DNA of 64,000 nt, taken from positions 1 to 64,000 of IMG/VR virus record IMGVR_UViG_3300028128_000337. One strand, given 5' to 3'. The notes under the pieces are model-generated. The model had not been told where the DNA came from, ran no database searches, and worked only from the letters and a program-made list of their open reading frames with translations. Numbering within the stretch: position 1 is the stretch's first letter; the number at the start of each line of letters is the position of its first letter. This DNA is from a virus. Its lineage: Duplodnaviria; Caudoviricetes. Positions 1 to 64,000 of the stretch are shown here, piece after piece. The translations under genes were made by a program, and so were the position numbers.

Positions 1-2313
1 ACCGGATTTGATCGACGTTAACATGCCATCAAACGTGTCCTTCATCCACTTCCACACACCACCCACACCGGTCCACAACCAGTCACCAACATTAGTCACA
101 CCGGTGGCAATTTGATTCCAACCAAACGCTATAGACGATAACATGCCATCAAACGTGTCTTTCATCCACTTCCACACACCTTCCACACCGGTCCACAACC
201 AGTCACCAACATTAGTCACACCGGTGGCAATTTGATTCCATGATCGTTTCAACGTGCCCTCAGGGTCACTCCACAAATCTTCAAACCACTCCCATACACC
301 CTTCACTCCATCCCATATGTATGTACCAACATTAGCAACTTTCCCGGTGAGCTTGTCCCATGTTGTGGTTAAGTATTTCGTCACATCTGGGAACCTCTCA
401 GTCAACCACTCCCACGCTTTGGACACTGATACAGATACCATTTTACTTATGGACATGTCTGTCCACTCTTTAATACTGTCCGCGGTTTCATCAAACCCGA
501 ACAGCTTGAGCAACCACTCGCTGGCAAGACCCAGACCACTAACAACCATGTTAGGAAAGTACATCAGTATGTCAAATGCTGCTAACAGTGGGTTCTTTTC
601 ATTAAAATCGAACAACTTCGCGAAATACTTCTCAACCTTAGTTATCACGTCTTTTACAATGGTGATTATAAATCCGTCCTTCTCACCAGCTGTTTCATCG
701 GAATCAACCCATTTGATCAAACCTGTAAACCACCCTTTTATATCCTCCCAAACCTGCTTGACTGTAGTAGTGAGTGAAAATGTATCAGGTATACCGGACC
801 ATTTAAACACACCAATCACCCACTCAGTTGCTTTAGTGTAGGCGCTGTTGATCGTGTCAGTTAAGCTGAATGATTCTACTGCAGATGCAACCCAAGTGTA
901 CATTCCTTTGAACCATTTTGTGATCTCAATCTCTAAGTTGTTAACCCATGCAGCAAGACTCCACCTACCTTCTGTTGTTTCTCCGAAACTTATCAATGTT
1001 GTGAACCATTTCTTGACACTCGCTAGTACGGGGTCCACAATGTCGATCTTGAAGCTGAACGGGTGTGTAGGGTCACCGAACTTGAATACTTCATTGAAAA
1101 AGGTCACCACCGGGTCAATCACCAAACCGGCTGCATACGCAGCAAAGTCAACGGCATCTCCAAACAATGCCAATCCAGCCTTTCTCGCTAGCTCCAGGTC
1201 AAATGTAAATACACCTACGACCATATCAACAACATTACCAATCATTTGATTCACCTGTGTCAACATGCCTTCCACATTTGCTGTGAGAGCCGCTCCGGTG
1301 GCTGGTAAGCCAATCCATTCTAGCACTTTTGCTGGTATACTAGTGAGAAACCGTATAATATCACCTATTAAAAATTCAAATAGAGACTGAAAACCACCGG
1401 TGATGCCAGATGCTACACCTCCTTGCTCGTAACCTTTCATGAAACCGGAGATAGTTTCTATTATTCCAAATATCACTGTGATTGGTAAAAATAATTTGCC
1501 TAACAATTTCCCAACACCTTTCGCGAAGCTTGTTACAGCTTTAAATGCTGGGTTTTTTAAGAACATATCGCCAATCTTCTTAAAAACACTAGCTTTTCCC
1601 TTACCGTCACCAAAAATAGGTACCAACATCTTCTGCATGGATTTGATAATGGGTTGAATCCGTTTGTTTATGCCTGTGAGTATTGTTTCTATTGGTTTGA
1701 ATGTCTTTCTGGTATTTTTTAACAGCTGTTTAATCTTTTTTGACACTGGGTCCAGTTTTGTTTTAAGTGTATCAAACCATCCGGAGATACGGATGAAAAA
1801 ATTTGATAATGGTTTCCAGAATTTAGTCTTGAGAAAACCTTTAAGCCTTTTAAACCATTGTTGTTTCCCAATTTCTTCAAAGAATGCGAAGAGTGCAACA
1901 ACTGGTGCGACTACAAGCCCTATAGCCCCTCCTAATAATAATGTTTTCCAATTAAAATCATCCGATTGTTGTTGGTCCTCCTTTTTCTCTTTCAAGGCTG
2001 TGGATGTCGGCATTATCTTAGCTAAACTGTTCAGCACTTTCCGATCGATACTCACTATCGACACCGGCATTACATCGGCTCTTATTTTCCTAGGAGCAGG
2101 TGGTTGCTTCTTTCTGTCTTCTTTTTGTTTTTTTGAAGATTCTTCAGCATTGATCTTCGCTTGATTTTCTTGCTCCTTCTTTTTTATTGCAAGTGGGTCA
2201 AGAAAGCTGTTCTCTGATCTTTGCTGATCAACAACATCGCCGGTTTTTTGAGTCCTCAACTCATCAACCAGACCAGTTAAAGTGGTGATTAGTTTATTTA
2301 GATTTTCTTCCAT
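1..2313 (-). CDS. Tail tape measure protein (gp29-like), 3' end runs off the window
   Basis: Not in ORF track. Translated by hand from ATG 2313 (MEENLNKLITTLTGLVDELR...) with no stop seen to position 1. Amphipathic helices, hydrophobic GGAIGLVVAPVV segment, periodic Trp/Phe, 40-aa repeats. Follows baseplate hub genes. Confidence 0.8.
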   Translation of the reverse strand, partial: MEENLNKLITTLTGLVDELRTQKTGDVVDQQRSENSFLDPLAIKKKEQENQAKINAEESSKKQKEDRKKQPPAPRKIRADVMPVSIVSIDRKVLNSLAKIMPTSTALKEKKEDQQQSDDFNWKTLLLGGAIGLVVAPVVALFAFFEEIGKQQWFKRLKGFLKTKFWKPLSNFFIRISGWFDTLKTKLDPVSKKIKQLLKNTRKTFKPIETILTGINKRIQPIIKSMQKMLVPIFGDGKGKASVFKKIGDMFLKNPAFKAVTSFAKGVGKLLGKLFLPITVIFGIIETISGFMKGYEQGGVASGITGGFQSLFEFLIGDIIRFLTSIPAKVLEWIGLPATGAALTANVEGMLTQVNQMIGNVVDMVVGVFTFDLELARKAGLALFGDAVDFAAYAAGLVIDPVVTFFNEVFKFGDPTHPFSFKIDIVDPVLASVKKWFTTLISFGETTEGRWSLAAWVNNLEIEITKWFKGMYTWVASAVESFSLTDTINSAYTKATEWVIGVFKWSGIPDTFSLTTTVKQVWEDIKGWFTGLIKWVDSDETAGEKDGFIITIVKDVITKVEKYFAKLFDFNEKNPLLAAFDILMYFPNMVVSGLGLASEWLLKLFGFDETADSIKEWTDMSISKMVSVSVSKAWEWLTERFPDVTKYLTTTWDKLTGKVANVGTYIWDGVKGVWEWFEDLWSDPEGTLKRSWNQIATGVTNVGDWLWTGVEGVWKWMKDTFDGMLSSIAFGWNQIATGVTNVGDWLWTGVGGVWKWMKDTFDGMLTSIKSG
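21..240. repeat. 120-bp period tandem repeat (40 aa) inside the tape measure gene
   Basis: 21-120 and 141-240 differ at only 3 positions; both encode WNQIATGVTNVGDWLWTGVxGVWKWMKDTFDGM on the minus strand. Confidence 0.95.
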
Positions 2314-2335
2314 GAGTCATAATTACTTATGACTC
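2314..2335 (-). promoter_or_regulatory. Late promoter TAAGTA embedded in a 9-bp hairpin abutting the tape measure ATG
   Basis: Minus strand reads GAGTCATAA-gtaa-TTATGACTC-ATG. Confidence 0.7.
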
Positions 2336-2338
2336 CAA

Positions 2339-3142
2339 TTAGTTATCACCTGTAAATATGCTAGCATCAATAGGTATACTCACACCTTCGGGTAGTGTAT
2401 CACATGTTATCGATGCAGTTTCTATTTCTCTACTAACTTTTATAGCGTCAGCAAGTGTTGAGCTCACATTTATTGGCAGACTCTCGAACAAATTCACCAG
2501 GTGACTCGCTTGAGTTGTCTGATCGACAACAAACATGTCGTCCATCACTCCAACTGATTTTATATATTTAACCATCTCGAATACATATATATCTCCAATC
2601 ACATCATTTAACTTCAACTTGTTGTTAGTTGCTTTTTTTACTGCTTTTGTAAACTGCTTGTTAAATTTAGTATCTGTTTGCAGATCCGGTGTAAGACATT
2701 CAATTTTAATTCCACTGGATTCAATATCAAATGTTGTTTTGACATGTATACCACTTTCTCGTTGTTTGGAGATATGTGATTCCAGGTCTATAGTGTGTTC
2801 GATCTCATCTTCATCAGTTATTTTTAGATTGTTACCTAGTGATTTTTGTCTCAATTGTAGCAATATTAGAGGCCTGTCAACCGCTAAAATTTTTATATTT
2901 TTATTCAAACAATTATCTAATATAATACCATTCATGGTGTTACTGAACGCCATGCTCTCGATATCTACATCTACACCGGATGACAGAATCGATTTTTGTT
3001 GTTTTATGGAAAGTGGATTGAAGCTAACCTCTTTGCCTAATGACGGTATAAATATGTCTTGTACTTGTTGTTGGTTGAGCTTGTTAATCGTGCTCAGCAT
3101 CTCTTTAAAGTTCGTTTGTTTGACTTCAACAGTTTCACTCAT
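2339..3142 (-). CDS. Baseplate hub protein, T4 gp26-like
   Basis: IPSLGKEVSFNPLSIKQQKSIL...IILDNC...DRPLILLQLRQKSLG matches the gp26 pattern; tail block context. Confidence 0.7.
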   Translation of the reverse strand: MSETVEVKQTNFKEMLSTINKLNQQQVQDIFIPSLGKEVSFNPLSIKQQKSILSSGVDVDIESMAFSNTMNGIILDNCLNKNIKILAVDRPLILLQLRQKSLGNNLKITDEDEIEHTIDLESHISKQRESGIHVKTTFDIESSGIKIECLTPDLQTDTKFNKQFTKAVKKATNNKLKLNDVIGDIYVFEMVKYIKSVGVMDDMFVVDQTTQASHLVNLFESLPINVSSTLADAIKVSREIETASITCDTLPEGVSIPIDASIFTGDN

Positions 3143-3178
3143 ATACTATATTTACTACAGGTGGTTAATTTTTCAACA

Positions 3179-4102
3179 CTATTGTGTGAAGTTGTGTTGT
3201 GGTAATGACATTCCACCGGTGGATTGGTTATTCTTTTCAGATTGTTTCTTCTGTTCGTCTAGTTCTTTTCTATACAGATTGATATATGTGTTAGTCACAT
3301 AAGGTGGGTGTTTCGCGACGTCATCTAGATTGAATCTCATCTGCTTCACCATTAGATATCTCACATAATACTGCTCTTCTAGATTACAACCATATATCAA
3401 CTTTAAGAATTCATAAAAACTATTATCATACATTCGAAGATTGAAATCCATCACGTCTCCTTCTGTGGCTAGCTTGAATTGATCTCGGTTAAGTACACAT
3501 ATGCTGTATTTCTCATCTATCTTGTTGACCGCTCGTGTGATATCTGTCAAAATATTACCCGGCATGTTGTCAAGTGCTATTTTCTGTTGTTTGGTACTCA
3601 AGTTTTTGAAATTATATTGTTTACCAAACATGTACAGACATTCCAATACAGACATTATAAGCTCATCAGTATCTGTGGTTATAAATTGCTGTGGAGTTGA
3701 TAGCTTGACACTACATTCTGGGGAAGTTTTTATATTTTGAGTGTATTTTACATCATAATTTGTGACTTTGTCCAGTATATCATACAAGTCAAATACTATT
3801 TTCTGTGGATGTTGTTCTTCATCATCTGATCTCAACATCATCTCCATTTTATCAGAAACACACAATATTCTCATGTTCAACAATACACAGAACATGTCTA
3901 TCTTGGTCATATTGTCTAGTGTGGTAGGATCTAAGCATAACTCCGATATCATCTGTTGGAACAATTCCAACACTCGAGTGTCATCATTGTTTTGTATATG
4001 TTTAGCTATCGTTAGGTAGTGATCTCCAGTGAATTCGTAGAATCGCGCGTACTTTTTTAGTGTGGGTAGGTATACATTGTAACTAAATCTCACACCGGTC
4101 AT
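3179..4102 (-). CDS. Second gp26-like hub protein with C-terminal gp51-like domain
   Basis: N-terminal LPTLKKYARFYEF...IDMFCVLLNMR is gp26-like; C-terminal NLEEQYYVRYLMVKQMRFNLDDVAKHPPYVTNTYINLY resembles gp51. Confidence 0.55.
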   Translation of the reverse strand: MTGVRFSYNVYLPTLKKYARFYEFTGDHYLTIAKHIQNNDDTRVLELFQQMISELCLDPTTLDNMTKIDMFCVLLNMRILCVSDKMEMMLRSDDEEQHPQKIVFDLYDILDKVTNYDVKYTQNIKTSPECSVKLSTPQQFITTDTDELIMSVLECLYMFGKQYNFKNLSTKQQKIALDNMPGNILTDITRAVNKIDEKYSICVLNRDQFKLATEGDVMDFNLRMYDNSFYEFLKLIYGCNLEEQYYVRYLMVKQMRFNLDDVAKHPPYVTNTYINLYRKELDEQKKQSEKNNQSTGGMSLPQHNFTQ

Positions 4103-4111
4103 ATATGTTAT

Positions 4112-5221
4112 TTATTGTGGTGTGTCTGATTTGAAACTGGCATTTGCTGTGCGGCCTAGTGGTTTGTCACTCGGGCCTATCATTGGCATGCCTCTGCCCG
4201 CGCTTCCACCCAAATACCCCAACACTTTATCCACCTTTTTCTTAATCTTCGTGGCCTTGTCGACGAAACGTTCCACTTTGGCTAGTTTACCTTGTAATTT
4301 TTGAAAGGATTTACTCTTGCTTAGTAATTTTTTCGCCATGTCTTTTACGAATTTCTTGAATCCTTCCTTGTTCATGTATTCGTTCATGTCTTGTTCAGGT
4401 AGACTCTCGATAGAATAATGTGTGTAGTGCCATTCTGTTGTAAATATATCAAAGTTATTACCATCCTGATATGTCAGTTCTTTACTGTCTATGCTCGTCG
4501 GTACACAATTGTAAAATCTCCAGATTTTCCTTTGTACTAACGGTATGTATTGATATGTTTTAGCTAACTGTACCACAGTTATATTAGCTTTGATATGACG
4601 ACCGTCCATGGGCGGACGAGCGGCTAAACCAACATGTGATGCTAGTATCAACCATGGGCGAATCACAAGGTCTACAAAGCTTCTGTTAGTCTCTCTCCAC
4701 TGTACGGTTAGTGGCTGCATGCTCATTCTGTTACCTCCATACTTCCCGGGGATGAAGCCCATGTTGTTCTTTATCGCAACATCTCCGATCTCGTACCTCT
4801 CACCAGGAAGTACAACACCTTGCGCCAGAATACACCCATGCTTACCACCACCGGTTCGCAAATATTGATCTCTTGTTATCTCACTCTTTCCTTGATCTAT
4901 ATTCCATTCAGGTCCACGTGATCCAGGAGCGTTTATATTGCCGGCGTGTTGACCATTACCACCAGGTTCATAATTCCACATGCTTTGTGAGTTTATGTAT
5001 CGTGGTATCGGGTGTATACTCGTTTGCTCGCGACTCATTGTTGCGTCAATCACCGGTTCGATGTTTACTATCCATAAGAACTTGTTGGGGATTGCGAATT
5101 CCCACTTCTCCATACTCTGTAGGAAGTTTTCAGTATAACTGAATGGATAATTGAACGGGAATATATCCGTGCCTAATAAGTTATCGATTTTTTCACCGAC
5201 TCTGCGTATATCATCAAACAT
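4112..5221 (-). CDS. Baseplate-tail tube initiator (gp54/gp48-like, tube fold)
   Basis: AQGVVLPGE...PLTVQWRET...IRPW...ITVVQL...WRFYNCVPTSIDSKELTY tube-fold pattern; adjacent to tail tube gene. Confidence 0.6.
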   Translation of the reverse strand: MFDDIRRVGEKIDNLLGTDIFPFNYPFSYTENFLQSMEKWEFAIPNKFLWIVNIEPVIDATMSREQTSIHPIPRYINSQSMWNYEPGGNGQHAGNINAPGSRGPEWNIDQGKSEITRDQYLRTGGGKHGCILAQGVVLPGERYEIGDVAIKNNMGFIPGKYGGNRMSMQPLTVQWRETNRSFVDLVIRPWLILASHVGLAARPPMDGRHIKANITVVQLAKTYQYIPLVQRKIWRFYNCVPTSIDSKELTYQDGNNFDIFTTEWHYTHYSIESLPEQDMNEYMNKEGFKKFVKDMAKKLLSKSKSFQKLQGKLAKVERFVDKATKIKKKVDKVLGYLGGSAGRGMPMIGPSDKPLGRTANASFKSDTPQ

Positions 5222-5246
5222 TGTTATTATTATTTAATACGTACAC

Positions 5247-5273
5247 AAAAAAAGACCGTCTAAAAAGACGGTC
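5247..5273 (-). terminator. Rho-independent terminator after the tail tube gene
   Basis: Minus strand GACCGTCT-tttt-AGACGGTC followed by T7. Confidence 0.9.
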
Positions 5274-5296
5274 CTTAGTTGTTGGTGGGGTAAATT

Positions 5297-5839
5297 TTAT
5301 TGATACTTCTCGTTTCTGATGTATTGGTACCCTAATGTTACCTGAAACTCTACTGGAGCTCCAGTTCCTGCAGGATTATACTCTACATCACCTACACTTG
5401 TTGGAAATGCTCCAACTAGCGTGAATTGACTCACTCTGTTCAATTGTGTGTCAAGTTGCACCAAGTCAACAATTGATGTTTCCTTGGCTATGAAATAATT
5501 ACCAGTGCTGGTTGCATCATCGAATGTGTCTCTAGTCCAGTTGAGCAACAGATTTCGTAAACTATCAACCCGGTCACTGTAAAATGTGAGTGAATATTCA
5601 CCTGTGTATGTAGCACCACCTGGGACTTTAAAATTCAGTCCCATGTATGGTACTTCTGCTACACTAATCGTACGACCTGGTATACTACCACCTTTGGCGT
5701 ATACGAGATCATCTTCAGTGATGGTGAAGCTTCCGTCAGCACTTTGAATGTTTAATACTCTAAACTGAAAGTCACGACTGAAATCTCTTTCTTGCGCTAC
5801 TCTGTAGAAATCTGATATTGTTTGTCTTACATCTGGCAT
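5297..5839 (-). CDS. Tail tube protein (gp19-like)
   Basis: SIPGRTISVAEVPYMG...LTFY...LRNLLLNW...QLD...LVGAFPTSVGDVEY...EFQVTLGYQY; downstream of sheath; TAAGTA promoter and AGGAGG RBS. Confidence 0.9.
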   Translation of the reverse strand: MPDVRQTISDFYRVAQERDFSRDFQFRVLNIQSADGSFTITEDDLVYAKGGSIPGRTISVAEVPYMGLNFKVPGGATYTGEYSLTFYSDRVDSLRNLLLNWTRDTFDDATSTGNYFIAKETSIVDLVQLDTQLNRVSQFTLVGAFPTSVGDVEYNPAGTGAPVEFQVTLGYQYIRNEKYQ

Positions 5840-5865
5840 AAATTGTTCCTCCTAATTACTTAGTC

Positions 5866-8800
5866 TCACGACACCAATTCACTGAAGTCTTGACCAGTTC
5901 TTGTTGCGTAGAAGTTGACTAATATAAACTCAGCTGCACGAGTAGGCTTGATATAGATGTCAACTACAAGTTCATTCCGGTCGATTACGTCCGGAGAGTT
6001 GTTTCGATCATCACATACCAGCAAGTAATCGTACATGCCTTGTGTATTTTTAACCTCTTCGAATATTGGTCTCAATACATTCAACACTTGTGTTCTTGTG
6101 AATAATGTGTTAGGTTCGAATACGAAGTATTTGACTGTGTTCATCACAGCCTTTTGTAGATACAAGAACAATCTTCTGACATTGATACGATCAAATGCAC
6201 TAGGTTTAGCTTGCATGGTTTTTTGTCCGAAAATCGCGAAGCCTTCATTAGGAAAGTTGGCGACCGGATTGAGACCGAGCTTGTACAATTGATCCCTCTC
6301 TTTTTGTTTAGGATAAAATGCTATATCACTAACACCGCTTATCAACCCTCTGGTGAAACCAGCAGGCGCGATCCAAGGATTGAAATTCGCGTCAGTATTA
6401 GCCATCGCCGCTGCCGCAAAACCACTCATCGGTGACCACACTCCTCGATTGAGTACTTTATCGTTAGTGAATCCCCAGTTTGCGTATGTCGCACAGTAGC
6501 TACTATTCTTTGCTCCACCGGTCATCATGTGGCGTAACGGCCAGTAGATGTGTTGTGAGAAATTGACTCCGGATTCACGTTGCTTACTGGTCAAAACTTT
6601 ACTGTTTCTACCTTGTACGAATATGTATCTCAGTGGATCTGCTATAAATATGTTGTCTTTACGAGCAAATTGACTGAAACTCTTGAATGTGTCAAATATA
6701 GTGTCGTAATGTGTCAAATAATCAACCTCACTGCGATTGTCTATAATTTTAGTTTGAAATAATCCCGAGCCACTCAATCCAGTGCTGCTCACCACATGTT
6801 CTCCAAGTGGGAAATACTCTTCATCATCAAACAGTGCTTGTGTGCCACCTTTACTACCTACATATACAGTACCCAACCCACCTTCGACTGTTACATCTAT
6901 TGGATACAGATCAAAGTTATCTGCCAATTCAAATATTCTATCCAGTTTAGCGGGTATGTTACCAGTTTCCCTGGCGGTAGCTGATTGCTTACGATACACA
7001 CCATGTGGATACACGTTGTTACCGTGCTTCACTTGAGCAGAACCATCACGCTGTAAATTTTGAAATGATGCTATGTATGATCGATCACCAGTCTCTTCAG
7101 TACCGTTCAAAAAGCTCTGACTAACTCGGAAATCATTCACTTCCTCGGTGACACCTTTGGTGATCAAAGAGTCTCTCTCTGATGCTGTTTTTTCCGACCA
7201 ATATCTTACATCTTTCGCTGGTAATACCCTGACTTTACGAGTTGGGTACCCATTCTCATCAAGCCAATTCCCAGCGGTCTTAGATATACCCTCATTGAAT
7301 TTCATGTATAGGCTGTTGCTGTTCTCTGCCTCACTCTCGATAAAATATGACACCGCTGTGCCACCATCAGATTTGAATTGCTCTCGGAAGTAGTTAGTAC
7401 TACCAACAACACTGTCAGCGACCATGTAGTCCAGTTTGGTTGCATCTGGTTCTAGTGTGGATTGACGTACTTTGAACACTGCAAGTGTCAACACATCACT
7501 AAATTCATCTGTATTGAGGTCAAACTCGCTCAAGTTCTCTAAAACCTCACTCATGCTACCATCTAGACCTACTTGCTGCTTGTTGCCATACTCATCAAAA
7601 CTCATACCAGCACTCAAGCTGAATGTCAGCCGGCTTTTTGTACCAGCCGCGGCATCCGGGACATTGACATATCCACCAGTCGTACCACCTAGTTTTTTGC
7701 TGAGTGATTTGAGTTTTCCTACGCTGTCAAAGTCACTAGCAGGATTTAAATTAGTGTTGTCTGCTATTCCGATGTAGTATCCTTCGAATTTTTCATTGAC
7801 CACGAACTTTTTATCATTGACGATCATCAATCCAGCTCCACCCTTGTTGATGAGATCGCTGTATGTGGAGAATTTTTGGTTCTCGTATTTACCAGCATTA
7901 GTCTCGCTGAGTTTGACTTGACCTTTGATGGTCTTCTGAAAATCGTCATTGTCTAGCTCGATGTTACTTGGTTCTCCAAGATAGTAACGATCACTCGCAC
8001 TTAAATTCCAACCGGAGCTGTTTACCGCTTCGGATACGATGTCACACACTTGTGGTATCTCGTAACCTCTTAATGCTGGTATGCTCAACGGATCTCCGGG
8101 GGTGGCTTCAGTCCAGAAACGATCGTTCTGAGAAAAGGCGCTCAATGGCTCACCAAATAATGAATCATCATTGTTGTTTGCGAGTACACTGTCAACAGCG
8201 TCTTTCAACGTGGTGCCTGTGTAGCTGCCGGCAGGTTGTGAGTCACCGAAAATCCATTGTCCATCCGGTACCACTTTGGTGCTCAGATGACCGGTGATAC
8301 CTCCACTGAAATTGTATGTTGTTTGACTGTTGATCGTGTCACCAGCTGGAATCAAATCGACACCTGTTGTTAAATTGACCGTTTCATTGTTTTCCACAAA
8401 GTTGTCTAGTTTGGATGAATCTGCTGCACTCACTGTGTATGTGATGCCGCTTCCGGCTCCGGCAGTGTCGAGCAACTGCTTCAATGTTTTGGAGTCATCA
8501 CCTGTCACACCTACGTTACCGTCTACTCCTGCGGCGGATGCAGTCACTTGCACCTCTACATCTTCATAGCTCCCACTAGAACCAGCCACACTCAAACTAA
8601 CAGTCACGGTCTCAGAAGCGGTCACAGCTGGTGTGTCCTCCTGCCCGCCGGTGGCAGTGATGTGCGTGTTGAGATACCCACTGTTGATCGCATCAACTAT
8701 GGTCTTACCGTTAACACCACCGGCAGTAAAATTTAAATACAACACATCATCGATTTTTTCTGATGTGTTATTGGATTGCTGGAGATTCACCACTAATGAC

Positions 8801-9321
8801 CAGGCGTTCTTGTCGTCACCAGTTGCGACAGTGACAAAATCGGCGGTTCCAGATGTGGCACTGGCGGATTGTGCGACAACGTAATCTCCACCAGCGTCAA
8901 CGACATCAGCATCCGTTGGATGCCATGCTATGATTCTATCGTCATTCGCGACACTTGTTATGTCTGGTGCAGCACCATCAACCATGATTGGTCGAGGTAT
9001 CACCGGAAAAACTTGAACACTGTATTTATCAGCTACAGTCGACCCAGCACCTAAACCATATGGTAACCTGCTCACTAGCACGTTGGCTGGACTCTGAAAC
9101 ACCGCTTTGACGGTGTGGTACATGTAGCGTTCAGCTGCGTTTTGAGGTAAACCATATACTTGTTCAAACTCGCTCAAGCTGCTTAACGTCAACAGCTCGT
9201 CGGTTGGTCCTTGATTCGCGAATCCAGGGATGAACACGGTGGTTCCTACAGGTAATTGTGGGCGCAAAGATAAATCTACTTCTTTGACCTCGACTCCGGG
9301 TGATTGAATTGTTCTTGCCAT
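5866..9321 (-). CDS. Tail sheath protein (gp18-like), 1151 aa with large insertions
   Basis: N-terminal SPGVEVKEVDLS...GPTD; C-terminal PWIAPAGFTRG...GQKT...SAFDRINVRRLF...FEPN...IYIKPTRAAEFI. Confidence 0.97.
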   Translation of the reverse strand: MARTIQSPGVEVKEVDLSLRPQLPVGTTVFIPGFANQGPTDELLTLSSLSEFEQVYGLPQNAAERYMYHTVKAVFQSPANVLVSRLPYGLGAGSTVADKYSVQVFPVIPRPIMVDGAAPDITSVANDDRIIAWHPTDADVVDAGGDYVVAQSASATSGTADFVTVATGDDKNAWSLVVNLQQSNNTSEKIDDVLYLNFTAGGVNGKTIVDAINSGYLNTHITATGGQEDTPAVTASETVTVSLSVAGSSGSYEDVEVQVTASAAGVDGNVGVTGDDSKTLKQLLDTAGAGSGITYTVSAADSSKLDNFVENNETVNLTTGVDLIPAGDTINSQTTYNFSGGITGHLSTKVVPDGQWIFGDSQPAGSYTGTTLKDAVDSVLANNNDDSLFGEPLSAFSQNDRFWTEATPGDPLSIPALRGYEIPQVCDIVSEAVNSSGWNLSASDRYYLGEPSNIELDNDDFQKTIKGQVKLSETNAGKYENQKFSTYSDLINKGGAGLMIVNDKKFVVNEKFEGYYIGIADNTNLNPASDFDSVGKLKSLSKKLGGTTGGYVNVPDAAAGTKSRLTFSLSAGMSFDEYGNKQQVGLDGSMSEVLENLSEFDLNTDEFSDVLTLAVFKVRQSTLEPDATKLDYMVADSVVGSTNYFREQFKSDGGTAVSYFIESEAENSNSLYMKFNEGISKTAGNWLDENGYPTRKVRVLPAKDVRYWSEKTASERDSLITKGVTEEVNDFRVSQSFLNGTEETGDRSYIASFQNLQRDGSAQVKHGNNVYPHGVYRKQSATARETGNIPAKLDRIFELADNFDLYPIDVTVEGGLGTVYVGSKGGTQALFDDEEYFPLGEHVVSSTGLSGSGLFQTKIIDNRSEVDYLTHYDTIFDTFKSFSQFARKDNIFIADPLRYIFVQGRNSKVLTSKQRESGVNFSQHIYWPLRHMMTGGAKNSSYCATYANWGFTNDKVLNRGVWSPMSGFAAAAMANTDANFNPWIAPAGFTRGLISGVSDIAFYPKQKERDQLYKLGLNPVANFPNEGFAIFGQKTMQAKPSAFDRINVRRLFLYLQKAVMNTVKYFVFEPNTLFTRTQVLNVLRPIFEEVKNTQGMYDYLLVCDDRNNSPDVIDRNELVVDIYIKPTRAAEFILVNFYATRTGQDFSELVS

Positions 9322-9375
9322 AATAGTTGCTTTCGAAATTATTTATCTATCTCGGGGAAGGTTTTATGATTTTTA

Positions 9376-9969
9376 CTATAACAAAATTGGAGTGAGCTTA
9401 GAAAATGAAAATTCGAATGTTGTATCAATTGCATCAGTTGTGCGGTAATTGTAATCAACACCACCTAGTGCTACTGGAATCACACCGGCATAATCAAACC
9501 GCGCCACCTGGTTGTTGTACTCATCTAGTGCATACGTGGTTGCAGCACCTTGGTATTGTTTGAACATTGAGTTCTTTGGATTGGCGGACACAAACTCTGG
9601 ATCGTCTTTATAAAAGATGGACTGTTCATCATCATTCATCAGATCCAACCATTTCCAAATCACCCAGTAATTGTTAAATTTGTTGTCAACTGTAAAATTT
9701 ACAGTGACGTTCTCATATGCTGGTCGGCTATGTCCGCTGAATTTTAGCGCCTGGCCGCTGTACCGGATCTCACCACTATCAACTCTCACCGTGGGTAACA
9801 CCGCACCATACACACTGAACTGTAATGATTCTGGTAACACTCTATCGTCTTGTCTGTTTTCCGGTAAAGTGTATGAAATGTCATTCATCGCTTTGGGTAG
9901 TGTCAGCACGAATAAAAATTTATCTTTTTTACTCTTGTTTAGCACTGATTGCTGTATGTTATCACTCAT
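9376..9969 (-). CDS. Tail completion / tube terminator (gp3-like)
   Basis: YENVTVNFTVDNKFNNYWVIWKWL...ALDEYNN...FDYAGVIPVALGGVDY matches the gp3 pattern. Confidence 0.65.
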   Translation of the reverse strand: MSDNIQQSVLNKSKKDKFLFVLTLPKAMNDISYTLPENRQDDRVLPESLQFSVYGAVLPTVRVDSGEIRYSGQALKFSGHSRPAYENVTVNFTVDNKFNNYWVIWKWLDLMNDDEQSIFYKDDPEFVSANPKNSMFKQYQGAATTYALDEYNNQVARFDYAGVIPVALGGVDYNYRTTDAIDTTFEFSFSKLTPILL

Positions 9970-11714
9970 AAAATCTCCCAGCCTTGTTCCGCCAGATCTG
10001 AAACCTCTTGATCCAGCATGCTTTGTGTCTGACCTCCCACCGTCTCACTATCTATATATATCGGAAGTGTGTTATATCCGGTTGCGTGTTTCTCATCACC
10101 ATACAATGACAAAGTGTCACTGAAATATTTAGTACCATAATCTAATCTCTCAACAATGGCAGGTTTGTTGTTACGATCCACTTCAACTATATCGTAGAAT
10201 TGCTCGGTGATTGCTGTCTCTAATATCATCAACGCCCAGATCAAGCTCATCACTCGATCGTCATTTATATTTGTACCCTTGACAGCCTTCCACGTTCCAT
10301 TAGGATATCGGACGAATGTTTTCAGTTCCTCTAGTGTTTTTTGATCTCTTATCTTCACAGCATACAACTCACTCAACCAATACTTCATGTTCATCACTCC
10401 TTTATATTTGGTGTTTGTATGTGCAATCACCCCTGGTCTCTCAATTTGTTGATTTTTACCTGGTGTGTAATTCACTATATTCTCATAACCGTGCACATTG
10501 AGTAGAGCATCAACCACTTGTGCTCCACAGTTGTTTCTTTCTATCAACGCTGGTGGACTTCCCCATTGCTGTAATATTTCCAACAACTTGGTGGTGAAAT
10601 TATATGGACTGATCTTGTTGTTGTGGTACACAGCCACCTGTTCAATCTCAGTCAAGTCTGTTATATCGAGCACTTGTATCACACTAGCAGCTTCTCCAAC
10701 CCCTTCAGATATATCAACACCTATAGTGTATGTTCGGTTTTCATCTGGTAATGACCAAACATGATAATCACCATCTTCAAATATGTGTCGAGATTCACAT
10801 ATCGTGAGTGATGTTTTTCTCACAAGCTCCTCATCTAACACACTCTCGCCCGTCTCAATGAACTGACAGCCGAATTCTTGATCAAATATCTGTGTGCTCC
10901 CTAGCGATTGTATGGTGTCTTGCTTCCATTTCTCATCTCTACCAGGTATTTCCCACCAATCGATTCTACTGGCACACCAGTTGTTCTTGCCTTTGATAGC
11001 GTTACTATACAAATCATGAAACAAATTACCAGTTCCATTGGGTGTACTGGCTATGAAGATCTTACTCTTTTTACTTGATGATATGATAGGGTATACTGAC
11101 TTCCAAAAACTCTCAACCAAGTGATTGTCAATAAACGCCAGCTCATCTAGTACCAAACAGTTACAACTGTCACCACGACCAGCATCACTGCTCGTGGTGC
11201 TTATACCAATGCTACTACCATTTGTCAATGTCATGCTTGTCTTACCATATTCAACAACTCCCGGTTTCAACCAATTTGGTAATTGCTCATACGCCAATCG
11301 TATGCGTTTGAATATGTTTATTGCGGTTTGCTCTTTATTTGCCACCACAAGTATACGTTGATCGTCACTGAAGCATGCAACCCATAATGTGTAGATAGTC
11401 ATCATGGTCGTCTTACCTACCTGTCGACTTGCTAAAACGATATTGAATCTATTGTCGCGGAGGGCTCGTAAGACTTTTTTTTGACACTTGAACAGTGTTA
11501 TCTTTTCCCGACCACGGTCCAGATTAATGATGGTGAAGAAGTTCTCTGCAAAATACAATAGATTACGTCTACACTTTTTGAGATCCAAAACCATCTCCGG
11601 AGTCCAGTCAAACTCAGCATTACCGGTCGGAAGATTACGGTTGCCCATATACAGGTGTTTGGATTTATCACCATTAAAGTTCATCTGAGGTTGGTGTTTT
11701 GTTGTCATTATCAT
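9966..11714 (-). CDS. Terminase large subunit (gp17-like)
   Basis: Walker A SRQVGKT, Walker B LVLDELAF, ASTPNG, QEFGCQF, RuvC-like GVDISEG and NDDRVMSL; start moved to the ATG just after the late promoter. Confidence 0.97.
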   Translation of the reverse strand: MIMTTKHQPQMNFNGDKSKHLYMGNRNLPTGNAEFDWTPEMVLDLKKCRRNLLYFAENFFTIINLDRGREKITLFKCQKKVLRALRDNRFNIVLASRQVGKTTMMTIYTLWVACFSDDQRILVVANKEQTAINIFKRIRLAYEQLPNWLKPGVVEYGKTSMTLTNGSSIGISTTSSDAGRGDSCNCLVLDELAFIDNHLVESFWKSVYPIISSSKKSKIFIASTPNGTGNLFHDLYSNAIKGKNNWCASRIDWWEIPGRDEKWKQDTIQSLGSTQIFDQEFGCQFIETGESVLDEELVRKTSLTICESRHIFEDGDYHVWSLPDENRTYTIGVDISEGVGEAASVIQVLDITDLTEIEQVAVYHNNKISPYNFTTKLLEILQQWGSPPALIERNNCGAQVVDALLNVHGYENIVNYTPGKNQQIERPGVIAHTNTKYKGVMNMKYWLSELYAVKIRDQKTLEELKTFVRYPNGTWKAVKGTNINDDRVMSLIWALMILETAITEQFYDIVEVDRNNKPAIVERLDYGTKYFSDTLSLYGDEKHATGYNTLPIYIDSETVGGQTQSMLDQEVSDLAEQGWEIL

Positions 11715-11724
11715 TAAGTACTTA
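11715..11724. promoter_or_regulatory. Palindromic bidirectional late promoter TAAGTACTTA
   Basis: Perfect palindrome giving TAAGTA on both strands, between divergent starts ATG 11714 (-) and GTG 11726 (+). Confidence 0.7.
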
Positions 11725-11725
11725 T

Positions 11726-12565
11726 GTGAATGAATCAAAAGACATACAAGGAATAGAGTCGTTATATGGCACTATACTAGAAAACGAGGACAATAAGGTA
11801 TGGAAATCTGGGGATTGTCCGAGCGCGTTAGGGGATTCTGAACATGCACATGACATCAAGCCGGAGGAGCCTTGCTCCACATCAGATGATGAATGTGTGA
11901 CTGGTGGAAAACCTGTGACCCCGGAGAATGACAAGGATAATGCTTACTACATGAACAAGATTAGTGAGAGACTTAAAGAAAACCGAGAAAAATCCGAGAA
12001 AAGTGTCCAGGAGCAGATAAATAATTCTAAAATCATGAGCGACGAACCTAATAACATCTTTGATAAGCTTTATTCAACAATTATGGAGGGAGATGATCCC
12101 TTTGGTGATCTAAACGGTATGGACGACGGTCTCGAAGGAGACGATCTCGATAGCGATGAAGAATTAGATCTTGGTGGTGATGAAGTAACACTTAACTTAC
12201 CACGCGATCTTGCTGAACAATTATGCGACGCTCTAAAGGAGCAGCTCGGAGGAGAAGAGGGAGATGACTCCATGGATGAACTTGGTCTAGATGATGGTGA
12301 AGATGAAATGTTGGGAGATTCTGTTGTGTCACAACCGGATCCTTCTGCTGCACCAGACGGAGTATCAAAATTAACAGGTACCAACAACAAGACTGATGGT
12401 AGTGGGTATTCCGCAGACAGTGGTTCAGCTGATGGTGGTAATATCAAGGAAGATCCTACACCCAAAGAAACCGGTAAAGGTAATTTCGAGAGTGGTAGTC
12501 ACGAGATGGCTGCTAAAAAGGATAACAAAGTTAGCAACCCGAAAACTAAAGCTCTAGGAGATTAA
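11726..12565 (+). CDS. Acidic low-complexity protein, probable prohead core/internal protein; possible nested start at 12035
   Basis: Very D/E/G rich; late promoter; ILE and IME candidate cleavage sites; internal TAAATA at 12018-12023 before in-frame ATG 12035. Confidence 0.5.
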   Translation: MNESKDIQGIESLYGTILENEDNKVWKSGDCPSALGDSEHAHDIKPEEPCSTSDDECVTGGKPVTPENDKDNAYYMNKISERLKENREKSEKSVQEQINNSKIMSDEPNNIFDKLYSTIMEGDDPFGDLNGMDDGLEGDDLDSDEELDLGGDEVTLNLPRDLAEQLCDALKEQLGGEEGDDSMDELGLDDGEDEMLGDSVVSQPDPSAAPDGVSKLTGTNNKTDGSGYSADSGSADGGNIKEDPTPKETGKGNFESGSHEMAAKKDNKVSNPKTKALGD

Positions 12566-12593
12566 AAACAATTTAACCCCCAAATCACAAAAG

Positions 12594-12620
12594 AAGCCGT
12601 TCATTAGAGCGGCTTTTTTT
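12594..12620 (+). terminator. Rho-independent terminator overlapping the next late promoter
   Basis: AAGCCGTTC-atta-GAGCGGCTT then a T run; the last T begins TATAAATA (12620-12627). Confidence 0.85.
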
Positions 12621-12633
12621 ATAAATACACATA

Positions 12634-13023
12634 ATGATGCTATACGAGAAACTGTTTACCAATCATTTGATGTGTGAGTTCAAGGACTTTCAGCAGCAAA
12701 AACGAAGGGCGGCGGAAGAGCCGTGGCATCGGAAAACCAACAAGGGACCGATGGCTAAGAATCAACATCAAGTGGCGGATCGCTACAAGGGTAGGTATAC
12801 CGGAGATGGAGAATTTAAGTTCAGTGGTGAGTTGAATAGCAAGATAGAATCGATCCGAGATGGTTCAAATCAACTGAGAGTATTATCACCCGCGGACATA
12901 CAGTATATAAAGATGAATTACCCTACCGGCTTGTCTAGGGACAAGCCGAGGCAGTTGAGTAACTCTGGTATGATTGTATATTGGGATAATGTTAAACGAG
13001 AGTGGTTTATACGTAAGAGATGA
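12634..13023 (+). CDS. Hypothetical late protein with capsid-targeting-like leader
   Basis: Perfect TATAAATA 6 nt upstream; MMLYEKLFTNHLMCE. Confidence 0.6.
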   Translation: MMLYEKLFTNHLMCEFKDFQQQKRRAAEEPWHRKTNKGPMAKNQHQVADRYKGRYTGDGEFKFSGELNSKIESIRDGSNQLRVLSPADIQYIKMNYPTGLSRDKPRQLSNSGMIVYWDNVKREWFIRKR

Positions 13024-13754
13024 GTGAGATTGATGATATATTTCGACAGAATGTTGGTTTCCGTTTTCTAGACAAGCAGAACAATTGTAATGAGCGAGAT
13101 AACTATAGAAAGTGGTGGTTAGAGCAGATATATCAGTACGGTACTATAGTGGATTACTATGTTAATAGCACTACACTAGACACTATGGACCCTTTGTATG
13201 GTGAAGAACCTACACAAAAATTTAACATGCCGCGTAAGATGATCTTCGCCATCTCCTTAAATGAGAATGCAGTGGTGTTACAGAAGTTTGGGTTGATGAG
13301 TGATGATGAATTGACCGGGTTTATACCTATAGAAAGCTACAATCTCGCGATGAGCTCTCAAGAGGTACCTTATGCTGAACCAAAAGCTGGAGATGTTATA
13401 GAGTTGTCAGAGTTCGGTAGCTCACGACCAGGTGAAAGAGGGGCTAAGAAATTTGAAATTACCGAAAGGTTGGATCAAGATGTGCAGCAGTTGAACCCTC
13501 TTCTTGGTCATTATGTTTGGTTGATCAAGGCTAAACGATTCGATTACAGTTACGAGTCTGGTATTACAGTTGAACCGGGACTCAATCAACCAACTGATGA
13601 CACATATCATGGTGGTTTGAGCGCTGATGGTGACACACAACTTGAGAGTGATCCGATATTCTTTAACGACGTGGATCGTGAGTCACGTAATATATTTGAT
13701 TATAGTGTGTATGGTGACTACGATGATATTTATGGTGGTTATGATGACGACTAG
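13020..13754 (+). CDS. Neck protein (gp14-like)
   Basis: EQIYQYGTIVDYY...DPLYGEE...LQKFGLMSDDELT...PKAGDVI...FEIT...LGHYVWLIKAKRFDYSYE. Confidence 0.85.
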   Translation: MSEIDDIFRQNVGFRFLDKQNNCNERDNYRKWWLEQIYQYGTIVDYYVNSTTLDTMDPLYGEEPTQKFNMPRKMIFAISLNENAVVLQKFGLMSDDELTGFIPIESYNLAMSSQEVPYAEPKAGDVIELSEFGSSRPGERGAKKFEITERLDQDVQQLNPLLGHYVWLIKAKRFDYSYESGITVEPGLNQPTDDTYHGGLSADGDTQLESDPIFFNDVDRESRNIFDYSVYGDYDDIYGGYDDD

Positions 13755-14077
13755 TCGGTTGATGTGTATGCATCAGTGTAGTCTGGTACCTGCTCACCTC
13801 TGAGCTCTGAGATGAAGTTTTCCGCGATTGATACATTATCAAATGGTAGTACTAATCTCACACCGGCATTGTCCGTAAATGTGTACATCACACTCTCGTC
13901 TTGCTTGTGAATACGTGTCAATGTGTATGTGACTCCAGGAGATAGTTTTGATTTAATCTCTGTAAATTTTGATCTACCGGAGCTAGCAGCTCTCAACTGT
14001 TGACTTGTCATCCCCGGCCGGATCTTGCTTACCGTTCGGTTAGATGATGTGATTTGTGTGCCTATGATGTAGTGCAT
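13751..14077 (-). CDS. Hypothetical protein
   Basis: Part of a tightly overlapping minus-strand ORF run. Confidence 0.6.
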   Translation of the reverse strand: MHYIIGTQITSSNRTVSKIRPGMTSQQLRAASSGRSKFTEIKSKLSPGVTYTLTRIHKQDESVMYTFTDNAGVRLVLPFDNVSIAENFISELRGEQVPDYTDAYTSTD

Positions 14078-14343
14078 TCTTCTTCCTCAGCAAGATCATC
14101 GATTATCTCGAATAACATACTTTCAGTACGCTCGTCAATATACTTTTGTATTGCTATTGGTTTAACCCAATTGATCGCATCACCCTTGACTCCCATCTGT
14201 TTGCATTTAGTGTCTATTATATCGACAGACTCAATAAGCGAAAGCCATCGAGAGACTTCATATTCGGACATCTCATATGTTGCGTCCTTCTTCGTTGATT
14301 TTAATTTTATCTTACGATCTTTATGTTTTTGTATATCAATCAT
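14062..14343 (-). CDS. Hypothetical protein
   Basis: Overlapping ORF run, protein-like composition. Confidence 0.6.
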   Translation of the reverse strand: MIDIQKHKDRKIKLKSTKKDATYEMSEYEVSRWLSLIESVDIIDTKCKQMGVKGDAINWVKPIAIQKYIDERTESMLFEIIDDLAEEEECTTS

Positions 14344-14764
14344 GAAAGTAGTTTCTTGTTATTTTTAATAAATATCCTAGCAGTGTGGATATCAATATAC
14401 TGTCTAGACCTTTGTCATTGTATTGTGTTAAGCCTTTGTTTATTTGCTGTATGCCAGTGCAAATGTTTTTCAAGTTTCTCTTCTCAAATGTGCTTATATC
14501 AGCAGTCATACAATGATTATATATTATATCATATATATTGCACAACAAATCAATATTGCTCAGATCTTCTCCAACCGCGCAGCTATATCCTTGTTTGTAT
14601 GCTTCACGTGTTTCAAAATCAGTCACATCATTGTAGAACTTATCCACACATTTTTTGAGATCCGCGTACCTCATACGAGCTTCCTCTACTGGTGCTATAT
14701 CAGCAGTGTTATTCTTTTCGGTTGTAATGTTATCGACACTAGTTTTTGAGCTTTTCTGTTGCAT
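14336..14764 (-). CDS. Hypothetical protein
   Basis: Overlapping ORF run. Confidence 0.6.
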   Translation of the reverse strand: MQQKSSKTSVDNITTEKNNTADIAPVEEARMRYADLKKCVDKFYNDVTDFETREAYKQGYSCAVGEDLSNIDLLCNIYDIIYNHCMTADISTFEKRNLKNICTGIQQINKGLTQYNDKGLDSILISTLLGYLLKITRNYFHD

Positions 14765-15182
14765 CTAATTTCTGTTGGTTGTATAGGCTTATCGATATTC
14801 TATCTTTATCTATAATTTCGGTTTTTTGTGCCACTACTATGTCTACATATATTGAGTTAGGTTTATCACAGTGCTCGCACTGGAATACATTCTCATCATT
14901 CATTCTGATCGGTACAAAGTTTGGTTTACCACAATAAGCACAATTCACATTAGCACCTTGTTGTTCATATATTTTTATACGCTCTGTCTCTTCACTCTCT
15001 AGACGGTTTTTAACAACCACTTGTAACATGGTGTTCCACATGTAAAAACCTATTATCTGTATTAAAAATGCACCAGCTCCAATCTTTAACGGAGATGCAT
15101 CAAACACAAAATAACCGGTGGCGGCTATGACACTAGACGCGAACACTGTCAACAACAGTGACATGGTTATGTCACGTATCAT
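14739..15182 (-). CDS. Two-TM membrane protein with C-terminal zinc ribbon
   Basis: Two hydrophobic N-terminal helices; CAYC...CEHC. Confidence 0.65.
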   Translation of the reverse strand: MIRDITMSLLLTVFASSVIAATGYFVFDASPLKIGAGAFLIQIIGFYMWNTMLQVVVKNRLESEETERIKIYEQQGANVNCAYCGKPNFVPIRMNDENVFQCEHCDKPNSIYVDIVVAQKTEIIDKDRISISLYNQQKLDATEKLKN

Positions 15183-15619
15183 GCGTGATCTTCAGGCGCA
15201 CTAGTGCCCACACTTATCTCGTCAATATCACTAGCAACATCTTTAATTGCTGCACAGATAGTGGATAGCTTTTTATGTATTTTTTTTACTGAGTTCATCG
15301 CTTTATCATTATCTTTAATAATACTGAATTTTGTCGATTGGGCAACTTTACTTTTAACTTGTGCAGCATCAACATACAATTGCCCGAGCTGATCGCTCAA
15401 CCCATCTTGCAATGGATATGGTAACCTATTGGGTGCCTTGCCCATCTCATTCTCCCATTCATTAGCTTGCTTCACAAGGTCAAGTAACGTTACTTTACCA
15501 GGCTTGAGGCTCATCGCTGATTGCCCTGCTCCACCACCAACACCTAAATAATTGTTGGATCCGGTTTGTAGGTCCTCAAAAATGGCTTGTTTTTTATCGT
15601 TTTTTTGCTTCATGTTCAT
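15179..15619 (-). CDS. Hypothetical late protein (coiled-coil) with capsid-targeting-like leader
   Basis: TAAGTA just upstream; ...KQAIFE. Confidence 0.6.
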   Translation of the reverse strand: MNMKQKNDKKQAIFEDLQTGSNNYLGVGGGAGQSAMSLKPGKVTLLDLVKQANEWENEMGKAPNRLPYPLQDGLSDQLGQLYVDAAQVKSKVAQSTKFSIIKDNDKAMNSVKKIHKKLSTICAAIKDVASDIDEISVGTSAPEDHA

Positions 15620-15654
15620 AATTACTTATACACAATACATAAATAATTAAGGCT

Positions 15655-16095
15655 ATGAAACTATTTGAATCAAAATTTTTTAACATTCTCGAGGAGGCTC
15701 CAGAAGATTTAACACAACCACCATCTCCGGGGACAGAAGCTGAAGTGGCTGCCGTTCAAGACACCCTCGAACCCACAACAAATCCTGAGGTGATGGACGT
15801 GCCGGATAATCCAGAGATCGCGCTCCGACAGCAACAGAGCCAAAGAACAATATCCACAATAACAACCTGGATAGGTGAGATTGAAAATTTTATAGACTAC
15901 TTGAATGGTACAGATGATGGTTCTATCAACTTCACAATCAATGCTGCTGACTGTGACAGTTTGCTTACTGATATACAGCGTAGTGAGAGTAAGAAAATTT
16001 CTAGACTGGCGCAAGATCTCTCGGGACTGGGTGAGTCATTGAAGCAGTATTTATTACTAGCTAAAAGAAAAGAGTCCGGTGCAGACTCTATTTAA
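15655..16095 (+). CDS. Hypothetical late protein with capsid-targeting-like leader
   Basis: TAAATA upstream; MKLFESKFFNILEE. Confidence 0.65.
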   Translation: MKLFESKFFNILEEAPEDLTQPPSPGTEAEVAAVQDTLEPTTNPEVMDVPDNPEIALRQQQSQRTISTITTWIGEIENFIDYLNGTDDGSINFTINAADCDSLLTDIQRSESKKISRLAQDLSGLGESLKQYLLLAKRKESGADSI

Positions 16096-17104
16096 TTTGT
16101 TTCAATTTAACAAGGCCCTGTAAGCCGCAATACGTGTTATCCAGTAGGTATTTTGTTGACACCTTGTTAAGTTTAAAATGCACGCACATATCATTGATAT
16201 CTTTGAACAGCTTGCCGGTGTCTTGCGGCCAAATAAACACACACTCACCCTGCTTAAGTAAAATATTTGTCTTCAATAAACTCGCACTATCTTGCCACTG
16301 ACTATCCAACACCCATACTGGTTGAGTTAAAAATAATCTCTCCAACTGTGCTCTCTGCGTTGATGTGAGTGTGTTCTGACTCTTCTCTTGTATGCCAGCG
16401 ACAGCCACAGAGTTGCTCACAAAAAAACTGTCTATAGGGCCTTCAGTTATAAATACATGTTCCGCGGAAGTTGACACTTGATCGTAATTGAACAATGACT
16501 TCTCACTATTTTGCTTTGACAAATACTTTGGACGGTTCGGGTCATTCAGTAAATCTCTAGATTGATAGAATATACACCGGTTCTCCCGGTCATTGAATGG
16601 TATTACCAACCGGTTTTTGTGTACCATGTCAGTTATGGTTGTGTATATAGATTTAGGGCGATTGGTAGCCACATTCAACCTTCTCTTAACTATAATCTCC
16701 GCCGCCAGTTTGACTATCTTGTTGTTCTTATAATATTGTAACTGTGTACGATCGAATAAATTTATACAATCTCGAGGTAGATCGGGTGTGAAAGGTATTT
16801 TTTTAGGAGTGACCACCGGAATTCCATATTCATAATCACATTTATCAATCTGCTTACACAATTCACGATAGTTTATGTTCTCTAGTTCCATGACCCAGTC
16901 TCCTGGTTTGCCATACCAACCGCAATTATGACAACATATTACACTATCCTTAGGTACATAGTAACACCGGGATTTTCTTCCCCAGCTCTTACCCTCTCTA
17001 CATATTGGACACCCACCAGTGTAAGTGTTTGTTGATTTTGTATATTTAGGGTAACCTGCGTGTTGATAAAACTTTTGAATTATGTACTCTTCTGGTACTA
17101 TCAT
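16088..17104 (-). CDS. DNA primase (gp61-like)
   Basis: Zinc finger CPIC...CHNCG; RLVIPF; YQSR; PKYL; TOPRIM ITEGPIDSFF; KDINDM. Confidence 0.95.
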   Translation of the reverse strand: MIVPEEYIIQKFYQHAGYPKYTKSTNTYTGGCPICREGKSWGRKSRCYYVPKDSVICCHNCGWYGKPGDWVMELENINYRELCKQIDKCDYEYGIPVVTPKKIPFTPDLPRDCINLFDRTQLQYYKNNKIVKLAAEIIVKRRLNVATNRPKSIYTTITDMVHKNRLVIPFNDRENRCIFYQSRDLLNDPNRPKYLSKQNSEKSLFNYDQVSTSAEHVFITEGPIDSFFVSNSVAVAGIQEKSQNTLTSTQRAQLERLFLTQPVWVLDSQWQDSASLLKTNILLKQGECVFIWPQDTGKLFKDINDMCVHFKLNKVSTKYLLDNTYCGLQGLVKLKQIK

Positions 17105-17110
17105 TCAATC

Positions 17111-17139
17111 ATTATACATGCAACATCAATCTTTAGCAA
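17111..17139 (-). promoter_or_regulatory. Sigma70-type early promoter for primase
   Basis: TTGCTA-17 nt-TATAAT-6 nt-ATG. Confidence 0.8.
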
Positions 17140-17320
17140 CATCTTTACTCTCGATACTGACAATTCCTTTTTTAACAAACCGTCCGGAATCAGGACAATA
17201 CCAATGCGCTTCTGTATATATTTTTCCATCAGACTCTCTTGTTCTGACTTGCGGGCGGATTGGACTTCCAGAGAATGGTGATTGTATTATCACCGGTTGT
17301 ACAAATGGTATTTGATTCAT
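17126..17320 (-). CDS. Small hypothetical protein (degenerate zinc-ribbon-like)
   Basis: SPFSG...YCPDSG; TAAATA upstream. Confidence 0.55.
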   Translation of the reverse strand: MNQIPFVQPVIIQSPFSGSPIRPQVRTRESDGKIYTEAHWYCPDSGRFVKKGIVSIESKDVAKD

Positions 17321-17324
17321 ATAT

Positions 17325-18245
17325 TTACTTATCTAATTGTAGGTTATTTACAATGTTTTGTAATGTATGTACGATGTCAGTTGACGTGAAATCAGCCTTC
17401 CATTCAGATGATTTATTAACGATCTGTTCCATGTTCATCTCCACACACAAGTTGATAAACATATCAAAATCTGGTTGCAGGTCTTGTGTTTTATTATATT
17501 GTTCTTGATATAACTCAACATCTCCGGGGTGTTGTCTGTGGCCTTCAAACAAATCTATCATCTTAAGGTTATTGAAATATGGCTCTAGTTTTTTCTTCCC
17601 TAATGCGCTCACCAATTCATCATCAGTAGTGTACTGCGTGATCCATTTCTTAGCTGTTTTAGGTCCACACTTGACCACACCTGGGAGGTTATCGGACTTG
17701 TCACCCATGAGTGATTTGTATCTCAAGAAATTATCCGGATTCACACCCACCACATTTGCGAAGTTACTCTCACTGATCATCACATCTTTAATAGGACTGT
17801 ACACTATTGTGTTATTGTCCACTAGCTGTAACATATCTTGATCAACACTAACAACAACCGTTTCACCTTGAATCTGCTTAGTTAACCAGGATATAACATC
17901 ATCTGCTTCTAATATACCCGGATACATGTTTTTGACACCAAGTTTTTCTAGCAATTGTGTTGTTACGTCTTCATGACTGAACACCTTAGCATTCTTTTCC
18001 GAGTCCCTTGTGCCTTTATATTCAACCTGTTTGTTAAGTCTGCGATAGTTCTTCACGCCACGTTTCAATCTCTTGTCCCAGATGGAATATACATTCGTAC
18101 AATTGAATTTCTTGACATACTTACGTACACTTGTCAAGAAAATATACGATGGTTTTACATTGGTCCTTACATTCTCAGCTACCCATACTGCTCGATGCAG
18201 CAGGTTGCTTGAGTCTATTAATATCGCTTTTGGCTTTTGATTCAT
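17325..18245 (-). CDS. rnh: T4-type RNase H / 5'-3' exonuclease
   Basis: LIDSSNLLHR, YKGTR, EADDVI, SVDQDMLQL, GDKSDNLPGVxKCGPKTA. Confidence 0.93.
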   Translation of the reverse strand: MNQKPKAILIDSSNLLHRAVWVAENVRTNVKPSYIFLTSVRKYVKKFNCTNVYSIWDKRLKRGVKNYRRLNKQVEYKGTRDSEKNAKVFSHEDVTTQLLEKLGVKNMYPGILEADDVISWLTKQIQGETVVVSVDQDMLQLVDNNTIVYSPIKDVMISESNFANVVGVNPDNFLRYKSLMGDKSDNLPGVVKCGPKTAKKWITQYTTDDELVSALGKKKLEPYFNNLKMIDLFEGHRQHPGDVELYQEQYNKTQDLQPDFDMFINLCVEMNMEQIVNKSSEWKADFTSTDIVHTLQNIVNNLQLDK

Positions 18246-18501
18246 TATATTGTGCACAACAGAGTTCATATACATTATGAGGTAATTTTTCAATATAGTC
18301 AACTATTTTATTACTCACTCCTTGATCAAACTCCTTGACCGGTATAGTCGCGATTTGATTCTCTGGTAATATCAAAAAATTCATAGAGTCTTCAATCGTG
18401 TTTATATACACAAAGAAACAACCCTTGTGTGTACCCTCCCGGATAGCAAAAATTTTTCTGCTATGCTTATCCTTGTTTAGATATTTTTGTAAAATATTCA
18501 T
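18175..18501 (-). CDS. Hypothetical protein
   Basis: Overlapping ORF run. Confidence 0.55.
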   Translation of the reverse strand: MNILQKYLNKDKHSRKIFAIREGTHKGCFFVYINTIEDSMNFLILPENQIATIPVKEFDQGVSNKIVDYIEKLPHNVYELCCAQYNESKAKSDINRLKQPAASSSMGS

Positions 18502-19360
18502 GGGACATGGCCCGCGCGCATCTGTCTAAACTCACCTCGGTATTTGGCATAGATAATCCTATTTTAGATATACATGTGGTTGATAACACACAATTTGATC
18601 GGTTTGCCTTTGTATATTTTTTTAATTCTGTAAGGTCAATCGTCGTCCATTTTGGGTTGTTTAGTCCGTGATTTTTCATTATCTCAACAACGCGAGAGGT
18701 CTGCACTGGTTGCGGGTTCACAACATTTAAAACTGCCCCGGGGTGGTTGTTGGATATGTTTTTATTTATATATTTCTCCGTGAACACACACAAGTCTTCT
18801 ATGTTTGTAAGTGAATTTAATTGATCTATTATGTTGTTGTATTTGAGTAACTTGCTCATCACGCTACGATCAGAACCAGTCTCACAGAAAGGCATCCGGA
18901 TACGAAATATATGAGAGTCTGTTCCTTGTAACGATAGCTCTCCTGCATGTTTGGTTTTGCTATACCAGCTGCTATCCTCCGACAACAACCCAAAATTCGG
19001 TAAATCGAATTCATCAAAGGCTTTTTCATAACCATCGTATATACAACCACTAGATATGTGTATGAACTTGACGTCATGTCGGTTGCACGTATCCCCTATC
19101 ATCCCAGGTACCGTTACATTATAATACCAAGTATCATCTCTAGCATGCTCACACGCATCTACATTGGGCTTGCCGGTGTAACCGCTAGCATTTATGACCA
19201 CATCTGGCTTGATATCAAGCAACATGTTAACGAGCCGTGTGTTGTTGGTGTATTCAAGGTCGCTCTTAGAGTAACACAAGACATCATGTTCCGCTATCGA
19301 TCTTAAGTGCTTACATATCGCGGTACCAACGTAACCCTTACCTAATATAACAATTTTCAT
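18467..19360 (-). CDS. NDP-4-keto-6-deoxyglucose 3,5-epimerase/4-reductase (NRS/ER type, RmlD superfamily)
   Basis: GKGYVG; GYTGKPNVDACE; SSGCIY; PNF..SWYSKTK; RIRMPF; NSLT. Confidence 0.85.
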   Translation of the reverse strand: MKIVILGKGYVGTAICKHLRSIAEHDVLCYSKSDLEYTNNTRLVNMLLDIKPDVVINASGYTGKPNVDACEHARDDTWYYNVTVPGMIGDTCNRHDVKFIHISSGCIYDGYEKAFDEFDLPNFGLLSEDSSWYSKTKHAGELSLQGTDSHIFRIRMPFCETGSDRSVMSKLLKYNNIIDQLNSLTNIEDLCVFTEKYINKNISNNHPGAVLNVVNPQPVQTSRVVEIMKNHGLNNPKWTTIDLTELKKYTKANRSNCVLSTTCISKIGLSMPNTEVSLDRCARAMSHEYFTKISKQG

Positions 19361-19743
19361 CAGAACAATTGAGATGGTGACGCTGGTGGATCTATATACT
19401 TAACTAAAAACTTTTGCAACAATGTACCTAGAGCGTCACTGTTTTGTTGTGTTGGTGCATTGACGATCGAAACTGGATCACCATTGACAGAGTAACCTAA
19501 CAACACGAAACAGCTCAGATGTTCCTCAATAAAACCATTGATAACACTAACTTGTTTCTTTGACAAATTTTTCTGTGCTGCATATTCATGTAAGTTGGCT
19601 TCGATGGCTGCTTTTATTTTATTCCGGAATATTTGTTCTGCTAGCTCTTCAGCTGCTGACGCATCATCCTCCTCAACTTTCGGTTTCTTCTTGGGTGTTA
19701 CTTTCTTTTTTGGTTTTTTATCATTCTCCTGTGACATGTACAT
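19360..19743 (-). CDS. Hypothetical protein
   Basis: TAAATA upstream; Lys-rich N-terminus. Confidence 0.6.
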   Translation of the reverse strand: MYMSQENDKKPKKKVTPKKKPKVEEDDASAAEELAEQIFRNKIKAAIEANLHEYAAQKNLSKKQVSVINGFIEEHLSCFVLLGYSVNGDPVSIVNAPTQQNSDALGTLLQKFLVKYIDPPASPSQLF

Positions 19744-19748
19744 AATAT

Positions 19749-20075
19749 TTACTCTTTCTTCCTGTAAAAGCTCGTATCGGAGTTAATGCCTTTTGATGCT
19801 AACAGGTTAACAATCACCTCCATACTGCTTGTCCTTACTGTTAGATTTTTTTGAAATCGCAAACCACCATCATTCAACTCAAACTCCGGGAGGGATCCAA
19901 GTTCCTCTCTGTTGACCACACATGTGATATAAAGCGACTCAACACTAGGGTTGAGCATGATAGTCCATTTCCTAGGATCCTCAATAGAATATTTATTCAT
20001 TATGTCCCAAACGACATAACCACAGTCCTTCAAGCGCTTTTTAAAATATGAGAGTGTATGTATTTTATTTTTCAT
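19749..20075 (-). CDS. Hypothetical protein
   Basis: Abuts the sliding clamp gene. Confidence 0.6.
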   Translation of the reverse strand: MKNKIHTLSYFKKRLKDCGYVVWDIMNKYSIEDPRKWTIMLNPSVESLYITCVVNREELGSLPEFELNDGGLRFQKNLTVRTSSMEVIVNLLASKGINSDTSFYRKKE

Positions 20076-20813
20076 TTATCCTACGAATCCGGATGATATA
20101 ATAGTTATGTTTGCAGAGCCACAATTCAACTGAAATAGAAACACATTCAGTGTCGGGTTGACTAAAACTGTCAGATCTTCAAACCGGATGGTGCTTATAA
20201 TTCTGATCGTTTCAAAAGATAATGCTAATGGATTCTCTGTTGATTCACCTTTGTACTTGTCAGATATTTGTTGAGAATAGCTGTCAATATTGTGTCTTTG
20301 TTTGTCAGTTAGTGTTGCGTGTACGCAATTATCTTCAGTGTAGAAGTATATCTTGTTGGTTTCTGTTGTGAACGTACTCGCCTTAATCAACTGATTGACC
20401 ACATCAGGCTTGAGTGTGAATCGGAACGGGAATTCAATGCTCTTGATTTTATTGAGATCCACCGCCGGGGGTTCAATTATCCCGTCCTCGAGCAAATGAA
20501 ATTTAAACCCCATTACGCCAGACCGGTGCTCAATATTATTGTTATTGAATTTTAATTCAATATCATCACCATACACACAACCCAACACCTTAATCAACCG
20601 ATTGAGATCAGGTATGTTTAGATATATCGTCTCAGTTACGTTGTTTGGCTGTTTGTATGTACAATTGACAATTAGAGTACCATCACTACTTGAACTGGTG
20701 GCGGTGAACTCCTTCTCTCTGACTTTCAACACTGCATTCTCAGTTAATTTACCAATTGGAGAAAGGAAACTGTTTATGAAATCCGTCTTGTTAGTTATTT
20801 TTATTTGTGTCAT
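20076..20813 (-). CDS. DNA polymerase sliding clamp (gp45-like)
   Basis: 245 aa; IPDLNRLIKVL, FRFTL...NQLIKAS pattern of the PCNA/gp45 fold; replication context. Confidence 0.7.
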   Translation of the reverse strand: MTQIKITNKTDFINSFLSPIGKLTENAVLKVREKEFTATSSSSDGTLIVNCTYKQPNNVTETIYLNIPDLNRLIKVLGCVYGDDIELKFNNNNIEHRSGVMGFKFHLLEDGIIEPPAVDLNKIKSIEFPFRFTLKPDVVNQLIKASTFTTETNKIYFYTEDNCVHATLTDKQRHNIDSYSQQISDKYKGESTENPLALSFETIRIISTIRFEDLTVLVNPTLNVFLFQLNCGSANITIISSGFVG

Positions 20814-21339
20814 TTAGTTTTAATGTTATGGTTTTGGTCTGTTTTGACATTTCGGACAGCACAACATCAACTATATCCTGAGGATCTTTAAATACGCCTT
20901 TTATTTTGGTTGAATTTATTGTATATGATACACCTCTCTTGAACTTAAAATCTATTTTAGATTCTAATACACGTTCGATCTTATCTAATCTTTTGATCAG
21001 ATTGGATAACTCAACATGATGCCCATCTATGTTATTCGTAATTTGTGATTCTTGTTGGACTGTGACCTGTGGGCTCGTGGCCGGGTTTGGGCTCGTGACC
21101 GGGATTGGGCTCGGTGGTACAGTTGACTGCGTTACCATCTGTTTGAGAACTTCCTTGGGATCAGTCTTATTAGCCTTAATGTAAGGGCTATCACCTCCAA
21201 CATTTTTTGTGTCTATATCTTTGAGAGAACCAGACACATGACCTAACAAACCGGCCACCGCATAAATATCATCCTTACCCATGAGTGGTTGAGATTCGTG
21301 ATTTCTACTGTCATATGGATTGCGCTCTTCAGACATCAT
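20791..21339 (-). CDS. Hypothetical protein with Pro-rich linker
   Basis: Between gp32 and gp45; imperfect 18-bp repeats near 21071-21114 encode PSPIPVTSPNPATSP. Confidence 0.6.
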   Translation of the reverse strand: MMSEERNPYDSRNHESQPLMGKDDIYAVAGLLGHVSGSLKDIDTKNVGGDSPYIKANKTDPKEVLKQMVTQSTVPPSPIPVTSPNPATSPQVTVQQESQITNNIDGHHVELSNLIKRLDKIERVLESKIDFKFKRGVSYTINSTKIKGVFKDPQDIVDVVLSEMSKQTKTITLKLNDTNKNN

Positions 21340-22219
21340 CCAATCCAGCTAACAACTCTTTGACCTTGTCATCTTCAAGCGTATCATCCTTGGTTGTGTC
21401 CTTCTTGTCGTTATCAAACTCCATAGGCACCTCTTCATCTAAAGCCGGGTCAGAAGACACTTGTGATTTGGTTTCCGGAGAAATTGACTCTGTCAGTGTT
21501 TCCGTAGAACCTGGATCTTTGCAATGAAAGTGCTCATCTAGCATCAGCTTGAGTTCATCAAAAGTTTTCTCCCGGAATGTCTTTTCTAGGTCATGACAAC
21601 CGGAGTATATCTCCTTAACACGTGAGTCATCCACCCCAGGGATGGCTCCGGGCATTAAAAATTTACTTGACACATATGTGGGATAATCTCCTTGTTTTTC
21701 ACATCGGATCCGGAAGGTACATCCATTCTCAGACAGGTCAAATATCCTCTCACCAAATTGATCAGAATCCTCACCATTGATACCCTCCATTATAATTTTA
21801 TGCAATTGCTTACCAAACCTCACAATTTTCACTGTGTCATTATTTTCCGGGTCGTCCGGGTCATTAACAATATACGCATTCACCAACCACTTTTCACTTC
21901 TAAATATTGCATCCGATTTAGCTTTCTCCTCAGGAGTTCCGGAACGGAAGCACTTCATTCGATATTCTGCGATTGGATCACGATCACCCCACGTTGTAGG
22001 GCTCAAGGCTGTTACGTATTGACCGGTACTAAAACTAGTCCATCCGTGACTGTAAAAATGATAAAATGTCTTGCTAGGATCTTCTATATTAGGTAACAAT
22101 CTAACCTCATATGAATTTCCTGGTTTTGTTCTAAGGATATCAGCAGTTTTGTTGTTAGATCCTTCTTTAGTTAGTGCGTCTTTGATGCTCGCGAACATTG
22201 ATTTTGTAAATGTGCTCAT
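21329..22219 (-). CDS. Single-stranded DNA-binding protein (gp32-like)
   Basis: VRLLP..HGW..DPIAE..NAYIVNDPDDPENN..VKIVRFGKQLHKII..IFDL..G..FRI..YPTY..SKF; acidic tail. Confidence 0.92.
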   Translation of the reverse strand: MSTFTKSMFASIKDALTKEGSNNKTADILRTKPGNSYEVRLLPNIEDPSKTFYHFYSHGWTSFSTGQYVTALSPTTWGDRDPIAEYRMKCFRSGTPEEKAKSDAIFRSEKWLVNAYIVNDPDDPENNDTVKIVRFGKQLHKIIMEGINGEDSDQFGERIFDLSENGCTFRIRCEKQGDYPTYVSSKFLMPGAIPGVDDSRVKEIYSGCHDLEKTFREKTFDELKLMLDEHFHCKDPGSTETLTESISPETKSQVSSDPALDEEVPMEFDNDKKDTTKDDTLEDDKVKELLAGLDDV

Positions 22220-22223
22220 GTAT

Positions 22224-22550
22224 TTATTTTATATTGGATTGGTTTATTGGCCAACTTTTGTCTTTAAGTTTTTGGTTGTATATTTTGTAACATTTCATAG
22301 CTTTCATACTGTTGTAGAACTTCAAGTCGTAACTCACAAGCTCATTATATATCATGTATGGTGCCCGGAAATAATTTGTCATATTTATATTATCGTGTCT
22401 ACGTAGGAAGTTTGCAAGCTTTTTTATTTGTAAATATTCCGGTTTTGTTTCAAAGTCATCCCAATTCTTTCTCAGATTGTATGGCTTTCCAGCGCCGGCT
22501 CTAGTCACAACGAGCCAGCAATTGTATATACTTTTTTCGAAATCGCTCAA
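22224..22550 (-). CDS. Possible gp59-like helicase loader (N-terminal domain only)
   Basis: IYNCWL..KPY..DFETKPEYLQIKKLA loosely matches the gp59 N-terminus; sits upstream of gp32 as in T4. Confidence 0.35.
   Translation of the reverse strand: MSDFEKSIYNCWLVVTRAGAGKPYNLRKNWDDFETKPEYLQIKKLANFLRRHDNINMTNYFRAPYMIYNELVSYDLKFYNSMKAMKCYKIYNQKLKDKSWPINQSNIK
22226..22254 (-). promoter_or_regulatory. Sigma70-type promoter for gp32
   Basis: TTGGCC-17 nt-TAAAAT-6 nt-ATG. Confidence 0.65.
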
Positions 22551-22861
22551 AATTTTAAATTTAGTTTCGGGTTATCACACAAATAGTTTCGTATGTATTT
22601 AGAGCGATGGAGAGTTGGGTCATGGTCCAGAAAGCATTTCAACACATCATAGTCTGTCTCAACATCACAAACCATCTTAAATATTTCACGCAATTCCGGC
22701 TCTCTCATTAGCCAGAGAAATATGTTAGGTAGGTTGAGTTTTTTATTCTTAGTAATACACACAAAGGAACAGAACGTGAGGAATATATGAGAGAATTCAC
22801 TTTCATAAGCTATATCTACCGGATTGGTGTTACTTAGCATGCTTTTTGTATCTAACGTCAT
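22547..22861 (-). CDS. Hypothetical protein
   Basis: Overlapping ORF run. Confidence 0.6.
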   Translation of the reverse strand: MTLDTKSMLSNTNPVDIAYESEFSHIFLTFCSFVCITKNKKLNLPNIFLWLMREPELREIFKMVCDVETDYDVLKCFLDHDPTLHRSKYIRNYLCDNPKLNLKF

Positions 22862-23763
22862 GTTATTGGTTTTAAAATTGATGTTAATGTCATGACTTTG
22901 TCTGTCAATTGACCACCTGCGGAATACACATGACCACCTCCATCAGCTATACTAGCAGCTAGTTTCCCTAGATCTACATCAGGTGCCTTTTCTTTATTTT
23001 TTCGAAAACTAACTCGCTTTGTATTCAAATTGACCACCATGCATATCTCACAATCATAGTTATCAATAACATGGTGCGCCACTTCGTTGAGACAACTGCT
23101 CGCCATAGTCGCGAAGATTTTGTACTTATTACCACTAACTGGAAGTTCACCTTTGTATATCTCGAGCTCTGACAACACACGCTTCACTTTTTTGTTGTTC
23201 ATGTGGATCATATTCAAGTGCGATTGACTGAAACCATTAAAACCGGCACCGAAATCACGCTCAAATTGCTCTGCTCTGTTGCCAACATAATTCCACACTA
23301 TCACATTCAAATTGTATGAGTCTCTCAATTCTAACTTGTAACTATCATAGTCATCAGCTAACAAAACTAACATCTTTTGATTATCAGTGAGTGACCTTTC
23401 CGGGTATTTCTTCTTTAACAGATTGTATATCAACTTGCAACAACTACTGTAGTCCTCTACTAATGTAGTTGCGTGTTTGTATTTGTCTAAATTTGCCACA
23501 TGTGTGTCGTGGTGATCAATTATTGTAAAATTCTTATGATCTACAAGATCGAGATTGCTTTGAGACACATCTAGATCGAACACATATATTTTATCGTACG
23601 TTTCCGGGTCGTTGCTTTTTGACCACTTCATGAAGGTGTTCCGGAAATTTGATTGAGAGCATATCTCATGTTGTACATTTTTCAGTTGCGTGTACCAACG
23701 AAACGTATGATATGAGCTCAGTCCATCCAAGTCACAGTCTGTAAATATCGCTATCTTTTTCAC
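22858..23763 (-). CDS. DHH-family phosphoesterase
   Basis: TDCDLDG, FDLD, IIDHH, GGGHVYSAGG. Confidence 0.9.
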   Translation of the reverse strand: MKKIAIFTDCDLDGLSSYHTFRWYTQLKNVQHEICSQSNFRNTFMKWSKSNDPETYDKIYVFDLDVSQSNLDLVDHKNFTIIDHHDTHVANLDKYKHATTLVEDYSSCCKLIYNLLKKKYPERSLTDNQKMLVLLADDYDSYKLELRDSYNLNVIVWNYVGNRAEQFERDFGAGFNGFSQSHLNMIHMNNKKVKRVLSELEIYKGELPVSGNKYKIFATMASSCLNEVAHHVIDNYDCEICMVVNLNTKRVSFRKNKEKAPDVDLGKLAASIADGGGHVYSAGGQLTDKVMTLTSILKPIT

Positions 23764-23800
23764 TAATACTATATTTATTCGTGTAACTCATTGAAATCAA

Positions 23801-25129
23801 CTAACTTCCAAGCATCTGTAGCGAGTCAATAGTGTCCGTCATGTCTATGTTTTGCAGTTGTTCAGTTGCTTCTTTTAATGATAGTGTGTCATAATCAATC
23901 TCCATCATTATACTACCATAATTCTCCGCGAATCTGTTCTTCATCACACCCAATCTCAAAACTCCTAAATCAACATCTTCTTCTTCTCTCCAGATACTGA
24001 AAATAGCATCCGCGGTCGCTGCTAAACCGTAACTCTCACCGACTGTATCCAGGCCTGGATTTACCTCGTTGTAACCAGACCGGTTAAGTTGTGTGGCTGT
24101 GATGATAGGGCATTCAAACACATATGATAACGCCCGGAGCTCTTCTGTGGCGTATTTTATCCTCTCGTATGAATTAGTTCCGGTTTCTGCTCGAAGTAAA
24201 TTAACATAATCCAGTACAATTGCATCCGGTTTGATTCCCCTATCAACTAATTTCTTGATATATCCCTTCAAATGTCTGCATGTGATGGTGCTAGGAGGAA
24301 ACTCTTTGACGATTAGTCGGTTACTATTACCCTTCTGATGATATTGCTCAACAGCTGATTTTATCTCATCTGTTCTACTGTGCAATTGTTTGATTGGTAT
24401 TTGTGTTAAGTTTGTTGTTATCCTCTTCGCATACACCAACTCGCTCATCTCGAGACTTATCAACAGCACAGTCTTACCTTGATCTGCAATATTTTTCGCC
24501 ATATTTCCTAAAAATATACTCTTACCTATGTTAGTCTCGCCGGCGAAAACATATATCGCTCGACCGTTCTCTAGGAATCCACCATCTAGTTTTTTATCCA
24601 ACCATGGCCAACCGCACGATATCGTCTCATCCTTTGTCGTCAAATCAGTTATATGTCGGTCTATTTCATTTATATAATCCAAACCAATGTCAGTTGTAAG
24701 AGTTATGTTACACGACTTTTCAAATTTTTGTAATATCTCGCTAGTGTCAACGAGTGCATCTTCAGTCTCTGAAGCCACCTCGAGTAGTGTGTTGTACACT
24801 GCGCGCTCTTTGAGGAATTTTTCAGTATTCTCATATAAATCATCATGATTGAAGTTTTTATCAAAACCTTCGAACAATTCAACCACCGCTCGGAAGCTCA
24901 CCTTCAACTCATTAGTAATCAATCGACTCTTGAGTTCGGTCATTGTCGGAGGTGTGCTCCGTTGACTGTAAAAATCAACAATCAACTCAACAACCCGAGA
25001 TATGTCTTTGTTGTTGAAGTATTTTTGATCTAGGTGGTCAATTATACTGGTCAAATAGGACTCGTTAGTCAACATGTTATATGCTATGACTGTCTCGTAA
25101 AACTCATTATCTATTTTCACTGATGTCAT
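23801..25129 (-). CDS. Replicative helicase (gp41/DnaB-like)
   Basis: GETNIGKS, SLEMSE, IVKEFPP, LDYVNLL, TATQLNRSG, ESYGLAATAD, KNRF. Confidence 0.96.
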   Translation of the reverse strand: MTSVKIDNEFYETVIAYNMLTNESYLTSIIDHLDQKYFNNKDISRVVELIVDFYSQRSTPPTMTELKSRLITNELKVSFRAVVELFEGFDKNFNHDDLYENTEKFLKERAVYNTLLEVASETEDALVDTSEILQKFEKSCNITLTTDIGLDYINEIDRHITDLTTKDETISCGWPWLDKKLDGGFLENGRAIYVFAGETNIGKSIFLGNMAKNIADQGKTVLLISLEMSELVYAKRITTNLTQIPIKQLHSRTDEIKSAVEQYHQKGNSNRLIVKEFPPSTITCRHLKGYIKKLVDRGIKPDAIVLDYVNLLRAETGTNSYERIKYATEELRALSYVFECPIITATQLNRSGYNEVNPGLDTVGESYGLAATADAIFSIWREEEDVDLGVLRLGVMKNRFAENYGSIMMEIDYDTLSLKEATEQLQNIDMTDTIDSLQMLGS

Positions 25130-25803
25130 TATTTGTAATTGTTATAAAATGTTTGTTGTGATTGTTGAAAATTTTTGTCATTTATATCTCTCAAACCCGG
25201 ACTATTGTGTGTTACATATATCGGATATGTACCTATTTTTAATTTTAGCTTGTTTGCATCCAGACAACTTGACATATCATAATGATGGAATTTATAATCC
25301 TCATTGAATCTCCACCCCACCTCTAGTGCACGTTTCAAATCAATCGCTATAAACAGACCATCCAAAACTAAACATCTCTGCGGCCACGGACCAAAACAAG
25401 TGACCGCCATCTTGGTATCACCATCCACCGGGTGTGAAACCGCTCCAGATTGACTATCTCGCGAACTCATCAAGTGCCACAGGCACGGTTTCTTCACCTT
25501 TATTTGACTTGCTCCTGCTAACCCTACAATATCGTAACCCATTCCCTCGATCGCAGTGTACAATTTACCCTTCAACTTGAGATCATCAATGTATACATCA
25601 TCATGCGCGAATAATACTATATCATGTTTAATCAAATTCTCCGGTGTAATCTGTCGATTGTATGCCTGTGACAGACCGATCCGGTTGTTAGCGTTCACGA
25701 CAAGCTTCACATCATCCTTTAGCTCTCCAAGCGAATGTACAAGTGATGATTGTTTGCCACTGTCTTTTGAGCATGTTACAACTAATATTTTTTTCATCTT
25801 CAT
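25129..25803 (-). CDS. GT-A fold glycosyltransferase (GT2-like)
   Basis: GLSQAYN..VLFAHDDV..IVGLAG..VLDGLFIA..FNE..FHHYD. Confidence 0.85.
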   Translation of the reverse strand: MKMKKILVVTCSKDSGKQSSLVHSLGELKDDVKLVVNANNRIGLSQAYNRQITPENLIKHDIVLFAHDDVYIDDLKLKGKLYTAIEGMGYDIVGLAGASQIKVKKPCLWHLMSSRDSQSGAVSHPVDGDTKMAVTCFGPWPQRCLVLDGLFIAIDLKRALEVGWRFNEDYKFHHYDMSSCLDANKLKLKIGTYPIYVTHNSPGLRDINDKNFQQSQQTFYNNYK

Positions 25804-26525
25804 AAAAAGAACGGACTACTAGGCTCGAACTCACCACACTCAGCCAGCCCCTCACTGGTCACACAATACACCAACCCCTCTCTCAATTCCTCCTCAGTCC
25901 TTCCAGGTACAACAATGGAGCTAAAATCACCGGTGGTGATATTACCGTATAACGTACTACCACTCCTCACCAAATATGTATCACCGGTCAATTTACTATA
26001 TATCCAACAGCCGAATGTTCCTTTGAGCATGCTACAAACATTTTCAACTGCTCTCAACTCCGGTGTCTTTATATTTTCATCATGACATTGCTCAATATCT
26101 TCTACCTCGGCTTCAAATTCTAGCATGTAGGATATCAGTATTGGTATTATTGAGCTATCCACAGGATTGTCATGTGGCCCTATAAACTCTTCGATCAATT
26201 GACTGGTGTTCTCCAACACACCGTTGTGTGCGACATGATAATACATGCTCGGGAAAGGATGGGTTGTGTATGGGCTGTATTTTCTCTGTGAGCCGGTTGG
26301 AGCCTGTGTGTGTCCTAGAAATGATTCATAATCTTGAGTGAATGCATAATCTCCGGTGAGTTCCCGGGTGGAGTGTCTCTTACGAATGAACACCTCTTTC
26401 CGGAATCCGGGATTAAGTGTGTTTTTTATATACAGGCTACCGTAGGCAAATGTTCCGCGTTTCTTGTTTTCATTATACAAACTTTCATACGTTTTAAAAT
26501 CATAACTACCAAAAATGCCACACAT
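25800..26525 (-). CDS. Class II (Ntn) glutamine amidotransferase, partner of QueC
   Basis: MCGIFG N-terminus with catalytic Cys2; RG; GHTQAPT; HPF; VAHNGVL; VDS; adjacent to queC. Confidence 0.88.
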   Translation of the reverse strand: MCGIFGSYDFKTYESLYNENKKRGTFAYGSLYIKNTLNPGFRKEVFIRKRHSTRELTGDYAFTQDYESFLGHTQAPTGSQRKYSPYTTHPFPSMYYHVAHNGVLENTSQLIEEFIGPHDNPVDSSIIPILISYMLEFEAEVEDIEQCHDENIKTPELRAVENVCSMLKGTFGCWIYSKLTGDTYLVRSGSTLYGNITTGDFSSIVVPGRTEEELREGLVYCVTSEGLAECGEFEPSSPFFL

Positions 26526-26526
26526 A

Positions 26527-27234
26527 CTATACACACTCCTTCATATTTAACCACGGTATGTCCGCACGACTATACGGCACCGGGTCTCTATAACCAGCTT
26601 GCAGAAAGCCTTGTATTCTTGAACTACATGCGGTGCATTCCCCACATGCTTCTGCACCACCGTTGTAACATGTCCATGTGTCCGATAACTTCACACCCAT
26701 TAATATCGACTTGAGTATTATATGTTCTTTAGACATCTCGATCAATGGACATTCCACCTGTACTCGGTCTCTCCGGTTGAGTGATAACAGATTATTTACT
26801 GATTTTAAAAATTCTGGACTACCATCCCAGAAACCTGCTTGACTATCCACAAGAGCTGCTCCATGAAAAACTGTTTCCGCTTGTAAGCTCTCAGCATATG
26901 CAGCACATATACTCAACATCATCATGTTGCGGTTTGGAACGTAATTTACGGTTTGAGGGTCTCCTAGCACATCACGTGCATTAGCTACATCAATCTGCTC
27001 ATTTGTCAAAGAGCTTGTATTTGCAATGTGTTTGAAAAATGTTATGTCTAGTGTTTTCCAACTCTCAATACCGACATGTTCTATTTGCTTCTCTGCACAT
27101 CCAAGCTCTTTATCAAGATGCCTTTGACCATAATTAAAACTGACTGCATGTATCTCATAACCACGTTTCTTCGCGATATGTAATATCAAGCTCGAATCTA
27201 ACCCACCACTAATCGGTATCACACACTTTTTCAT
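26527..27234 (-). CDS. queC: 7-cyano-7-deazaguanine synthase
   Basis: SGGLDS, FNYGQRH..EL, YVPNRN, PLI..SK, TWTCY..ACGECTAC..R. Confidence 0.97.
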   Translation of the reverse strand: MKKCVIPISGGLDSSLILHIAKKRGYEIHAVSFNYGQRHLDKELGCAEKQIEHVGIESWKTLDITFFKHIANTSSLTNEQIDVANARDVLGDPQTVNYVPNRNMMMLSICAAYAESLQAETVFHGAALVDSQAGFWDGSPEFLKSVNNLLSLNRRDRVQVECPLIEMSKEHIILKSILMGVKLSDTWTCYNGGAEACGECTACSSRIQGFLQAGYRDPVPYSRADIPWLNMKECV

Positions 27235-27240
27235 ATACAT

Positions 27241-27269
27241 ATTATAGAATACCTGGGACTAATGTTCAA
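27241..27269 (-). promoter_or_regulatory. Sigma70-type promoter for the queC-gat-GT-helicase operon
   Basis: TTGAAC-17 nt-TATAAT-6 nt-ATG 27234. Confidence 0.8.
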
Positions 27270-27286
27270 CTATTATAAATAAAGAC

Positions 27287-28936
27287 ATGACACACAACAG
27301 GCACGGAAAAAGGGACAATGATATAATATGGGAAGCACTATCAAACCGATACAACATCAAGCACAGTAAGCAATTGAGTAAATTGTGGGAACAGGATGTC
27401 AAGTATGTTGAGCAATTTTTAATTGATGAGGGTTTGATGGACACTGTCAAAAAGGGTTTTGGTTCTGTTAAAAACTTCGCTAGTGACAAGTTGCTTAAAC
27501 CAGTGATGGACTTTTTAGCGGGTATAATTGCTAAAGACCCTCAAATGTCGCAGAAGGCACAAGCTGCAGCAGCACAAGGTCCAGAAGCCTTACAACAACT
27601 CGCCAGTACAGAAGGTGATCAGAGTGTCATACAACAACTGGACCAACCAATTACACAAGGTGAGAGCTATGCATACCAATTTAAATTGAATCAAACAATT
27701 TGTGAAGCACTTGTTACGGTAGGTATATTGACAGAATCCGCTAGCAAATCAATACAGCAATGTAGATATGATATCGTGTTTGAGTCGATATTAACACTAC
27801 AAAAAACTGATTGCCCGTGGAAGCCTAGTGGTGTCGTCACTGAAAGCGCGCGGGAAATCGCGAGGCAAATCACGCAATTGATGAAACAGGGTGGTAATAG
27901 TAAGAAAGTTTTAAATGCTTTGTTGGCGACTGATGAATCAGGTTTTAAGGAGTATCTATTCAATAATTTGAAGGTACCGGAAGCAACATTAGACCGCAGA
28001 GTTCAACAAATTAAACGTAGCCAACAGACTGCTCCGACTGAACCAGTTGCTCCAACTGAAACAGAACCAGTTGCTCCAACTGAAACCGAACCGTTGGGTA
28101 CAACTGAACCAACTGAAACAGGATCGGTACCTCCAACGAACTCAGGAGCCTCTGATACTCAGGCGATTCCTCCTGCATTACCAGATGCATCAGCCGGGCA
28201 GAAAACCCCGGGGTTGTTGGGTAAGGTTTGGAATTTTATTAAGAATAACAAGGGTGCCATAGGTGGCGCAGCCGCGATGGGGCTTGCTGCAGCGATTGCC
28301 ACTAGTACTGGTAATCCTATGGCGTTTAGCTACCTGGTTGGTGGTCTGGTAGGTGGTGCTAAGGGTGCTATTCAGGGAGCAACTCAAACACAAGGCGGTT
28401 TTACTGACAAGTTAAAAGGTGCTGCAAATGCTGCTGGGACAGGTTCTATGAAGGCTGGTGGTTTAGCTGCAGCAGCAAGTGGTATTGGATCTGCAGCGAG
28501 CAACGCTGTGAATGGAGCGGAAGTACCAGGGAGTGTAGACCCGGTAACACCATCTACTCCAGGTGAGCCGGTTGATCCGGGTTCAGATTATGGCGGAAAC
28601 CCGGGAGATTATAGTACGGGTGGGCAATTTGATCAAGAGACTCCAAATATTGGTGGTTCAACCGGAGGTTTCAATCCAGAGACCGGTCAGAGTAACATGG
28701 ATTTATCTGATGATGAAGTGGCGGCATATAATGCACAATCACAAGCTGACGCTAATGGTGAAATACCAGGTGTTGATTATCAAGAACCGACAGCAACATC
28801 TCCGGAGGAAGCAGAAGCGGCAGCAGCAGGAGATACTAAATCATTTAGTCAAAAATTCAAGGATTTTTTCAAACCAGCTAGCCCGGAAAGGGCAGAGGAA
28901 TTGAGACGTATGAGACAACCGGTGAGTAGAAGATAA
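27287..28936 (+). CDS. Large late low-complexity protein, candidate ejected/internal virion protein
   Basis: TATAAATA 5 nt upstream; PTEP linker; Gly/Ala zipper hydrophobic segments; several hydrophobic-x-E sites. Confidence 0.6.
   Translation: MTHNRHGKRDNDIIWEALSNRYNIKHSKQLSKLWEQDVKYVEQFLIDEGLMDTVKKGFGSVKNFASDKLLKPVMDFLAGIIAKDPQMSQKAQAAAAQGPEALQQLASTEGDQSVIQQLDQPITQGESYAYQFKLNQTICEALVTVGILTESASKSIQQCRYDIVFESILTLQKTDCPWKPSGVVTESAREIARQITQLMKQGGNSKKVLNALLATDESGFKEYLFNNLKVPEATLDRRVQQIKRSQQTAPTEPVAPTETEPVAPTETEPLGTTEPTETGSVPPTNSGASDTQAIPPALPDASAGQKTPGLLGKVWNFIKNNKGAIGGAAAMGLAAAIATSTGNPMAFSYLVGGLVGGAKGAIQGATQTQGGFTDKLKGAANAAGTGSMKAGGLAAAASGIGSAASNAVNGAEVPGSVDPVTPSTPGEPVDPGSDYGGNPGDYSTGGQFDQETPNIGGSTGGFNPETGQSNMDLSDDEVAAYNAQSQADANGEIPGVDYQEPTATSPEEAEAAAAGDTKSFSQKFKDFFKPASPERAEELRRMRQPVSRR
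28031..28120 (+). repeat. 24-bp tandem coding repeat (EPVAPTET)
   Basis: GAACCAGTTGCTCCAACTGAAAC twice plus degenerate flanking copies. Confidence 0.85.
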
Positions 28937-28939
28937 GTA

Positions 28940-30034
28940 TTAATCGATACTGTAACTATATTGCTTCTGTAACTGTATCTCTAGTTTGGGTAATATAATA
29001 TCTTCCCATAATTTCTCATCATTTTTCCAATTCTTGTAATATCCTATTTTTTTACCAGGTACTCCATCCTTTTGTGGTGGTAGTGCGTATGTCGATCCGG
29101 TTTGTAATATAACTCCGTGATTTACAGCCATTTCTTTGAGACCACTATACTTGTCTAACCCTCTTTTAAAGTTCAAATATACTTCACACTCTAAGAATGG
29201 AGGTACAAATCGGTTTTTGACTGTTAGCGCTCTTAGTGTCGTGCCACTCACCTTATTCGCTTCGGGTAACAACTCATCCGAATCTCCACGAGATACGTCA
29301 TGTTTTTCGTCACGCTTTGCTAATTGTACCAATACGCTTGCTAGGTACACAGGGCCCTTGCCACCACTCTGTGATTTCACTAATGTCGGGAACATAGCTG
29401 CTGGGTCATCATATGTATGATTACTAAAGAGTATTGTGACACCGGCTTGAGCAGCTTTGAATGTCAGTAATCTCATCATGCTCTTCAAGCCTTTAGCTCG
29501 TGTGCCCATATCCATGGCCGTTTTGCCCTTCTCAGCATCATCAATCTCTTTCTGACTTGCTAGGTTGCCTAGACTGTCAATACTCAGTATGAATTTATCT
29601 CTCATTTTAGCCTCAATCACACCGTCAAGAAACGCAGATATCTGATTACGACAATCTTCAACTGTCTGCACCGGAACATACTTGACTTTGTCACTATCTA
29701 GACCAACACCAACCGTGCTGCTAGCATCAATCGCAGCCTCTGTATCAAATATAACAGGGATCATTCCGTTTTTCTGACCATTCGCAAGAATCTTGTTAAT
29801 AATATATGTCTTACCAGCGGCACTAGGGCCGCTGAAACCGGAGATTCGACCCATGGGCACGCCACCATACAAACTACCGGAAATGATCGCGTTCAACACC
29901 ATGCAACCGGTGTCCACCCAGTTGTTTACTGTCGACAACGCGCTTTCTGAAAGGAATTTCGCTTCTGGATTGAGTTTCTCAAGTTTTTCAAACACCTTGA
30001 GAACGTCTTTGTCAATCTCTTTAGTCTTCGTCAT
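28940..30034 (-). CDS. uvsX: RecA-like recombinase
   Basis: DTGCMVLNAIISG..GPSAAGKT..FDTE..IDSLGNL..DMGTRAK..NHTY..SGG..KNRF. Confidence 0.95.
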   Translation of the reverse strand: MTKTKEIDKDVLKVFEKLEKLNPEAKFLSESALSTVNNWVDTGCMVLNAIISGSLYGGVPMGRISGFSGPSAAGKTYIINKILANGQKNGMIPVIFDTEAAIDASSTVGVGLDSDKVKYVPVQTVEDCRNQISAFLDGVIEAKMRDKFILSIDSLGNLASQKEIDDAEKGKTAMDMGTRAKGLKSMMRLLTFKAAQAGVTILFSNHTYDDPAAMFPTLVKSQSGGKGPVYLASVLVQLAKRDEKHDVSRGDSDELLPEANKVSGTTLRALTVKNRFVPPFLECEVYLNFKRGLDKYSGLKEMAVNHGVILQTGSTYALPPQKDGVPGKKIGYYKNWKNDEKLWEDIILPKLEIQLQKQYSYSID

Positions 30035-30407
30035 CAAAAAGTTTCACAACTTCCGGTTCGATTGAAGCCGGTTTGGCAGCAGGTGGTGGTGCAGCAGATG
30101 CAACCGGTTTGCTGAAAATGTTATGATATTGATTCATGATCGCATCATCAAGCTCAAGATTTGAACTTGTCACACATGTTTTAGCATCGAATTCCCAGAC
30201 AACACCTTCCTCACGCACATCAGGCTTGATGAACTCACGGAAAATGAACGGTAACAACTGTACCGACATCTGACCATTCTCTTGATTGATTTGCACATTC
30301 ACAACTGCTGGTTCTTTGATCTTCATCACTCCAGATTTGGTGCCTTTGTCCTCTCCTACAATTACTCGACCCACTTGGTCAACAAACGCTGTTATTTTTT
30401 TACTCAT
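30021..30407 (-). CDS. Hypothetical protein (possible Sm-like fold)
   Basis: Own sigma70 promoter; GRVIVGE..IKEPAVV..LLPF..IMNQY..IF. Confidence 0.55.
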   Translation of the reverse strand: MSKKITAFVDQVGRVIVGEDKGTKSGVMKIKEPAVVNVQINQENGQMSVQLLPFIFREFIKPDVREEGVVWEFDAKTCVTSSNLELDDAIMNQYHNIFSKPVASAAPPPAAKPASIEPEVVKLFDDED

Positions 30408-30413
30408 AACATT

Positions 30414-30442
30414 ATTATAATGTATTCAACCATCATTTTCAA
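30414..30442 (-). promoter_or_regulatory. Sigma70-type promoter
   Basis: TTGAAA-17 nt-TATAAT-6 nt-ATG. Confidence 0.8.
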
Positions 30443-30662
30443 CTTCTTTTTGTTTTTTCGCGAAATATTTTCTGACAAGAAACTTTCTAAGTATGGCCAC
30501 AATTGTGAAAATGAACCAGGACACAAACGCGGTCCAGAACACAGTGAACTCCAGAGCAAAAGTCACAGTCAATATCATCATGTTCAACGGAAAATTTACA
30601 GCCGTCCCTATGGCGGTATCACTTAACGACTCCTTCCATGCAGCCTTGTCTGATCTCTTCAT
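30426..30662 (-). CDS. Small two-TM phage membrane protein
   Basis: ESLSDTAIGTAVNF...IFTIVAILRKFLVRKYF; ATG overlaps the polymerase stop. Confidence 0.65.
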   Translation of the reverse strand: MKRSDKAAWKESLSDTAIGTAVNFPLNMMILTVTFALEFTVFWTAFVSWFIFTIVAILRKFLVRKYFAKKQKEVENDG

Positions 30663-33223
30663 ACACCTAACAAATCGAACAAATCCGTCTGCACTTGTGC
30701 ACTCGGTTTGCTCAATCTCCAACCAACAGCCTCGTAAAACCTCTCTATAATACTGTATATTATTTTTTCAAACATTTTCTCTCTGTCTGGCTCGAACACA
30801 CCCTTAAACTCTTCCGGGTAGTAGTATTTGTAAGCGATTGCATTTATACCATACTTATTAGGTTGATTCACGTAAAAATATCGGACTTTGTCACCAGATT
30901 CAATCGATTCATACTCTCCAGCTAGGTCCATTTTTTCTAGCAATACATTATAGTGATATGCAGCCTTAACATGTGCGGGCATGCCTTTGACTGTGGTGAA
31001 ACTGTTACACTTATCAGCATATTTCTCATAGTCTGATATACCCATACAAAATGAGTAGTCCTCCACTGGTAAATCTTTGAATGTGTCGTATGCCTTTAGA
31101 AACACTTCGTTTGTAGTGCTTCTAGATTCAGTATCCATCATAGTTTCAATGATCTTCTTAATATATGGTTTTATCTGCTTCGGGATGGTGCTTCTCACCA
31201 CCTCAACACCGGTGTATTTGAATTTATTAGTCGGTATACCCTCATCATCAAGCACTCTCATTACATACCGTTTTTTTTGTAGAAACACTCCTACATCTGT
31301 CATACATTCACGTTTGAACACAAATCTACTATCTTTGCTGTTTAATACTGATTGACTCCATTTAGTTATCTCCTTATTCAAGTGATCCTCAACTAATTCT
31401 GCCTGTTCATACGAATGTTCTGTTATTTTACCGTCAATATGAAATGGTTTATCAACCTTTCTCATGAGTCTGTTGATTGATATATAGCTACTATCAGTGT
31501 CATTGTATATAACCGGGTCTGGACCTGACTCTCCATGGTTATCAATATAGTCTCTGAGTATCTGATTGGATTTCTTGATGACGGCTTGTCCGGTTAGGGT
31601 TATACTACGCGCTATATCCGGATCTCCTATTGGTGCGTGTTTATTACCAAAATATCCATACACTGTGTTGATTAAAATTTTCAATGTAAACTGCTTTATA
31701 TCGAGTTGATCAGCATGTCTTTGTATTTTTTTAAACTCCGGTGCGGTTTTTTTCAGCTTTGATAATTGTATCTTGAGCGCTCTCAACTGCTTCTTAACCT
31801 TCACACGTTGCTGATATATACCATCAACAATTTCCGGCATGATGCCTTTTTTATTCTGTGAGAATAAAATTTTCGCCCTACTGACCGCAATGTTTTCACG
31901 TTTTATAAAATCTATAAATTTATCATGTGTCAGTTTGAATTGCTTCCCGGTCACATGGGATATATACACATGCTCTTCGTCTTTTTGAGTTATTTTACCG
32001 ACTTTTGTTTCTGGACTCAGGTTGAGACTTATCATTGTGTTAGGATACAGACTGTTCGCATCAAAACTAATTACATCATGCTGAAAACCTCTCTGTGGTT
32101 CCCCAACGTACGCGCCTTCATATTTTCCTGCGGTGGAGTTATCCTTTATGAATGTGGGTACAACTTGTTTCTTCGCGCGAGCCTTTATAACAGTGGCTCC
32201 GGTGATCACACTTAAAGTTCCCATCGCGGATTCAATTGTCGTCAAACCGGTATATGCCAACATACGGAGCAGTTCCAGGTATCTCAATTTATCTTCCATG
32301 GCCACCAATAGATTTACATCCTGTACATTATATTCGACAAATGTTTGCCAATCATCATCAGCCAGGGCAGAGAGATTAGTATTACCATAATCGACTTTAC
32401 GCTCACCTAACTCGAGCTCGGCTATTGAATCTAATTTGTAACTCTCTCTCAGACCTATACTAAATTTTTTATACACATCAAGGTAGTCAATACATGACAC
32501 ACCGCTAATATACCATCTTTGCTGTTCTCTACCAAACGCCCCGGTCATCATACGACTGTATATATTACGAACCGGTGATAATAAACGAGCCTGATCCTCA
32601 TCTAGTATGTTTATTGTTCTATTCACGATATATGGTATATCAAACCCCTCACTATTCCAACCACTCAATATGTCAGGGCTTGCATTGTGTATGTAATTTA
32701 AGAAGCATGTTAGCAATATACTTTCAGTCTCACAATACACATAATCACAGTTAGGTATAGGTTTCTCTAAACGCTTTGTTCCCCATGTGTAAAATTTTTC
32801 TGTTATAGTGTCATATACTGTTATTACATTTATGGGTTGACTCGCTTGTTCCGGGGTTGGGAAATGATCCGGGCAATATACCTCTATATCCACGTACATT
32901 ATTCGTAGTGGGTGTCTAGAAAACTCCAGATCCTCATTTTTATCATGATACAGGTCAATTAAGAACTGTTGTTCCGGGCGGAGATTTTCAAATACCCTTT
33001 TAGTACCACACTCCTTAATGAATTGATTCCGCATTCGATTGTCTTTGAACAATCTCTTCCGGAGTGGTGTGTCAAATATACTAGATGCATCACTTGTTAG
33101 TGTTGTTTCGATATATAGATACGGGTTGAAGCTCATATCTACCATCACTCTCTCCCCATCATCATTCCACGTGAAAAGTGTTACTGTCTCGTCTCTAGGA
33201 TTGTAACAAACATTTCTGTACAT
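30659..33223 (-). CDS. Family B DNA polymerase (gp43-like)
   Basis: Exo DIEV, GWNSEGFDIPY, YNVQDV; pol SFDANSLYP, KILINTVYG, YNDTDS, KKRY. Confidence 0.98.
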   Translation of the reverse strand: MYRNVCYNPRDETVTLFTWNDDGERVMVDMSFNPYLYIETTLTSDASSIFDTPLRKRLFKDNRMRNQFIKECGTKRVFENLRPEQQFLIDLYHDKNEDLEFSRHPLRIMYVDIEVYCPDHFPTPEQASQPINVITVYDTITEKFYTWGTKRLEKPIPNCDYVYCETESILLTCFLNYIHNASPDILSGWNSEGFDIPYIVNRTINILDEDQARLLSPVRNIYSRMMTGAFGREQQRWYISGVSCIDYLDVYKKFSIGLRESYKLDSIAELELGERKVDYGNTNLSALADDDWQTFVEYNVQDVNLLVAMEDKLRYLELLRMLAYTGLTTIESAMGTLSVITGATVIKARAKKQVVPTFIKDNSTAGKYEGAYVGEPQRGFQHDVISFDANSLYPNTMISLNLSPETKVGKITQKDEEHVYISHVTGKQFKLTHDKFIDFIKRENIAVSRAKILFSQNKKGIMPEIVDGIYQQRVKVKKQLRALKIQLSKLKKTAPEFKKIQRHADQLDIKQFTLKILINTVYGYFGNKHAPIGDPDIARSITLTGQAVIKKSNQILRDYIDNHGESGPDPVIYNDTDSSYISINRLMRKVDKPFHIDGKITEHSYEQAELVEDHLNKEITKWSQSVLNSKDSRFVFKRECMTDVGVFLQKKRYVMRVLDDEGIPTNKFKYTGVEVVRSTIPKQIKPYIKKIIETMMDTESRSTTNEVFLKAYDTFKDLPVEDYSFCMGISDYEKYADKCNSFTTVKGMPAHVKAAYHYNVLLEKMDLAGEYESIESGDKVRYFYVNQPNKYGINAIAYKYYYPEEFKGVFEPDREKMFEKIIYSIIERFYEAVGWRLSKPSAQVQTDLFDLLGV

Positions 33224-33230
33224 ATTATAT

Positions 33231-33259
33231 ATTATAGTGTATAGTTACCTAATGTACAA
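33231..33259 (-). promoter_or_regulatory. Sigma70-type promoter for DNA polymerase
   Basis: TTGTAC-17 nt-TATAAT-7 nt-ATG. Confidence 0.75.
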
Positions 33260-33273
33260 CTAAATAATAATAC

Positions 33274-33636
33274 ATGAGAGATATTGATTCAGTTTCTAAA
33301 GTAATCATAAGGAATGGTGATAGGATATTAATGCTTTCCAAAAGTGATAGTAAAGAGTGGGAACTACCGGGTGGTCACTTGAATTACGGTGAAAAGTTTA
33401 AAAAGGCTGCAAAGCGTGAAGTTTTTGAAGAAACCGGAATCAAGCTGCCTAAGATGAAAATATTATTGAAGCAACCTAAATTCGTCATGTTCGTAGTTAA
33501 CATGAGACCAAAAACCATCCGACTTTCTGACGAGCATACAGATTATACATGGGTCAACAGTTCAGAGTTGCTTCGGTTGAAGGTGACTAATGCTACTAGG
33601 TTGAATATTAGGACCATTTTAAATACCATTAATTGA
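33274..33636 (+). CDS. NUDIX hydrolase
   Basis: WELPGGHLNYGEKFKKAAKREVFEETGI Nudix box; late TAAATA upstream. Confidence 0.93.
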   Translation: MRDIDSVSKVIIRNGDRILMLSKSDSKEWELPGGHLNYGEKFKKAAKREVFEETGIKLPKMKILLKQPKFVMFVVNMRPKTIRLSDEHTDYTWVNSSELLRLKVTNATRLNIRTILNTIN

Positions 33637-34860
33637 ATTCAATCTAGATCGATCCGGGTGTGAATATGGTAGGGTGTATAATTCCGTGTACTTTCCTAAG
33701 TTTTCCGGGTGTTCCAACCATCTTGTCTCAGCAACCATGCGACCTTTCCGGACTGCCTTCATGTATGTATCCTTATCCTTCATCACACTATCAATCTGAT
33801 CAACCATCTCGGCACCGGTGGTGAATTTGAATGGTGCTTGTTGGTATGTGCACATATCCTGACATATAGCGGGTGCTCCAAATGCACATCCCTCAACATA
33901 CTTCAAATCACTCTTCGCACGATTGAATATATTATCAACAAGCGGTGCCACCATCACATTAGGTTTTATTTTTTTGACTAATCGCGGGTAATCATACAAA
34001 TTTACCCATGGGTAGAACTCAATCTTCTTGTTTCTCACCAACTCTCGCAATCCCATCGGGAATGCTCCTATAAATACCCATTGATATTTGTTAGCAGTCC
34101 TTTTTACTGTATCAACTATATGACCAAAATCGTCTTTCTGATTGACTTTGTTATCAACATCAAAATGTGCACCACTACCAGCGTACAGTACTCTAGGTTT
34201 TTTCTTACGCTTAGAGTAATTTCTCTCGATTAAATTTTCATCATACTGATCCAACCAAAATCGAGGTGGGTAGTTAGGTATTTTTGTTACATTTTTATTT
34301 CCAGTCTTCTCAATGTAATATTCTTTCATGTAATCACAAGTGACTGTTATCTCATCCACCATACCCATCATCTCCATCGTAGCATTCCGTATATCCTCAT
34401 CAACAAATGCTCCTCGAAATTTGTTGTACTCCGGGATATCTTCATAGAACACTATGTCATCGATCTCATACACTAGGTTGAAGTTGAGCTTGTTGCTCAA
34501 TTTTTTTAAATATCTAACAAAGTTGAGCTGCGCTGGTGTTGCTTGCCGTTGTATTCTCACACACTTTACGTTTGTGTAGAATTTTTCATCTGACACCATT
34601 ACTGTACTGCCGTGCACAATCGCCTTTTGATATGCATTTAATACATGCTCCGGCCACAACATTCTCCAAAAACCACACCCACTAAAATCTGCATAATAAT
34701 TTATACCTCTAGGCATATTAGCTTCTCTGGGACGAGATTCAGGTGTTATGTTATTTGGTCTCGGTTTTGGTATATTCAGTGGTGTTATCCCGGGGGTGTT
34801 TATGTTGGGTGTTGTACCTATAACTGAGCCAACAACTGTACCTGGTGCTTTTTTAAACAT
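33619..34860 (-). CDS. GT-B fold glycosyltransferase
   Basis: SGCGFWRM.WP, YEIDD, VLYAGS..H, APLVDNIFNRAKSDLKYVE; TAAATA 5 nt before ATG 34860. Confidence 0.85.
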   Translation of the reverse strand: MFKKAPGTVVGSVIGTTPNINTPGITPLNIPKPRPNNITPESRPREANMPRGINYYADFSGCGFWRMLWPEHVLNAYQKAIVHGSTVMVSDEKFYTNVKCVRIQRQATPAQLNFVRYLKKLSNKLNFNLVYEIDDIVFYEDIPEYNKFRGAFVDEDIRNATMEMMGMVDEITVTCDYMKEYYIEKTGNKNVTKIPNYPPRFWLDQYDENLIERNYSKRKKKPRVLYAGSGAHFDVDNKVNQKDDFGHIVDTVKRTANKYQWVFIGAFPMGLRELVRNKKIEFYPWVNLYDYPRLVKKIKPNVMVAPLVDNIFNRAKSDLKYVEGCAFGAPAICQDMCTYQQAPFKFTTGAEMVDQIDSVMKDKDTYMKAVRKGRMVAETRWLEHPENLGKYTELYTLPYSHPDRSRLNSINGI

Positions 34861-34864
34861 AATA

Positions 34865-36679
34865 TTATTTAAGTTCGGATTGAGGGGTTTCAACTCGAGT
34901 GGTTACCCCGTTTTGTTTTTCTAGAAAAATGATCTCTCCCGTCGCCATCTTAGTACTCTCTTTACGGTGACTGATAACCATTACACATTCATTAAAATTA
35001 TCAATTCGCTCTTTTAATATCTCTATCACTAGCTCCACCCCACGCTCATCTAAACTACTGTCAAACAATTCATCATACATACTAAAATTGAACGCCACAT
35101 CACCTTGCAGTCTACGAATATCCATAAATGCAAACAGGCATGCGAGGTCAATATTTTTCCGCTCAGCTCCACTGAAATTAAAATATGAACATGGTTTACC
35201 TTTCTCGTCTATTATCTCTTCCTCGAAGTATTCATTAAACACACATATACAGTTACTATCCATCTTCTTCAAATAGTATGCAAGTTTTGAGTTTAATAGT
35301 TGTAGTATCTTTTTTACAATATATGATTTAACACCCTCCTCAGACACTACAAACTTTATCACATCAAGCCGGGAGATTGATTTCTTGATCACATCTATTG
35401 CTTGTTGCTTTGACTCGAGTCTCACCGTCACCTCTTCAATCTGCTTGTCAATAGTATTGTCCCAGTTTTTTAAACTCTTAACATCATCAGCAATATCAGT
35501 AAATTGTGTTTTCAGCTGCTTGATTTGATTGTCAATATTTATTATATTTTGTCTCTGTAGATTGGCTTTATTCAGCTTATTATTCAATTTATTCTTTTCA
35601 TCTACTAATTGTTGCTGTATAGATCTAGCTTTTGTTAACCGAGTCTTGATCGCATCTCTTTCATCGGTCAACTGTTTAACTACCTGTTGCGTGTTGCCCC
35701 TCTCCTGATCGATATACACTCGATGTGTATCATCCATTTCATGCAAACATACCGGGCATTGATGGTGGTCGGAGCTCATTTTAGATAGTTTTTGTTGGTT
35801 TACCTCGATTAATGTTTTGGTTTTAGTGTGACTCTTCATAAAATCACTAACTTTGACTTCTGCTTTGTTTGTTGCATCATTTATATTCGATATCTGACTA
35901 GAGATATCGTCAATATTAACTGGCTTAATCGTGTCCCTTTCCTTCATGAGTTTATCCATCTCTCTCTGACAACTCTCCTTCCGGGAATTGAGTTTATTTT
36001 TAGCTCTTAATTGTTCATTTTCAGCGTTTTGTTTCTGTACATTTAATGTGTTGATGCTGTTTGACACCTCTTCATACTTAACACACTCTATATCTAGTTC
36101 CCTGACAACACTATTATATTCACTCCGGACATCAGTCAACATGTCACTGAACACTTGTAAATTTAAAATACCTTCGATAAACTTACGCTTTTCCAGTTTT
36201 TTCTTGGCCATGAATGGTGTTGCGTTGTTTATGGTCAATATTACGCAGTTCTGAAACACGTCTGATGTCGTGTTCAGCAGCTTGCATATATATTCTGTTG
36301 TGTTGACTATAGAATCTCTTGTTATATCCACACCATCTCTGTATAATATACATTTAGATGGTGATATTTTTCTAATCACTCTGTATATGTTACTATCACC
36401 ATCAACATTAACATCGAAGTCTAGTTCAACAACACAATCCCGTTGTGTTATGTTGTTTATTATGTGATCTTTTTTGAGTTCTCTTAATGTCGTACCATAC
36501 AATGCAAAATATATACTATCTGCGATCGTACTCTTACCTACACCATTTCTACGATCAACCTTATCTCTATTACTACCTGTGATTATGTTCAATCCTTCAT
36601 TGAACTCAACATGCACTGGTTCATCACCGACACTCAGGAAGTTTTTAATTTTAATTCTTTTAAAATTTATATATTTCAT
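34865..36679 (-). CDS. Recombination endonuclease ATPase subunit (gp46/SbcC-like)
   Basis: KNFLSVG, NGVGKST, CPVC hook, FSGAE, DELFDSSLD, VISH. Confidence 0.96.
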   Translation of the reverse strand: MKYINFKRIKIKNFLSVGDEPVHVEFNEGLNIITGSNRDKVDRRNGVGKSTIADSIYFALYGTTLRELKKDHIINNITQRDCVVELDFDVNVDGDSNIYRVIRKISPSKCILYRDGVDITRDSIVNTTEYICKLLNTTSDVFQNCVILTINNATPFMAKKKLEKRKFIEGILNLQVFSDMLTDVRSEYNSVVRELDIECVKYEEVSNSINTLNVQKQNAENEQLRAKNKLNSRKESCQREMDKLMKERDTIKPVNIDDISSQISNINDATNKAEVKVSDFMKSHTKTKTLIEVNQQKLSKMSSDHHQCPVCLHEMDDTHRVYIDQERGNTQQVVKQLTDERDAIKTRLTKARSIQQQLVDEKNKLNNKLNKANLQRQNIINIDNQIKQLKTQFTDIADDVKSLKNWDNTIDKQIEEVTVRLESKQQAIDVIKKSISRLDVIKFVVSEEGVKSYIVKKILQLLNSKLAYYLKKMDSNCICVFNEYFEEEIIDEKGKPCSYFNFSGAERKNIDLACLFAFMDIRRLQGDVAFNFSMYDELFDSSLDERGVELVIEILKERIDNFNECVMVISHRKESTKMATGEIIFLEKQNGVTTRVETPQSELK

Positions 36680-37731
36680 TTGTATTTCCTATACAAGTCA
36701 ACAGTGTAGTCTATTATTTGTTGTTTATCGTCAACATCTTCTAGCATGTTTATAAATTCCTCAATGGCTATAGTAACATCCACTCCGGACAGGTCATGAT
36801 CATTCTCATCTTCAAGTCCGAATTTGTTAAATGTTATGTCGTAGTCCGCTGTTATGCTTTTCGCGTTCAATTCAATATATTTTTTTAACAGTAGATCCAT
36901 GTCATCAGGTGCCACCTGCCGGTCTATTATGAGCTTGACAATATTATTTGCAAACATCTCCCGGACTTCATCCGTTAGTGAGCCATGTGCTACTAGTTCT
37001 GATAATTTTATTTTTTGATGTGTTGGTGAGATATCATTTACGTAAAAATCATAATCTCCGGTCACAATGTCAAGTAAGTAATATCCTTTGATTCCATTAA
37101 CATCACCAAAATCCATTTGATATGGATTTCCTAGATATAATATTTTACCATTTTTATATACACGCTCCTCTCGTAAGTGAAAATGTCCGGTTATTACTAA
37201 TGGTGTTTTGGAGAGTATAGACTCACTCTTGATACCATCCTCACACACCTTGTGTTGATTGAACCGGAAAGATTGTATTTCGAAGTGGCCAAACACGATG
37301 TCACTCTCCATTATTTGTTCTGGTTCTGTACCCCATGGACAGAACATCAGTTTGCGATTGAAACACTCATATTGTGTTGGTTGTGATACAACCGTTATGT
37401 TATCCCACCCACTCAATATGGACAATGAATTGATATCTGATTTGTCCTTGTAATATGCATCGTGGTTACCGACTAGTATTACAATATTAAACCTTTTCCA
37501 CATGTTCAATATCTGTGTTGTAACATGTATGGTGTTTACAGCGATCTCATCTCGGTAATGAAATAAGTCCCCGGGTATTAGTATGTCTGTCACACCGTGC
37601 TTGTCTAACTCCCTAGACAACCAACCGGCCCATTCTACAGTAATGTCATGCCACATCTGCGAGTTTTGATGTACCCCGATATGTATATCCGAAACGCAAC
37701 AGACTTTTCTGTCGTTTAATTTAAGTTTCAT
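36676..37731 (-). CDS. Recombination endonuclease nuclease subunit (gp47/Mre11-like)
   Basis: SDIHIG, GDLFH, GNHD, GHFE, GHFH, YLGNPY. Confidence 0.95.
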   Translation of the reverse strand: MKLKLNDRKVCCVSDIHIGVHQNSQMWHDITVEWAGWLSRELDKHGVTDILIPGDLFHYRDEIAVNTIHVTTQILNMWKRFNIVILVGNHDAYYKDKSDINSLSILSGWDNITVVSQPTQYECFNRKLMFCPWGTEPEQIMESDIVFGHFEIQSFRFNQHKVCEDGIKSESILSKTPLVITGHFHLREERVYKNGKILYLGNPYQMDFGDVNGIKGYYLLDIVTGDYDFYVNDISPTHQKIKLSELVAHGSLTDEVREMFANNIVKLIIDRQVAPDDMDLLLKKYIELNAKSITADYDITFNKFGLEDENDHDLSGVDVTIAIEEFINMLEDVDDKQQIIDYTVDLYRKYK

Positions 37732-38155
37732 CAGAACCAGCACTTGTAGTCTTACCACCCATTGTAAATTCTTGTGCTAAATCTTCGTATACCATCTCTT
37801 GATAGTCAGACACAACCTGTCTTTGCTTTTTCTCCTTTTTTATTCTGTTGATGAAAGCGTGGAAGGCGATTGTGGTGAAGTATGAAAATGGATTGTTACC
37901 TGTAGACAGATCGAACTTTTTACTCTGTAACGCAGAAAACATTTTAACTATCGCGTCTCCAACCATGTCATCTTTGTATGAGTAGTTTATAAAATTTGGC
38001 GCGTAGCTCAAACCGGTTGCGATTTTAAATATCTTCATACCTAGTTCTTCACCAATGTCATCTGTACCACTTTCATAGTATGTTTTGATATCCTGTGTGA
38101 ATTCCTTTGGACTCACATAGTATGGTTTATCTTTCTTTGATTTTCTTGATGCCAT
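37721..38155 (-). CDS. Late transcription sigma factor (gp55-like)
   Basis: YVSPKEF..IATGLSYAPNFINYSYKDDMVGDA..NPFSYFTTIAFHAFINRIKKEKKQ. Confidence 0.95.
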   Translation of the reverse strand: MASRKSKKDKPYYVSPKEFTQDIKTYYESGTDDIGEELGMKIFKIATGLSYAPNFINYSYKDDMVGDAIVKMFSALQSKKFDLSTGNNPFSYFTTIAFHAFINRIKKEKKQRQVVSDYQEMVYEDLAQEFTMGGKTTSAGSDET

Positions 38156-39584
38156 ATTCTATTTTCTCCCCCTTGTATAGAGTTAATCTCTTCATATAAT
38201 GTTGATTGCTATAATGTAACATGTCCGCTATGTCTATAATTATAACACCTTTTTTGTCAGTATGCAAGCGTAGACCTCTACCAATACTCTGTATTATCTT
38301 AACCTTAGCCTTACCACCACCCGCAAATACTATATAATGTAAATTTTTGATGTTGATCCCGGTGGAAAATATTTTAGATATCGCCACACATATCACATCA
38401 CTGGTGGTCTCCATCAATTGCCGGATCTTGTCACGCTCATCAACTGCCACCTCTCCTCTTATAAAAAACACACGCTTGTTCTTACATTGTGATTTTAAAA
38501 TACCGAACAATTCTTCTCCATGCGCTATATAATCCACCATTATCAATCCGTTGTTGTTAAAATTATTACACAGTTTGTTTATTATGCTATTTCGAAATTT
38601 GTTTTTGAGTAAAAATTCACCCTCTCTCCGGAATTTCGCAGAGGGGTCATATCTATCTGCTGGGAAGATTGGTGGTTTGTCGTTATATTCGATCCGAATG
38701 ACTTGTACTCGCGCTCTAGCAACATAATCATCCTGTCTCAACTGATAACTGCTCCTCTCATATAACACTGGTCCTATCTTACCAAGGATATTCCACTGAT
38801 CAATCTTTTTTTCCGGCATGGTTCCTGTGAACCCGAACTTGTGTGGTGTTGATATCTTCTTTATCAACTTGTTTATCTTGTTATCTTTCCGGAGCTTGTG
38901 TACTTCATCCACAATTAACATGTCAACATCTTGTATCCATGATGTATCTGATTTGTCACTCTGTAATATGCCCATGTTAGCGATTATTATGTTGCTACCC
39001 ATATCAAGCTTGTTGTTACCCGTCCATTTAGAGTGTGTAAATGTGGTTCTATATTCTAAAAAATCACTATATGTTTGATTCACTAGTCCGAGATCCGGAA
39101 CTAACAACAAGCACTTCAATTGTTTGTTTTTCTTGTATATGTTTTCTATAAGATTTGCTATAGTTAATGTTTTACCCCCTGCGGTGGCTAGAATTGTGAC
39201 TCCACGACCACGCTTCAGACACACATCCACTATATTTTGTTGGTAGTCTCTCAACTCCAGTGCTAATTTGGCTCGATCCTCTCTGTAAACATCATTATAA
39301 CCCGGGTGAACAACTTGTCTCAAAGAATCTTGTATGTGTATCTTCGTGTCCGTCGTGTTGTTCTTGACAAATTTGTTAATCTCGTGAAACAGTCCGGGTT
39401 CGAACCGACCTTGCGGGGTGATCACATACCGTCGACTAGCAGCAAAGCGGTTTCGGAACCTAGCATATTTGGCAGCTTCATTTTGTACTGAGAAATGTTC
39501 GCGGATCTCATCAAAGTGATCCCCTGTGACTTGTGCCATATTCTTTTTAGCATCATAGTCAAATATTACGGTATATTTTGACAT
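38127..39584 (-). CDS. uvsW: SF2 DNA helicase
   Basis: LRDYQ, ATAGGKT, DEVH, GFTGT, FSTGINIKNLH, QSIGRGLR. Confidence 0.96.
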   Translation of the reverse strand: MSKYTVIFDYDAKKNMAQVTGDHFDEIREHFSVQNEAAKYARFRNRFAASRRYVITPQGRFEPGLFHEINKFVKNNTTDTKIHIQDSLRQVVHPGYNDVYREDRAKLALELRDYQQNIVDVCLKRGRGVTILATAGGKTLTIANLIENIYKKNKQLKCLLLVPDLGLVNQTYSDFLEYRTTFTHSKWTGNNKLDMGSNIIIANMGILQSDKSDTSWIQDVDMLIVDEVHKLRKDNKINKLIKKISTPHKFGFTGTMPEKKIDQWNILGKIGPVLYERSSYQLRQDDYVARARVQVIRIEYNDKPPIFPADRYDPSAKFRREGEFLLKNKFRNSIINKLCNNFNNNGLIMVDYIAHGEELFGILKSQCKNKRVFFIRGEVAVDERDKIRQLMETTSDVICVAISKIFSTGINIKNLHYIVFAGGGKAKVKIIQSIGRGLRLHTDKKGVIIIDIADMLHYSNQHYMKRLTLYKGEKIEYGIKKIKER

Positions 39585-39979
39585 TATAATGTCTCTAGCT
39601 TCATTATTTCAGTTATGTTTTTTATGTCGAATGACATGCTGCTGAATATCCTCTCACTCTTCTCCAGGAACTCGACGATCAATTTTTGTTCCTTGAGCTG
39701 GTCGTCAATGCCTTTTACCCGTGAGTGTTTTTCTGCGGCTTTTTGCGCGGTTGGTAGTGTCACTTGATATGTTGCAGTATCTATAACCTCTTGAGCTAAT
39801 TCTCTTATCACATTATCACGTGATTGTGTCAATCTACCAATGTCTCCCTTATGTCTGATCAATCTACCCACCCACTTGTGCTTCAATGCCGGTAATTTCA
39901 TCTGTGCTTCCTTTAGATTGAACTCATCTAACTCAACATCAACACCCATTTCTTTAATATACTCTTCCAGTTGCTTCAT
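39584..39979 (-). CDS. uvsY: Recombination mediator
   Basis: LPALKHKW..helical..FDIKNITE pattern; adjacent to uvsW. Confidence 0.7.
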   Translation of the reverse strand: MKQLEEYIKEMGVDVELDEFNLKEAQMKLPALKHKWVGRLIRHKGDIGRLTQSRDNVIRELAQEVIDTATYQVTLPTAQKAAEKHSRVKGIDDQLKEQKLIVEFLEKSERIFSSMSFDIKNITEIMKLETL

Positions 39980-39994
39980 ATATGCTTAAGTATA

Positions 39995-40023
39995 ATTATA
40001 ACATATATTTAGCATATAATCAA
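39995..40023 (-). promoter_or_regulatory. Sigma70-type promoter for the uvsY-uvsW-55-47-46 operon
   Basis: TTGATT-17 nt-TATAAT. Confidence 0.75.
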
Positions 40024-40290
40024 ATGAAATTATTCGAACAACAATTTATCAAACATCTCATTAGTGAGGACAATGTGGCAGGTGCCGGGGGTGTATTCGG
40101 ATCCGGGGAAGATAGTGTGACGCAGTCCATGAGTCATGGGGGGGATTTCGATAATACCGATTTTTACAACCCGGATGACACTAGAATTGCTAAAGGTGGT
40201 AAGAGAGGTGGTAAAAAAAAGAAAAAACATGATGGTAGCTTACAGCCATTGATACCATTGCAGCGTAGAATAACAATAAAATCATTGTAA
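40024..40290 (+). CDS. Small protein with capsid-targeting-like leader and basic tail
   Basis: MKLFEQQFIKHLISE|D; KKKKK C-terminal segment. Confidence 0.6.
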   Translation: MKLFEQQFIKHLISEDNVAGAGGVFGSGEDSVTQSMSHGGDFDNTDFYNPDDTRIAKGGKRGGKKKKKHDGSLQPLIPLQRRITIKSL

Positions 40291-40298
40291 GTAACTGT

Positions 40299-40799
40299 AT
40301 GACCTCTCCACAGAAAGCCAAGGGCAATAGCTTCGAACGTGACATAGCTAAGCATTTATCAGATGTATTCGGTAGTAATTTCGCCAGAGTACCTACTAGC
40401 GGTGCGATGACCGGTGGGATCAATGCTCATGTCCTTGAGAAGTTGAGTGACAGTCAGAAGTTGTTGTTAGAAGGTGATATAATACCACCAGATAACATGA
40501 AGAGATTGAAGATAGAGTGTAAAGCACACAAGGTTTTCTCTTTTGCTAAAATTTTCTCCGAAAACAAACAGCTAGATGACTGGATAGCACAAGCTCGTGG
40601 TAGAGATAAGGTTTGGTTTTTAATATTCAAGATCAACCGGAAAGGTACGTATATATGTTTCACAAGAAATGTGTTTAAAACATGCGACAGTCTTGTAGAT
40701 GTCAATCATCTAGTTTACAAAAAATATTATTATGTGACTCATATGGATGGTTTTTTTGAAAAGCATCGTAGTGTTTTGTTGCGTCTTTGTCAAGATTGA
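40299..40799 (+). CDS. Holliday junction resolvase-like PD-(D/E)xK nuclease
   Basis: KAKGNSFERDIAK..RVPTSGA..GDI..IECK..W..QA. Confidence 0.85.
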   Translation: MTSPQKAKGNSFERDIAKHLSDVFGSNFARVPTSGAMTGGINAHVLEKLSDSQKLLLEGDIIPPDNMKRLKIECKAHKVFSFAKIFSENKQLDDWIAQARGRDKVWFLIFKINRKGTYICFTRNVFKTCDSLVDVNHLVYKKYYYVTHMDGFFEKHRSVLLRLCQD

Positions 40800-40813
40800 T
40801 TTAAAATATCCTC

Positions 40814-41395
40814 ATGCAGCATGTGGATCTAAACAACTATGGTATTAGAGTGGTAAATTTCGCTGAAGTTTTCACTCTTGCTTACAAGGAGATAGTCAAA
40901 GACCTGTACACATATGATAAATTTCATGATCACAATGTGAGATCACAGGACACTAGACGGATATATTATTATCACTTGATAAAGCACATGTGTGATTTGA
41001 TAATACATAGCAAAACTGACAACAAGATTGTTATTTTCTATAGTGACAAAGATATCAAGTGTGATTTTAAACAATGTACTAACAGAAAAACACGGAGATT
41101 TAAAAAAGACACCAAGCCGGCGTTTAGATTGTTCATGGATCGCTTTTTCCGAGCGATAAAATCGATGTTACCAGTGAAAATGCATGTAAGTGACGTCAAA
41201 TTCGACACTTTTGTACAGTATTATAACACAAACAAGGGTAAATATATAGAAATCATAAATATCCTGAGGATTCCACCGAATAGGTCGTATAGTACGTTGG
41301 AAAAATTTAATAAGTTTGTTGATAAATACAAATTAACATATTTAAATAAACATTATGTTAACAACGTGAAACTTAAGTGTGTTATGTATAAATAA
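40814..41395 (+). CDS. Hypothetical early protein
   Basis: TTGCGT-17 nt-TAAAAT-6 nt-ATG promoter at 40779-40807. Confidence 0.65.
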   Translation: MQHVDLNNYGIRVVNFAEVFTLAYKEIVKDLYTYDKFHDHNVRSQDTRRIYYYHLIKHMCDLIIHSKTDNKIVIFYSDKDIKCDFKQCTNRKTRRFKKDTKPAFRLFMDRFFRAIKSMLPVKMHVSDVKFDTFVQYYNTNKGKYIEIINILRIPPNRSYSTLEKFNKFVDKYKLTYLNKHYVNNVKLKCVMYK

Positions 41396-41399
41396 TATT

Positions 41400-41990
41400 A
41401 TGACTTTTGACAAGAGTATCAGTAAACATGAAAAAATTTATTTGAACAAGCATGACAGGTCGACTACTACAGATAAATTAGATACACTATTAGAAGGTTT
41501 CACAGATTTTGCTGATAAATTTCACTCAGCAGCCATGGGAGGTGATTCCATTGGAGCTGGTAAACAGATTGCAGGCACCATGCAACAGGCTAGTGATAAG
41601 ATATCTGGTGTCACTTCCGGTGATCGGGCGATGGAGCAGAGCATTAAGCAAGGTTGGACTAACATGACCTCCCAACAACAGTCCTCTTATAACCAACCCA
41701 ATCAAAACTTACAGCAAATAGCGCAAAACACACCAGGGTGGGAGAAATATAGAGACTTAACCGGGTTTAACAGGTATGCAGCAGAAGTTAGACTCAACAA
41801 GCATGTCACAGATCCTCAACAGCGTGAGACACTAGGATTACAACCAAGGAGGACGGAAGTCAAACAAGGTGAACAAGGATGGGAGGACAAAGTGAAGAGA
41901 GAGTGGGATCGCTTACCGGATGCACAAAAGAATTCCAGTCATTTTAAGAATGATTTTACCAACTATTTGAATTGGAGAAACACTCAATAA
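41400..41990 (+). CDS. Hypothetical late protein, candidate internal protein
   Basis: TATAAATA at 41387-41394; LDTLLE|G. Confidence 0.6.
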   Translation: MTFDKSISKHEKIYLNKHDRSTTTDKLDTLLEGFTDFADKFHSAAMGGDSIGAGKQIAGTMQQASDKISGVTSGDRAMEQSIKQGWTNMTSQQQSSYNQPNQNLQQIAQNTPGWEKYRDLTGFNRYAAEVRLNKHVTDPQQRETLGLQPRRTEVKQGEQGWEDKVKREWDRLPDAQKNSSHFKNDFTNYLNWRNTQ

Positions 41991-42008
41991 CATAAGTATA
42001 ATCAAACC

Positions 42009-42344
42009 ATGGATAAATTTATAAGCATTATTGATGAGAATCTTAAAATTCTCAATGAACAGGAACCACCAACAGAACCATCCGGAGATGTGCCACCTCC
42101 ACCACCAGAGACCGAGACACCTCCAAGCGAGTTGCCGGATCAAGACGCTGGTGATGACGACACATCCAAAATGAAGATTGACTATGTGGAGATGATCAGA
42201 AAAGCGTTGATCATGGCACCCAAACACATCGATGACGTGGATTACGCCCGGTTGACCAAGATTGTTGACACAGAGAACTTAGAAGAGATGCAAGAGTTGG
42301 TGAGCAGAATTGTTCGTAACAATTATCCACATCCTGATTTGTGA
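42009..42344 (+). CDS. Hypothetical late protein with capsid-targeting-like leader
   Basis: TAAGTA upstream; MDKFISIIDENLKILNE; Pro-rich linker. Confidence 0.65.
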   Translation: MDKFISIIDENLKILNEQEPPTEPSGDVPPPPPETETPPSELPDQDAGDDDTSKMKIDYVEMIRKALIMAPKHIDDVDYARLTKIVDTENLEEMQELVSRIVRNNYPHPDL

Positions 42345-43495
42345 TGAGTGACCGTGATCTGAGAAATTTGTATGAAAACATCCAACGAGGGGATGAATAT
42401 ATTGCTCCGCGGAGAGCTCATGAGTTGTATCATGATGTATTGTCAGAAAAGCGTGGTAATGATGAGCTAAAAGTATTATGTAAAAAATTAAATGATATCG
42501 GTGATAGAGGATATCTATCAGATGGTGATATTTTATATTTGAATCAATTTTTAGATGCTCGTGCATATTTGCCGGTAATAACTAGTTATTTAAATGATAG
42601 TAACATAATACAAACAACGTTATCAGATAAAAATGCTGTTGAAGGCATAACAAAAATTTTACAATCTGCCGGTGTGTCCGATATGTTTGTCGAATATCTC
42701 AATTCGCAGCTGAGCTTTAACATTTTAGGTAAATCCGGGAATTTATTGGATATTATTTCTAGTAAATTGAGCAAATTTAACATACCACGTGATGTTATCG
42801 TACAGTTAATGCAGTTCGAAGGTACTGAAGGTGGTAGAGGTGTAGGTCAGTGTGAGTTAGGACTTGCGACGATATTTAATGATGTTACTGTTCGAGATGG
42901 TCATGGAGACCTTAGTTGGAAAGGTGAATATCTTGAAGTTAAAGGTAGTAAGGCTAGACTCGGTGGTAGAGATGTTCCACTCACGGGGTTCGAACAAACA
43001 ATATTAGGCTCATTCGCTATACAACATGAGCTACCATTTAGTACTATAAAGAGTGGTGGTGATAAATACAATATTGTTGATACAATAATTGGCTTAAGTA
43101 AAGCCGGGATTCCAACAGCTCAGCTGAAAGCCGGTGTGATTGAATTTGTTAAGAAATGTTATCCAAACTCAGGTAGTGTGCCAATACCAGGTTCGTTTAA
43201 GGATAGAGGTAAGCTGAGAAACTACCTAGAGACATGTTACTTTACCCACTACGCATTAACAGAGGGTGTTGAGCATTTTATTTTTATCAACACAGGTACA
43301 TCTCAAAAGAGTGGTTCAGATATTAAAACACCTACTGCTAACTTCGGTAAATTTATAATATTTCAAACACAAGATATACCAAAACTAGTAAATGCTGGCG
43401 CTATTGGTGCAAGTACAATAACTTCAGCTAACATTTACCCTAGTCTTGGTGCACCAAATGTTAGTCAGGTACCATTAGAGGGGGCGATGGAATAA
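42344..43495 (+). CDS. PD-(D/E)xK restriction-endonuclease-like protein
   Basis: GVGQCELGL...GDL..GEYLEVKG..ARLGG. Confidence 0.6.
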   Translation: MSDRDLRNLYENIQRGDEYIAPRRAHELYHDVLSEKRGNDELKVLCKKLNDIGDRGYLSDGDILYLNQFLDARAYLPVITSYLNDSNIIQTTLSDKNAVEGITKILQSAGVSDMFVEYLNSQLSFNILGKSGNLLDIISSKLSKFNIPRDVIVQLMQFEGTEGGRGVGQCELGLATIFNDVTVRDGHGDLSWKGEYLEVKGSKARLGGRDVPLTGFEQTILGSFAIQHELPFSTIKSGGDKYNIVDTIIGLSKAGIPTAQLKAGVIEFVKKCYPNSGSVPIPGSFKDRGKLRNYLETCYFTHYALTEGVEHFIFINTGTSQKSGSDIKTPTANFGKFIIFQTQDIPKLVNAGAIGASTITSANIYPSLGAPNVSQVPLEGAME

Positions 43496-43496
43496 C

Positions 43497-44825
43497 ATGA
43501 ATTTTAAAGCATATAACAGAGTAATAGAGGAAGGGGGTGCCTATGGTCACATGATGAACGTGCATGAGGACTACACTTTACAGTTTGAGGACCTGCAAAG
43601 AATCATCAAACAAGCGCTGACCGGTGGTATCAAAGGTCAAGTCAAAGAGAAAACTGACGGTCAAGCGTTAGCTGTGAGTCATCGTGCCAATCGTGTGTGT
43701 TTCGCAAGGAACAAGGGTCATTACAAGAACTTTGGCAAGAACGCCATACGTGGTGCCAAGGGCATTGCAGAATTTTTCAAGGAGCATCCGAATGACAACG
43801 TGAAAGAAGCGTTCACATTCGCGGCAAAGGATCTAGAGAAAGCCATCCTGGCGTTGAGTGACAGACAGAAGCAACTGTTGTTCGCAGATGGCAAGAGATG
43901 GATCAACGTGGAAGTGATCTGGCCAGCCACTGTGAATGTGATACCGTACAATCACGAGCTGTTGGTCTTGCACAACTTTCGTGAGTATGATGAGGATGGT
44001 AATGTTGTTGATGGTGATTTTGACGAGTATGGTCGCATGATGGCAGGCATGATCGAGCAGATCAACCAACACGTGCAGGACAAATTCACAATAACCAGCA
44101 TGCCAATATTGAAATTGCCTCAAGTTAAAAATTTTGAAGCCAGCATCGGTGAGTATCAAGGTGTGTTGAGCAACCTGATGACCGAACACGGACTGAATCC
44201 TAGCAACAACATCGGTGACTACTGGGTGAGTTACATGAGCCGAGTGGTTCAGAACGGAGCACGTGAGTTCGGTTACATAGCACAAGCAGATACGCTTAGA
44301 AGAATCGCGTATAGATGGGCGTTCAAAATGCTCACTCCAGGCAAACGTCCCAAAGATTACAACTCGTTAGCGTTGAGCAAGATCACCGAGCTCAAGGGTA
44401 TGGTTGACAATCGAGAGTTCATACAATGGATCAGCGCCACCGAGAAGAGTGGTGAGCTCAAGAGCATCTACAATCGGATGATCGAGCCTCTCAAAGCGTT
44501 GTTTCTCAAGCTTGGTGTGGAGTTGAACAAGAACATTTCCAATCTACTCACACTGAATCCATCACAAGCTGTCCAGGAGATACGACAAGGAATTGAAGAA
44601 GTTACAAGAGAAATTGAGGCGACAGGAGATCTAGCATTGATGGACAAGCTACATCATGAGCTAAAAATGATAAACAAGCTGGGTGGACTGGACAACATAG
44701 TACCAAGTGAGGGTCTCACGTTCACATACACGTCACCTGGTGACAGCGAGCCTAAAATTTACAAATTCACGGGCATATTCGCACCAGTTAATCAAATTCT
44801 AGGTAGCTTAAAATTCAGTCGGTGA
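43497..44825 (+). CDS. ATP-dependent ligase/nucleotidyltransferase-fold protein (RNA-ligase-like)
   Basis: Motif I EKTDG; NVEVI; C-terminal SEGLTF and YKFTG resembling motifs IV and V. Confidence 0.55.
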   Translation: MNFKAYNRVIEEGGAYGHMMNVHEDYTLQFEDLQRIIKQALTGGIKGQVKEKTDGQALAVSHRANRVCFARNKGHYKNFGKNAIRGAKGIAEFFKEHPNDNVKEAFTFAAKDLEKAILALSDRQKQLLFADGKRWINVEVIWPATVNVIPYNHELLVLHNFREYDEDGNVVDGDFDEYGRMMAGMIEQINQHVQDKFTITSMPILKLPQVKNFEASIGEYQGVLSNLMTEHGLNPSNNIGDYWVSYMSRVVQNGAREFGYIAQADTLRRIAYRWAFKMLTPGKRPKDYNSLALSKITELKGMVDNREFIQWISATEKSGELKSIYNRMIEPLKALFLKLGVELNKNISNLLTLNPSQAVQEIRQGIEEVTREIEATGDLALMDKLHHELKMINKLGGLDNIVPSEGLTFTYTSPGDSEPKIYKFTGIFAPVNQILGSLKFSR

Positions 44826-45056
44826 TCAAGACTGTCTCAATTTCTTGATTTTGTCATCCATGTAGCGTTCTGATTCACGTTTAGCTCTAGACAGATCTGG
44901 TGTTAATTTCTTACCTTGTTCATCCATCTCTTCAGCACTCTGCTGTATTTCTATAGCGGCATCCATCTTCTCACCTTCAGTTTCTTCATCCGAAGCCTCA
45001 TATATGCTCATGTACGCTTGTTGCAGTTGATCAAATTCGTTTCTCTTTGTGTTCAT
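44826..45056 (-). CDS. Small late protein with capsid-targeting-like leader
   Basis: TAAATA 6 nt upstream; FDQLQQAYMSIYE. Confidence 0.6.
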   Translation of the reverse strand: MNTKRNEFDQLQQAYMSIYEASDEETEGEKMDAAIEIQQSAEEMDEQGKKLTPDLSRAKRESERYMDDKIKKLRQS

Positions 45057-45068
45057 TGTGTATATTTA

Positions 45069-45437
45069 TTAAAATTTGTCAGATACGCTAGGGTTTGGGT
45101 GGTTCACTTGGAACCCTGCACTTCCATTGTACTGTAAATATTCTTGTGGCTTACCATCCAATCCCGGTTGAGTTTTCACGACCGATGTTTGGTTTCTGTT
45201 ACCATCTGGACCCTGTTCATAATATTCTGAATCGCTCCCCGGGCGGGAGATGCATCTGCCGGTGGTGTCGTCTATCACCGGTGGTTGTTCACCAGGATTG
45301 AACTGGTACAACTCATAAACTCTATACTCAGTTGGCTTGCCGGATGGCCCAATCGCAGTTTTTGTTGTGAACGTTGCGGTGTTTATATCCCCCGCATTGC
45401 CCGGTTTTCGCCAATATGATCTGTTTCCTCCTGCCAT
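45069..45437 (-). CDS. Hypothetical late protein with internal duplication
   Basis: TAAATA 5 nt before ATG 45437; KTxxGxxGKPxEYxxY occurs twice. Confidence 0.6.
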   Translation of the reverse strand: MAGGNRSYWRKPGNAGDINTATFTTKTAIGPSGKPTEYRVYELYQFNPGEQPPVIDDTTGRCISRPGSDSEYYEQGPDGNRNQTSVVKTQPGLDGKPQEYLQYNGSAGFQVNHPNPSVSDKF

Positions 45438-45491
45438 AATAATATTTATTAATTTTAATTGAAATATATCAGTAACAACATAAATAGATAC

Positions 45492-45671
45492 ATGAGCGAC
45501 ACTCACAACAACCTCCTGTCTCAAGTTGAGCAATACATTCAAGATAACGAGAAGTTTTCTGACAAAGGAAACAAAGCTGCTGGTACCCGGGCACGCAAAG
45601 CGTTGATGGAAATTACCAAGCTATGCAAGGACCGGAGGAAAGAGATCCAAGAAGCCAAGAATAACTCATAA
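45492..45671 (+). CDS. Histone H1-like (Hc1 N-terminal domain family) DNA-binding protein
   Basis: KGNKAAGTRARKALMEITKLCKDRRKE signature; TAAATA 5 nt upstream. Confidence 0.8.
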   Translation: MSDTHNNLLSQVEQYIQDNEKFSDKGNKAAGTRARKALMEITKLCKDRRKEIQEAKNNS

Positions 45672-45690
45672 GCTTTACATAAATACTTCT

Positions 45691-46158
45691 ATGCATAACA
45701 AGACGTGGAAGAAAGAAAAGGATTTATTATCTGAAGCTTACGCTTCAATCAGCGAGACAACTCATGAGAATGATGCGCCGGCGCTTGGTAGGGATGAAGA
45801 GAGACAGTCTGATGGTAGTGTTAAAAACATTAAGACCGGAGAGACGGTGTACACACCCAAGGATAAGAGTCAAGCGGATGAGGGTATCGCGACTGATTTG
45901 GCGAACGCTGATCGACCCGCGGGAGATGATCACCTTGAAATGGAGCCCGGAGAGGTACCGGAAGACATAATGGGACATGAACCGGATGAAGTTGACGCGG
46001 AAATTGATTCTTTAAAAAATTTAATTCTCAACCCGTCCAAAGACAAGGTAGAGGAATACGCACGTAACGGTCAATTACATGTGTATGTGGATATGCTTAA
46101 AAAGAAGTTGGAAGCTGCTGAAGCTGTAAAGGCAGCGGTACGAGGGGAACAGGATTAA
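45691..46158 (+). CDS. Acidic late protein with capsid-targeting-like leader
   Basis: TAAATA 5 nt upstream; KEKDLLSEAYASISE. Confidence 0.6.
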   Translation: MHNKTWKKEKDLLSEAYASISETTHENDAPALGRDEERQSDGSVKNIKTGETVYTPKDKSQADEGIATDLANADRPAGDDHLEMEPGEVPEDIMGHEPDEVDAEIDSLKNLILNPSKDKVEEYARNGQLHVYVDMLKKKLEAAEAVKAAVRGEQD

Positions 46159-46314
46159 CTAATCACTAACCCGTTTGTAAGCTAACAGTATAGTTGATAT
46201 TATAACAATTAACGTAAACACGAATACCCCGTTATATGCATGAGAGACATGCTCACACGCACCGGTGGTACAGTCTATATATTTTGTATCAATCTTATTA
46301 AGTATGGTTTTCAC
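46159..46314 (-). CDS. Small (51 aa) single-TM protein below the ORF-track cutoff
   Basis: Translated by hand from GTG 46314: MKTILNKIDTKYIDCTTGACEHVSHAYNGVFVFTLIVIISTILLAYKRVSD; fills the gap after folE2. Confidence 0.55.
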   Translation of the reverse strand: MKTILNKIDTKYIDCTTGACEHVSHAYNGVFVFTLIVIISTILLAYKRVSD

Positions 46315-46324
46315 TTGATTGGTG

Positions 46325-47443
46325 TTATCTCAATCCGGTCGTCTCAAATACATCTCTAGCTACCCCGGCTGAAAAACCTCCGGTTACTCCCTTCACTATT
46401 ACTGACACCGCATTGTGACTGTGTAGACTTTCGTTGTGTGATGCTACAATCTTAAAATCCTTGATACGAGACTCGTTATTTAATTTTTCATACATTAACC
46501 TCACCGCGTCCTCTACAAATTTTAAATTAGATCCATTGAGCTCGGCAAATGCTTGCTCATCTTCACGCTTGACCATCACCTGTGTCTCAGTCTGCAAGGC
46601 CGCTAAACACAACTCCTGTATATCCTCTACCCATAGCATGTCATCAAAACGTACACTCACTCGAGCCACACTCCGTTGACTATGTGGCACGGTAGCCCGA
46701 TTTCGGTATTTTTCAGCATGCTCGCTCAGCTCGAAACTACATGGGCATGCGGATGAATATACAAAATCAAAGTGTATATATTTTTTAAATTCTCCGGATT
46801 TGGTCAAATCACCTTCAAACACCACGTCATAATACTGAAAACCTTCCAAACCACTTCTCAAGCTCTTCTGTCTAATAGGATACGAAGTCTTTAGCATGAT
46901 TCTAGAGTCAAAACACATTAGATTTTTTTTATAATTCTCTAGCACGTCTCTTATTTTGTCAATGCTAAATGTTTCATCCTTGTGATTGTAAAAGCTTCTC
47001 ATGATTCTCGACATGTTAATCCCTTTTTTATGTGCTTCTAGGCTTACGCTACCCGTGACACTAGTTTCTAGCTCAATCGTTGCACCACTTCTCTTCTTGT
47101 ACGTCAATGGTAATCTGAAATTGTGTATACCTACTTGTTGTATCGCCACCGGTGCTCCCTGTATCAGACTTGATGGCCCGTTTTGCAGGTCTGGTAATGA
47201 AGAGATGTACTCTTTATCGGCTGTTAGCTTGTTGTCATACACTCTAATAGGTGACGCATAACCCTTACTATACTCATCCCCCATGATTTTCTTGGCGATA
47301 TCGTCTTTCTCTCCGGTCAACTCGTCATCCCCTAGCCACTCATAATTATTCTCTGGTACACCTTGTGACATCTGCTCCGTCCAACGATCGATTTCCTTTA
47401 TTTGCTCCCGGGAGCGTGTGTAATTACCATTTGTTTCTGACAT
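46325..47443 (-). CDS. folE2: GTP cyclohydrolase I type B
   Basis: IQQVGI, KGINMSR, SACPCS, PHSQRS, VKREDE, FVEDAVR, ESLHSHNA. Confidence 0.95.
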   Translation of the reverse strand: MSETNGNYTRSREQIKEIDRWTEQMSQGVPENNYEWLGDDELTGEKDDIAKKIMGDEYSKGYASPIRVYDNKLTADKEYISSLPDLQNGPSSLIQGAPVAIQQVGIHNFRLPLTYKKRSGATIELETSVTGSVSLEAHKKGINMSRIMRSFYNHKDETFSIDKIRDVLENYKKNLMCFDSRIMLKTSYPIRQKSLRSGLEGFQYYDVVFEGDLTKSGEFKKYIHFDFVYSSACPCSFELSEHAEKYRNRATVPHSQRSVARVSVRFDDMLWVEDIQELCLAALQTETQVMVKREDEQAFAELNGSNLKFVEDAVRLMYEKLNNESRIKDFKIVASHNESLHSHNAVSVIVKGVTGGFSAGVARDVFETTGLR

Positions 47444-47449
47444 ACTTTG

Positions 47450-47478
47450 ATTATATATTATTACATACATTAATTCAA
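47450..47478 (-). promoter_or_regulatory. Sigma70-type promoter for folE2
   Basis: TTGAAT-17 nt-TATAAT-6 nt-ATG. Confidence 0.8.
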
Positions 47479-47500
47479 CTACAATTTAATAAATAATATT

Positions 47501-47935
47501 ATGTCCAAATTCAACTCAATACTAGAAAATCATTTGAACACAACTAGTCTACTTAGAATACGTATCAAACATGACCCGGCTAATGATCCAGGGCAGTTGG
47601 AGGAATATGTGGGTTATGTGCTCGAGGAAGACGGTACTGGTAATATTGTAGCAATCGTTCCCAGCATGGGTTCAGATACAGTGTCGCTCGGCCCGGATCA
47701 GTACCTGCCGGATGCTGAAGGTTGTGGTATCAGACAAGATGAACTGGCTGCGTTTAAGAAGCATGTGGTGAATTTTTTGATGGCTAGGGGTTATCATGAT
47801 GCTGTTAGTAACAGTATGGAGCATATAATACATGCAAATGATGTCAAGATGTTAGAGAATATACTAGTACAAACATGTGGATGTGATTCAGGTGCGATAC
47901 TTGACATGTATAGGGATTTTATACAGGATGTTTGA
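47501..47935 (+). CDS. Hypothetical late protein with capsid-targeting-like leader
   Basis: TAAATA 5 nt upstream; MSKFNSILE. Confidence 0.6.
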   Translation: MSKFNSILENHLNTTSLLRIRIKHDPANDPGQLEEYVGYVLEEDGTGNIVAIVPSMGSDTVSLGPDQYLPDAEGCGIRQDELAAFKKHVVNFLMARGYHDAVSNSMEHIIHANDVKMLENILVQTCGCDSGAILDMYRDFIQDV

Positions 47936-48584
47936 GTCATTTGAACAGCTGTACAACACTATCATAAGCGAACAACAAAATAATGTTGAAAAAATTGGTG
48001 TGTTTCCAGGAGCATTCAAACCACCACACATGGGACACTACGCCACTGCATTGAATGCATGTAAATCCAACGACAGGGTCTATATTTTTGTTTCGAATAA
48101 GTCCAGAGCACTGACCACACAACACATCGCAAAACAAAAAGGAGCGAAAGATTGTGATGCAGATCGATATAGTAACTTCATGAAAAATGACAAATACACC
48201 AGCAACCTGCTGAGTATCAGCCCGGCAGCTTGCGCGCGGATGACGAGTGCCAGTGCCATGCGCGCAGCAATTTCTATAAAGGACAAAAACACAATATTCA
48301 AAAACTTACCGGATGGTGTTGACAAAGATTATATCTTCGGTTTACTTATGATGAGCAATGATCAAAACAACCCAGAGTATGGTCATATCTCAATAGAGCA
48401 GACCATGCAAATATGGTCACAATACAAACAACTACTTTTGAAGCACTCTGGTAGGTCAGATCAAGATATTGTGCTGCAGATTTCCCAAATAAGTCCCGTC
48501 AAAGACACATATGACCTGGTGCATGAGATAAATAACAGTGAGGGTGCTAGAAATACTAGTGTCAATTTATATGTAGGTACATGA
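47928..48584 (+). CDS. HxGH (cytidylyltransferase-like) nucleotidyltransferase
   Basis: IGVFPGAFKPPHMGHY; SASAMR; leader MFESFEQLYNTIISE. Confidence 0.75.
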   Translation: MFESFEQLYNTIISEQQNNVEKIGVFPGAFKPPHMGHYATALNACKSNDRVYIFVSNKSRALTTQHIAKQKGAKDCDADRYSNFMKNDKYTSNLLSISPAACARMTSASAMRAAISIKDKNTIFKNLPDGVDKDYIFGLLMMSNDQNNPEYGHISIEQTMQIWSQYKQLLLKHSGRSDQDIVLQISQISPVKDTYDLVHEINNSEGARNTSVNLYVGT

Positions 48585-49015
48585 TGAAGAGGTTTGGTAG
48601 ATATGATAGTGATTACAACAATCTGTTTGAATGTTACAGTAAGGTTCAACCTGGACTTATACGTGAGGTGAGTCTACCGAGCATGACGCGACAGAAGATC
48701 ACCAAATCACATGGTAATTCATATCCAGAACTAGAAACAGTCAAAATATTCATACAACAACCCGGGCGTGGAGCGGATCTAAGACATCAGGTATCCAATT
48801 GTGAAGTGATGAGTGATGATGGTGATGGGGGTGTTGTATTGACCGGGGAGGATGGTAGGGACACGATACATGCTGTGTTGACCAAGCGAGATGCACAGAT
48901 AAAGGTGATAGATTCTAATGATGGTCATGTTGAGAATGAATTTATAACAACCATACAACCTAAATTTGATTCAGATCAAAAGGAACTTAGAATAATACAT
49001 GTAGAAGAATTATGA
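48581..49015 (+). CDS. Hypothetical protein
   Basis: Overlapping ORF run; DYNNLFECYSKV leader. Confidence 0.6.
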   Translation: MMKRFGRYDSDYNNLFECYSKVQPGLIREVSLPSMTRQKITKSHGNSYPELETVKIFIQQPGRGADLRHQVSNCEVMSDDGDGGVVLTGEDGRDTIHAVLTKRDAQIKVIDSNDGHVENEFITTIQPKFDSDQKELRIIHVEEL

Positions 49016-49215
49016 AACAACTGAAACATAATGAGAAGCGTGACAGTGTGATACTCTGTTGCGGAAGTAAACGCTGCCCGGAACTGTTTAATGCAGGTGA
49101 TGATAAAATACGTATACGTGATGATGATGGTTTTATAATCACAATTTCAAAAGAACAAGCCCGGCTCATTCCTCAAGCCATTGACATGGTGGACAAAAAT
49201 AAAGCTGATGATTGA
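49012..49215 (+). CDS. Small Cys-containing hypothetical protein
   Basis: LCCGSKRCP; overlapping ORF run. Confidence 0.6.
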   Translation: MKQLKHNEKRDSVILCCGSKRCPELFNAGDDKIRIRDDDGFIITISKEQARLIPQAIDMVDKNKADD

Positions 49216-49480
49216 GCTAGTATGTTGTGTGGGTTTGCATTGGATCTTGAAATATGGTACCATCTTGAATGTTATCAGAGATCAAATCACACGTATCAAT
49301 CTGATATCCAGGTTGTTCAAGTGTAGTTTATGTCTTGGATTTTGGTGTGGTGTGATTGTTGCTCTGTTCACATCAAACGACCTGTTAATATACAGTTTCG
49401 CGTCCGCTGGGGCATGTTGGTTCATAGACAACATCAACAACACTCTACAAAGTATAGAAATTAAGCTTGATAAAGACTGA
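49208..49480 (+). CDS. Small membrane protein with CxxC-x-GFW motif (DUF1360-like)
   Basis: LFKCSLCLGFWCG plus hydrophobic helices. Confidence 0.6.
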   Translation: MIELVCCVGLHWILKYGTILNVIRDQITRINLISRLFKCSLCLGFWCGVIVALFTSNDLLIYSFASAGACWFIDNINNTLQSIEIKLDKD

Positions 49481-49495
49481 GACGTATGTTATAAT
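49467..49495 (+). promoter_or_regulatory. Sigma70-type promoter for queD-queE
   Basis: TTGATA-17 nt-TATAAT-6 nt-ATG. Confidence 0.8.
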
Positions 49496-49501
49496 TATTG
49501 T

Positions 49502-50119
49502 ATGTTTACAAGTACAAAAATTATTGAATTAGGTAGCTGTGCGTTCAGACAACCTAATGCAGATTCTCATTGCAGGTTTCTGCATGGTTATAGGTTAACA
49601 GCTAAGTTTTGGTTTAGATCTGAAAAATTGGATGATAATAACTGGGTTGTTGATTTTGGTGGATTGAAGGATCTAAAGAAACAATTACAGAAGCAATTTG
49701 ATCATACTACATGCATATCCAGAACAGATCCAAAGCTAGACATTTTCAAGAATATGAGAGATGCTGGTGTGTGTGACTTGAGAGTCATGGACGGTGTTGG
49801 TATCGAAAAATTTGCGGAATGGTGTCATGATGCGGCTGATGAATTTGTCAGTTTGACGACTGATATGAGATGTAGGTGTGTGGCAGTTGAAGTGTTTGAG
49901 CATGAGAATAATTCTGCAATCTTTAGCACTCCGGTGGAGAAGCTCACACCAGCCAAACAAGAGGATGTTTTTTCAGTTCCGGAACAGGAGAAAGGTGTAG
50001 TGGTTCCAGAAAATGCATTTTCAGTACCTGTTGAACCAGGAAAAACACCAGCTCCGTTGAATTGTAAGAAGAGTACTAGCTGGATAGACAAGGAATCTAC
50101 CAACACATGGGGACTATGA
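49502..50119 (+). CDS. queD: 6-carboxy-5,6,7,8-tetrahydropterin synthase
   Basis: HCRFLHGY, WVVDFGGLK, FDHT, VEVFEHENNSA; about 60-aa C-terminal extension. Confidence 0.92.
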   Translation: MFTSTKIIELGSCAFRQPNADSHCRFLHGYRLTAKFWFRSEKLDDNNWVVDFGGLKDLKKQLQKQFDHTTCISRTDPKLDIFKNMRDAGVCDLRVMDGVGIEKFAEWCHDAADEFVSLTTDMRCRCVAVEVFEHENNSAIFSTPVEKLTPAKQEDVFSVPEQEKGVVVPENAFSVPVEPGKTPAPLNCKKSTSWIDKESTNTWGL

Positions 50120-50907
50120 CACAACACAAACCAATACCAACATCATTAGATTTATCTGAGAGTTTCTACTCTGTTCAATGCGAGGGTAACACAACAGGTT
50201 ATCCAGCGTATTTCATACGATTGAAATCATGTAACTTAATGTGTGGTGGGAGAAATGGCTCGTTGATGGACACCGGTGAGGCTACATGGTGGTGTGACAC
50301 TGAAGCTGTGTGGCGGAAGGGATTAGAGAAGCCCTTTTTCAAGTTGGTTCAACAATGGGAGGAAGAGAAGATTGATCAGTGGATATACAATGGTAGAGTG
50401 CATTTGATATGGACTGGTGGTGAGCCTACCATACCTAAGCACCAGCGAGCTATTCCTGCGTTCAGTGAATTTTTGAGACAACATGCCTTCAATCAACACA
50501 ATATAGAGCTCAACACTTTTGATGAAATTGAAACAAACGGTACGTTGGTTATCCAAGATCAATTATTCTATATGTTGGATCAGATCAATTGCTCGGTAAA
50601 GCTGGCCAATAGTGGTATGGCAGAGAACAGGCGTATTGTACCGGCAGCCCTAGAAAAGATAATGTCACATGATAATTACTGGTTCAAGTTCGTGATCAGT
50701 ACAGAAGAGTGTCTTAAGGAGATTGAGAGAGATTTCATCAAACCATTCAACATACCACACGATAGAGTGATGATGCAACCGGGTCTAGATAGACAAGAGA
50801 ACTACCACGAGAGGACTCGTTTCACCCTAGAGATGGCTAAAAAGTATGGTTATATTGGATTGTCTAGATTACATGTGTCAGCGTGGGACAAATTGACTGG
50901 CGTTTAA
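50116..50907 (+). CDS. queE: 7-carboxy-7-deazaguanine synthase (radical SAM)
   Basis: ESFYSVQCEG..G.PAYFIRL..CNLMC..WCDT, TGGEP, IETNGT, FKFVI, RLHV..W. Confidence 0.93.
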   Translation: MTQHKPIPTSLDLSESFYSVQCEGNTTGYPAYFIRLKSCNLMCGGRNGSLMDTGEATWWCDTEAVWRKGLEKPFFKLVQQWEEEKIDQWIYNGRVHLIWTGGEPTIPKHQRAIPAFSEFLRQHAFNQHNIELNTFDEIETNGTLVIQDQLFYMLDQINCSVKLANSGMAENRRIVPAALEKIMSHDNYWFKFVISTEECLKEIERDFIKPFNIPHDRVMMQPGLDRQENYHERTRFTLEMAKKYGYIGLSRLHVSAWDKLTGV

Positions 50908-50930
50908 CATATGTGTAACTAAATATTATC

Positions 50931-51635
50931 ATGAGACTATCAATATCAGGTACCGCAGCACAAGGTAAGACAACACTGCTAGATTCATTTTTAAACCAAT
51001 GGGAGATGTACTCTACACCGGAGATTAATTACCGAAAATTGTTGAAATCCGATACCCATAGCAAAAATACTAACAAAGAGACACAATGGTCCATTTTGAA
51101 TCATATGATTGATCAGATTGAAACCTATGATGAGAAGGCTAATGTTATATTTGACAGATGTCCTCTGGATAATCTAGTGTATACCATGTGGGCATGTCAC
51201 AAAAAAGTGGGAGACATTGATGATGCGTTTGTTGAGAAGTGTATTCCTATTGTGAAAGAATCTATGAAGTTTCTGGACATAATCTTCATCATACCCATAA
51301 CGAATGTAGCTCAGAGTGATATCGAGGATGATGGTAAAAGAGAGACAGACTCTGAGTATATCAGTGAGATTGATAATTTTTTTAAAGCTCTATATAACAA
51401 TTGGAACAGTGAAGATACTCGTTTTTTTCCAAAAGAAGATCGCGCAGCATTGATCGAAATATTCGGTACAACACAGGAAAGATTGAAGATGTTAGAGTTG
51501 TATGTCACTACAGATGGGGGTATGTATGGTGATGAAGACACGTTAGTTGACACTAATATGCTGTTTGATGAGTTTGGTTACCCTTTGCTACCGGACGACC
51601 AATTTGAAGATTCCGGTAACAAGACCTATAAATAA
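50931..51635 (+). CDS. P-loop nucleotide kinase-like protein
   Basis: ISGTAAQGKTTL; IFDRCPLDNLVY; EDDGKR. Confidence 0.75.
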   Translation: MRLSISGTAAQGKTTLLDSFLNQWEMYSTPEINYRKLLKSDTHSKNTNKETQWSILNHMIDQIETYDEKANVIFDRCPLDNLVYTMWACHKKVGDIDDAFVEKCIPIVKESMKFLDIIFIIPITNVAQSDIEDDGKRETDSEYISEIDNFFKALYNNWNSEDTRFFPKEDRAALIEIFGTTQERLKMLELYVTTDGGMYGDEDTLVDTNMLFDEFGYPLLPDDQFEDSGNKTYK

Positions 51636-51641
51636 CTATAT

Positions 51642-51896
51642 ATGAAACAATTCAATGAGCGTTTAGATGACATAACAGAAAATTACGGGCTGTTCAAGAC
51701 CGTAGTCAGAGAAAGATACCCAAGTAAGTTAAAATTGAGTGAAGAGTTTGTTGAAAGTTTCAAGCGCGAGTTTCAGAGTCAAGTAGACCCACTATACACG
51801 GAAGATGAAGACGGTGTACAAGTTTTGAGCAGAGAGGCTCGTGATCCTAAAAGAGTGTTGAAAGAGTTTCAAAAAGCTCTCAAGTTTTTGATTTAG
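51642..51896 (+). CDS. Small late protein with capsid-targeting-like leader
   Basis: TATAAATA upstream; MKQFNERLDDITE. Confidence 0.6.
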   Translation: MKQFNERLDDITENYGLFKTVVRERYPSKLKLSEEFVESFKREFQSQVDPLYTEDEDGVQVLSREARDPKRVLKEFQKALKFLI

Positions 51897-52179
51897 GTTT
51901 CTTAACCAACTGGTCACCGGTCTTCGTCAGGCGGTCTCCCTTCTCATAATTTTTACCAGAGTTAGTCACCCTTATCTGTACAACTCTACCAGGCATGTTG
52001 TTTTGATTTTTCACCTTGTCACTATCCATATGCGGTAATCTTATAACCTTCTCTACATCACCCTCAGAGCCACCATGCTCACATTCACCGTTTATATTTT
52101 TGACATGATCTCCTTTTTTGAGTTTGCTCGCTAATGTCTCTTGTATATGCTTGTTGAATCTCTCTTGAAATAATGACAT
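51880..52179 (-). CDS. Small late protein with capsid-targeting-like leader
   Basis: TAAATA 5 nt upstream; MSLFQERFNKHIQE. Confidence 0.6.
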   Translation of the reverse strand: MSLFQERFNKHIQETLASKLKKGDHVKNINGECEHGGSEGDVEKVIRLPHMDSDKVKNQNNMPGRVVQIRVTNSGKNYEKGDRLTKTGDQLVKKPKSKT

Positions 52180-52187
52180 GTAATTAT

Positions 52188-52949
52188 TTATTGTTCTCCT
52201 AGTTTCTTAACAATAAACTTTAACATTTCACTTCTCATGATATCATCATCTGTAAATTTAAAACAAAACACACCATTCTCTTCACTCTCATTGTCATTAA
52301 ACGTGTTGTATATGTCTCCAAACCCAGAGCGAGCACCAATATCCGCCTGCAGTGTGTCACCTATCACGATCATGGTGCTATCCTCTCCGAATCTCGTAAG
52401 AATGGTCACTAGTTCGCTCTTGGTCAAATTTTGTGCTTCATCCACAATCACAACACTATCCTTAAATGTCAGACCACGTACATAATTGACAGGCACCGCT
52501 TTGACTATGTTATTGTCAAACAATGTAGAGATTGTAGAGCTAGATACCAATTCACTCAGTTTTTCTTGTAATGGTAGTGTCCATGGTAGAAATTTATCAT
52601 CCACCTCTCCTGGAAGGCTGCCCATGCTCTTACTCGCACTCTCTATTATGCTTCTAATGTACACCACCTCATCCACACGATGAGCCTTGAGCATGTGTAA
52701 TGCGATGTATGCAGCGCAGTATGTTTTCGCGGTACCAGCGGGACCATCAACGAACGCGATTTTGGTCGCCGGATTGAAGCACAGTTCAGTGAATGATTTA
52801 TGTACTGAGGTTAGCTTGTATTTAGCGCTGATCTTGAAACTCCTGTCCATTGTATTGCCGGTGACAATCTCTGGTAGTTCTTCAATTTCTGAATCCTTGC
52901 GACTCTTTGTAGATATAGCTCGTTTGTATGAGGTTTTACGTTTGGTCAT
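52188..52949 (-). CDS. phoH: PhoH-family ATPase
   Basis: GPAGTAKTY, G.LPG...K, YVRGLTF, IVDEAQN, LTRFG, GDTLQAD, DIMRS. Confidence 0.95.
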   Translation of the reverse strand: MTKRKTSYKRAISTKSRKDSEIEELPEIVTGNTMDRSFKISAKYKLTSVHKSFTELCFNPATKIAFVDGPAGTAKTYCAAYIALHMLKAHRVDEVVYIRSIIESASKSMGSLPGEVDDKFLPWTLPLQEKLSELVSSSTISTLFDNNIVKAVPVNYVRGLTFKDSVVIVDEAQNLTKSELVTILTRFGEDSTMIVIGDTLQADIGARSGFGDIYNTFNDNESEENGVFCFKFTDDDIMRSEMLKFIVKKLGEQ

Positions 52950-52996
52950 TTATAATATATATGGATTTATTGTGACTAATCAATTATAATATATGT

Positions 52997-53773
52997 ATGT
53001 CAATTGGTATCGCTATAATTACATGTGATAGATTACCCATGTTCAAGGTGTGTGTAAAATCTATTGTTGATACACATGGCGATGTGAGTAGTATCGTGGT
53101 AGTTAATGATGGTGATGATATAGTACCTGATGGAGATTATACTGTCATCAATAATGATACAAATGTTGGTGTGGGTGAATCAAAGAACAAAGCCATATCA
53201 CATTTAATTGAGTTAGGCTGTGAGCATCTGTTCATCATAGAGGATGATGTAATGTTTATTTCAACACACACTATTGATCGGTATCTAAAGCTATCTGAGT
53301 TGAGTGGAGTCAAGCATTTTAATTTCTGCTTGCATGGTGATGCGAACAAGCTGCTGGACAAACCAGCTCCGAAATTAATAGTTGATTACAATGATGTTAA
53401 AATGGCGTTGTATCATAATGTGACTGGTGCGTTGAGCTATTATCATAGTAGTGTTATAGAGGAGTGTGGAGTTATGGATACTAATTATATGAATGCAATG
53501 GAGCATGTTGATCACACTATGAGAATCATCAATGCTGGTTATCACCCTCCCTTCAGGTGGTTTGCTGATGTAGCAGATAGTGACATGTTGATAGGAGATC
53601 AGGATCAAAAATTAACATCTAGCAAGATACGTAAGGAGGCGGATTGGCAACGCAATTTCCAATTCGGTGTGAGTAGGTTTCAGAAAAAATATTCAATCAA
53701 TGTGTGTGACCCGGATGAACCTCAAGCAAATAAACAACAAGTTATAGACTATCTCAGGAGTGTACGCAAGTGA
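52997..53773 (+). CDS. GT2-like glycosyltransferase
   Basis: IAIITCDR, VVVNDG, NVGVGESKN, FIIEDD, EHVD. Confidence 0.85.
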   Translation: MSIGIAIITCDRLPMFKVCVKSIVDTHGDVSSIVVVNDGDDIVPDGDYTVINNDTNVGVGESKNKAISHLIELGCEHLFIIEDDVMFISTHTIDRYLKLSELSGVKHFNFCLHGDANKLLDKPAPKLIVDYNDVKMALYHNVTGALSYYHSSVIEECGVMDTNYMNAMEHVDHTMRIINAGYHPPFRWFADVADSDMLIGDQDQKLTSSKIRKEADWQRNFQFGVSRFQKKYSINVCDPDEPQANKQQVIDYLRSVRK

Positions 53774-54516
53774 AAGCTCTCACACTAGTCACGTGTTCTT
53801 ACAACACACCAATTGTATTGCAACGTTGTTTGAAATCGTTTCACATCACTCACCCCGGGGAAGATCATCGTGTGTTGGTGATGGAGAATTCGACAGGTGA
53901 TGACACAATTACATTTCTACAACAAAACAACATTAATTACATTTCCAATCCAAACATGTCACACGGAAACGCCGTGAATTTAGCGATAGATCGTTGTGAA
54001 ACAACCTATATGTTGTTGGTTGATTCGGATGTCATCTTCAAGCGAGACACACGTGACATGCTGGATCAAGCCATGCTATTAGATGTGACTTTAGCAGGTA
54101 GAATAGAGGGAGACCGTGGGGGGAAACGTATACACAAGAGGGTTCACCCATGGTTCTGTTTGATTAACACCGATCACTTGAAAGAGTGTAATATTTTGTT
54201 TAATGATGAGCAAAAGATGAAGTCCAATGGTGAGCGAGACATCATATATGATGTTGGTAGTTCAATGTTTGAGGAAGTCCGGGCCGCGGGTCTTAAAATC
54301 GCTCATATGAACATCGAGGGTGTTTACTTTGATCATTGGGAGGGGTTGAGTTGGTATACGAATAAATACAACCCTAACCCGGGACGCACCAGCATAGACT
54401 TCAGTGGAACACATGATGACGTCGGATTGTTTGAGCATGGGAAGAGAAAAATCAGCACGTATCTCAACAATACTAAATACTTGGACGTGGTTGACCTGGC
54501 TGGGGTGTTCGTGTAA
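53770..54516 (+). CDS. GT2-like glycosyltransferase
   Basis: SYNT, VMENS, HGNAVN, LLVDSDV, YDVG. Confidence 0.85.
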   Translation: MKALTLVTCSYNTPIVLQRCLKSFHITHPGEDHRVLVMENSTGDDTITFLQQNNINYISNPNMSHGNAVNLAIDRCETTYMLLVDSDVIFKRDTRDMLDQAMLLDVTLAGRIEGDRGGKRIHKRVHPWFCLINTDHLKECNILFNDEQKMKSNGERDIIYDVGSSMFEEVRAAGLKIAHMNIEGVYFDHWEGLSWYTNKYNPNPGRTSIDFSGTHDDVGLFEHGKRKISTYLNNTKYLDVVDLAGVFV

Positions 54517-54529
54517 ATATATATTGATT

Positions 54530-55270
54530 ATGAAAATTAGTGTGATAATATCCTCATATAATCAAGCGTCCAGGTTACGATACTGTTTAGATAGTGCTGT
54601 AAGCATGAGGACCAAGTTTTCAGATGAGATTGAGATAATTGTTGCTGATGATAACAGCACTGACGGTTCTGTCAAGTTGATCAAGCAATACCCTGTTAAA
54701 TTGTGGAGTAGTACTCGTGGTAAATCTGACAAATACACATTAGCTGCTAATTGGAATGATGCTATAAACAACATGGCTACAGGAGATAGAGTGATATTCA
54801 CAAATGGTGACCACATATTGACAACTTGGTTTGCTGATCACCATGCAGATCCGGAGCTCCAACCCAACATTATATTCGGACCCGGATATCAAACCAGCCC
54901 GGGGGTGGAACAATATATAAGCTCAGACAATGAATATAAACAACTCATGCAGATATGTGAAGGTAGGAAACTGTTATTACCGGATCGCCATGTCGAGGGA
55001 AGTGCCATGACGTACAACAAAGAATGGTCTTCAGACTTCCCATACGGTTACAATTTTTCAGTGATGAGAGAACACTTTGACCATGTCGCGGGTTTCACTG
55101 AGATTGAACACTGGGGTGGAGAAGAGAAAGATCTGTGTGATAGGATCCGATTGGAATTTCCAGACACGAGAATTGTTTCAAACAAAAATAGTGTTTGTGT
55201 GCATCTGTATCATCAACCTTTCAATTTGATGAACAGAAACTCCGGGAAATTGAGTAAATATAATTTCTGA
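54530..55270 (+). CDS. GT2-like glycosyltransferase
   Basis: ISVIISSYNQ, IIVADDNSTDGS, NGD, WGGEEKD, HLYH. Confidence 0.88.
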   Translation: MKISVIISSYNQASRLRYCLDSAVSMRTKFSDEIEIIVADDNSTDGSVKLIKQYPVKLWSSTRGKSDKYTLAANWNDAINNMATGDRVIFTNGDHILTTWFADHHADPELQPNIIFGPGYQTSPGVEQYISSDNEYKQLMQICEGRKLLLPDRHVEGSAMTYNKEWSSDFPYGYNFSVMREHFDHVAGFTEIEHWGGEEKDLCDRIRLEFPDTRIVSNKNSVCVHLYHQPFNLMNRNSGKLSKYNF

Positions 55271-56070
55271 TGATAAGTTTTTGTAATCAAGTCTACAATG
55301 AGGCAGATGGTATCGGCAGGTACCTTGACAGCTGCTTACATTTCACTAACATCATCGATCAGGTGCATGTAGTCAATCACAGGTCAGATGATGACACACA
55401 ACACGTGATCGACAGTTACAAAGACCAATACACAGACGCGAGAATCAAGCTGACCACAAGGTTTGAAGATAGAGATTTTGCGAATGATTTCTTGATTGCG
55501 GATCTGTTTGGTGAGACGGTTGAGGATTGTGACAATGAAATTGTTTTCAGACATGATGCTGACTTCATTTTAGGACCAGGTTATATCGATTTAATTGATA
55601 TGTGTGTTAATTTTTTGTCACGTGAGAGTGTTTATGCTGTTGGATACGAGATACCTTGTGTGGGTGATAGTTTGAGTGTTGTTGATAATGTTGTTACAAG
55701 TTATGGTTATTGTAATCTACATTCACCGGTGCCTCGGGTGTTCAAGAAATCAAAAACTGTTTGTAGGCAAGATCACTTTGGTGGTAAATATGAATTTTTT
55801 TATCCGACAGACATCAAATGCTCACAATGGATTGAGATGGAGTATGTTAAAGATTCACTAATATCAGTTAATATTAAACCTGATGAGCGGATGAAACAGC
55901 GTGAAACAATGAACACCTACATGAAGGATATTGTTGATGGAGTTGAACACGATAATTGGATGGATTGTGATGATCTGAAATCAGAGATTGAACCACAGAA
56001 TAGACCATCACCCACAGGCTTTGATATACATAATCTACATCTACTCTACACAAATTTAATCTTACCATGA
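55270..56070 (+). CDS. GT2-like glycosyltransferase
   Basis: VYNEA..I..LDS, RSDDDT, HDADF, PRVF. Confidence 0.75.
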   Translation: MISFCNQVYNEADGIGRYLDSCLHFTNIIDQVHVVNHRSDDDTQHVIDSYKDQYTDARIKLTTRFEDRDFANDFLIADLFGETVEDCDNEIVFRHDADFILGPGYIDLIDMCVNFLSRESVYAVGYEIPCVGDSLSVVDNVVTSYGYCNLHSPVPRVFKKSKTVCRQDHFGGKYEFFYPTDIKCSQWIEMEYVKDSLISVNIKPDERMKQRETMNTYMKDIVDGVEHDNWMDCDDLKSEIEPQNRPSPTGFDIHNLHLLYTNLILP

Positions 56071-56106
56071 AATACATTACGCTAGTTTAGGGAGGTTTAA
56101 TTTATA

Positions 56107-56847
56107 ATGAATTTCTGTTTCATCATACCGGTATATAATTTTAACAATTATATTGTTAGGTGTATAGACTCTATCAAGTCACAGGCGTATAAAAACTGGA
56201 GAGCCATAGTTGTAGATGACTACAGTTCAGATGGATCGTCTGAGCTTATCAAATCTAATATTGATGATAGATTCACATACATCAAAAATGATGTCAGAAT
56301 GAGACAGGCATACTCTCGCTACATAGCATACACACAAGCATCAGATGACGAGATTTGTGTGATGTTGGATGGTGACGATTGGTTGTTTGATCCAGACGTG
56401 CTGACCAAGCTTGACTCACTATACACCAGTAAGCCGGGGTTGAATGTCACGTACGGTGGTCATGTAACATTTGAAGATAATTGCGTTCGAGGGGTTATGC
56501 ACGCTACTGATAATTTTCCGGAGAGTGTAATAGTAAAAAATTCATATCGAGAATATAACTGGATTTCTCAACACATGAGAACAGTCAGAGGGGAGATCAT
56601 CAAAAGTATACCGGTGCATCATTTGAAATACCAAGGTGAATGGTTACGTGGTGCCACAGATCAAGCAGAGATGTTTTATGCTCTAGAGCGAAGTGATGGC
56701 AGACACTGTAACAATGGATTTCCATGTTATGTGTATAACATTGATTCTTCAAAACAATTCGATTCATCCTGGTTCAACAAGCACTCAGCTGAATGGAGTA
56801 AGTACTATAATGATGTTAAACAACATTTGAGGAATATATATTTATAA
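56107..56847 (+). CDS. GT2 glycosyltransferase
   Basis: IIPVYN, CIDSIKSQ, VDDYSSDGS, MLDGDDWL. Confidence 0.9.
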   Translation: MNFCFIIPVYNFNNYIVRCIDSIKSQAYKNWRAIVVDDYSSDGSSELIKSNIDDRFTYIKNDVRMRQAYSRYIAYTQASDDEICVMLDGDDWLFDPDVLTKLDSLYTSKPGLNVTYGGHVTFEDNCVRGVMHATDNFPESVIVKNSYREYNWISQHMRTVRGEIIKSIPVHHLKYQGEWLRGATDQAEMFYALERSDGRHCNNGFPCYVYNIDSSKQFDSSWFNKHSAEWSKYYNDVKQHLRNIYL

Positions 56848-56859
56848 TATAAACATATC

Positions 56860-56955
56860 ATGAATAACAAACCGATATACGTTTCAGTCGCTAGCATCTG
56901 TCAGAGACAGTCTAATCTCAGTGATATAAAGCACTTTAAAGGTAATAAATATTGA
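56860..56955 (+). pseudogene. Probable internally deleted glycosyltransferase remnant (31 aa)
   Basis: MNNKPIYVSVASICQRQSNL... resembles a GT-A first strand; stop overlaps the next ATG. Confidence 0.4.
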
Positions 56956-57608
56956 TGAATACAAAACAAATAAGTTGGTGCACAGGACTGTTGAATAGGT
57001 TGAGATTTCCATTACCGGATGGCCAGTATTTAAAATTATATGAGAACAATATTAGATCGTTACTAGATTTAAAAACATCTGATGAAGACTGGTGTTTTTG
57101 TGTTGCAGATTATGAATCCACTGATATGAATGTTGATAATTTTTTTGTTGAATTACAAAGAGAGTACGGTGACAAGGGTGTGTATTTTGATTACAGAACA
57201 GCCACCATACCACAAGAAAAATTCACCCGAGGAGGCGCTAGAAATGAAGCATACAAATTGGCTGATTTTGATACATTATTTTTTCTAGATGCGGATATGT
57301 TATTCACTGGTCGTGAAGTTGTAGAATCAATATACAAACACACACATAACGGACTCGCGTATTTTCCTGTATGTTTGAGTTACAAAAACCGTGCTCATAC
57401 AGAACACTATCAAAGAAATACCGGGAAAGGAAATGTCGGGTTGTCACGTGAAACTTACAGATTAAACACTAAAGGGTGGTTTGAGAAAAAAACATGGGGC
57501 AAGGAGGATGATATGATTTTCGATTTCTATAACAACAGAAAAATTGTAGTTCGTGATTGTACTGGTTCTTTTTTTCATCAATGGCACCCAGACCAAAGAT
57601 CTAAATAA
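56955..57608 (+). CDS. GT-A glycosyltransferase (GT7 C-terminal / chondroitin synthase-like)
   Basis: FTRGGARN, FFLDADM, YFPV, WGKEDD, FFHQWHP. Confidence 0.8.
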   Translation: MNTKQISWCTGLLNRLRFPLPDGQYLKLYENNIRSLLDLKTSDEDWCFCVADYESTDMNVDNFFVELQREYGDKGVYFDYRTATIPQEKFTRGGARNEAYKLADFDTLFFLDADMLFTGREVVESIYKHTHNGLAYFPVCLSYKNRAHTEHYQRNTGKGNVGLSRETYRLNTKGWFEKKTWGKEDDMIFDFYNNRKIVVRDCTGSFFHQWHPDQRSK

Positions 57609-57617
57609 TACCTCTAA

Positions 57618-58400
57618 ATGGTACATGTAAATAAAATTAATCATATCTATTATTACAATAAATGTAATTGTCGTAATAATTATAATTTCGGTGATTTTAT
57701 TACTCCATATATATACAAAAAAATAAACAGAGTAGAAGCAATTTACAGTCAAAAGGAGAGGCATGTCTTGGGTGCCGGTAGCATTTTACACCGGTCCAAT
57801 GCAAATTCAATCATATGGGGCACGGGATTTATTGTTGGTAACGAGCGGAAAATTAAATCACATAAAATATTATCAGTTAGAGGTAAGCTTACTAGACAGA
57901 GGCTTGTAAATACTGGCATTCAATGCCCAGAATTATACGGAGACATAGGTTTAATATTACCACACTTCTATAAACCTAATATTGAGAAGAAATATAAATT
58001 AGGTATAATACCACATTATATTGATGTACCTACATTCAACAAAACCGGTTATATGAAGGATAACACTATTATTATAGATGTTACTGATCCAATAGAAACT
58101 GTTGTGAGTAATATTCAATCTTGTGAATATACAATATCTAGTAGCCTGCATGGTATTATTGCTAGTCATGCATATAATGTTAGGTCAATGTGGATTAGAA
58201 TGTCAGATTTAATTGTGGGTGGTAATTTTAAATTTAGAGACTACTATAGTTCTGTAATCGAGAAGGGTTGGGAGGATTTGTTACCTTACACATACAAAGA
58301 GCCTATAGCGATAGATGATATGATAGACCTTATTAATAATTATCCTGATCCAGTATTTCCAATAAACACAAGATCTATTTTAGATTTATGCCCTTTCTAA
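57618..58400 (+). CDS. Polysaccharide pyruvyltransferase (ExoV-like)
   Basis: NFGD, GSIL, WGTG, SVRG.LTR, LGIIPH, SSSLHGII..HAY, FKFRDY. Confidence 0.88.
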   Translation: MVHVNKINHIYYYNKCNCRNNYNFGDFITPYIYKKINRVEAIYSQKERHVLGAGSILHRSNANSIIWGTGFIVGNERKIKSHKILSVRGKLTRQRLVNTGIQCPELYGDIGLILPHFYKPNIEKKYKLGIIPHYIDVPTFNKTGYMKDNTIIIDVTDPIETVVSNIQSCEYTISSSLHGIIASHAYNVRSMWIRMSDLIVGGNFKFRDYYSSVIEKGWEDLLPYTYKEPIAIDDMIDLINNYPDPVFPINTRSILDLCPF

Positions 58401-58419
58401 CATTTAACTATTTATAAAC

Positions 58420-59025
58420 ATGTTGTTGAATGTTATTTTTGTACCGATAAATAAGACAGGTTGTACCTCCGTGAGACATGTTGTAGATAAATATAACTTT
58501 GTTAGTATATGTGTAGATCGCCCGGTGAGTACTACATGTAACGAGAAAAATTATATTAGGAGGTGCGAGATTGATTCAAATAAATGGAAGTCATCCTTTA
58601 AATTTTCGTTCGTTAGAAATCCGTACGACAGATTAGTTTCTGCATGGTCACATAAGATTATACGTGATAAGCACAAACTACGTGAGCTACCATTTAAAAA
58701 ATTCATTGAACAGCATCTAATCAACATGGATGTAGATTTTAATACCTTTAATATTACTAACAATGCGTTTGTACATCATTTCAGCTCATTAATGAATCCT
58801 AAATACTGCGTTGAAGAACTTGATTTCATAGGGAAATTTGAGTCTTTTCAAAAAGATTTTAACACAGTATGTAATATAATAGGAATACCGACACGACGCT
58901 TGCCACGTACAAATTCAACTAAACACAAACACTACACCGAATACTACGATGATGAGTCACGACAAATCGTTGCGGAAAAATATGCAAAAGACATTGAGTA
59001 TTTCGGATATGAGTTTGGAGATTAG
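58420..59025 (+). CDS. Sulfotransferase (family 2)
   Basis: KTGCTS PAPS loop, FVRNPYDRLVSAW, DFIGKFE, DIEYFGY. Confidence 0.9.
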   Translation: MLLNVIFVPINKTGCTSVRHVVDKYNFVSICVDRPVSTTCNEKNYIRRCEIDSNKWKSSFKFSFVRNPYDRLVSAWSHKIIRDKHKLRELPFKKFIEQHLINMDVDFNTFNITNNAFVHHFSSLMNPKYCVEELDFIGKFESFQKDFNTVCNIIGIPTRRLPRTNSTKHKHYTEYYDDESRQIVAEKYAKDIEYFGYEFGD

Positions 59026-59037
59026 ATTATAAAAACA

Positions 59038-59066
59038 TTGATTTCACTCTGTAAAGTTCATATAAT
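59038..59066 (+). promoter_or_regulatory. Sigma70-type promoter
   Basis: TTGATT-17 nt-TATAAT-6 nt-ATG. Confidence 0.8.
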
Positions 59067-59072
59067 AGATAT

Positions 59073-59657
59073 ATGATAGTTGATATAAAAAATTATGACG
59101 GCAATTTGATACACAACAGATTTGCATATACATTTTTCAAGAAGAGAACACTACCAATCGGTAACATCATCACATTCAGAGGACCCATGCACGTTGAAGC
59201 AGAGGGAATGATTGATCATGAAGATGTGCTCAAGAACGATTTTATATACAGTGATGATGCTATTAATTTCTGTTGGGAGATACCAGGCATGGACAGCTTC
59301 GGAGCTGTGGCATGGCAGCGACTGTTCAACACCAGCATCGCCAACATCTTACAAAGCATGATTCAAGCACCAATCGAGGTGGACGGAGATGATTTGATTG
59401 TGCACAAAGAGTTCACACGTGGTGGCATCGTGCAACACAAAGGCAAATGCAGCGTGAGCATCACGTACACCAAAGATGGTGCCGCGATCGGTCACACCGG
59501 AATCAACGTGACAGCAGGAGACAAAGCACCACCATTCGCATACAGCACCAACTTGACAGATGAGCAAATCAAATCATTTCAAGACACAATTGTGGAGATG
59601 TTTTATGCCATGAATGATGACATGTTCCTGGCCACCACCAAGATCATCACCAAGTGA
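59073..59657 (+). CDS. DUF366-family protein (lipoate/biotin ligase-like fold)
   Basis: YDG..I..FRGPM.V..MID.ED..IYSDDAINF..E..QRL..DGDDL..K.SVSI..HTGINV. Confidence 0.8.
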   Translation: MIVDIKNYDGNLIHNRFAYTFFKKRTLPIGNIITFRGPMHVEAEGMIDHEDVLKNDFIYSDDAINFCWEIPGMDSFGAVAWQRLFNTSIANILQSMIQAPIEVDGDDLIVHKEFTRGGIVQHKGKCSVSITYTKDGAAIGHTGINVTAGDKAPPFAYSTNLTDEQIKSFQDTIVEMFYAMNDDMFLATTKIITK

Positions 59658-60049
59658 CAATATTCGATTGTCTGAACGACATCTTGTTCACCAAGCGTGG
59701 CAAGCTGTTACAGAATGTTGATGACGAGACCACGTTCAATCAATACATGATCAACAGATGGTGCAGCATGTACAGCCCGGGCATGGCACAACTTGTCAAC
59801 AACACTGTCAACTGGCTATACGGTGCATTTGAGACCAAACAACAATACTATAAATTTGTATCCAGTGTGTTCCCTCGAGTGTCACGTAAACGAATACATT
59901 ACATCAAGAAAATTAAACCAGAAGACACAGACAACGAGCTTGAAAATGTACATTTGATCGCTAAACGACTTGAACTCTCGCAACGAGAGATTAAATCTTA
60001 TTATGAGTACAGCAGCAAACACGGCACAAGTTCAACATGCTCAGGCTAA
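59654..60049 (+). CDS. Clamp loader small subunit (gp62-like)
   Basis: IFDCLNDI..K..FNQYMINRW.SM..QQYY.F..PR..YIKK..LIAK..ELS.RE. Confidence 0.7.
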   Translation: MTIFDCLNDILFTKRGKLLQNVDDETTFNQYMINRWCSMYSPGMAQLVNNTVNWLYGAFETKQQYYKFVSSVFPRVSRKRIHYIKKIKPEDTDNELENVHLIAKRLELSQREIKSYYEYSSKHGTSSTCSG

Positions 60050-60434
60050 TCTGTCTGACAAAGTAAAGGGCACAATCCAACTTGATACATACACAGGTAG
60101 TGAGAATTTCAATCTGTTCGGTTACGAGTTGACACAAGTTCTAGATGACATTATTCTAGTCAAGTATGTCGACTGTAATGATGATGGTACGGAAATATTA
60201 AAGAACGGTGTGTGGGTGCCTATCAATGTGAACACGTTCACTTGGAGAATAGGTCAAGTAATGTTGGCTGGACCTAATTGCAAGCTGGTCAAAACTGGTG
60301 ATTTTGTGACATTTCCTAATGACAAGGGTATAGCTGTTGGTAATCTTGAGATTGAGAAGGAAGGTAAAGTGAAAAACAGTTGTTTCTTGAATGAGGATCG
60401 TATATTTGGTGTATGTAAACCTAAGAGCGTGTGA
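60003..60434 (+). CDS. GroES-like co-chaperonin
   Basis: VLDDIILVK..NGVWVP..GQVMLAGP..VKTGDFV..LNEDRIFGV. Confidence 0.7.
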   Translation: MSTAANTAQVQHAQANLSDKVKGTIQLDTYTGSENFNLFGYELTQVLDDIILVKYVDCNDDGTEILKNGVWVPINVNTFTWRIGQVMLAGPNCKLVKTGDFVTFPNDKGIAVGNLEIEKEGKVKNSCFLNEDRIFGVCKPKSV

Positions 60435-60817
60435 AAGTTGGCGCTAGCACGTTAAGTGTGTTGTTAGAAAACAACGTGCTAGAAGTAAAATTTAAAAGAC
60501 GGATACCTGTGGCAGGCAAACCTTCCACCAGGAGAATGCTATGCACAAACAGCCCAGTGTTGTTGTTGAGCACCGCCGGGAGAGAGACACTACATTACAC
60601 ATCACCTAGTGGTCCACCCAAATACAACACCGCCAGCAAAAATGTAGTGATAGCCTGGGATATATTCAAACAGGATTACCGAGCCATCAGTGTGGACAAC
60701 CTCGAGGTGATAAGTCAAATGCCCGTGAGCGGAGATGGTACAGATTTTTGGGAATATTTCAACAACACAATATATCCCATGACCCCTCAACAGAAGGAGG
60801 CTTTTTTCAATGTCTGA
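60431..60817 (+). CDS. Conserved phage SH3/WYL-like protein (DUF2693-like)
   Basis: VLEVKFKRR..RRMLCT..VIAWDIFKQDYRAI. Confidence 0.55.
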   Translation: MKVGASTLSVLLENNVLEVKFKRRIPVAGKPSTRRMLCTNSPVLLLSTAGRETLHYTSPSGPPKYNTASKNVVIAWDIFKQDYRAISVDNLEVISQMPVSGDGTDFWEYFNNTIYPMTPQQKEAFFNV

Positions 60818-61163
60818 CACACCGTACAACACTCTAGAGTGTCTCAAAAAATTGTTACAGAAAGAAGTGGTATTTCTGCTTGGTCAAAAGAGTGTACGCA
60901 AGGGTAGATTGCTGCTTTACAACATACATGATTATCATGTGAAATTCATGATACACACAAATAAAAACATAAACAAAACATACGAAGTACCATATCCATA
61001 CAACGTCACACATAGTGACAATCACGTCAGTTTCTCGTACACAATCAAAGATTTTTGTAGGGACAACGCGAACAAGCATGATGTAGTGATGTGTAAATAT
61101 GGATCTTCAATCAATAAATTTTTCGACAAACGACTCACAATTTCAGTTATAGACCTGCAGTAG
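60810..61163 (+). CDS. Hypothetical protein
   Basis: Overlapping ORF run. Confidence 0.6.
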   Translation: MSDTPYNTLECLKKLLQKEVVFLLGQKSVRKGRLLLYNIHDYHVKFMIHTNKNINKTYEVPYPYNVTHSDNHVSFSYTIKDFCRDNANKHDVVMCKYGSSINKFFDKRLTISVIDLQ

Positions 61164-61176
61164 AATAAATAATTGT

Positions 61177-61758
61177 ATGGCTATAATAAAACCGGTATAT
61201 ACTAACATTCCGCAGATAGGTGCTGTGGAGTACACTCTAGGAGGCAAAGTTCCAGTAGATGCAGACACGGTCACAGACGTCGGAGCGCGCTTCACTAACA
61301 AAAAATCAAACACCACCATAACGGTGAAGAGTTTGTACACGTTAGAAGAAGGTGACACCATCAGAATGAAGTCCTCAAGTGGTACAAGTTATGTATTGAC
61401 CGCCTCCGCCGATGGTACCACCAGTGAGGATACCACGGCCCCGAAATATGAAATTGGCGCCACCAAGGCAACCACCGCCTCGAACATGAAAGATGCAATT
61501 GCAGCATTGACAAACTTCACTGCCACAGTCAGTGACACTGTGGTGTATGTAACTCAATCAACTGCCGGTGAGGCTGGTAACACTCGAGTTTACAACTCCA
61601 ACAAGGCTTGTATCAGTACTGCAAGCTTCAAGGGTGGGGGATACGCGTATGATGAACATGACGAAGCCACTGAGGCGTTAACGAAGGGTTATGCCAAGAC
61701 TACTGCAGATGCCAAGATGTTAGAACACGCGCGCAAACGCAATCTTGGATTGATCTAA
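61177..61758 (+). CDS. Late virion structural/decoration protein
   Basis: TAAATA 5 nt upstream; Thr/Ala-rich domain TASNMKDAIAA..FTATV..VTQSTAG.AGN. Confidence 0.55.
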   Translation: MAIIKPVYTNIPQIGAVEYTLGGKVPVDADTVTDVGARFTNKKSNTTITVKSLYTLEEGDTIRMKSSSGTSYVLTASADGTTSEDTTAPKYEIGATKATTASNMKDAIAALTNFTATVSDTVVYVTQSTAGEAGNTRVYNSNKACISTASFKGGGYAYDEHDEATEALTKGYAKTTADAKMLEHARKRNLGLI

Positions 61759-61769
61759 CTTCGGATAAA

Positions 61770-62250
61770 TTCAGACACAAAAAACCCTCAAACTAGTGTC
61801 TCTCGATATAGGTATAGTGCTACCTACCGGCTAGAATTGATAATAAAGAACAATTGGATCATGTCGGTAATTTTCTCCGGATGATGTGGTACGCACACAA
61901 TGCACCTATGAAACAACATAGATGCATTGAGTATGGTAATTATATCCGTATTGATATGTTTACGCAAAAGACGCACTCTTCGAGATATTAATTTTATGGA
62001 GAATCCTGACCTAGTAAACTCCGGTTACGAATAACCACTAATATATGCCGACATTTGTCGCAGTTCGGTGCAATGCAGATCTTACTCTGCCGTTTTTCAC
62101 CTGTCGTCTAACAGTTGTGTTTAATTTAGCTTTGTCCATTCTAGCAGTTCTCTCTGCCAAGTCGCAAACCATCATTGAGCCAACTACTACTCACGCTCGT
62201 GTACCGAAAACGCTGATGGGTATGCTGTAGCGTTGTTTCGCACTTGTGCA
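61770..62250 (-). ncRNA. Candidate large structured non-coding RNA
   Basis: No credible ORF in an otherwise gapless genome; many stems; UUCG loop; TTGATT-16 nt-TATCAT promoter pointing into it. Confidence 0.5.
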
Positions 62251-62300
62251 CTATATATATGATAGCGTATAAAAACTAGAAATCAAGCATAAATATAAAT

Positions 62301-63404
62301 ATGAGGAGCAATCCATTTTATTTCGAGATAAAAGACGTGATGACACAGTTTGTTGCTGCGTTCAACAACATAATAATAAGCCGTCATGATAAATCTAAAA
62401 ATGTAAGGTCTAAAGTACATGTTAGATATGTATATGCCCCTAAACAACGTGTGGTACATGACTTGACAAACAAAGCTCGACACTTAACCTTACCGGTGGT
62501 GGCTGTCAATATCACTGGAATCAATCGAGATTCTAGCCGTGTGTTCAACAAACTAGAAGGTGCATATTACACCGGTGAGGAACGACATAGGAGCTCACCC
62601 AAGTCTGACAAATCTAACAAAGCTGTACATATGCTACAACCAGTACCGATCAACATACAAGTCAGTATGAGCATGATGGCACGGTATCAAACAGATATAG
62701 AGCAGATTGTGAGCAATTTTGTACCGTATTGTGACCCTTATATTGTAATTTCATGGATGATGCCGGAAGGTTTCACATATTACGATCAAGAGATTCGAAC
62801 AGAAGTAGAATGGTCTGGTGATATTAGCATGGATTATCCTGATACACTGACTGGTACAGATCCATATCGACTTAGTGCAGACACTACATTCACTATAAAA
62901 ACATGGCTGTTCAAACAAGTGGAGACACCACAAGAGAATATATACAAAATTACAACCAACATATCACCGGTCGTCGACCTCCCGGACATGTCACTAGTCT
63001 TACCGATGTATGATAATGTGACAGAGAGGTCATATGTTGAGGGTTTAGGACCACCGCTAACAGCAGCCCCGTATATCACACATGTTGAAGATGATGGTCA
63101 GACTACCAACAAAGTGGTGCTTGGTTACAATCTGGGTGAAACAAGCAGTGTGTATCTGTCTTGTAACAACATCAACGCATTGAGCGGTGAGCGTGTGCAG
63201 TTGTTTGACAAAACCGGTTTGAACACATTATATCCAGCTTTCACTGGTGTTAGTGTTGATTATGACATCACTAGTGACAACACTATAGTAATTGATGATA
63301 CAATTGTACCACCTGGTGTGATGTATGATATTGTGGTGGTGAGCGCTGGTGGTTATGATACAGCGGTAAACTCACCTCGACACAACCAAGATGTTATATC
63401 GTAA
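62301..63404 (+). CDS. Tail sheath stabiliser / tail terminator (gp15-like) with C-terminal extension
   Basis: FYFEIK..FVAAFNNI.I.R..YAPKQR..LTLP..D..R..PVPINI..QIVSNFVPYCDP..FTIKTWLF. Confidence 0.85.
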   Translation: MRSNPFYFEIKDVMTQFVAAFNNIIISRHDKSKNVRSKVHVRYVYAPKQRVVHDLTNKARHLTLPVVAVNITGINRDSSRVFNKLEGAYYTGEERHRSSPKSDKSNKAVHMLQPVPINIQVSMSMMARYQTDIEQIVSNFVPYCDPYIVISWMMPEGFTYYDQEIRTEVEWSGDISMDYPDTLTGTDPYRLSADTTFTIKTWLFKQVETPQENIYKITTNISPVVDLPDMSLVLPMYDNVTERSYVEGLGPPLTAAPYITHVEDDGQTTNKVVLGYNLGETSSVYLSCNNINALSGERVQLFDKTGLNTLYPAFTGVSVDYDITSDNTIVIDDTIVPPGVMYDIVVVSAGGYDTAVNSPRHNQDVIS

Positions 63405-63448
63405 TAACATAGTTTTAAAAACATGTCGTGTCAATAAATATATAATAG

Positions 63449-64000
63449 ATGACTGACTGCAACAAAACAGTTACAATAGATGGTCTACCGACTCGTGATT
63501 CTGCGACTAGTGATGATTTCTTGATAGTACATAAATCTGGTCAAACGAGCAAAGTCCGGGTTAGTGATTTTGTGTTGGGTGCTGATAATGTAGATTTTTA
63601 TCCAGATCTAGCTGCCATGCTAGACAGAATAACACAACTTGAAACCATAATACAAACGAGTAGTGGTAATTGGAACTCCACACACACAACAACGTCCAGT
63701 AACAGCGGGCAGTGGAGCACTCTCACAACAGAGGATCAACAGACCATAAAAAATACACTCGAACAGAATGTAACAAAATGGACAGACACAGCAAATACCG
63801 TCGATACATACAAGACTGTATGGAACAATACACATGAAATTGTTATGAGCAGTGTGGATGATTGGAACAGTGCACACAACACCATACAGATAAATAGCGA
63901 GAATTGGAACCAGGCGTATCAATCAACACAAGATGGAATGGCTGCTATTCATGAAGCATTGGAAACTATTGAAACATCCCCGTGGTTTGAGCTGTACGCT
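63449..64000 (+). CDS. Fibrous structural protein with 14-aa Trp periodicity, runs off the window
   Basis: Not in ORF track. By hand: MTDCNKTVTIDGLP...SSGNWNSTHTTTSSNSGQW...KWTDTANTVDTYKTVWNNTHEIVMSSVDDWNSAHNTIQINSENW; TAAATA upstream. Confidence 0.7.
   Translation, partial: MTDCNKTVTIDGLPTRDSATSDDFLIVHKSGQTSKVRVSDFVLGADNVDFYPDLAAMLDRITQLETIIQTSSGNWNSTHTTTSSNSGQWSTLTTEDQQTIKNTLEQNVTKWTDTANTVDTYKTVWNNTHEIVMSSVDDWNSAHNTIQINSENWNQAYQSTQDGMAAIHEALETIETSPWFELYA

Follow-up and report, generated by a model that had tools for sequence, protein, structure and literature searches.

The window analysed here comprises positions 1 to 64,000 of a 98,278-bp IMG/VR record (G000; CheckV completeness 46%), and has a GC content of 39.7% with no tRNA genes within its 64 kb. 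G000 is an uncultured marine T4-like phage (myovirus), with genes for a T4-type tail sheath, large terminase (TerL), family-B DNA polymerase and DnaB-like helicase, as well as a Rad50/Mre11-like pair, gp32, UvsX and baseplate proteins. The closest isolated phages are distant, with identities of at most 38% for TerL and 32% for the polymerase; a megablast search of isolated phages with window positions 20000–32000 returned no match, nor did a scan of prokaryote genomes for the phage TerL. A 193.7-kb scaffold that is 99.5% identical to G000 comes from metagenomes of the 2016 bloom in Monterey Bay, and the 22 SNPs separating these strains are insufficient for polarising CCGG gains against losses. 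Among the sampled relatives, G001 has a complete genome, and G005 spans much of the genome half that is missing from G000. The features referred to below are as follows, where CCGG sites carry no strand since the word is palindromic.

1 to 64000, no strand: dispersed CCGG sites across the whole window (n = 292)
20001 to 22000, no strand: second densest 2-kb bin (16 CCGG sites), which includes positions 21001–22000 and the gp32-like gene
26527 to 27240, minus strand: QueC of the preQ0 (7-deazaguanine) pathway (E 2.5e-57)
28001 to 30000, no strand: densest 2-kb bin (17 CCGG sites)
43497 to 44825, plus strand: gene of a highly conserved 442-aa protein, an exception with 1 CCGG against 3.6 expected
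46325 to 47470, minus strand: FolE2 (GTP cyclohydrolase), with 7 CCGG against 2.1 expected; it links the phage group to Pirellulaceae MAGs
49502 to 50119, strand not given: QueD, a preQ0 gene

CCGG counts and codon context

The CCGG sites of the window correspond to 4.6 per kb, with GGCC, GCGC and CGCG occurring 38, 63 and 87 times, respectively. Order-0, order-1 and order-2 models predict 99, 70 and 162 sites, so that the observed count is a 2.9-fold excess over order 0 and a 1.8-fold excess over order 2. The order-2 (maximal-order Markov) z-score of +20.3 is the highest of all 256 tetramers in the window (runner-up CTAG, 9.7), and the whole 98-kb record, with 423 sites, reaches a z of 23.1. 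Across G000, CCGG stands at 2.50 times its order-0 expectation, whereas the other 15 NCGN words lie at 0.61–0.88 and the other G+C-only tetramers at 0.35–0.82. As all of these remaining words are depleted, the effect is specific to the CCGG tetramer. A preliminary description had claimed a genome-wide over-representation from manual counts in three 1-kb segments; these counts were exact (12 CCGG, 2 GGCC, 1 GCGC and 0 CGCG in 21001–22000; 7 and 8 CCGG in 16001–17000 and 26001–27000), and the claim itself is borne out by the Markov z-scores and by synonymous-codon shuffling in all three frames.

Karlin's tau, the denominator of which includes sub-words that CCGG itself inflates, is only 1.21 in G000 (rank 6 of 256), 1.17 in G003 and 1.23 in G005; a threshold of 1.23 is exceeded by about 1% of virus–site pairs (PMC4687349). 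The closest precedent is Helicobacter, where the same palindrome is in excess at a GC content of about 39%, with a Karlin ratio of 1.4–1.5 as opposed to 1.17–1.23 in this phage lineage, and for which the authors offer no biological explanation (Rusinov et al. 2015, PMC4687349). Genomes of Helicobacter carry CCGG restriction-modification systems, whereas searches of the phage records for methyltransferase families were negative. The CCGG excess is a solid compositional signature that is modest in size.

On shuffling synonymous codons with the protein and codon usage kept, 410 CCGG are observed against 234–248 expected (z about 15), and every reading frame is enriched (z 6.4–11.3). The excess, which according to the preliminary description ought to vanish if codon and dipeptide usage were its source, therefore survives a control for codon and amino-acid usage, and this supports a DNA-level pressure specific to CCGG. 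Four other words attain a similar z under the same shuffle, although the fold excess is largest for CCGG (1.65), and the fact that these words are unrelated implies that context biases are common in G000. The low tau and the similar shuffle z of unrelated words are observations that count against selection acting on CCGG.

The shifts in codon choice are pronounced. The CCG share of proline codons rises from 19% to 37% when G follows (p 7e-11), and the ACC share of threonine codons from 18% to 46% when GGN follows (p 4e-19), with just 12–15% before GA or GT; for arginine, CGG makes up 21% of codons where the preceding codon ends in C and 7% otherwise (p 6e-9), with CGT giving way to CGG after C. 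Odds ratios computed by hand from the codon-context counts for NCC over NCT before GG are 1.9 for Thr, 2.4 for Ser, 1.7 for Pro and 1.0 for Ala, and ACA and ACG are avoided before GG. Outside genes, 13 CCGG occur against 3.2 expected, where some of the ‘intergenic’ stretches may contain unannotated genes. These data bear on the possibility that CCGG is a by-product, either of codon-pair preferences shared with the host or of its being a ‘safe harbour’ once other G+C-rich or AGG-like words and G-runs are avoided. A codon junction does lie inside every genic CCGG, and the avoidance of ACA/ACG before GG, the depletion of every other G+C-only tetramer and the comparable shuffle scores of other words all agree with such an origin. 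Nevertheless, the excess extends to all three frames and to DNA outside genes, and avoidance of AGG/GGG explains neither the preference for NCC before GG in Thr, Ser and Pro but not Ala, nor the replacement of CGT by CGG after C. We consider a by-product improbable.

Site turnover and spread through the lineage

CCGG intervals in the window follow an exponential (Poisson) distribution (CV 1.02, KS p 0.98), by which clustering and regular spacing are both rejected. A longer motif or repeat family around CCGG was likewise rejected, as no extended consensus was found; the best octamer, CACCGGTG, occurs 14 times in the genome. Comparison of 57 orthologues of G000 and G003 revealed 24 CCGG sites in common, with 172 and 88 private to the respective genomes, and at conserved dipeptides there is no memory of the sites (p 0.23 and 0.81), such that positional conservation was also rejected. 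Poisson spacing and the absence of positional conservation between relatives together imply that density is maintained rather than particular sites.

Enrichment is higher in core genes (2.89) than in lineage-specific genes (1.63), and the gp32-like gene, within 20001–22000, carries 10 CCGG against 4.2 after shuffling. The 442-aa gene departs from this trend. Its product is possibly the major capsid protein, and the gene is the most conserved and probably the most highly expressed. Its count below expectation is an observation against selection on CCGG, and the placement of the fewest sites in the likely most-expressed gene also disagrees with a codon-preference by-product.

The CCGG excess extends across a large, uncultured lineage of marine T4-like myoviruses. 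Expressed as r0 (observed over order-0 expected CCGG), most of the contigs with a TerL identity of at least 56% among 80 viral contigs found via terminase have values of 1.5–3.2, and 69 viral contigs with the same FolE2 have a median r0 of 2.14. In the whole contigs G000, G003 and G005 no tetramer has a higher z than CCGG; enrichment of the word is moderate in G006 and G007, weak in the complete G001 genome and lacking in G008. T4 itself exhibits no excess (r0 1.19), a sampled 30-kb stretch of cyanophage S-RIM8 contains zero CCGG, and the outgroup contigs display no excess or are devoid of the word. Short palindromes tend to be lost from phage genomes, since hosts cut at them, and such restriction-site avoidance is an established form of selection on short palindromes in phage genomes (PMC6286503). 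It is seen at CCGG in the outgroup relatives and the cyanophage, whereas in the G000 lineage the sign is opposite. Literature searches turned up no earlier description of phages enriched in CCGG. A marine phage lineage that accumulates such a palindrome suggests that its DNA is safe at CCGG or gains from it, and points to some undescribed system of modification or recognition.

A candidate host among marine Pirellulaceae

FolE2 of the phages and of marine Pirellulaceae MAGs forms an exclusive, well-supported clade (identity 77–85%, against at most 66% elsewhere). Near-identical copies (84–85%) are found in only 2 of 61 sampled Pirellulaceae genomes, and a third genome, G071, has a 59% copy. 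QueC and QueD were considered as further host links and rejected, since they are not close to the Pirellulaceae copies, leaving FolE2 as the sole gene that links phage and MAGs. Across phages FolE2 averages 87% identity, compared with 31–52% for neighbouring genes, and as it is far more conserved than its neighbours and no other genes are closely shared, the phage–host link is weak.

CCGG is in excess in MAGs G017 and G018 (r0 1.50 and 1.73, z 9–10, rank 3), which also exhibit phage-like codon-context shifts, in two frames; this restriction to two frames is in keeping with a codon-preference by-product. The linked MAGs are among the best tetranucleotide-signature matches to the phage when CCGG is omitted. 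The host may be a marine Pirellulaceae planctomycete with a weaker CCGG excess, which on these sequence comparisons is a host lead rather than proof. The dependence of this link on one unusually conserved gene, and the lack of a CCGG excess in two of the four FolE2-linked MAGs, are further observations against selection on the word. The excess offers a compositional marker for linking uncultured phages to hosts.

Repair, modification or selection on site number

A context-specific mutation or repair bias, encoded by host or phage, could convert neighbouring words into CCGG; one version would be a very-short-patch-like repair tied to cytosine methylation and acting on all DNA that replicates in such cells. 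Such a bias would keep density while sites turn over freely, and the greater enrichment of older core genes relative to recent ones is what amelioration predicts. The weaker excess in the two candidate host MAGs is also consistent with it, as is the position of TCGG/CCGA as the most depleted NCGN word (0.61). The latter, however, is not below the general CpG depletion, and CTGG/CCAG, at 1.24, is not depleted, which disfavours a Vsr-type origin. Moreover, the codon shifts toward CCGG require substitutions of four types (A>G, A>C, T>C and T>G) at word positions 2, 3 and 4, and transitions and transversions at several positions fit selection on the word better than one mismatch-repair activity.

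The preliminary description had proposed searching for a CCGG methyltransferase or Vsr, and neither was recovered. C5 methyltransferases (PF00145) were detected neither in G000 (46% complete) nor in 16 relatives, of which G001 is complete, nor in MAGs G017–G019, and Vsr (PF03852) was not detected in G000, five relatives including G001, or the candidate host MAGs. N4/N6 and Dam-type methyltransferases and thymidylate-synthase homologues were not found in G000 and the relatives searched (including G001 and G005), a Pfam scan of 30 G005 proteins from the part beyond the G000 record gave no DNA methyltransferase, and the RE_HpaII nuclease is absent from 19 Pirellulaceae genomes. Those members of the Pirellulaceae that do carry C5 methyltransferases lack a CCGG excess. 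Bhagwat and McClelland reportedly described in 1992 a Dcm/Vsr very-short-patch repair bias for CCWGG in E. coli. The likeness lies in a short palindromic methylation target that is enriched genome-wide by a DNA-level process; of the hallmarks of that system, namely a methyltransferase, Vsr and a deficit of the word that deamination would produce, none was found in the phage. The idea of modification-directed repair of a Vsr or HIP1 kind, raised in the preliminary description, is consequently disfavoured, whereas a word-specific pressure at the DNA level is supported. We regard a mutation or repair bias as unlikely. The two other options of the preliminary description, a phage modification target and a mark for binding or self-recognition, are speculative.

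Alternatively, CCGG might be the target of a phage DNA modification, a 7-deazaguanine or sugar installed via the preQ0 and glycosyltransferase genes, in which case more sites would give more protection. G000 contains FolE2, QueD and QueC (QueE was not confirmed), and a glycosyltransferase gene adjoins QueC. QueC is present in 10 of 16 relatives and absent from two outgroup records that have no CCGG excess, but is also carried by G008, which lacks the excess. DpdA enzymes with motif specificity have been described (PMC10484667, PMC7544227). The preQ0 genes of such systems are shared by G000, whereas searches of G000 and 16 relatives, among them the complete G001, yielded no TGT/DpdA-family transglycosylase (PF01702), although divergent forms could escape such searches. 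The motifs known for DpdA, GA and GGC, differ from CCGG, and there is no known requirement for a modification target to be over-represented. Modification of CCGG by this route appears the least probable of the explanations.

The most likely reading, which we favour tentatively, is that the abundance of CCGG reflects weak selection on site number, with a putative factor reading the word. A weak, genome-wide pressure on the DNA word itself would keep CCGG abundant, with each site adding slightly to the recognition of double-stranded DNA by the factor, which would presumably be a phage or host protein. As their random spacing and fast turnover between relatives show, the sites are interchangeable, and their number would be what is selected. 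We infer that the pressure would be selection on density and not a mutation or repair bias. More specifically, and with low probability, CCGG may be the word recognised by an undescribed system that reads DNA in a phage lineage possibly infecting Planctomycetes, with CCGG density being selected in both phage and host; the system could be a modification that needs neither DpdA nor a methyltransferase, or a Chi-like palindrome that signals identity.

The HIP1 element of cyanobacteria and its alternates are palindromes of at least 8 bp that are enriched 10- to 100-fold. The phage sites resemble them in that the palindrome is over-represented in every frame as well as in non-coding DNA and that sites turn over freely, whereas CCGG in the phage is a bare 4-mer without an extended consensus and is enriched 1.7- to 2.5-fold.

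CCGG and other tetramers in the phage, its relatives and Pirellulaceae

In the window (1-64000), every G+C-only tetramer other than CCGG is depleted, with GGCC at 0.35 of expectation, and CACA/TGTG, ACAC/GTGT and CAAC/GTTG occur at ∼2-fold above base-composition expectation. The absolute CCGG density of the phage (4.3 per kb) matches that of the candidate hosts G017 and G018, two marine Pirellulaceae MAGs (4.5–5.0 per kb). In the Pirellulaceae sample, CCGG excess is found in G017, G018, G028 and G039, none of which gives a C5 methyltransferase match, and C5 methyltransferase genes are found in G026, G038, G049, G051, G059, G061 and G069, none of which has CCGG excess.

Near-total avoidance of CCGG, the reverse of the excess in the lineage studied here, is seen in the distant relatives L079 (0 observed versus 40 expected), L083 and L088, and in cyanophage S-RIM8 (L247; CCGG = 0 across 30 kb).

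FolE2 and the preQ0 pathway

Three genes of the preQ0 pathway are present in the window:

26527-27240, QueC
46325-47470, minus strand, FolE2
49502-50119, QueD

No match to TGT/DpdA is found in this record or in its complete relative, G001. Among the best 80 of 196 related IMG/VR viral stretches FolE2 is 85–94% identical, and the genes that adjoin it reach just 31–52% identity. Phage FolE2 forms an exclusive clade with FolE2 from a few marine Pirellulaceae MAGs, and this clade possibly reflects a host link or an ancient transfer from phage to host.

A conserved 442-aa protein and the provirus label

43497-44825, plus strand, gene for a 442-aa protein

This protein, which is 88% identical to its counterpart in the viral relative G003 and has 954 homologues, is assigned to no Pfam or PHROG family and may be the major capsid protein. 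Its gene contains only 1 CCGG. The whole record (G000) is labelled a provirus by IMG/VR, whereas past the left end of the window the near-identical 193.7-kb Monterey Bay scaffold shows no genes other than phage-like ones.

Genes in the relative G005

L121:3219-11982, five radical-SAM proteins in a run of similar-sized genes (∼300–340 aa)
L120:6756-7718, minus strand, UvdE-type UV-damage endonuclease gene

Both stretches belong to G005, a T4-like phage, in which a transketolase-like gene comes next after the radical-SAM run and which also carries the endonuclease gene.

Follow-up and report, generated by a model that had tools for sequence, protein, structure and literature searches.

The window analyzed here, the first 64 kb of a 98-kb fragment that derives from an uncultured, deep-branching T4-like marine myovirus (the contig is ~46% complete), raises the question whether a set of dispersed late genes encodes proteins that carry a common N-terminal leader for loading into the phage head, in the manner of the T4 capsid targeting sequence (CTS). 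All 18 N-termini quoted in the original, sequence-only reading are present at the right coordinates and on the right strands, and correspond to 17 open reading frames (ORFs), with 11726 and 12035 being starts in one frame; about 13 genes hold as members, whereas 42344 fails. The description of these ORFs as otherwise unrelated is accurate, given that BLAST detected no relationship of the leader proteins to one another. The smaller and core-like products with credible leaders are encoded as follows:

11726..12565, plus strand, acidic Asp/Glu/Gly-rich protein, long form, with a GTG start and a TAAGTA late box
12035..12565, plus strand, short form of the same gene, with an internal late promoter and an ATG start
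12634..13023, plus strand, basic 129-aa protein with a 15-aa type-A leader
15179..15619, minus strand, 146-aa protein with a leader ending in I-F-E, behind a TAAGTA box
15655..16095, plus strand, 146-aa core-like protein with a 14-aa type-A leader and a three-part layout
40024..40290, plus strand, 88-aa mini-protein in four parts, with a 15-aa leader
42009..42344, plus strand, 111-aa Pro/Glu-rich protein with a 17-aa leader
44826..45056, minus strand, 76-aa acidic protein with a 20-aa leader ending in I-Y-E, behind ATAAATA
45691..46158, plus strand, 155-aa acidic protein with a 22-aa leader ending in I-S-E, behind ATAAATA
47501..47935, plus strand, 144-aa protein with a 9-aa leader ending in I-L-E, behind ATAAATA
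51642..51896, plus strand, 84-aa protein with a 13-aa type-A leader, behind TATAAATA
51880..52179, minus strand, 99-aa basic protein with a 14-aa type-A leader, behind ATAAATA

Across the ORF starts judged credible (n=14), the leaders span 9-22 aa, are amphipathic and end in I/L-x-Glu, the typical form being M-x-x-[F/Y]-x3-[F/L]-x3-[I/L]-x-E. The type-A leaders of 12634, 15655, 40024, 42009, 47501, 51642 and 51880 have F/Y at residue 4 and F/L at residues 7-8; in the type-B leaders, the helix begins a few residues further in. The terminal motif is kept in the orthologs of five families: [IL]-x-E in 33/33 orthologs of 12035 (with ATAAATA 5-11 nt upstream in all), hydrophobic-x-E in 30/30 orthologs of 15655, the pattern M-x-[LIV]-[FY]-E-x-x-F...E together with a TATAAATA box in 11/11 orthologs of 12634, L/I-F-E followed by Asp/Glu in 10/12 orthologs of 15179..15619, and hydrophobic-x-E in the N-terminal extension of 104/106 homologs of 47928, a putative enzyme described below.

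These N-termini could be ordinary first helices, each kept for its own fold, with hydrophobic-x-Glu arising by chance or through helix capping and with nothing being targeted or cut, an explanation that we consider unlikely. Amphipathic helices with [IL]-x-E are indeed common, the motif occurring in 12.5% of internal 19-aa windows. Under the rule taken a priori from T4 ([IL]-x-E ending at residues 8-24, with the expectation derived from internal windows), 24 of the 92 N-termini encoded on the 98-kb contig matched, compared to 11.5 expected (binomial p 3e-4). By class, matches were found in 3/26 early and replication, 2/22 tail, 0/7 glycan and 4/20 other N-termini; because these remaining classes equal the background, the excess of ~12 N-termini falls within the claimed set, and its limitation to one gene class argues against ordinary helices. 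The motif is accordingly commoner in the claimed N-termini than in early and replication genes, as the sequence-only reading implied. A stricter type-A pattern, which was tuned on this window, matches 9 of the 92 N-termini (~1.5 expected); in G001, an independent relative, the count is 13/180 compared to 3.7 expected, with a shuffle maximum of 9 (n=500), and in G006, which represents the remaining genome half of a close relative, the type-A enrichment is not significant (6 vs 2.7 expected). For 78 kb of T4, the [IL]-x-E statistic yields 28 N-termini compared to 19.1 expected (p 0.02), an excess close to the number of known gp21 substrates in that 78 kb. The motif is generic: T4 lysozyme and Rnl2 match the type-A pattern and UvsY matches the [IL]-x-E rule, yet none of these is a head protein, and with a rigid one-family profile, internal helices of other proteins score as high as N-termini.

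The leaders are conserved in orthologs clade-wide whereas the linker behind the leader varies freely, an arrangement unlike that of a fold-integral helix. Each of the nested starts of the 11726/12035 gene is preceded by a separate late promoter and followed by a separate leader, and the two forms are conserved across 28 relatives. The leader of the long form consists of 19 aa (coordinates 11726-11782) and ends in I-L-E; the ~100-codon in-frame extension is open in 28/28 relatives, where a separate late promoter (ATAAGTA or ATAAATA) precedes the long form and the leader is conserved. The 18-aa leader of the short form ends in I-M-E and is followed by a hypervariable acidic linker. In the 15655 protein, the leader is followed by a Pro/Ala/Glu linker that varies and then by a conserved helical domain at the C-terminus, a layout that is clear in the alignment of 28 sequences (A3), with F8 of the leader invariant; the comparison of this family with gp68 and gp22 by hhalign gave probabilities below 1%. 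Among the small proteins, 42009 heads a translationally coupled operon (42009-44825), and its leader is kept in 6 orthologs, mostly behind ATAAATA. Two orthologs of 44826..45056 keep the leader, the final Glu being Asp in one of them; in 5 orthologs of 45691, the leader core is kept and the downstream sequence diverges. The leader of 51642 is kept in 5 orthologs including that in G001, and the leader of 47501 in 5 close orthologs, the G001 leader being longer and ending in L-V-L-E. Orthologs of 51880..52179 retain an N-terminal helix with V/I-x-E, and one of them (L093) ends in F-I-A-E, as does the T4 CTS.

The 40024 mini-protein consists of the leader, a copy of the N-terminal arm of the MCP, a poly-Lys insert and a copy of the L-I-P-x-x-R-R segment of the MCP. 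The corresponding small protein of G001 shows 62% identity to residues 62-104 of the MCP of the same phage (BLASTP, E 2e-15), and the leader is kept in 5 orthologs. In alignment A5, the last Glu of the leader shares a column with the Glu of L-T-E↓A, the maturation cut of T4 gp23 (here and below, the arrow marks a cut, joint or leader end). Such homology of the junction to a capsid maturation site is difficult to reconcile with an ordinary first helix. With a pI of 9.5 and its poly-Lys, 40024 is the closest of the set to the T4 internal-protein class and, judging from these alignments, is a capsid-protein paralog and the best-anchored member of the leader set.

Two further leader genes encode putative enzymes:

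43497..44825, plus strand, RNA-ligase-like nucleotidyltransferase with a K-x-D-G motif
47928..48584, plus strand, cytidylyltransferase/NMNAT-like enzyme (PF01467) with a ~24-aa N-terminal extension

The 43497 protein shows no Pfam or PHROG match. The top Foldseek matches of its AF2 model (mean pLDDT 84, residues 1-17 below 50) are Rnl3, T4 Rnl1 and Rnl2, with probabilities of at most 0.99, E ~1e-3 and low TM. The motif I lysine and its companions (K52, D54, G55) are invariant in 22 sequences, so that by fold and motif the protein is a predicted enzyme of the ATP-dependent RNA ligase superfamily. The N-terminal helix consists of 12 aa and ends in I-E-E↓G-G; E12, G13, G14 and H18 are also invariant in the family alignment (A2), and the invariant E-G-G, which may be structural, favors a helix kept for its own fold. 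Against this stands the coincidence of the gene boundary with a polyprotein joint. Here 43497 is a stand-alone gene; in 16/16 other T4-like loci, the ligase module is the C-terminal end of a leader-headed ORF of 800-1700 aa, and the joint ahead of the module reads [L]-x-E↓G-G, L-L-E↓G-G (16/16). All five tested contigs with the long ORF encode an S77 protease, and in 5/5 the TerL and portal genes lie just downstream of the long ORF, with the protease within ~7-9 kb. These multi-module ORFs (loci L104-L170) share with the window the nucleotidyltransferase-like and RNA-ligase-like modules, the L-x-E↓G-G joint and the kind of leader, but adjoin TerL, portal and protease, whereas the window modules are separate genes with their own leaders, far from TerL. 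In a Microcystis phage, both enzymes are fused at I-A-E↓G-G. In 47928, the extension, a leader ending in I-S-E, precedes strand beta-1 and the H-x-G-H motif, and the Pfam domain starts only at residue 25, which again speaks against a fold-integral helix. In the AF2 models of both proteins, the leader helices are of low confidence compared to the cores (for 47928, pLDDT ~65 for helix 2-16 vs at least 96 in the core).

Two families thus appear to tie the terminal Glu of the leader to a head-maturation or module boundary. Because the conserved helix ends in a T4-type head-protease motif, the proteins probably enter the capsid and are trimmed in the manner of the T4 internal proteins, and we find it reasonably likely that ~13 late genes encode an N-terminal propeptide of the T4 CTS kind, for head loading and trimming by a gp21-type protease. 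What stands of the earlier head-cargo proposal is a shared, conserved and apparently CTS-like leader on dispersed, predicted late genes, along with a matching protease in the lineage. A gp21-type (Peptidase_S77) protease and a head module were not found on the 98-kb contig; the head module of this phage is off the contig. The S77 protease is encoded in G001 (E 1e-35) and also in G006, a complementary fragment of a relative that comes from the same sample as G008; the DNA polymerase of G008 is 81% identical to that of the window, and a structural gene common to G006 and the window shows 61% identity. The N-termini of both S77 proteases keep the L-L-[IV]-E↓T site of T4.

In T4, the CTS of IPI, IPII and IPIII and the N-terminal propeptide of Alt, a packaged enzyme, are removed by gp21. 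The N-termini of IPII/IPIII, IPI, Alt, gp22, gp24 and gp21 in the T4 record have the same design as the window leaders, and the IPII/IPIII leader matches the pattern derived from the window. Propeptides of 10-19/20 aa have been described, in which residues 4 and 7 serve in targeting and residues 8 and 10 in processing (PMC9026906, PMC5694885). The likeness to the T4 CTS encompasses the short amphipathic leader, in which residue 4 is aromatic, residue 7-8 is hydrophobic and the end is I/L-x-Glu, its presence on unrelated proteins of dispersed late genes, at least one enzyme (here putative) among the cargo, and a gp21-type protease in the lineage. The window leaders differ in being mostly longer (13-22 vs 10 aa) and more varied; the members are conserved clade-wide, whereas those of T4 are confined to the hypervariable IP locus, and one window gene has two nested leaders. 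The predicted mature parts are mostly acidic (pI 4-6, with pI >7.5 in only 6/17), in contrast to the small, basic, DNA-associated IPI/II/III class, in which the set does not fit. T4 gp67, gp68, gp22 and gp24, which belong to the conserved head-assembly machinery and not to the accessory cargo, likewise have an N-terminal helix ending in L/I-x-E, and gp67 has an acidic low-complexity tail, as does the 11726/12035 product; however, hhalign of the 15655 family against gp68 and gp22 detected no homology, and the window genes lie away from the head module. In phiKZ, 201phi2-1 and SPN3US, 8-19 head proteins are cut C-terminal to the Glu of a minimal motif, and enzymes are packaged (PMC5694885, PMC9026906); the motif of these giant phages is A/S-x-E, with propeptides that often exceed 100 residues (PMC5694885). 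These phages resemble the window in the Glu-terminated cleavage motif, with a gp21-related protease there, and in the enzymes within the set, but the window leaders resemble those of T4 in being short and in having I/L at P3.

Conservation and late expression as such show merely that the peptide matters, and the leader could be a genuine shared signal with another use, such as a different late assembly or compartment, chaperone binding, or a degradation or maturation tag, without packaging. The acidic mature parts, as opposed to the basic, DNA-binding T4 internal proteins, and the two clusters of leader genes in the window that adjoin no head gene are compatible with such a role. Nevertheless, we regard it as improbable: the terminal [IL]-x-E matches the specificity of the sole protease family known to process tags of this sort in T4-like phages, the best-anchored member, 40024, is the apparent capsid-protein paralog, and the tail, fiber and baseplate proteins on the contig lack the leader.

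The window also encodes a late sigma factor:

37721..38155, minus strand, gp55-type late sigma factor (PHROG 234, E 9e-32)

Late boxes of the TATAAATA type are presumably recognized by this factor. The claim that most members sit behind a TAAATA/TAAGTA promoter or in an operon headed by one largely stands, with 40024, which has TATAAT only, as the exception. TAAATA lies at most 15 nt before the start in 10/17 claimed genes compared to 22/75 others (Fisher p 0.027), the TAAGTA variant, which in orthologs swaps with TAAATA at the same place, is found at three further claimed genes, and four are downstream and translationally coupled; either feature, box or operon position, is present in 16/17 ORFs, which points to late expression. 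Insertion against the local gene orientation, described as frequent, holds for only 4-5 genes. The leaders of different genes have no copied DNA in common, and identity between them reaches its maximum of 0.57 at second codon positions and falls to 0.37, close to background, at third positions, a profile that indicates selection on the peptide. Because the similarity sits in the peptide, without similarity at the DNA level, the notion of a portable promoter-plus-leader cassette is unsupported. With most start codons only ~5-7 nt behind a -10-like box, the mRNA 5' end coincides with the start of the coding sequence, and a constraint on the first codons of (nearly) leaderless mRNAs, with AT-rich, unstructured 5' ends, might account for leaders rich in residues with AT-rich codons, but this is hardly credible because early genes with equal promoter-to-ATG spacing are at background, the codon-position profile is that of peptide selection, and orthologous leaders swap K/R and E/Q/D while retaining F4, F8 and [IL]-x-E (A3).

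Under the head-loading reading, the leader proteins would be made late from gp55-dependent promoters and would attach through the leader to the prohead scaffolding core during assembly; a gp21-type (S77) protease of the phage would then cut after the Glu, freeing the mature protein inside the head, where it would either remain or exit with the DNA at infection. The proposed set would include the acidic core-like proteins (11726/12035 and 15655), the capsid-arm copy 40024 and the small variable proteins, and probably the two enzymes, 47928 and 43497, which in sister lineages are modules of one leader-headed polyprotein. The suggestion of a much larger cargo than that of T4 is unproven, with ~13 credible genes compared to ~10 N-terminally processed T4 head proteins; that of a more enzymatic cargo reduces to two proteins only, one nucleotidyltransferase-like and one RNA-ligase-like, T4 having the packaged enzyme Alt too.

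The remaining claimed ORFs are less clear or were discarded:

27287..28936, plus strand, 549-aa ORFan behind TATAAATA, opposed to the flanking early genes
41400..41990, plus strand, weak candidate, the window copy of the leader being diverged
42344..43495, plus strand, rejected member, the terminal Glu not being conserved
48581..49015, plus strand, ambiguous candidate with N-L-F-E kept in 2 orthologs

The Glu of L-Y-E in 42344 is replaced by Lys or Arg in orthologs, and this ORF was rejected as a leader gene. For 27287, searches yielded no relatives in IMG/VR and no PHROG, Pfam or Atlas lead. In 48581, the entire N-terminal region is conserved, without a distinct linker. The L-L-E quoted for 41400 is located at residue 32 and is conserved as I-L-E-G; two orthologs of this gene have a clear N-terminal M-x-D-K-F...L-x-E leader.

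All 18 N-termini that the sequence-only reading had assigned to genes opening with a short amphipathic helix ending in hydrophobic-x-Glu (hereinafter, the leader) were found in the sequence; they belong to 17 ORFs, named here by start coordinate, with 11726 and 12035 sharing one frame. In BLAST comparisons, the claimed proteins are unrelated to each other, and the search against PHROG and Pfam families yielded nothing for them except one weak cytidylyltransferase match. The rule [IL]-x-E ending at residues 8-24, fixed beforehand from phage T4, is satisfied by 24 of the 92 N-termini on the contig, where internal windows predict 11.5 (p = 3e-4), and the excess of about 12 is confined to the claimed set. 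Elsewhere, the counts are all at the 12.5% background (early and replication genes, 3/26; tail, fibre and terminase genes, 2/22; glycan genes, 0/7; the rest, 4/20), so that the motif is more frequent in the claimed N-termini than in early and replication genes; the sequence-only reading had named the lack of such a difference as counting against its claim. Under the same rule, we obtained 46 N-termini vs 28.2 expected (p = 4e-4) in the 139.6-kb relative G001 and 38 vs 25.6 (p = 0.008) in G006. The latter is a contig of 146.8 kb from a sample that also yielded G008, another relative, with a DNA polymerase 81% identical to that of the window. On 78 kb of T4, the count is 28 vs 19.1 (p = 0.02), an excess of the size expected from the gp21 substrates known in this region.

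As a sequence pattern, the motif is weak and generic, and it is the position that is unusual. Under a rigid ungapped profile of the 15655 family, internal helices of DNA polymerase and fibre proteins score as high as N-termini, and no N-terminal enrichment is detected in G001; we therefore relied instead on tests based on position and conservation. The stricter type-A pattern (F/Y at residue 4 and F/L at residue 7-8), which was tuned on the window itself, matches 13 of the 180 N-termini in G001 (3.7 expected; the highest count among 500 shuffles was 9) and only 6 in G006 (2.7 expected). Its matches on T4 are IPII, IPIII and three false positives, including lysozyme and Rnl2. A ZOOPS-EM motif search on residues 2-31 was over-fitted, with 56% of the proteins called members, and was discarded. 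The main rival explanation, that the leaders are ordinary first helices, appears unlikely to us; if it holds, the finding shrinks to a compositional curiosity.

The strongest evidence for the leaders as functional peptides comes from their conservation. In the 28-30 sequences of the 15655 family, with identities as low as about 36%, M1, F/Y4, F8 and [ILV]-L-E are retained within the first 14 residues; a stretch of 20-40 residues that is free in length and sequence comes next, and a highly conserved helical C-terminal domain follows. The same layout of leader and linker conservation is found in the 12035, 12634 and 15179 families, and the hydrophobic-x-Glu is shared by 30/30 members of the 15655 family, 33/33 of the 12035 family, 11/11 of the 12634 family and 10/12 of the 15179 family. 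Both the leaders and the late promoter boxes are retained in the orthologues of 40024, 42009, 44826, 45691, 47501, 51642 and 51880, and one 51880 orthologue has a leader ending in F-I-A-E, the same as the T4 leader. An hhalign comparison of the 15655 family with T4 gp68 and gp22 was negative. Some members are weaker or fail: 42344 drops out given that its orthologues lack the leader Glu, the leader of 41400 is good in two orthologues but degraded in the window copy, and 48581, with no distinct linker, is a doubtful member. For 27287, no relatives were detected in the IMG/VR scan, and the ESM Atlas gave no lead.

When the leaders of different genes are compared, identity reaches 0.57 at the second codon position and 0.37 at the third, which points to likeness at the peptide level and argues against a purely mRNA-level constraint. 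The same values speak against recent copying of a DNA cassette; that idea was rejected on this ground, and the portable promoter-plus-leader cassette of the sequence-only reading is not supported.

One of the genes encompasses two leaders:

11726-12565, plus strand, nested in-frame gene, with a second late promoter and start at 12035 and a C-terminus common to both products

This arrangement is conserved in 28 relatives. Because the frame stays open for approximately 100 codons ahead of the 12035-type start in 28/28 relatives examined, and this extension has its own late box and its own conserved leader (ATAAGTA/GTG in close relatives, ATAAATA/ATG in distant ones), the gene appears to encode two products, one long and one short, both starting with a leader. 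The conserved extension rules out a mis-called start at 11726, and listing the two starts separately was no error.

For most window genes, late TAAATA boxes and early sigma70-like TATAAT boxes end about 5-7 nt upstream of the start codon, with the spacer mode at 5 for late and 6 for early boxes, and few Shine-Dalgarno sites are visible. Examples of such short-spacer starts are:

3179-4102, minus strand
27287
30659-33223, minus strand
47501
49502
59073

With boxes at this distance, many window mRNAs are probably leaderless, including those of the claimed genes, whose gp55-dependent late promoters would lie only about 5 nt before the ATG. ATAAGTA takes the place of ATAAATA as the late box at 15179-15619 (minus strand), 11726 and 42009; the two forms alternate at orthologous positions, and ATAAGTA is also found at the prohead protease gene of a close relative (L200:6001-6687).

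The source phage belongs, by sequence comparison, to a deep, abundant, uncultured branch of the T4 superfamily, given that its terminase shows at most 38% identity to those of cultured phages and 63-86% identity to those of more than 200 uncultured viral contigs:

9966-11711, minus strand, gp17-type large terminase

Megablast of the window against cultured phages gave no match. Also encoded in the window are a tail sheath, tube paralogues, hub proteins, a primase, an RNase H-like exonuclease, a gp32-type SSB, a DNA polymerase, UvsY and a gp55-type late sigma factor. The window, which is the first 64 kb of the 98,278-bp IMG/VR contig (CheckV completeness, 46%), contains no head genes, and both the gp21-type protease and the gp23-type capsid gene are absent from the entire contig. 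G001 carries a Peptidase_S77 gene (E = 1e-35) adjoining scaffold-like and gp23-type genes, and G006 has a protease-scaffold-capsid block and one structural gene in common with the window (61% identity). The proteases of both relatives keep the N-terminal L-L-[IV]-E|T site of T4.

One leader protein is related to the capsid itself:

40024-40290, plus strand, mini-protein copying the mature N-terminal arm of the major capsid protein, with a poly-Lys insert (also L087:7680-7931, minus strand, and L204:12554-12772, plus strand)

The G001 homologue of this protein is 62% identical to residues 62-104 of the capsid protein of the same phage (E = 2e-15), which identifies the family, at the sequence level, as a paralogue of the capsid N-terminal arm. 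In the alignment of this family with capsid proteins, the last leader Glu falls in the same column as T4 gp23 L-T-E|A, the site where T4 maturation removes 65 residues. From this match and this column, the predicted order is a short leader, the mature capsid arm, the poly-Lys insert and the capsid L-I-P-x-x-R-R segment. The protein may be a DNA binder docked on the inner shell, or it may serve the protease as a decoy substrate. When all claimed proteins were compared by BLAST with the G001 and G006 head modules, no capsid paralogues beyond 40024 were revealed.

Two other leader proteins resemble enzymes:

43497-44825, plus strand, RNA-ligase-like protein (K-x-D-G invariant; RNA ligases are the top fold-search matches)
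47928-48584, plus strand, cytidylyltransferase/NMNAT-like protein (Pfam cytidylyltransferase model from residue 25)

In the 47928 family, 101 of the 106 homologues have an extension of at least 18 residues before the first nucleotidyltransferase strand, and 104 of the 106 have the hydrophobic-x-Glu within this extension; in the AF2 model, pLDDT is about 65 for helix 2-16 and at least 96 for the core. The 43497 protein, a separate gene product in the window, corresponds to the C-terminal module of an 800-1700-residue ORF in 16/16 loci of other marine T4-like phages. These long ORFs start with a leader resembling the T4 capsid targeting sequence (CTS), or with such a leader plus a nucleotidyltransferase module, and the joint to the ligase module is always hydrophobic-L-E|G-G; in the cultured Microcystis phage Mel-JY01, the two enzymes are fused through I-A-E|G-G. 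In the five mapped loci, the long ORF lies just upstream of the TerL and portal genes, and in 5/5 contigs mapped the S77 protease is about 7-9 kb away. The boundary of the 43497 gene thus coincides with a protease-type motif within the putative polyprotein of other phages, as expected of a cleavage site; the invariant E-G-G could also be structural, and the type-A pattern falsely matches T4's own Rnl2. The genes 43497 and 47928 form a conserved pair (comparison loci L175:4305-6224 and L146:5208-9191), and one of the long ORFs also contains an H-E-x-x-H segment.

The mechanism that we consider fairly probable is that gp55-dependent late promoters would drive the leader genes, the leader helix would bind the scaffolding core, the S77 protease would cut after the Glu once the shell is assembled, and the mature proteins would stay inside the head or leave it together with the DNA. 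The window leaders conform to the definition of the T4 CTS at the sequence level, whereas the protease that a CTS requires is represented only through the S77 genes of G001 and G006. Compared to the T4 internal proteins, the putative cargo here is mostly acidic and in part conserved across the clade, and two enzymes are probably among it. In the literature, we found no description of CTS-type leaders outside T-even and giant phages. If the leaders act as in T4, a simple sequence rule places about 12 ORFans, from an abundant uncultured marine lineage that family databases leave unnamed, within the head, with DNA co-delivery or a part in the prohead core as their likely role, and the T4 head-loading signal would be of ancient origin and in wide use far outside the T-even internal proteins. 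Two concrete objects emerge, which are also the most original parts: the mimic of the capsid arm, and the enzyme cargo in its split or fused form. The latter is a nucleotidyltransferase/RNA-ligase pair that would be packaged if this reading is true and that sister lineages encode as a presumably cleavable polyprotein. A bolder and rather speculative proposal is that marine T4-like phages package this conserved RNA-handling set, either as a protease-jointed polyprotein or as separately tagged genes as here, and inject it with the DNA, pre-empting RNA- or tRNA-targeting host defences, and that the present lineage in addition packages a leader-tagged capsid-arm mini-copy with a poly-Lys insert that would dock on the inner shell and bind DNA.

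The leader-gene cluster also includes an additional gene:

40299-40799, plus strand, RusA-like Holliday junction resolvase (PHROG 244, E = 6e-20)

A different gene occupies this place in G001. In the latter (L084-L090), about 15 genes, for example 110-718, 11204-16252 and 93060-95377, open with a common N-terminal module of about 30 residues, M-A-D-V-T-I-S-Q-L..., and probably encode interchangeable fibre or receptor-binding proteins that share a single anchor; the start of window gene 63449-64066 is related to this module.

Follow-up and report, generated by a model that had tools for sequence, protein, structure and literature searches.

What occupies the only large gap in the phage DNA analysed here? 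The window (64,000 nucleotides, positions 1–64,000 of IMG/VR record IMGVR_UViG_3300028128_000337) has no credible ORF between 61759 and 62300, a region flanked by a 193-aa ORF and the gene for the tail protein gp15, and its other apparent gaps are filled by ORFs of 67–99 aa. The original prediction placed in this gap an ornate multi-stem RNA of about 500 nt, transcribed from its own promoter on the minus strand. Covariation in 34–36 homologues argues strongly for such an RNA, although the conserved element is shorter than proposed, at ~390 nt (61866–62254) plus the promoter, and its fold depends on pseudoknots that the prediction missed. From these comparisons we conclude, with a probability of about 0.88, that 61866–62254 on the minus strand (~389 nt, the 3′ end being placed where conservation stops) is the gene for a non-coding RNA of a new family carried by a clade of uncultured marine T4-like phages.

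The gene at 62301–63404 (+) encodes a T4-type tail sheath stabiliser, gp15 (PF16724, E 4e-21; phrog_227). Its nearest cultured relatives, from cyanophages and pelagiphages, are only ~28–31% identical, which implies that the phage is an uncultured marine T4-like one; the virus record to which the window belongs is 98 kb long, with a CheckV completeness of 46%. Both genes flanking the RNA block are on the plus strand. On the 5′ side of the gap, the same strand carries genes for a DUF366 protein and a gp62-like clamp-loader subunit, three small genes, and the 193-aa ORF, and the locus forms a junction between this early/replication block (DUF366, gp62-like and the three small genes) and a late block consisting of gp15 followed by a fibre-like protein or a portal. 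DUF366 (PF04017, E 2.6e-24) and then the clamp-loader subunit (phrog_225, E 1.6e-8) lie at 59073–60049 of the window, and the five-gene DUF366/clamp-loader block is found 5′ of the RNA in most relatives.

The surroundings of the RNA vary on both sides. The slot between a conserved 117-aa gene and the RNA 3′ end (61177–61758 in the window) is a gene-swapping hot spot, containing the 193-aa ORF in the window, an 85-aa ORF in L002, nothing in L001 and L004, and fibre-like or Ig-domain proteins in other relatives (the loci compared include L105, L212, and L209). Extra genes lie between the RNA promoter and gp15 in L196/L200 (1805–2998), in L217, L220, L210, and L228, and in L223/L227; these are a 397-aa ORF, or an ORF of 125–140 aa, or a pair of 161–170 and 358–375 aa, none of which has a Pfam match. 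Pfam searches with the genes adjoining the RNA in relatives were uninformative except for the portal and an Ig-like domain. A T4-type portal gene (PF07230, E 5.5e-98; L213, 7498–9123) directly follows gp15 in a cluster shared by ~12 loci; in the window's subgroup a fibre-like protein, not the portal, occupies this position. In L003, whose gp15 is 48% identical, a 545-aa gene (2352–3989), helicase-like by eye, stands in the place of the RNA, and a 112-aa homologue of the small gene neighbouring the RNA is retained, making L003 a relative with the 117-aa-type neighbour gene yet without the RNA. The 117-aa neighbour was considered as an RNA binder and dropped, since it had no match in Pfam or PHROGs and only low-confidence β-barrel look-alikes in the protein atlas.

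Loci were gathered via gp15 and via conserved DNA patterns and then screened with nhmmer profiles; each of the 36 or more distinct copies obtained stems from IMG/VR or a marine metagenome contig. A 16-mer scan of metagenome contigs gave 119 matching stretches, of which 4 new loci (3 distinct sequences) were real, one was the L002 contig again, and the rest were chance matches. Two further candidates were rejected as chance: a Bacilli MAG match from a genome-contig scan (L238), for which nhmmer found no match, and L240/L241, in a 142-kb virus record reached by a loop-motif scan, where only the 26-nt motif matches. All copies have the block on the 5′ side of gp15 with its reading direction away from that gene, and 1–2 genes intervene in some relatives. 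Its edges are sharp: the left flank is unalignable, with different genes abutting it, and the right edge is the −35 hexamer. Nucleotide identity to the window is higher for the RNA (64–89%) than for the conserved 5′ part of gp15 (61–71%; 12 relatives), and identity of the RNA declines from 89% to 64% as gp15 amino-acid identity declines from ~70% to 52%; both observations suggest vertical descent under purifying selection. The block is absent from a sister group (gp15 39–42% identical), in which a ~155-aa gene lies 4 nt upstream of gp15, and, within the available sequence, from L003, L171, and L185.

A consensus scan of the minus strand identified a −35 hexamer TTGATT at 62286–62281 (columns 9–14 of alignment A4, nearly invariant) and, after a 16-nt spacer, a −10 hexamer TATCAT at 62264–62259, as had been predicted, with a putative start near 62254 (±3). 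The pattern TTGAYT-N15–17-TAnnAT is kept in 31 of the 33 copies that reach this far, and 30 of these 33 have TTGATT or TTGACT as the −35 element; the conservation of both hexamers around a spacer of variable sequence is what would be expected of a working sigma-70-type promoter. The first helix of the RNA begins at 62250, just after the predicted start. A late-promoter-like TAAATA, retained in relatives, is found in the interval from the −35 hexamer to the start codon of gp15; the two promoters thus appear to stand back to back, in agreement with the original prediction. In the window the late-promoter-like sequence (ATAAATA/TATAAAT, 62288–62303) abuts the gp15 start codon, and a transcript from there would be nearly leaderless.

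Covariation was assessed on an alignment of 34 copies (A4), made with MAFFT alone and without regard to any structure, in which 17 helices (83 pairs) were fixed by their coordinates. Pairing is possible in 96.5% of 2796 cells (86.0 ± 0.3% in shuffles), double compensatory changes occur in 58 of the 83 pairs (31.8 ± 2.8 in shuffles, with 0 of 500 attaining 58), and the covariation score is 0.422 versus 0.216, these shuffle statistics being inflated by the relatedness of the sequences. When one partner of each pair is slid by 1–3 columns, pairing falls to 33–38%; together with the presence of several independent lineages, these slid controls argue that the covariation is not an artefact of relatedness. 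RNAalifold applied to 21 copies predicted 73 pairs, among which 46 show compensatory changes, and a mutual-information ranking of all column pairs in a 36-row alignment gave top pairs that are almost all 100% Watson-Crick. Within the A4 helices G·U cells far outnumber A·C cells (309 versus 35), which identifies the minus strand as the RNA strand, as a plus-strand structure would be full of mismatches.

By contrast with the comparative evidence, minimum free energy does not distinguish the sequence significantly from dinucleotide shuffles (z = −0.28 for the minus strand, −1.37 for the plus strand, and −1.28 for the trimmed RNA), a result that the original prediction had counted against an RNA. 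Since the fold depends on pseudoknots, the folding z-score was not treated as decisive; in our judgement, the comparative evidence outweighs the non-significant folding energy. The small conserved ORF raised in the prediction as an alternative is not found in the family: ORFs of at least 25 aa, in varying frames, cover any given column in at most 69–77% of copies, the longest ORF per copy ranges from 0 to 76 aa, indels do not come in threes, and the short ORFs of the locus have no Pfam match.

The proposed fold comprises ~13 helices in three groups (P1–P3, P4–P6, and P7–P10), connected by long invariant single-stranded runs and locked by at least four covarying long-range pseudoknots (PKa–PKd); all coordinates that follow refer to the minus strand unless noted. 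The 5′ hairpin P1 (62223–62250) has an outer (62250–62248/62225–62223) and an inner (62244–62241/62232–62229) stem below a conserved 8-nt loop, with double changes in 5 of 7 pairs. It is followed by a three-way junction (62169–62219), in which P2 (62219–62215/62173–62169) encloses P2a (62213–62205/62199–62193) and P2b (62192–62189/62180–62177), and in which 13 of 16 pairs show double changes. The P2b loop (62185–62181) pairs with 62164–62160, just before P3, to form PKc (62160–62185; 94% paired, double changes in 4 of 5 pairs). P3 (62142–62159), a hairpin with an invariant 6-nt loop, is paired in 100% of copies, and its closing pair covaries (CG in 27, UA in 7). The GAC at 62136–62134, within the conserved strand after P3, pairs with 61917–61915 in the P10 loop, more than 200 nt away (PKd).

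In the central group, the loop of hairpin P4 (62101–62114) forms PKb with the 5–8 bases that follow P8 (62109–62105 with 61973–61969 in the window), giving 4–8 contiguous pairs in every copy through 12 sequence combinations. Hairpin P5 (62075–62090) is preceded by the invariant AAAAACGG and is 100% paired, with double changes in 3 of 4 pairs. On the plus strand, 62075–62100 reads as the complement of P5 followed by CGTTTTT, a terminator-like site whose T-run is the complement of the invariant AAAAACGG; early transcription of the plus strand might to some extent end there, ahead of the late genes, but the stem has only 4 bp. The next segment (62006–62063) contains hairpin P6 (62060–62057/62052–62049) and PKa, in which 62063–62061 pair with 62008–62006 in the P7b loop; PKa is 99% paired, and inspection by eye finds the combinations CUG/CAG, CCG/CGG, CUA/UAG, CCA/UGG, and CCU/AGG.

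The 3′ group begins with a second three-way junction (61985–62044), formed by P7 (62044–62037/61992–61985), P7a (62036–62033/62026–62023), and P7b (62022–62019/62001–61998), the last with a conserved 17-nt loop; its helices are 99–100% paired, with double changes in 12 of 16 pairs. P8 is a small hairpin (61976–61984) with double changes in all 3 of its pairs. The segment 61935–61957 contains hairpin P9 (61957–61953/61946–61942), which presents a GGA, and the repeat DR1 (61949–61935); P9 is the weakest helix, scoring 4.93 with its own sequence against 4.28 for mismatched sequence pairs. P10 (61898–61929) is a hairpin of 12–13 bp whose loop takes part in PKd and whose 5′ arm (61927–61924) can alternatively pair with 62048–62045. 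The conserved block ends on its 3′ side with DR2 (61866–61880), a direct repeat of DR1. Covariation would look the same for loop-loop contacts inside a single molecule and for contacts between molecules.

Six of the 11 pairings listed in the original prediction recur in this model with covariation: the hairpin at 61898–61929 is P10, whose G·U pairs are valid on the minus strand only, those at 62023–62036, 62075–62090, 62101–62114, and 62144–62157 are P7a, P5, P4, and P3, and the long-range pair 62169/62214 is P2. The other five were not upheld. The stems at 61809–61826 and 61773–61801 fall outside the conserved block, in sequence left of 61866 that is unalignable between relatives, and the bases of the long-range pairs 61861/62048, 61801/61980, and 62209/62229 pair elsewhere.

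DR1 and DR2 flank P10 at a spacing of 62–75 nt and change in step, by identity rather than complementarity. Their invariant GGA is preceded by U/U in 23 copies, by C/C in 9, by A/A in 2, and by a mixed U/C in 1, and at repeat positions +8 to +11 the two sites agree within a molecule in 69–86% of copies, compared with 30–52% between molecules. By inspection, the joint changes arose independently several times (L209 versus L134; L227, L223, and L167). No complementary partner of either repeat was found inside the RNA or in the 98-kb record, and that record contains no third copy of the repeat. Direct pairing of DR1 with DR2 was rejected on inspection, since the central position would always be a like-with-like mismatch. 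In many copies DR2 could be almost as good a pairing partner for the P9 5′ arm as DR1 is (observed score 3.89 versus 3.54 ± 0.12 when permuted, p ~0.0025). A DR2 hairpin is weakly supported. Columns 266, 409, and 437 covary three-way, linking the P10 5′ arm with its own 3′ arm or with 62048–62045. These patterns are consistent with a switch in the 3′ domain, in which the P9 5′ arm may choose between the two repeats, and the P10 5′ arm between its own 3′ arm and 62048–62045. The twin GGA repeats, for their part, may be recognition sites of a single partner that co-evolves with the phage. A two-state 3′ domain with twin sites for one co-evolving partner is thus a possible reading of the alignment.

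Conservation of the block might in principle have a source other than a minus-strand RNA gene. If the block were mobile DNA that had spread recently, or a gene for a small protein whose conservation mimics that of an RNA, the sharp edges and changing left neighbours would be accounted for, and ORFs of 45–61 aa do overlap the block in the window and its close relatives; this explanation seems scarcely credible, however, for a block that is present once in the 98-kb record, diverges in step with gp15 as expected for vertical descent, carries compensatory substitutions in 58 pairs, and has neither a family-wide ORF nor indels in threes. We regard it as very improbable, too, that the conserved element works on the plus strand, as a leader that controls gp15 or, for the genes upstream, as a terminator or 3′ UTR. 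The plus-strand orientation of the neighbours on both sides, the terminator-like site at 62075–62090, and a folding z-score (−1.37) slightly below that of the minus strand could be cited in its favour, but on that strand the 309 G·U cells would become A·C mismatches, against 35 the other way, and the P5 stem is only 4 bp. Moreover, the block stays constant while the upstream gene changes between relatives, 1–2 genes separate it from gp15 in several of them, and the late-promoter-like TAAATA intervenes between block and gp15.

Two explanations accept the minus-strand transcript and assign it a different purpose. The transcript could prime a replication origin, as suggested in the original prediction; it would then be a structured pre-primer that forms an R-loop, with the direct repeats serving as iterons for an initiator; ColE1 RNA II and T4 oriF/oriG are primer-RNA/R-loop origins. 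An early-type promoter opposed to the flanking genes, the proximity of replication genes including the gp62-like clamp loader, and two direct repeats, placed around a hairpin, that covary by identity like binding sites of one protein, are all compatible with an origin. We nevertheless judge it distinctly improbable, because selection acts on RNA pairing, including G·U pairs possible on one strand only and four pseudoknots, and the primer RNAs known so far make do with much less structure. The repeats, only two in number, both lie within the transcribed RNA; the locus (GC 37–44%) shows no AT-rich unwinding element and no skew switch, and the gene-orientation switch of the window lies elsewhere, near 39980. 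Alternatively, the RNA could be a decoy or sponge for a host GGA-binding regulator of the CsrA/RsmA type or for another dimeric RNA-binding protein. Three invariant GGA triplets are displayed (DR1, DR2, and the P7b loop), DR1 lies in or beside a hairpin loop, the two repeat sites are 62–75 nt apart, and certain copies carry AUACAGGAAAUG, which resembles what we take to be the CsrA SELEX consensus. Yet three GGA in 390 nt are no more than expected by chance, two of the three are used in other pairings, and the fold is pseudoknotted, whereas a CsrB-type sponge typically strings many simple hairpins together. CsrA is conserved, which leaves the co-change of repeat positions −1 and +8 to +11 unexplained, and the 98-kb record (46% complete) contains no csrA gene, nor a gene for RT or TROVE/Ro60. 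A sponge is, in our view, improbable.

The minus-strand RNA gene remains our preferred reading, and its own early-type promoter, the lack of a minus-strand gene downstream, and the globular, pseudoknotted design together suggest a trans-acting folded particle. Such an RNA would be synthesised early in infection by the host RNA polymerase and may act in trans as a compact particle, either a ribozyme or an RNA that serves some specific factor as scaffold or decoy; an antisense or cis-regulatory role is improbable. The left neighbour differs between relatives, leaving no fixed antisense target, and no ORFs or exons flank the block on the minus strand. No intrinsic terminator was found after the conserved block. 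More speculatively, the RNA could belong to a class of large functional RNAs not seen before, working as a ribozyme or assembling by itself into a particle, RNA-only or RNP; DR1 and DR2 would then be programmable sites for recognising a nucleic acid specific to the phage or the host. We consider this unlikely on balance, while giving it a real chance; if true, marine T4-like phages would possess an RNA-guided device that toggles between two folds of its 3′ domain.

The search for a known relative of the RNA gave no match. The Rfam comparison proposed in the original prediction returned no families, with 0 matches for the whole window at gathering scores and 0 in 61500–62500 with permissive filters at E ≤ 10. 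Rfam 15 presumably includes ROOL, GOLLD, OLE, HEARO, raiA, IMES-1 to 4, pRNA, 6S, and RNase P, as well as group I/II introns, tmRNA, manA, wcaG, and TwoAYGGAY. ARAGORN detected neither a tRNA nor a tmRNA in the 64 kb, blastn against GenBank phages gave no match, and a full-text literature search retrieved no description of the RNA. A catalogue of candidate structured RNAs from IMG/VR lists motifs of 30–151 nt only, among which fragments of the RNA could be present (PMC10690425).

The family adds a well-supported RNA class from abundant, uncultured marine T4-like phages. Its covariation is strong enough for model building, transcript synthesis, and direct probing or imaging, and the co-changing twin repeats and alternative pairings provide handles on function. 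It also offers a caution for screening, as a folding-energy z-score alone would have thrown the RNA away. Non-coding RNAs of several hundred nucleotides that are rich in pseudoknots are rare, and most have proved to be ribozymes, ribonucleoprotein cores or, lately, RNA-only cages; we know of no RNA of this kind described in marine T4-like phages.

Comparison with characterised RNAs places the family apart from each of them. The pRNA of the phi29 family is also phage-encoded and structured, with an early promoter and covarying loop contacts, and the RNA described here is likewise located near head-tail connector genes, the portal (PF07230) following gp15 in part of the clade. However, it is more than twice the size of pRNA and has no Rfam match, nothing in the data ties it to packaging, and T4-type packaging motors are not known to require an RNA. 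Group I introns, RNase P RNA, and tmRNA are similar in size (350–400 nt), in their compact multi-pseudoknot folds, and in their conserved single-stranded joins, but differ in that the new RNA has no Rfam or ARAGORN match, no pairing between its 5′ and 3′ ends, and no hallmark motifs that we recognised. A group I intron in particular was rejected, there being no flanking exons or minus-strand host gene as well as no Rfam match. For the identity covariation of DR1 and DR2 there is precedent in the P4 CI RNA with seqA/seqC, the P1/P7 c4 RNA, and lambdoid nutL/nutR, in each of which two similar sites co-change and one phage-specific partner reads both. In contrast to those systems, the DR sites lie inside a large folded RNA, with no complementary partner in that RNA or the 98-kb record.

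ROOL, GOLLD, OLE, and HEARO share with the present RNA a large size, many helices and pseudoknots, and discovery by comparative genomics, and ROOL and GOLLD are, like it, often phage-associated. ROOL, OLE, and GOLLD are roughly 580–800 nt long. The new RNA differs from the four in its smaller size (~390 nt), lack of an Rfam match, restriction to marine T4-like phages, twin co-varying direct repeats, and position away from tRNA genes, of which there are none in the 64 kb; the ROOL/GOLLD-type likeness drawn in the original prediction holds as a size analogy only. GOLLD, ROOL, and OLE are described as forming homo-oligomeric RNA-only complexes (PMC12286853). On the comparative evidence, we rate the RNA as a new class, well supported by covariation, whose nearest analogues in style would be ROOL, GOLLD, OLE, and HEARO.
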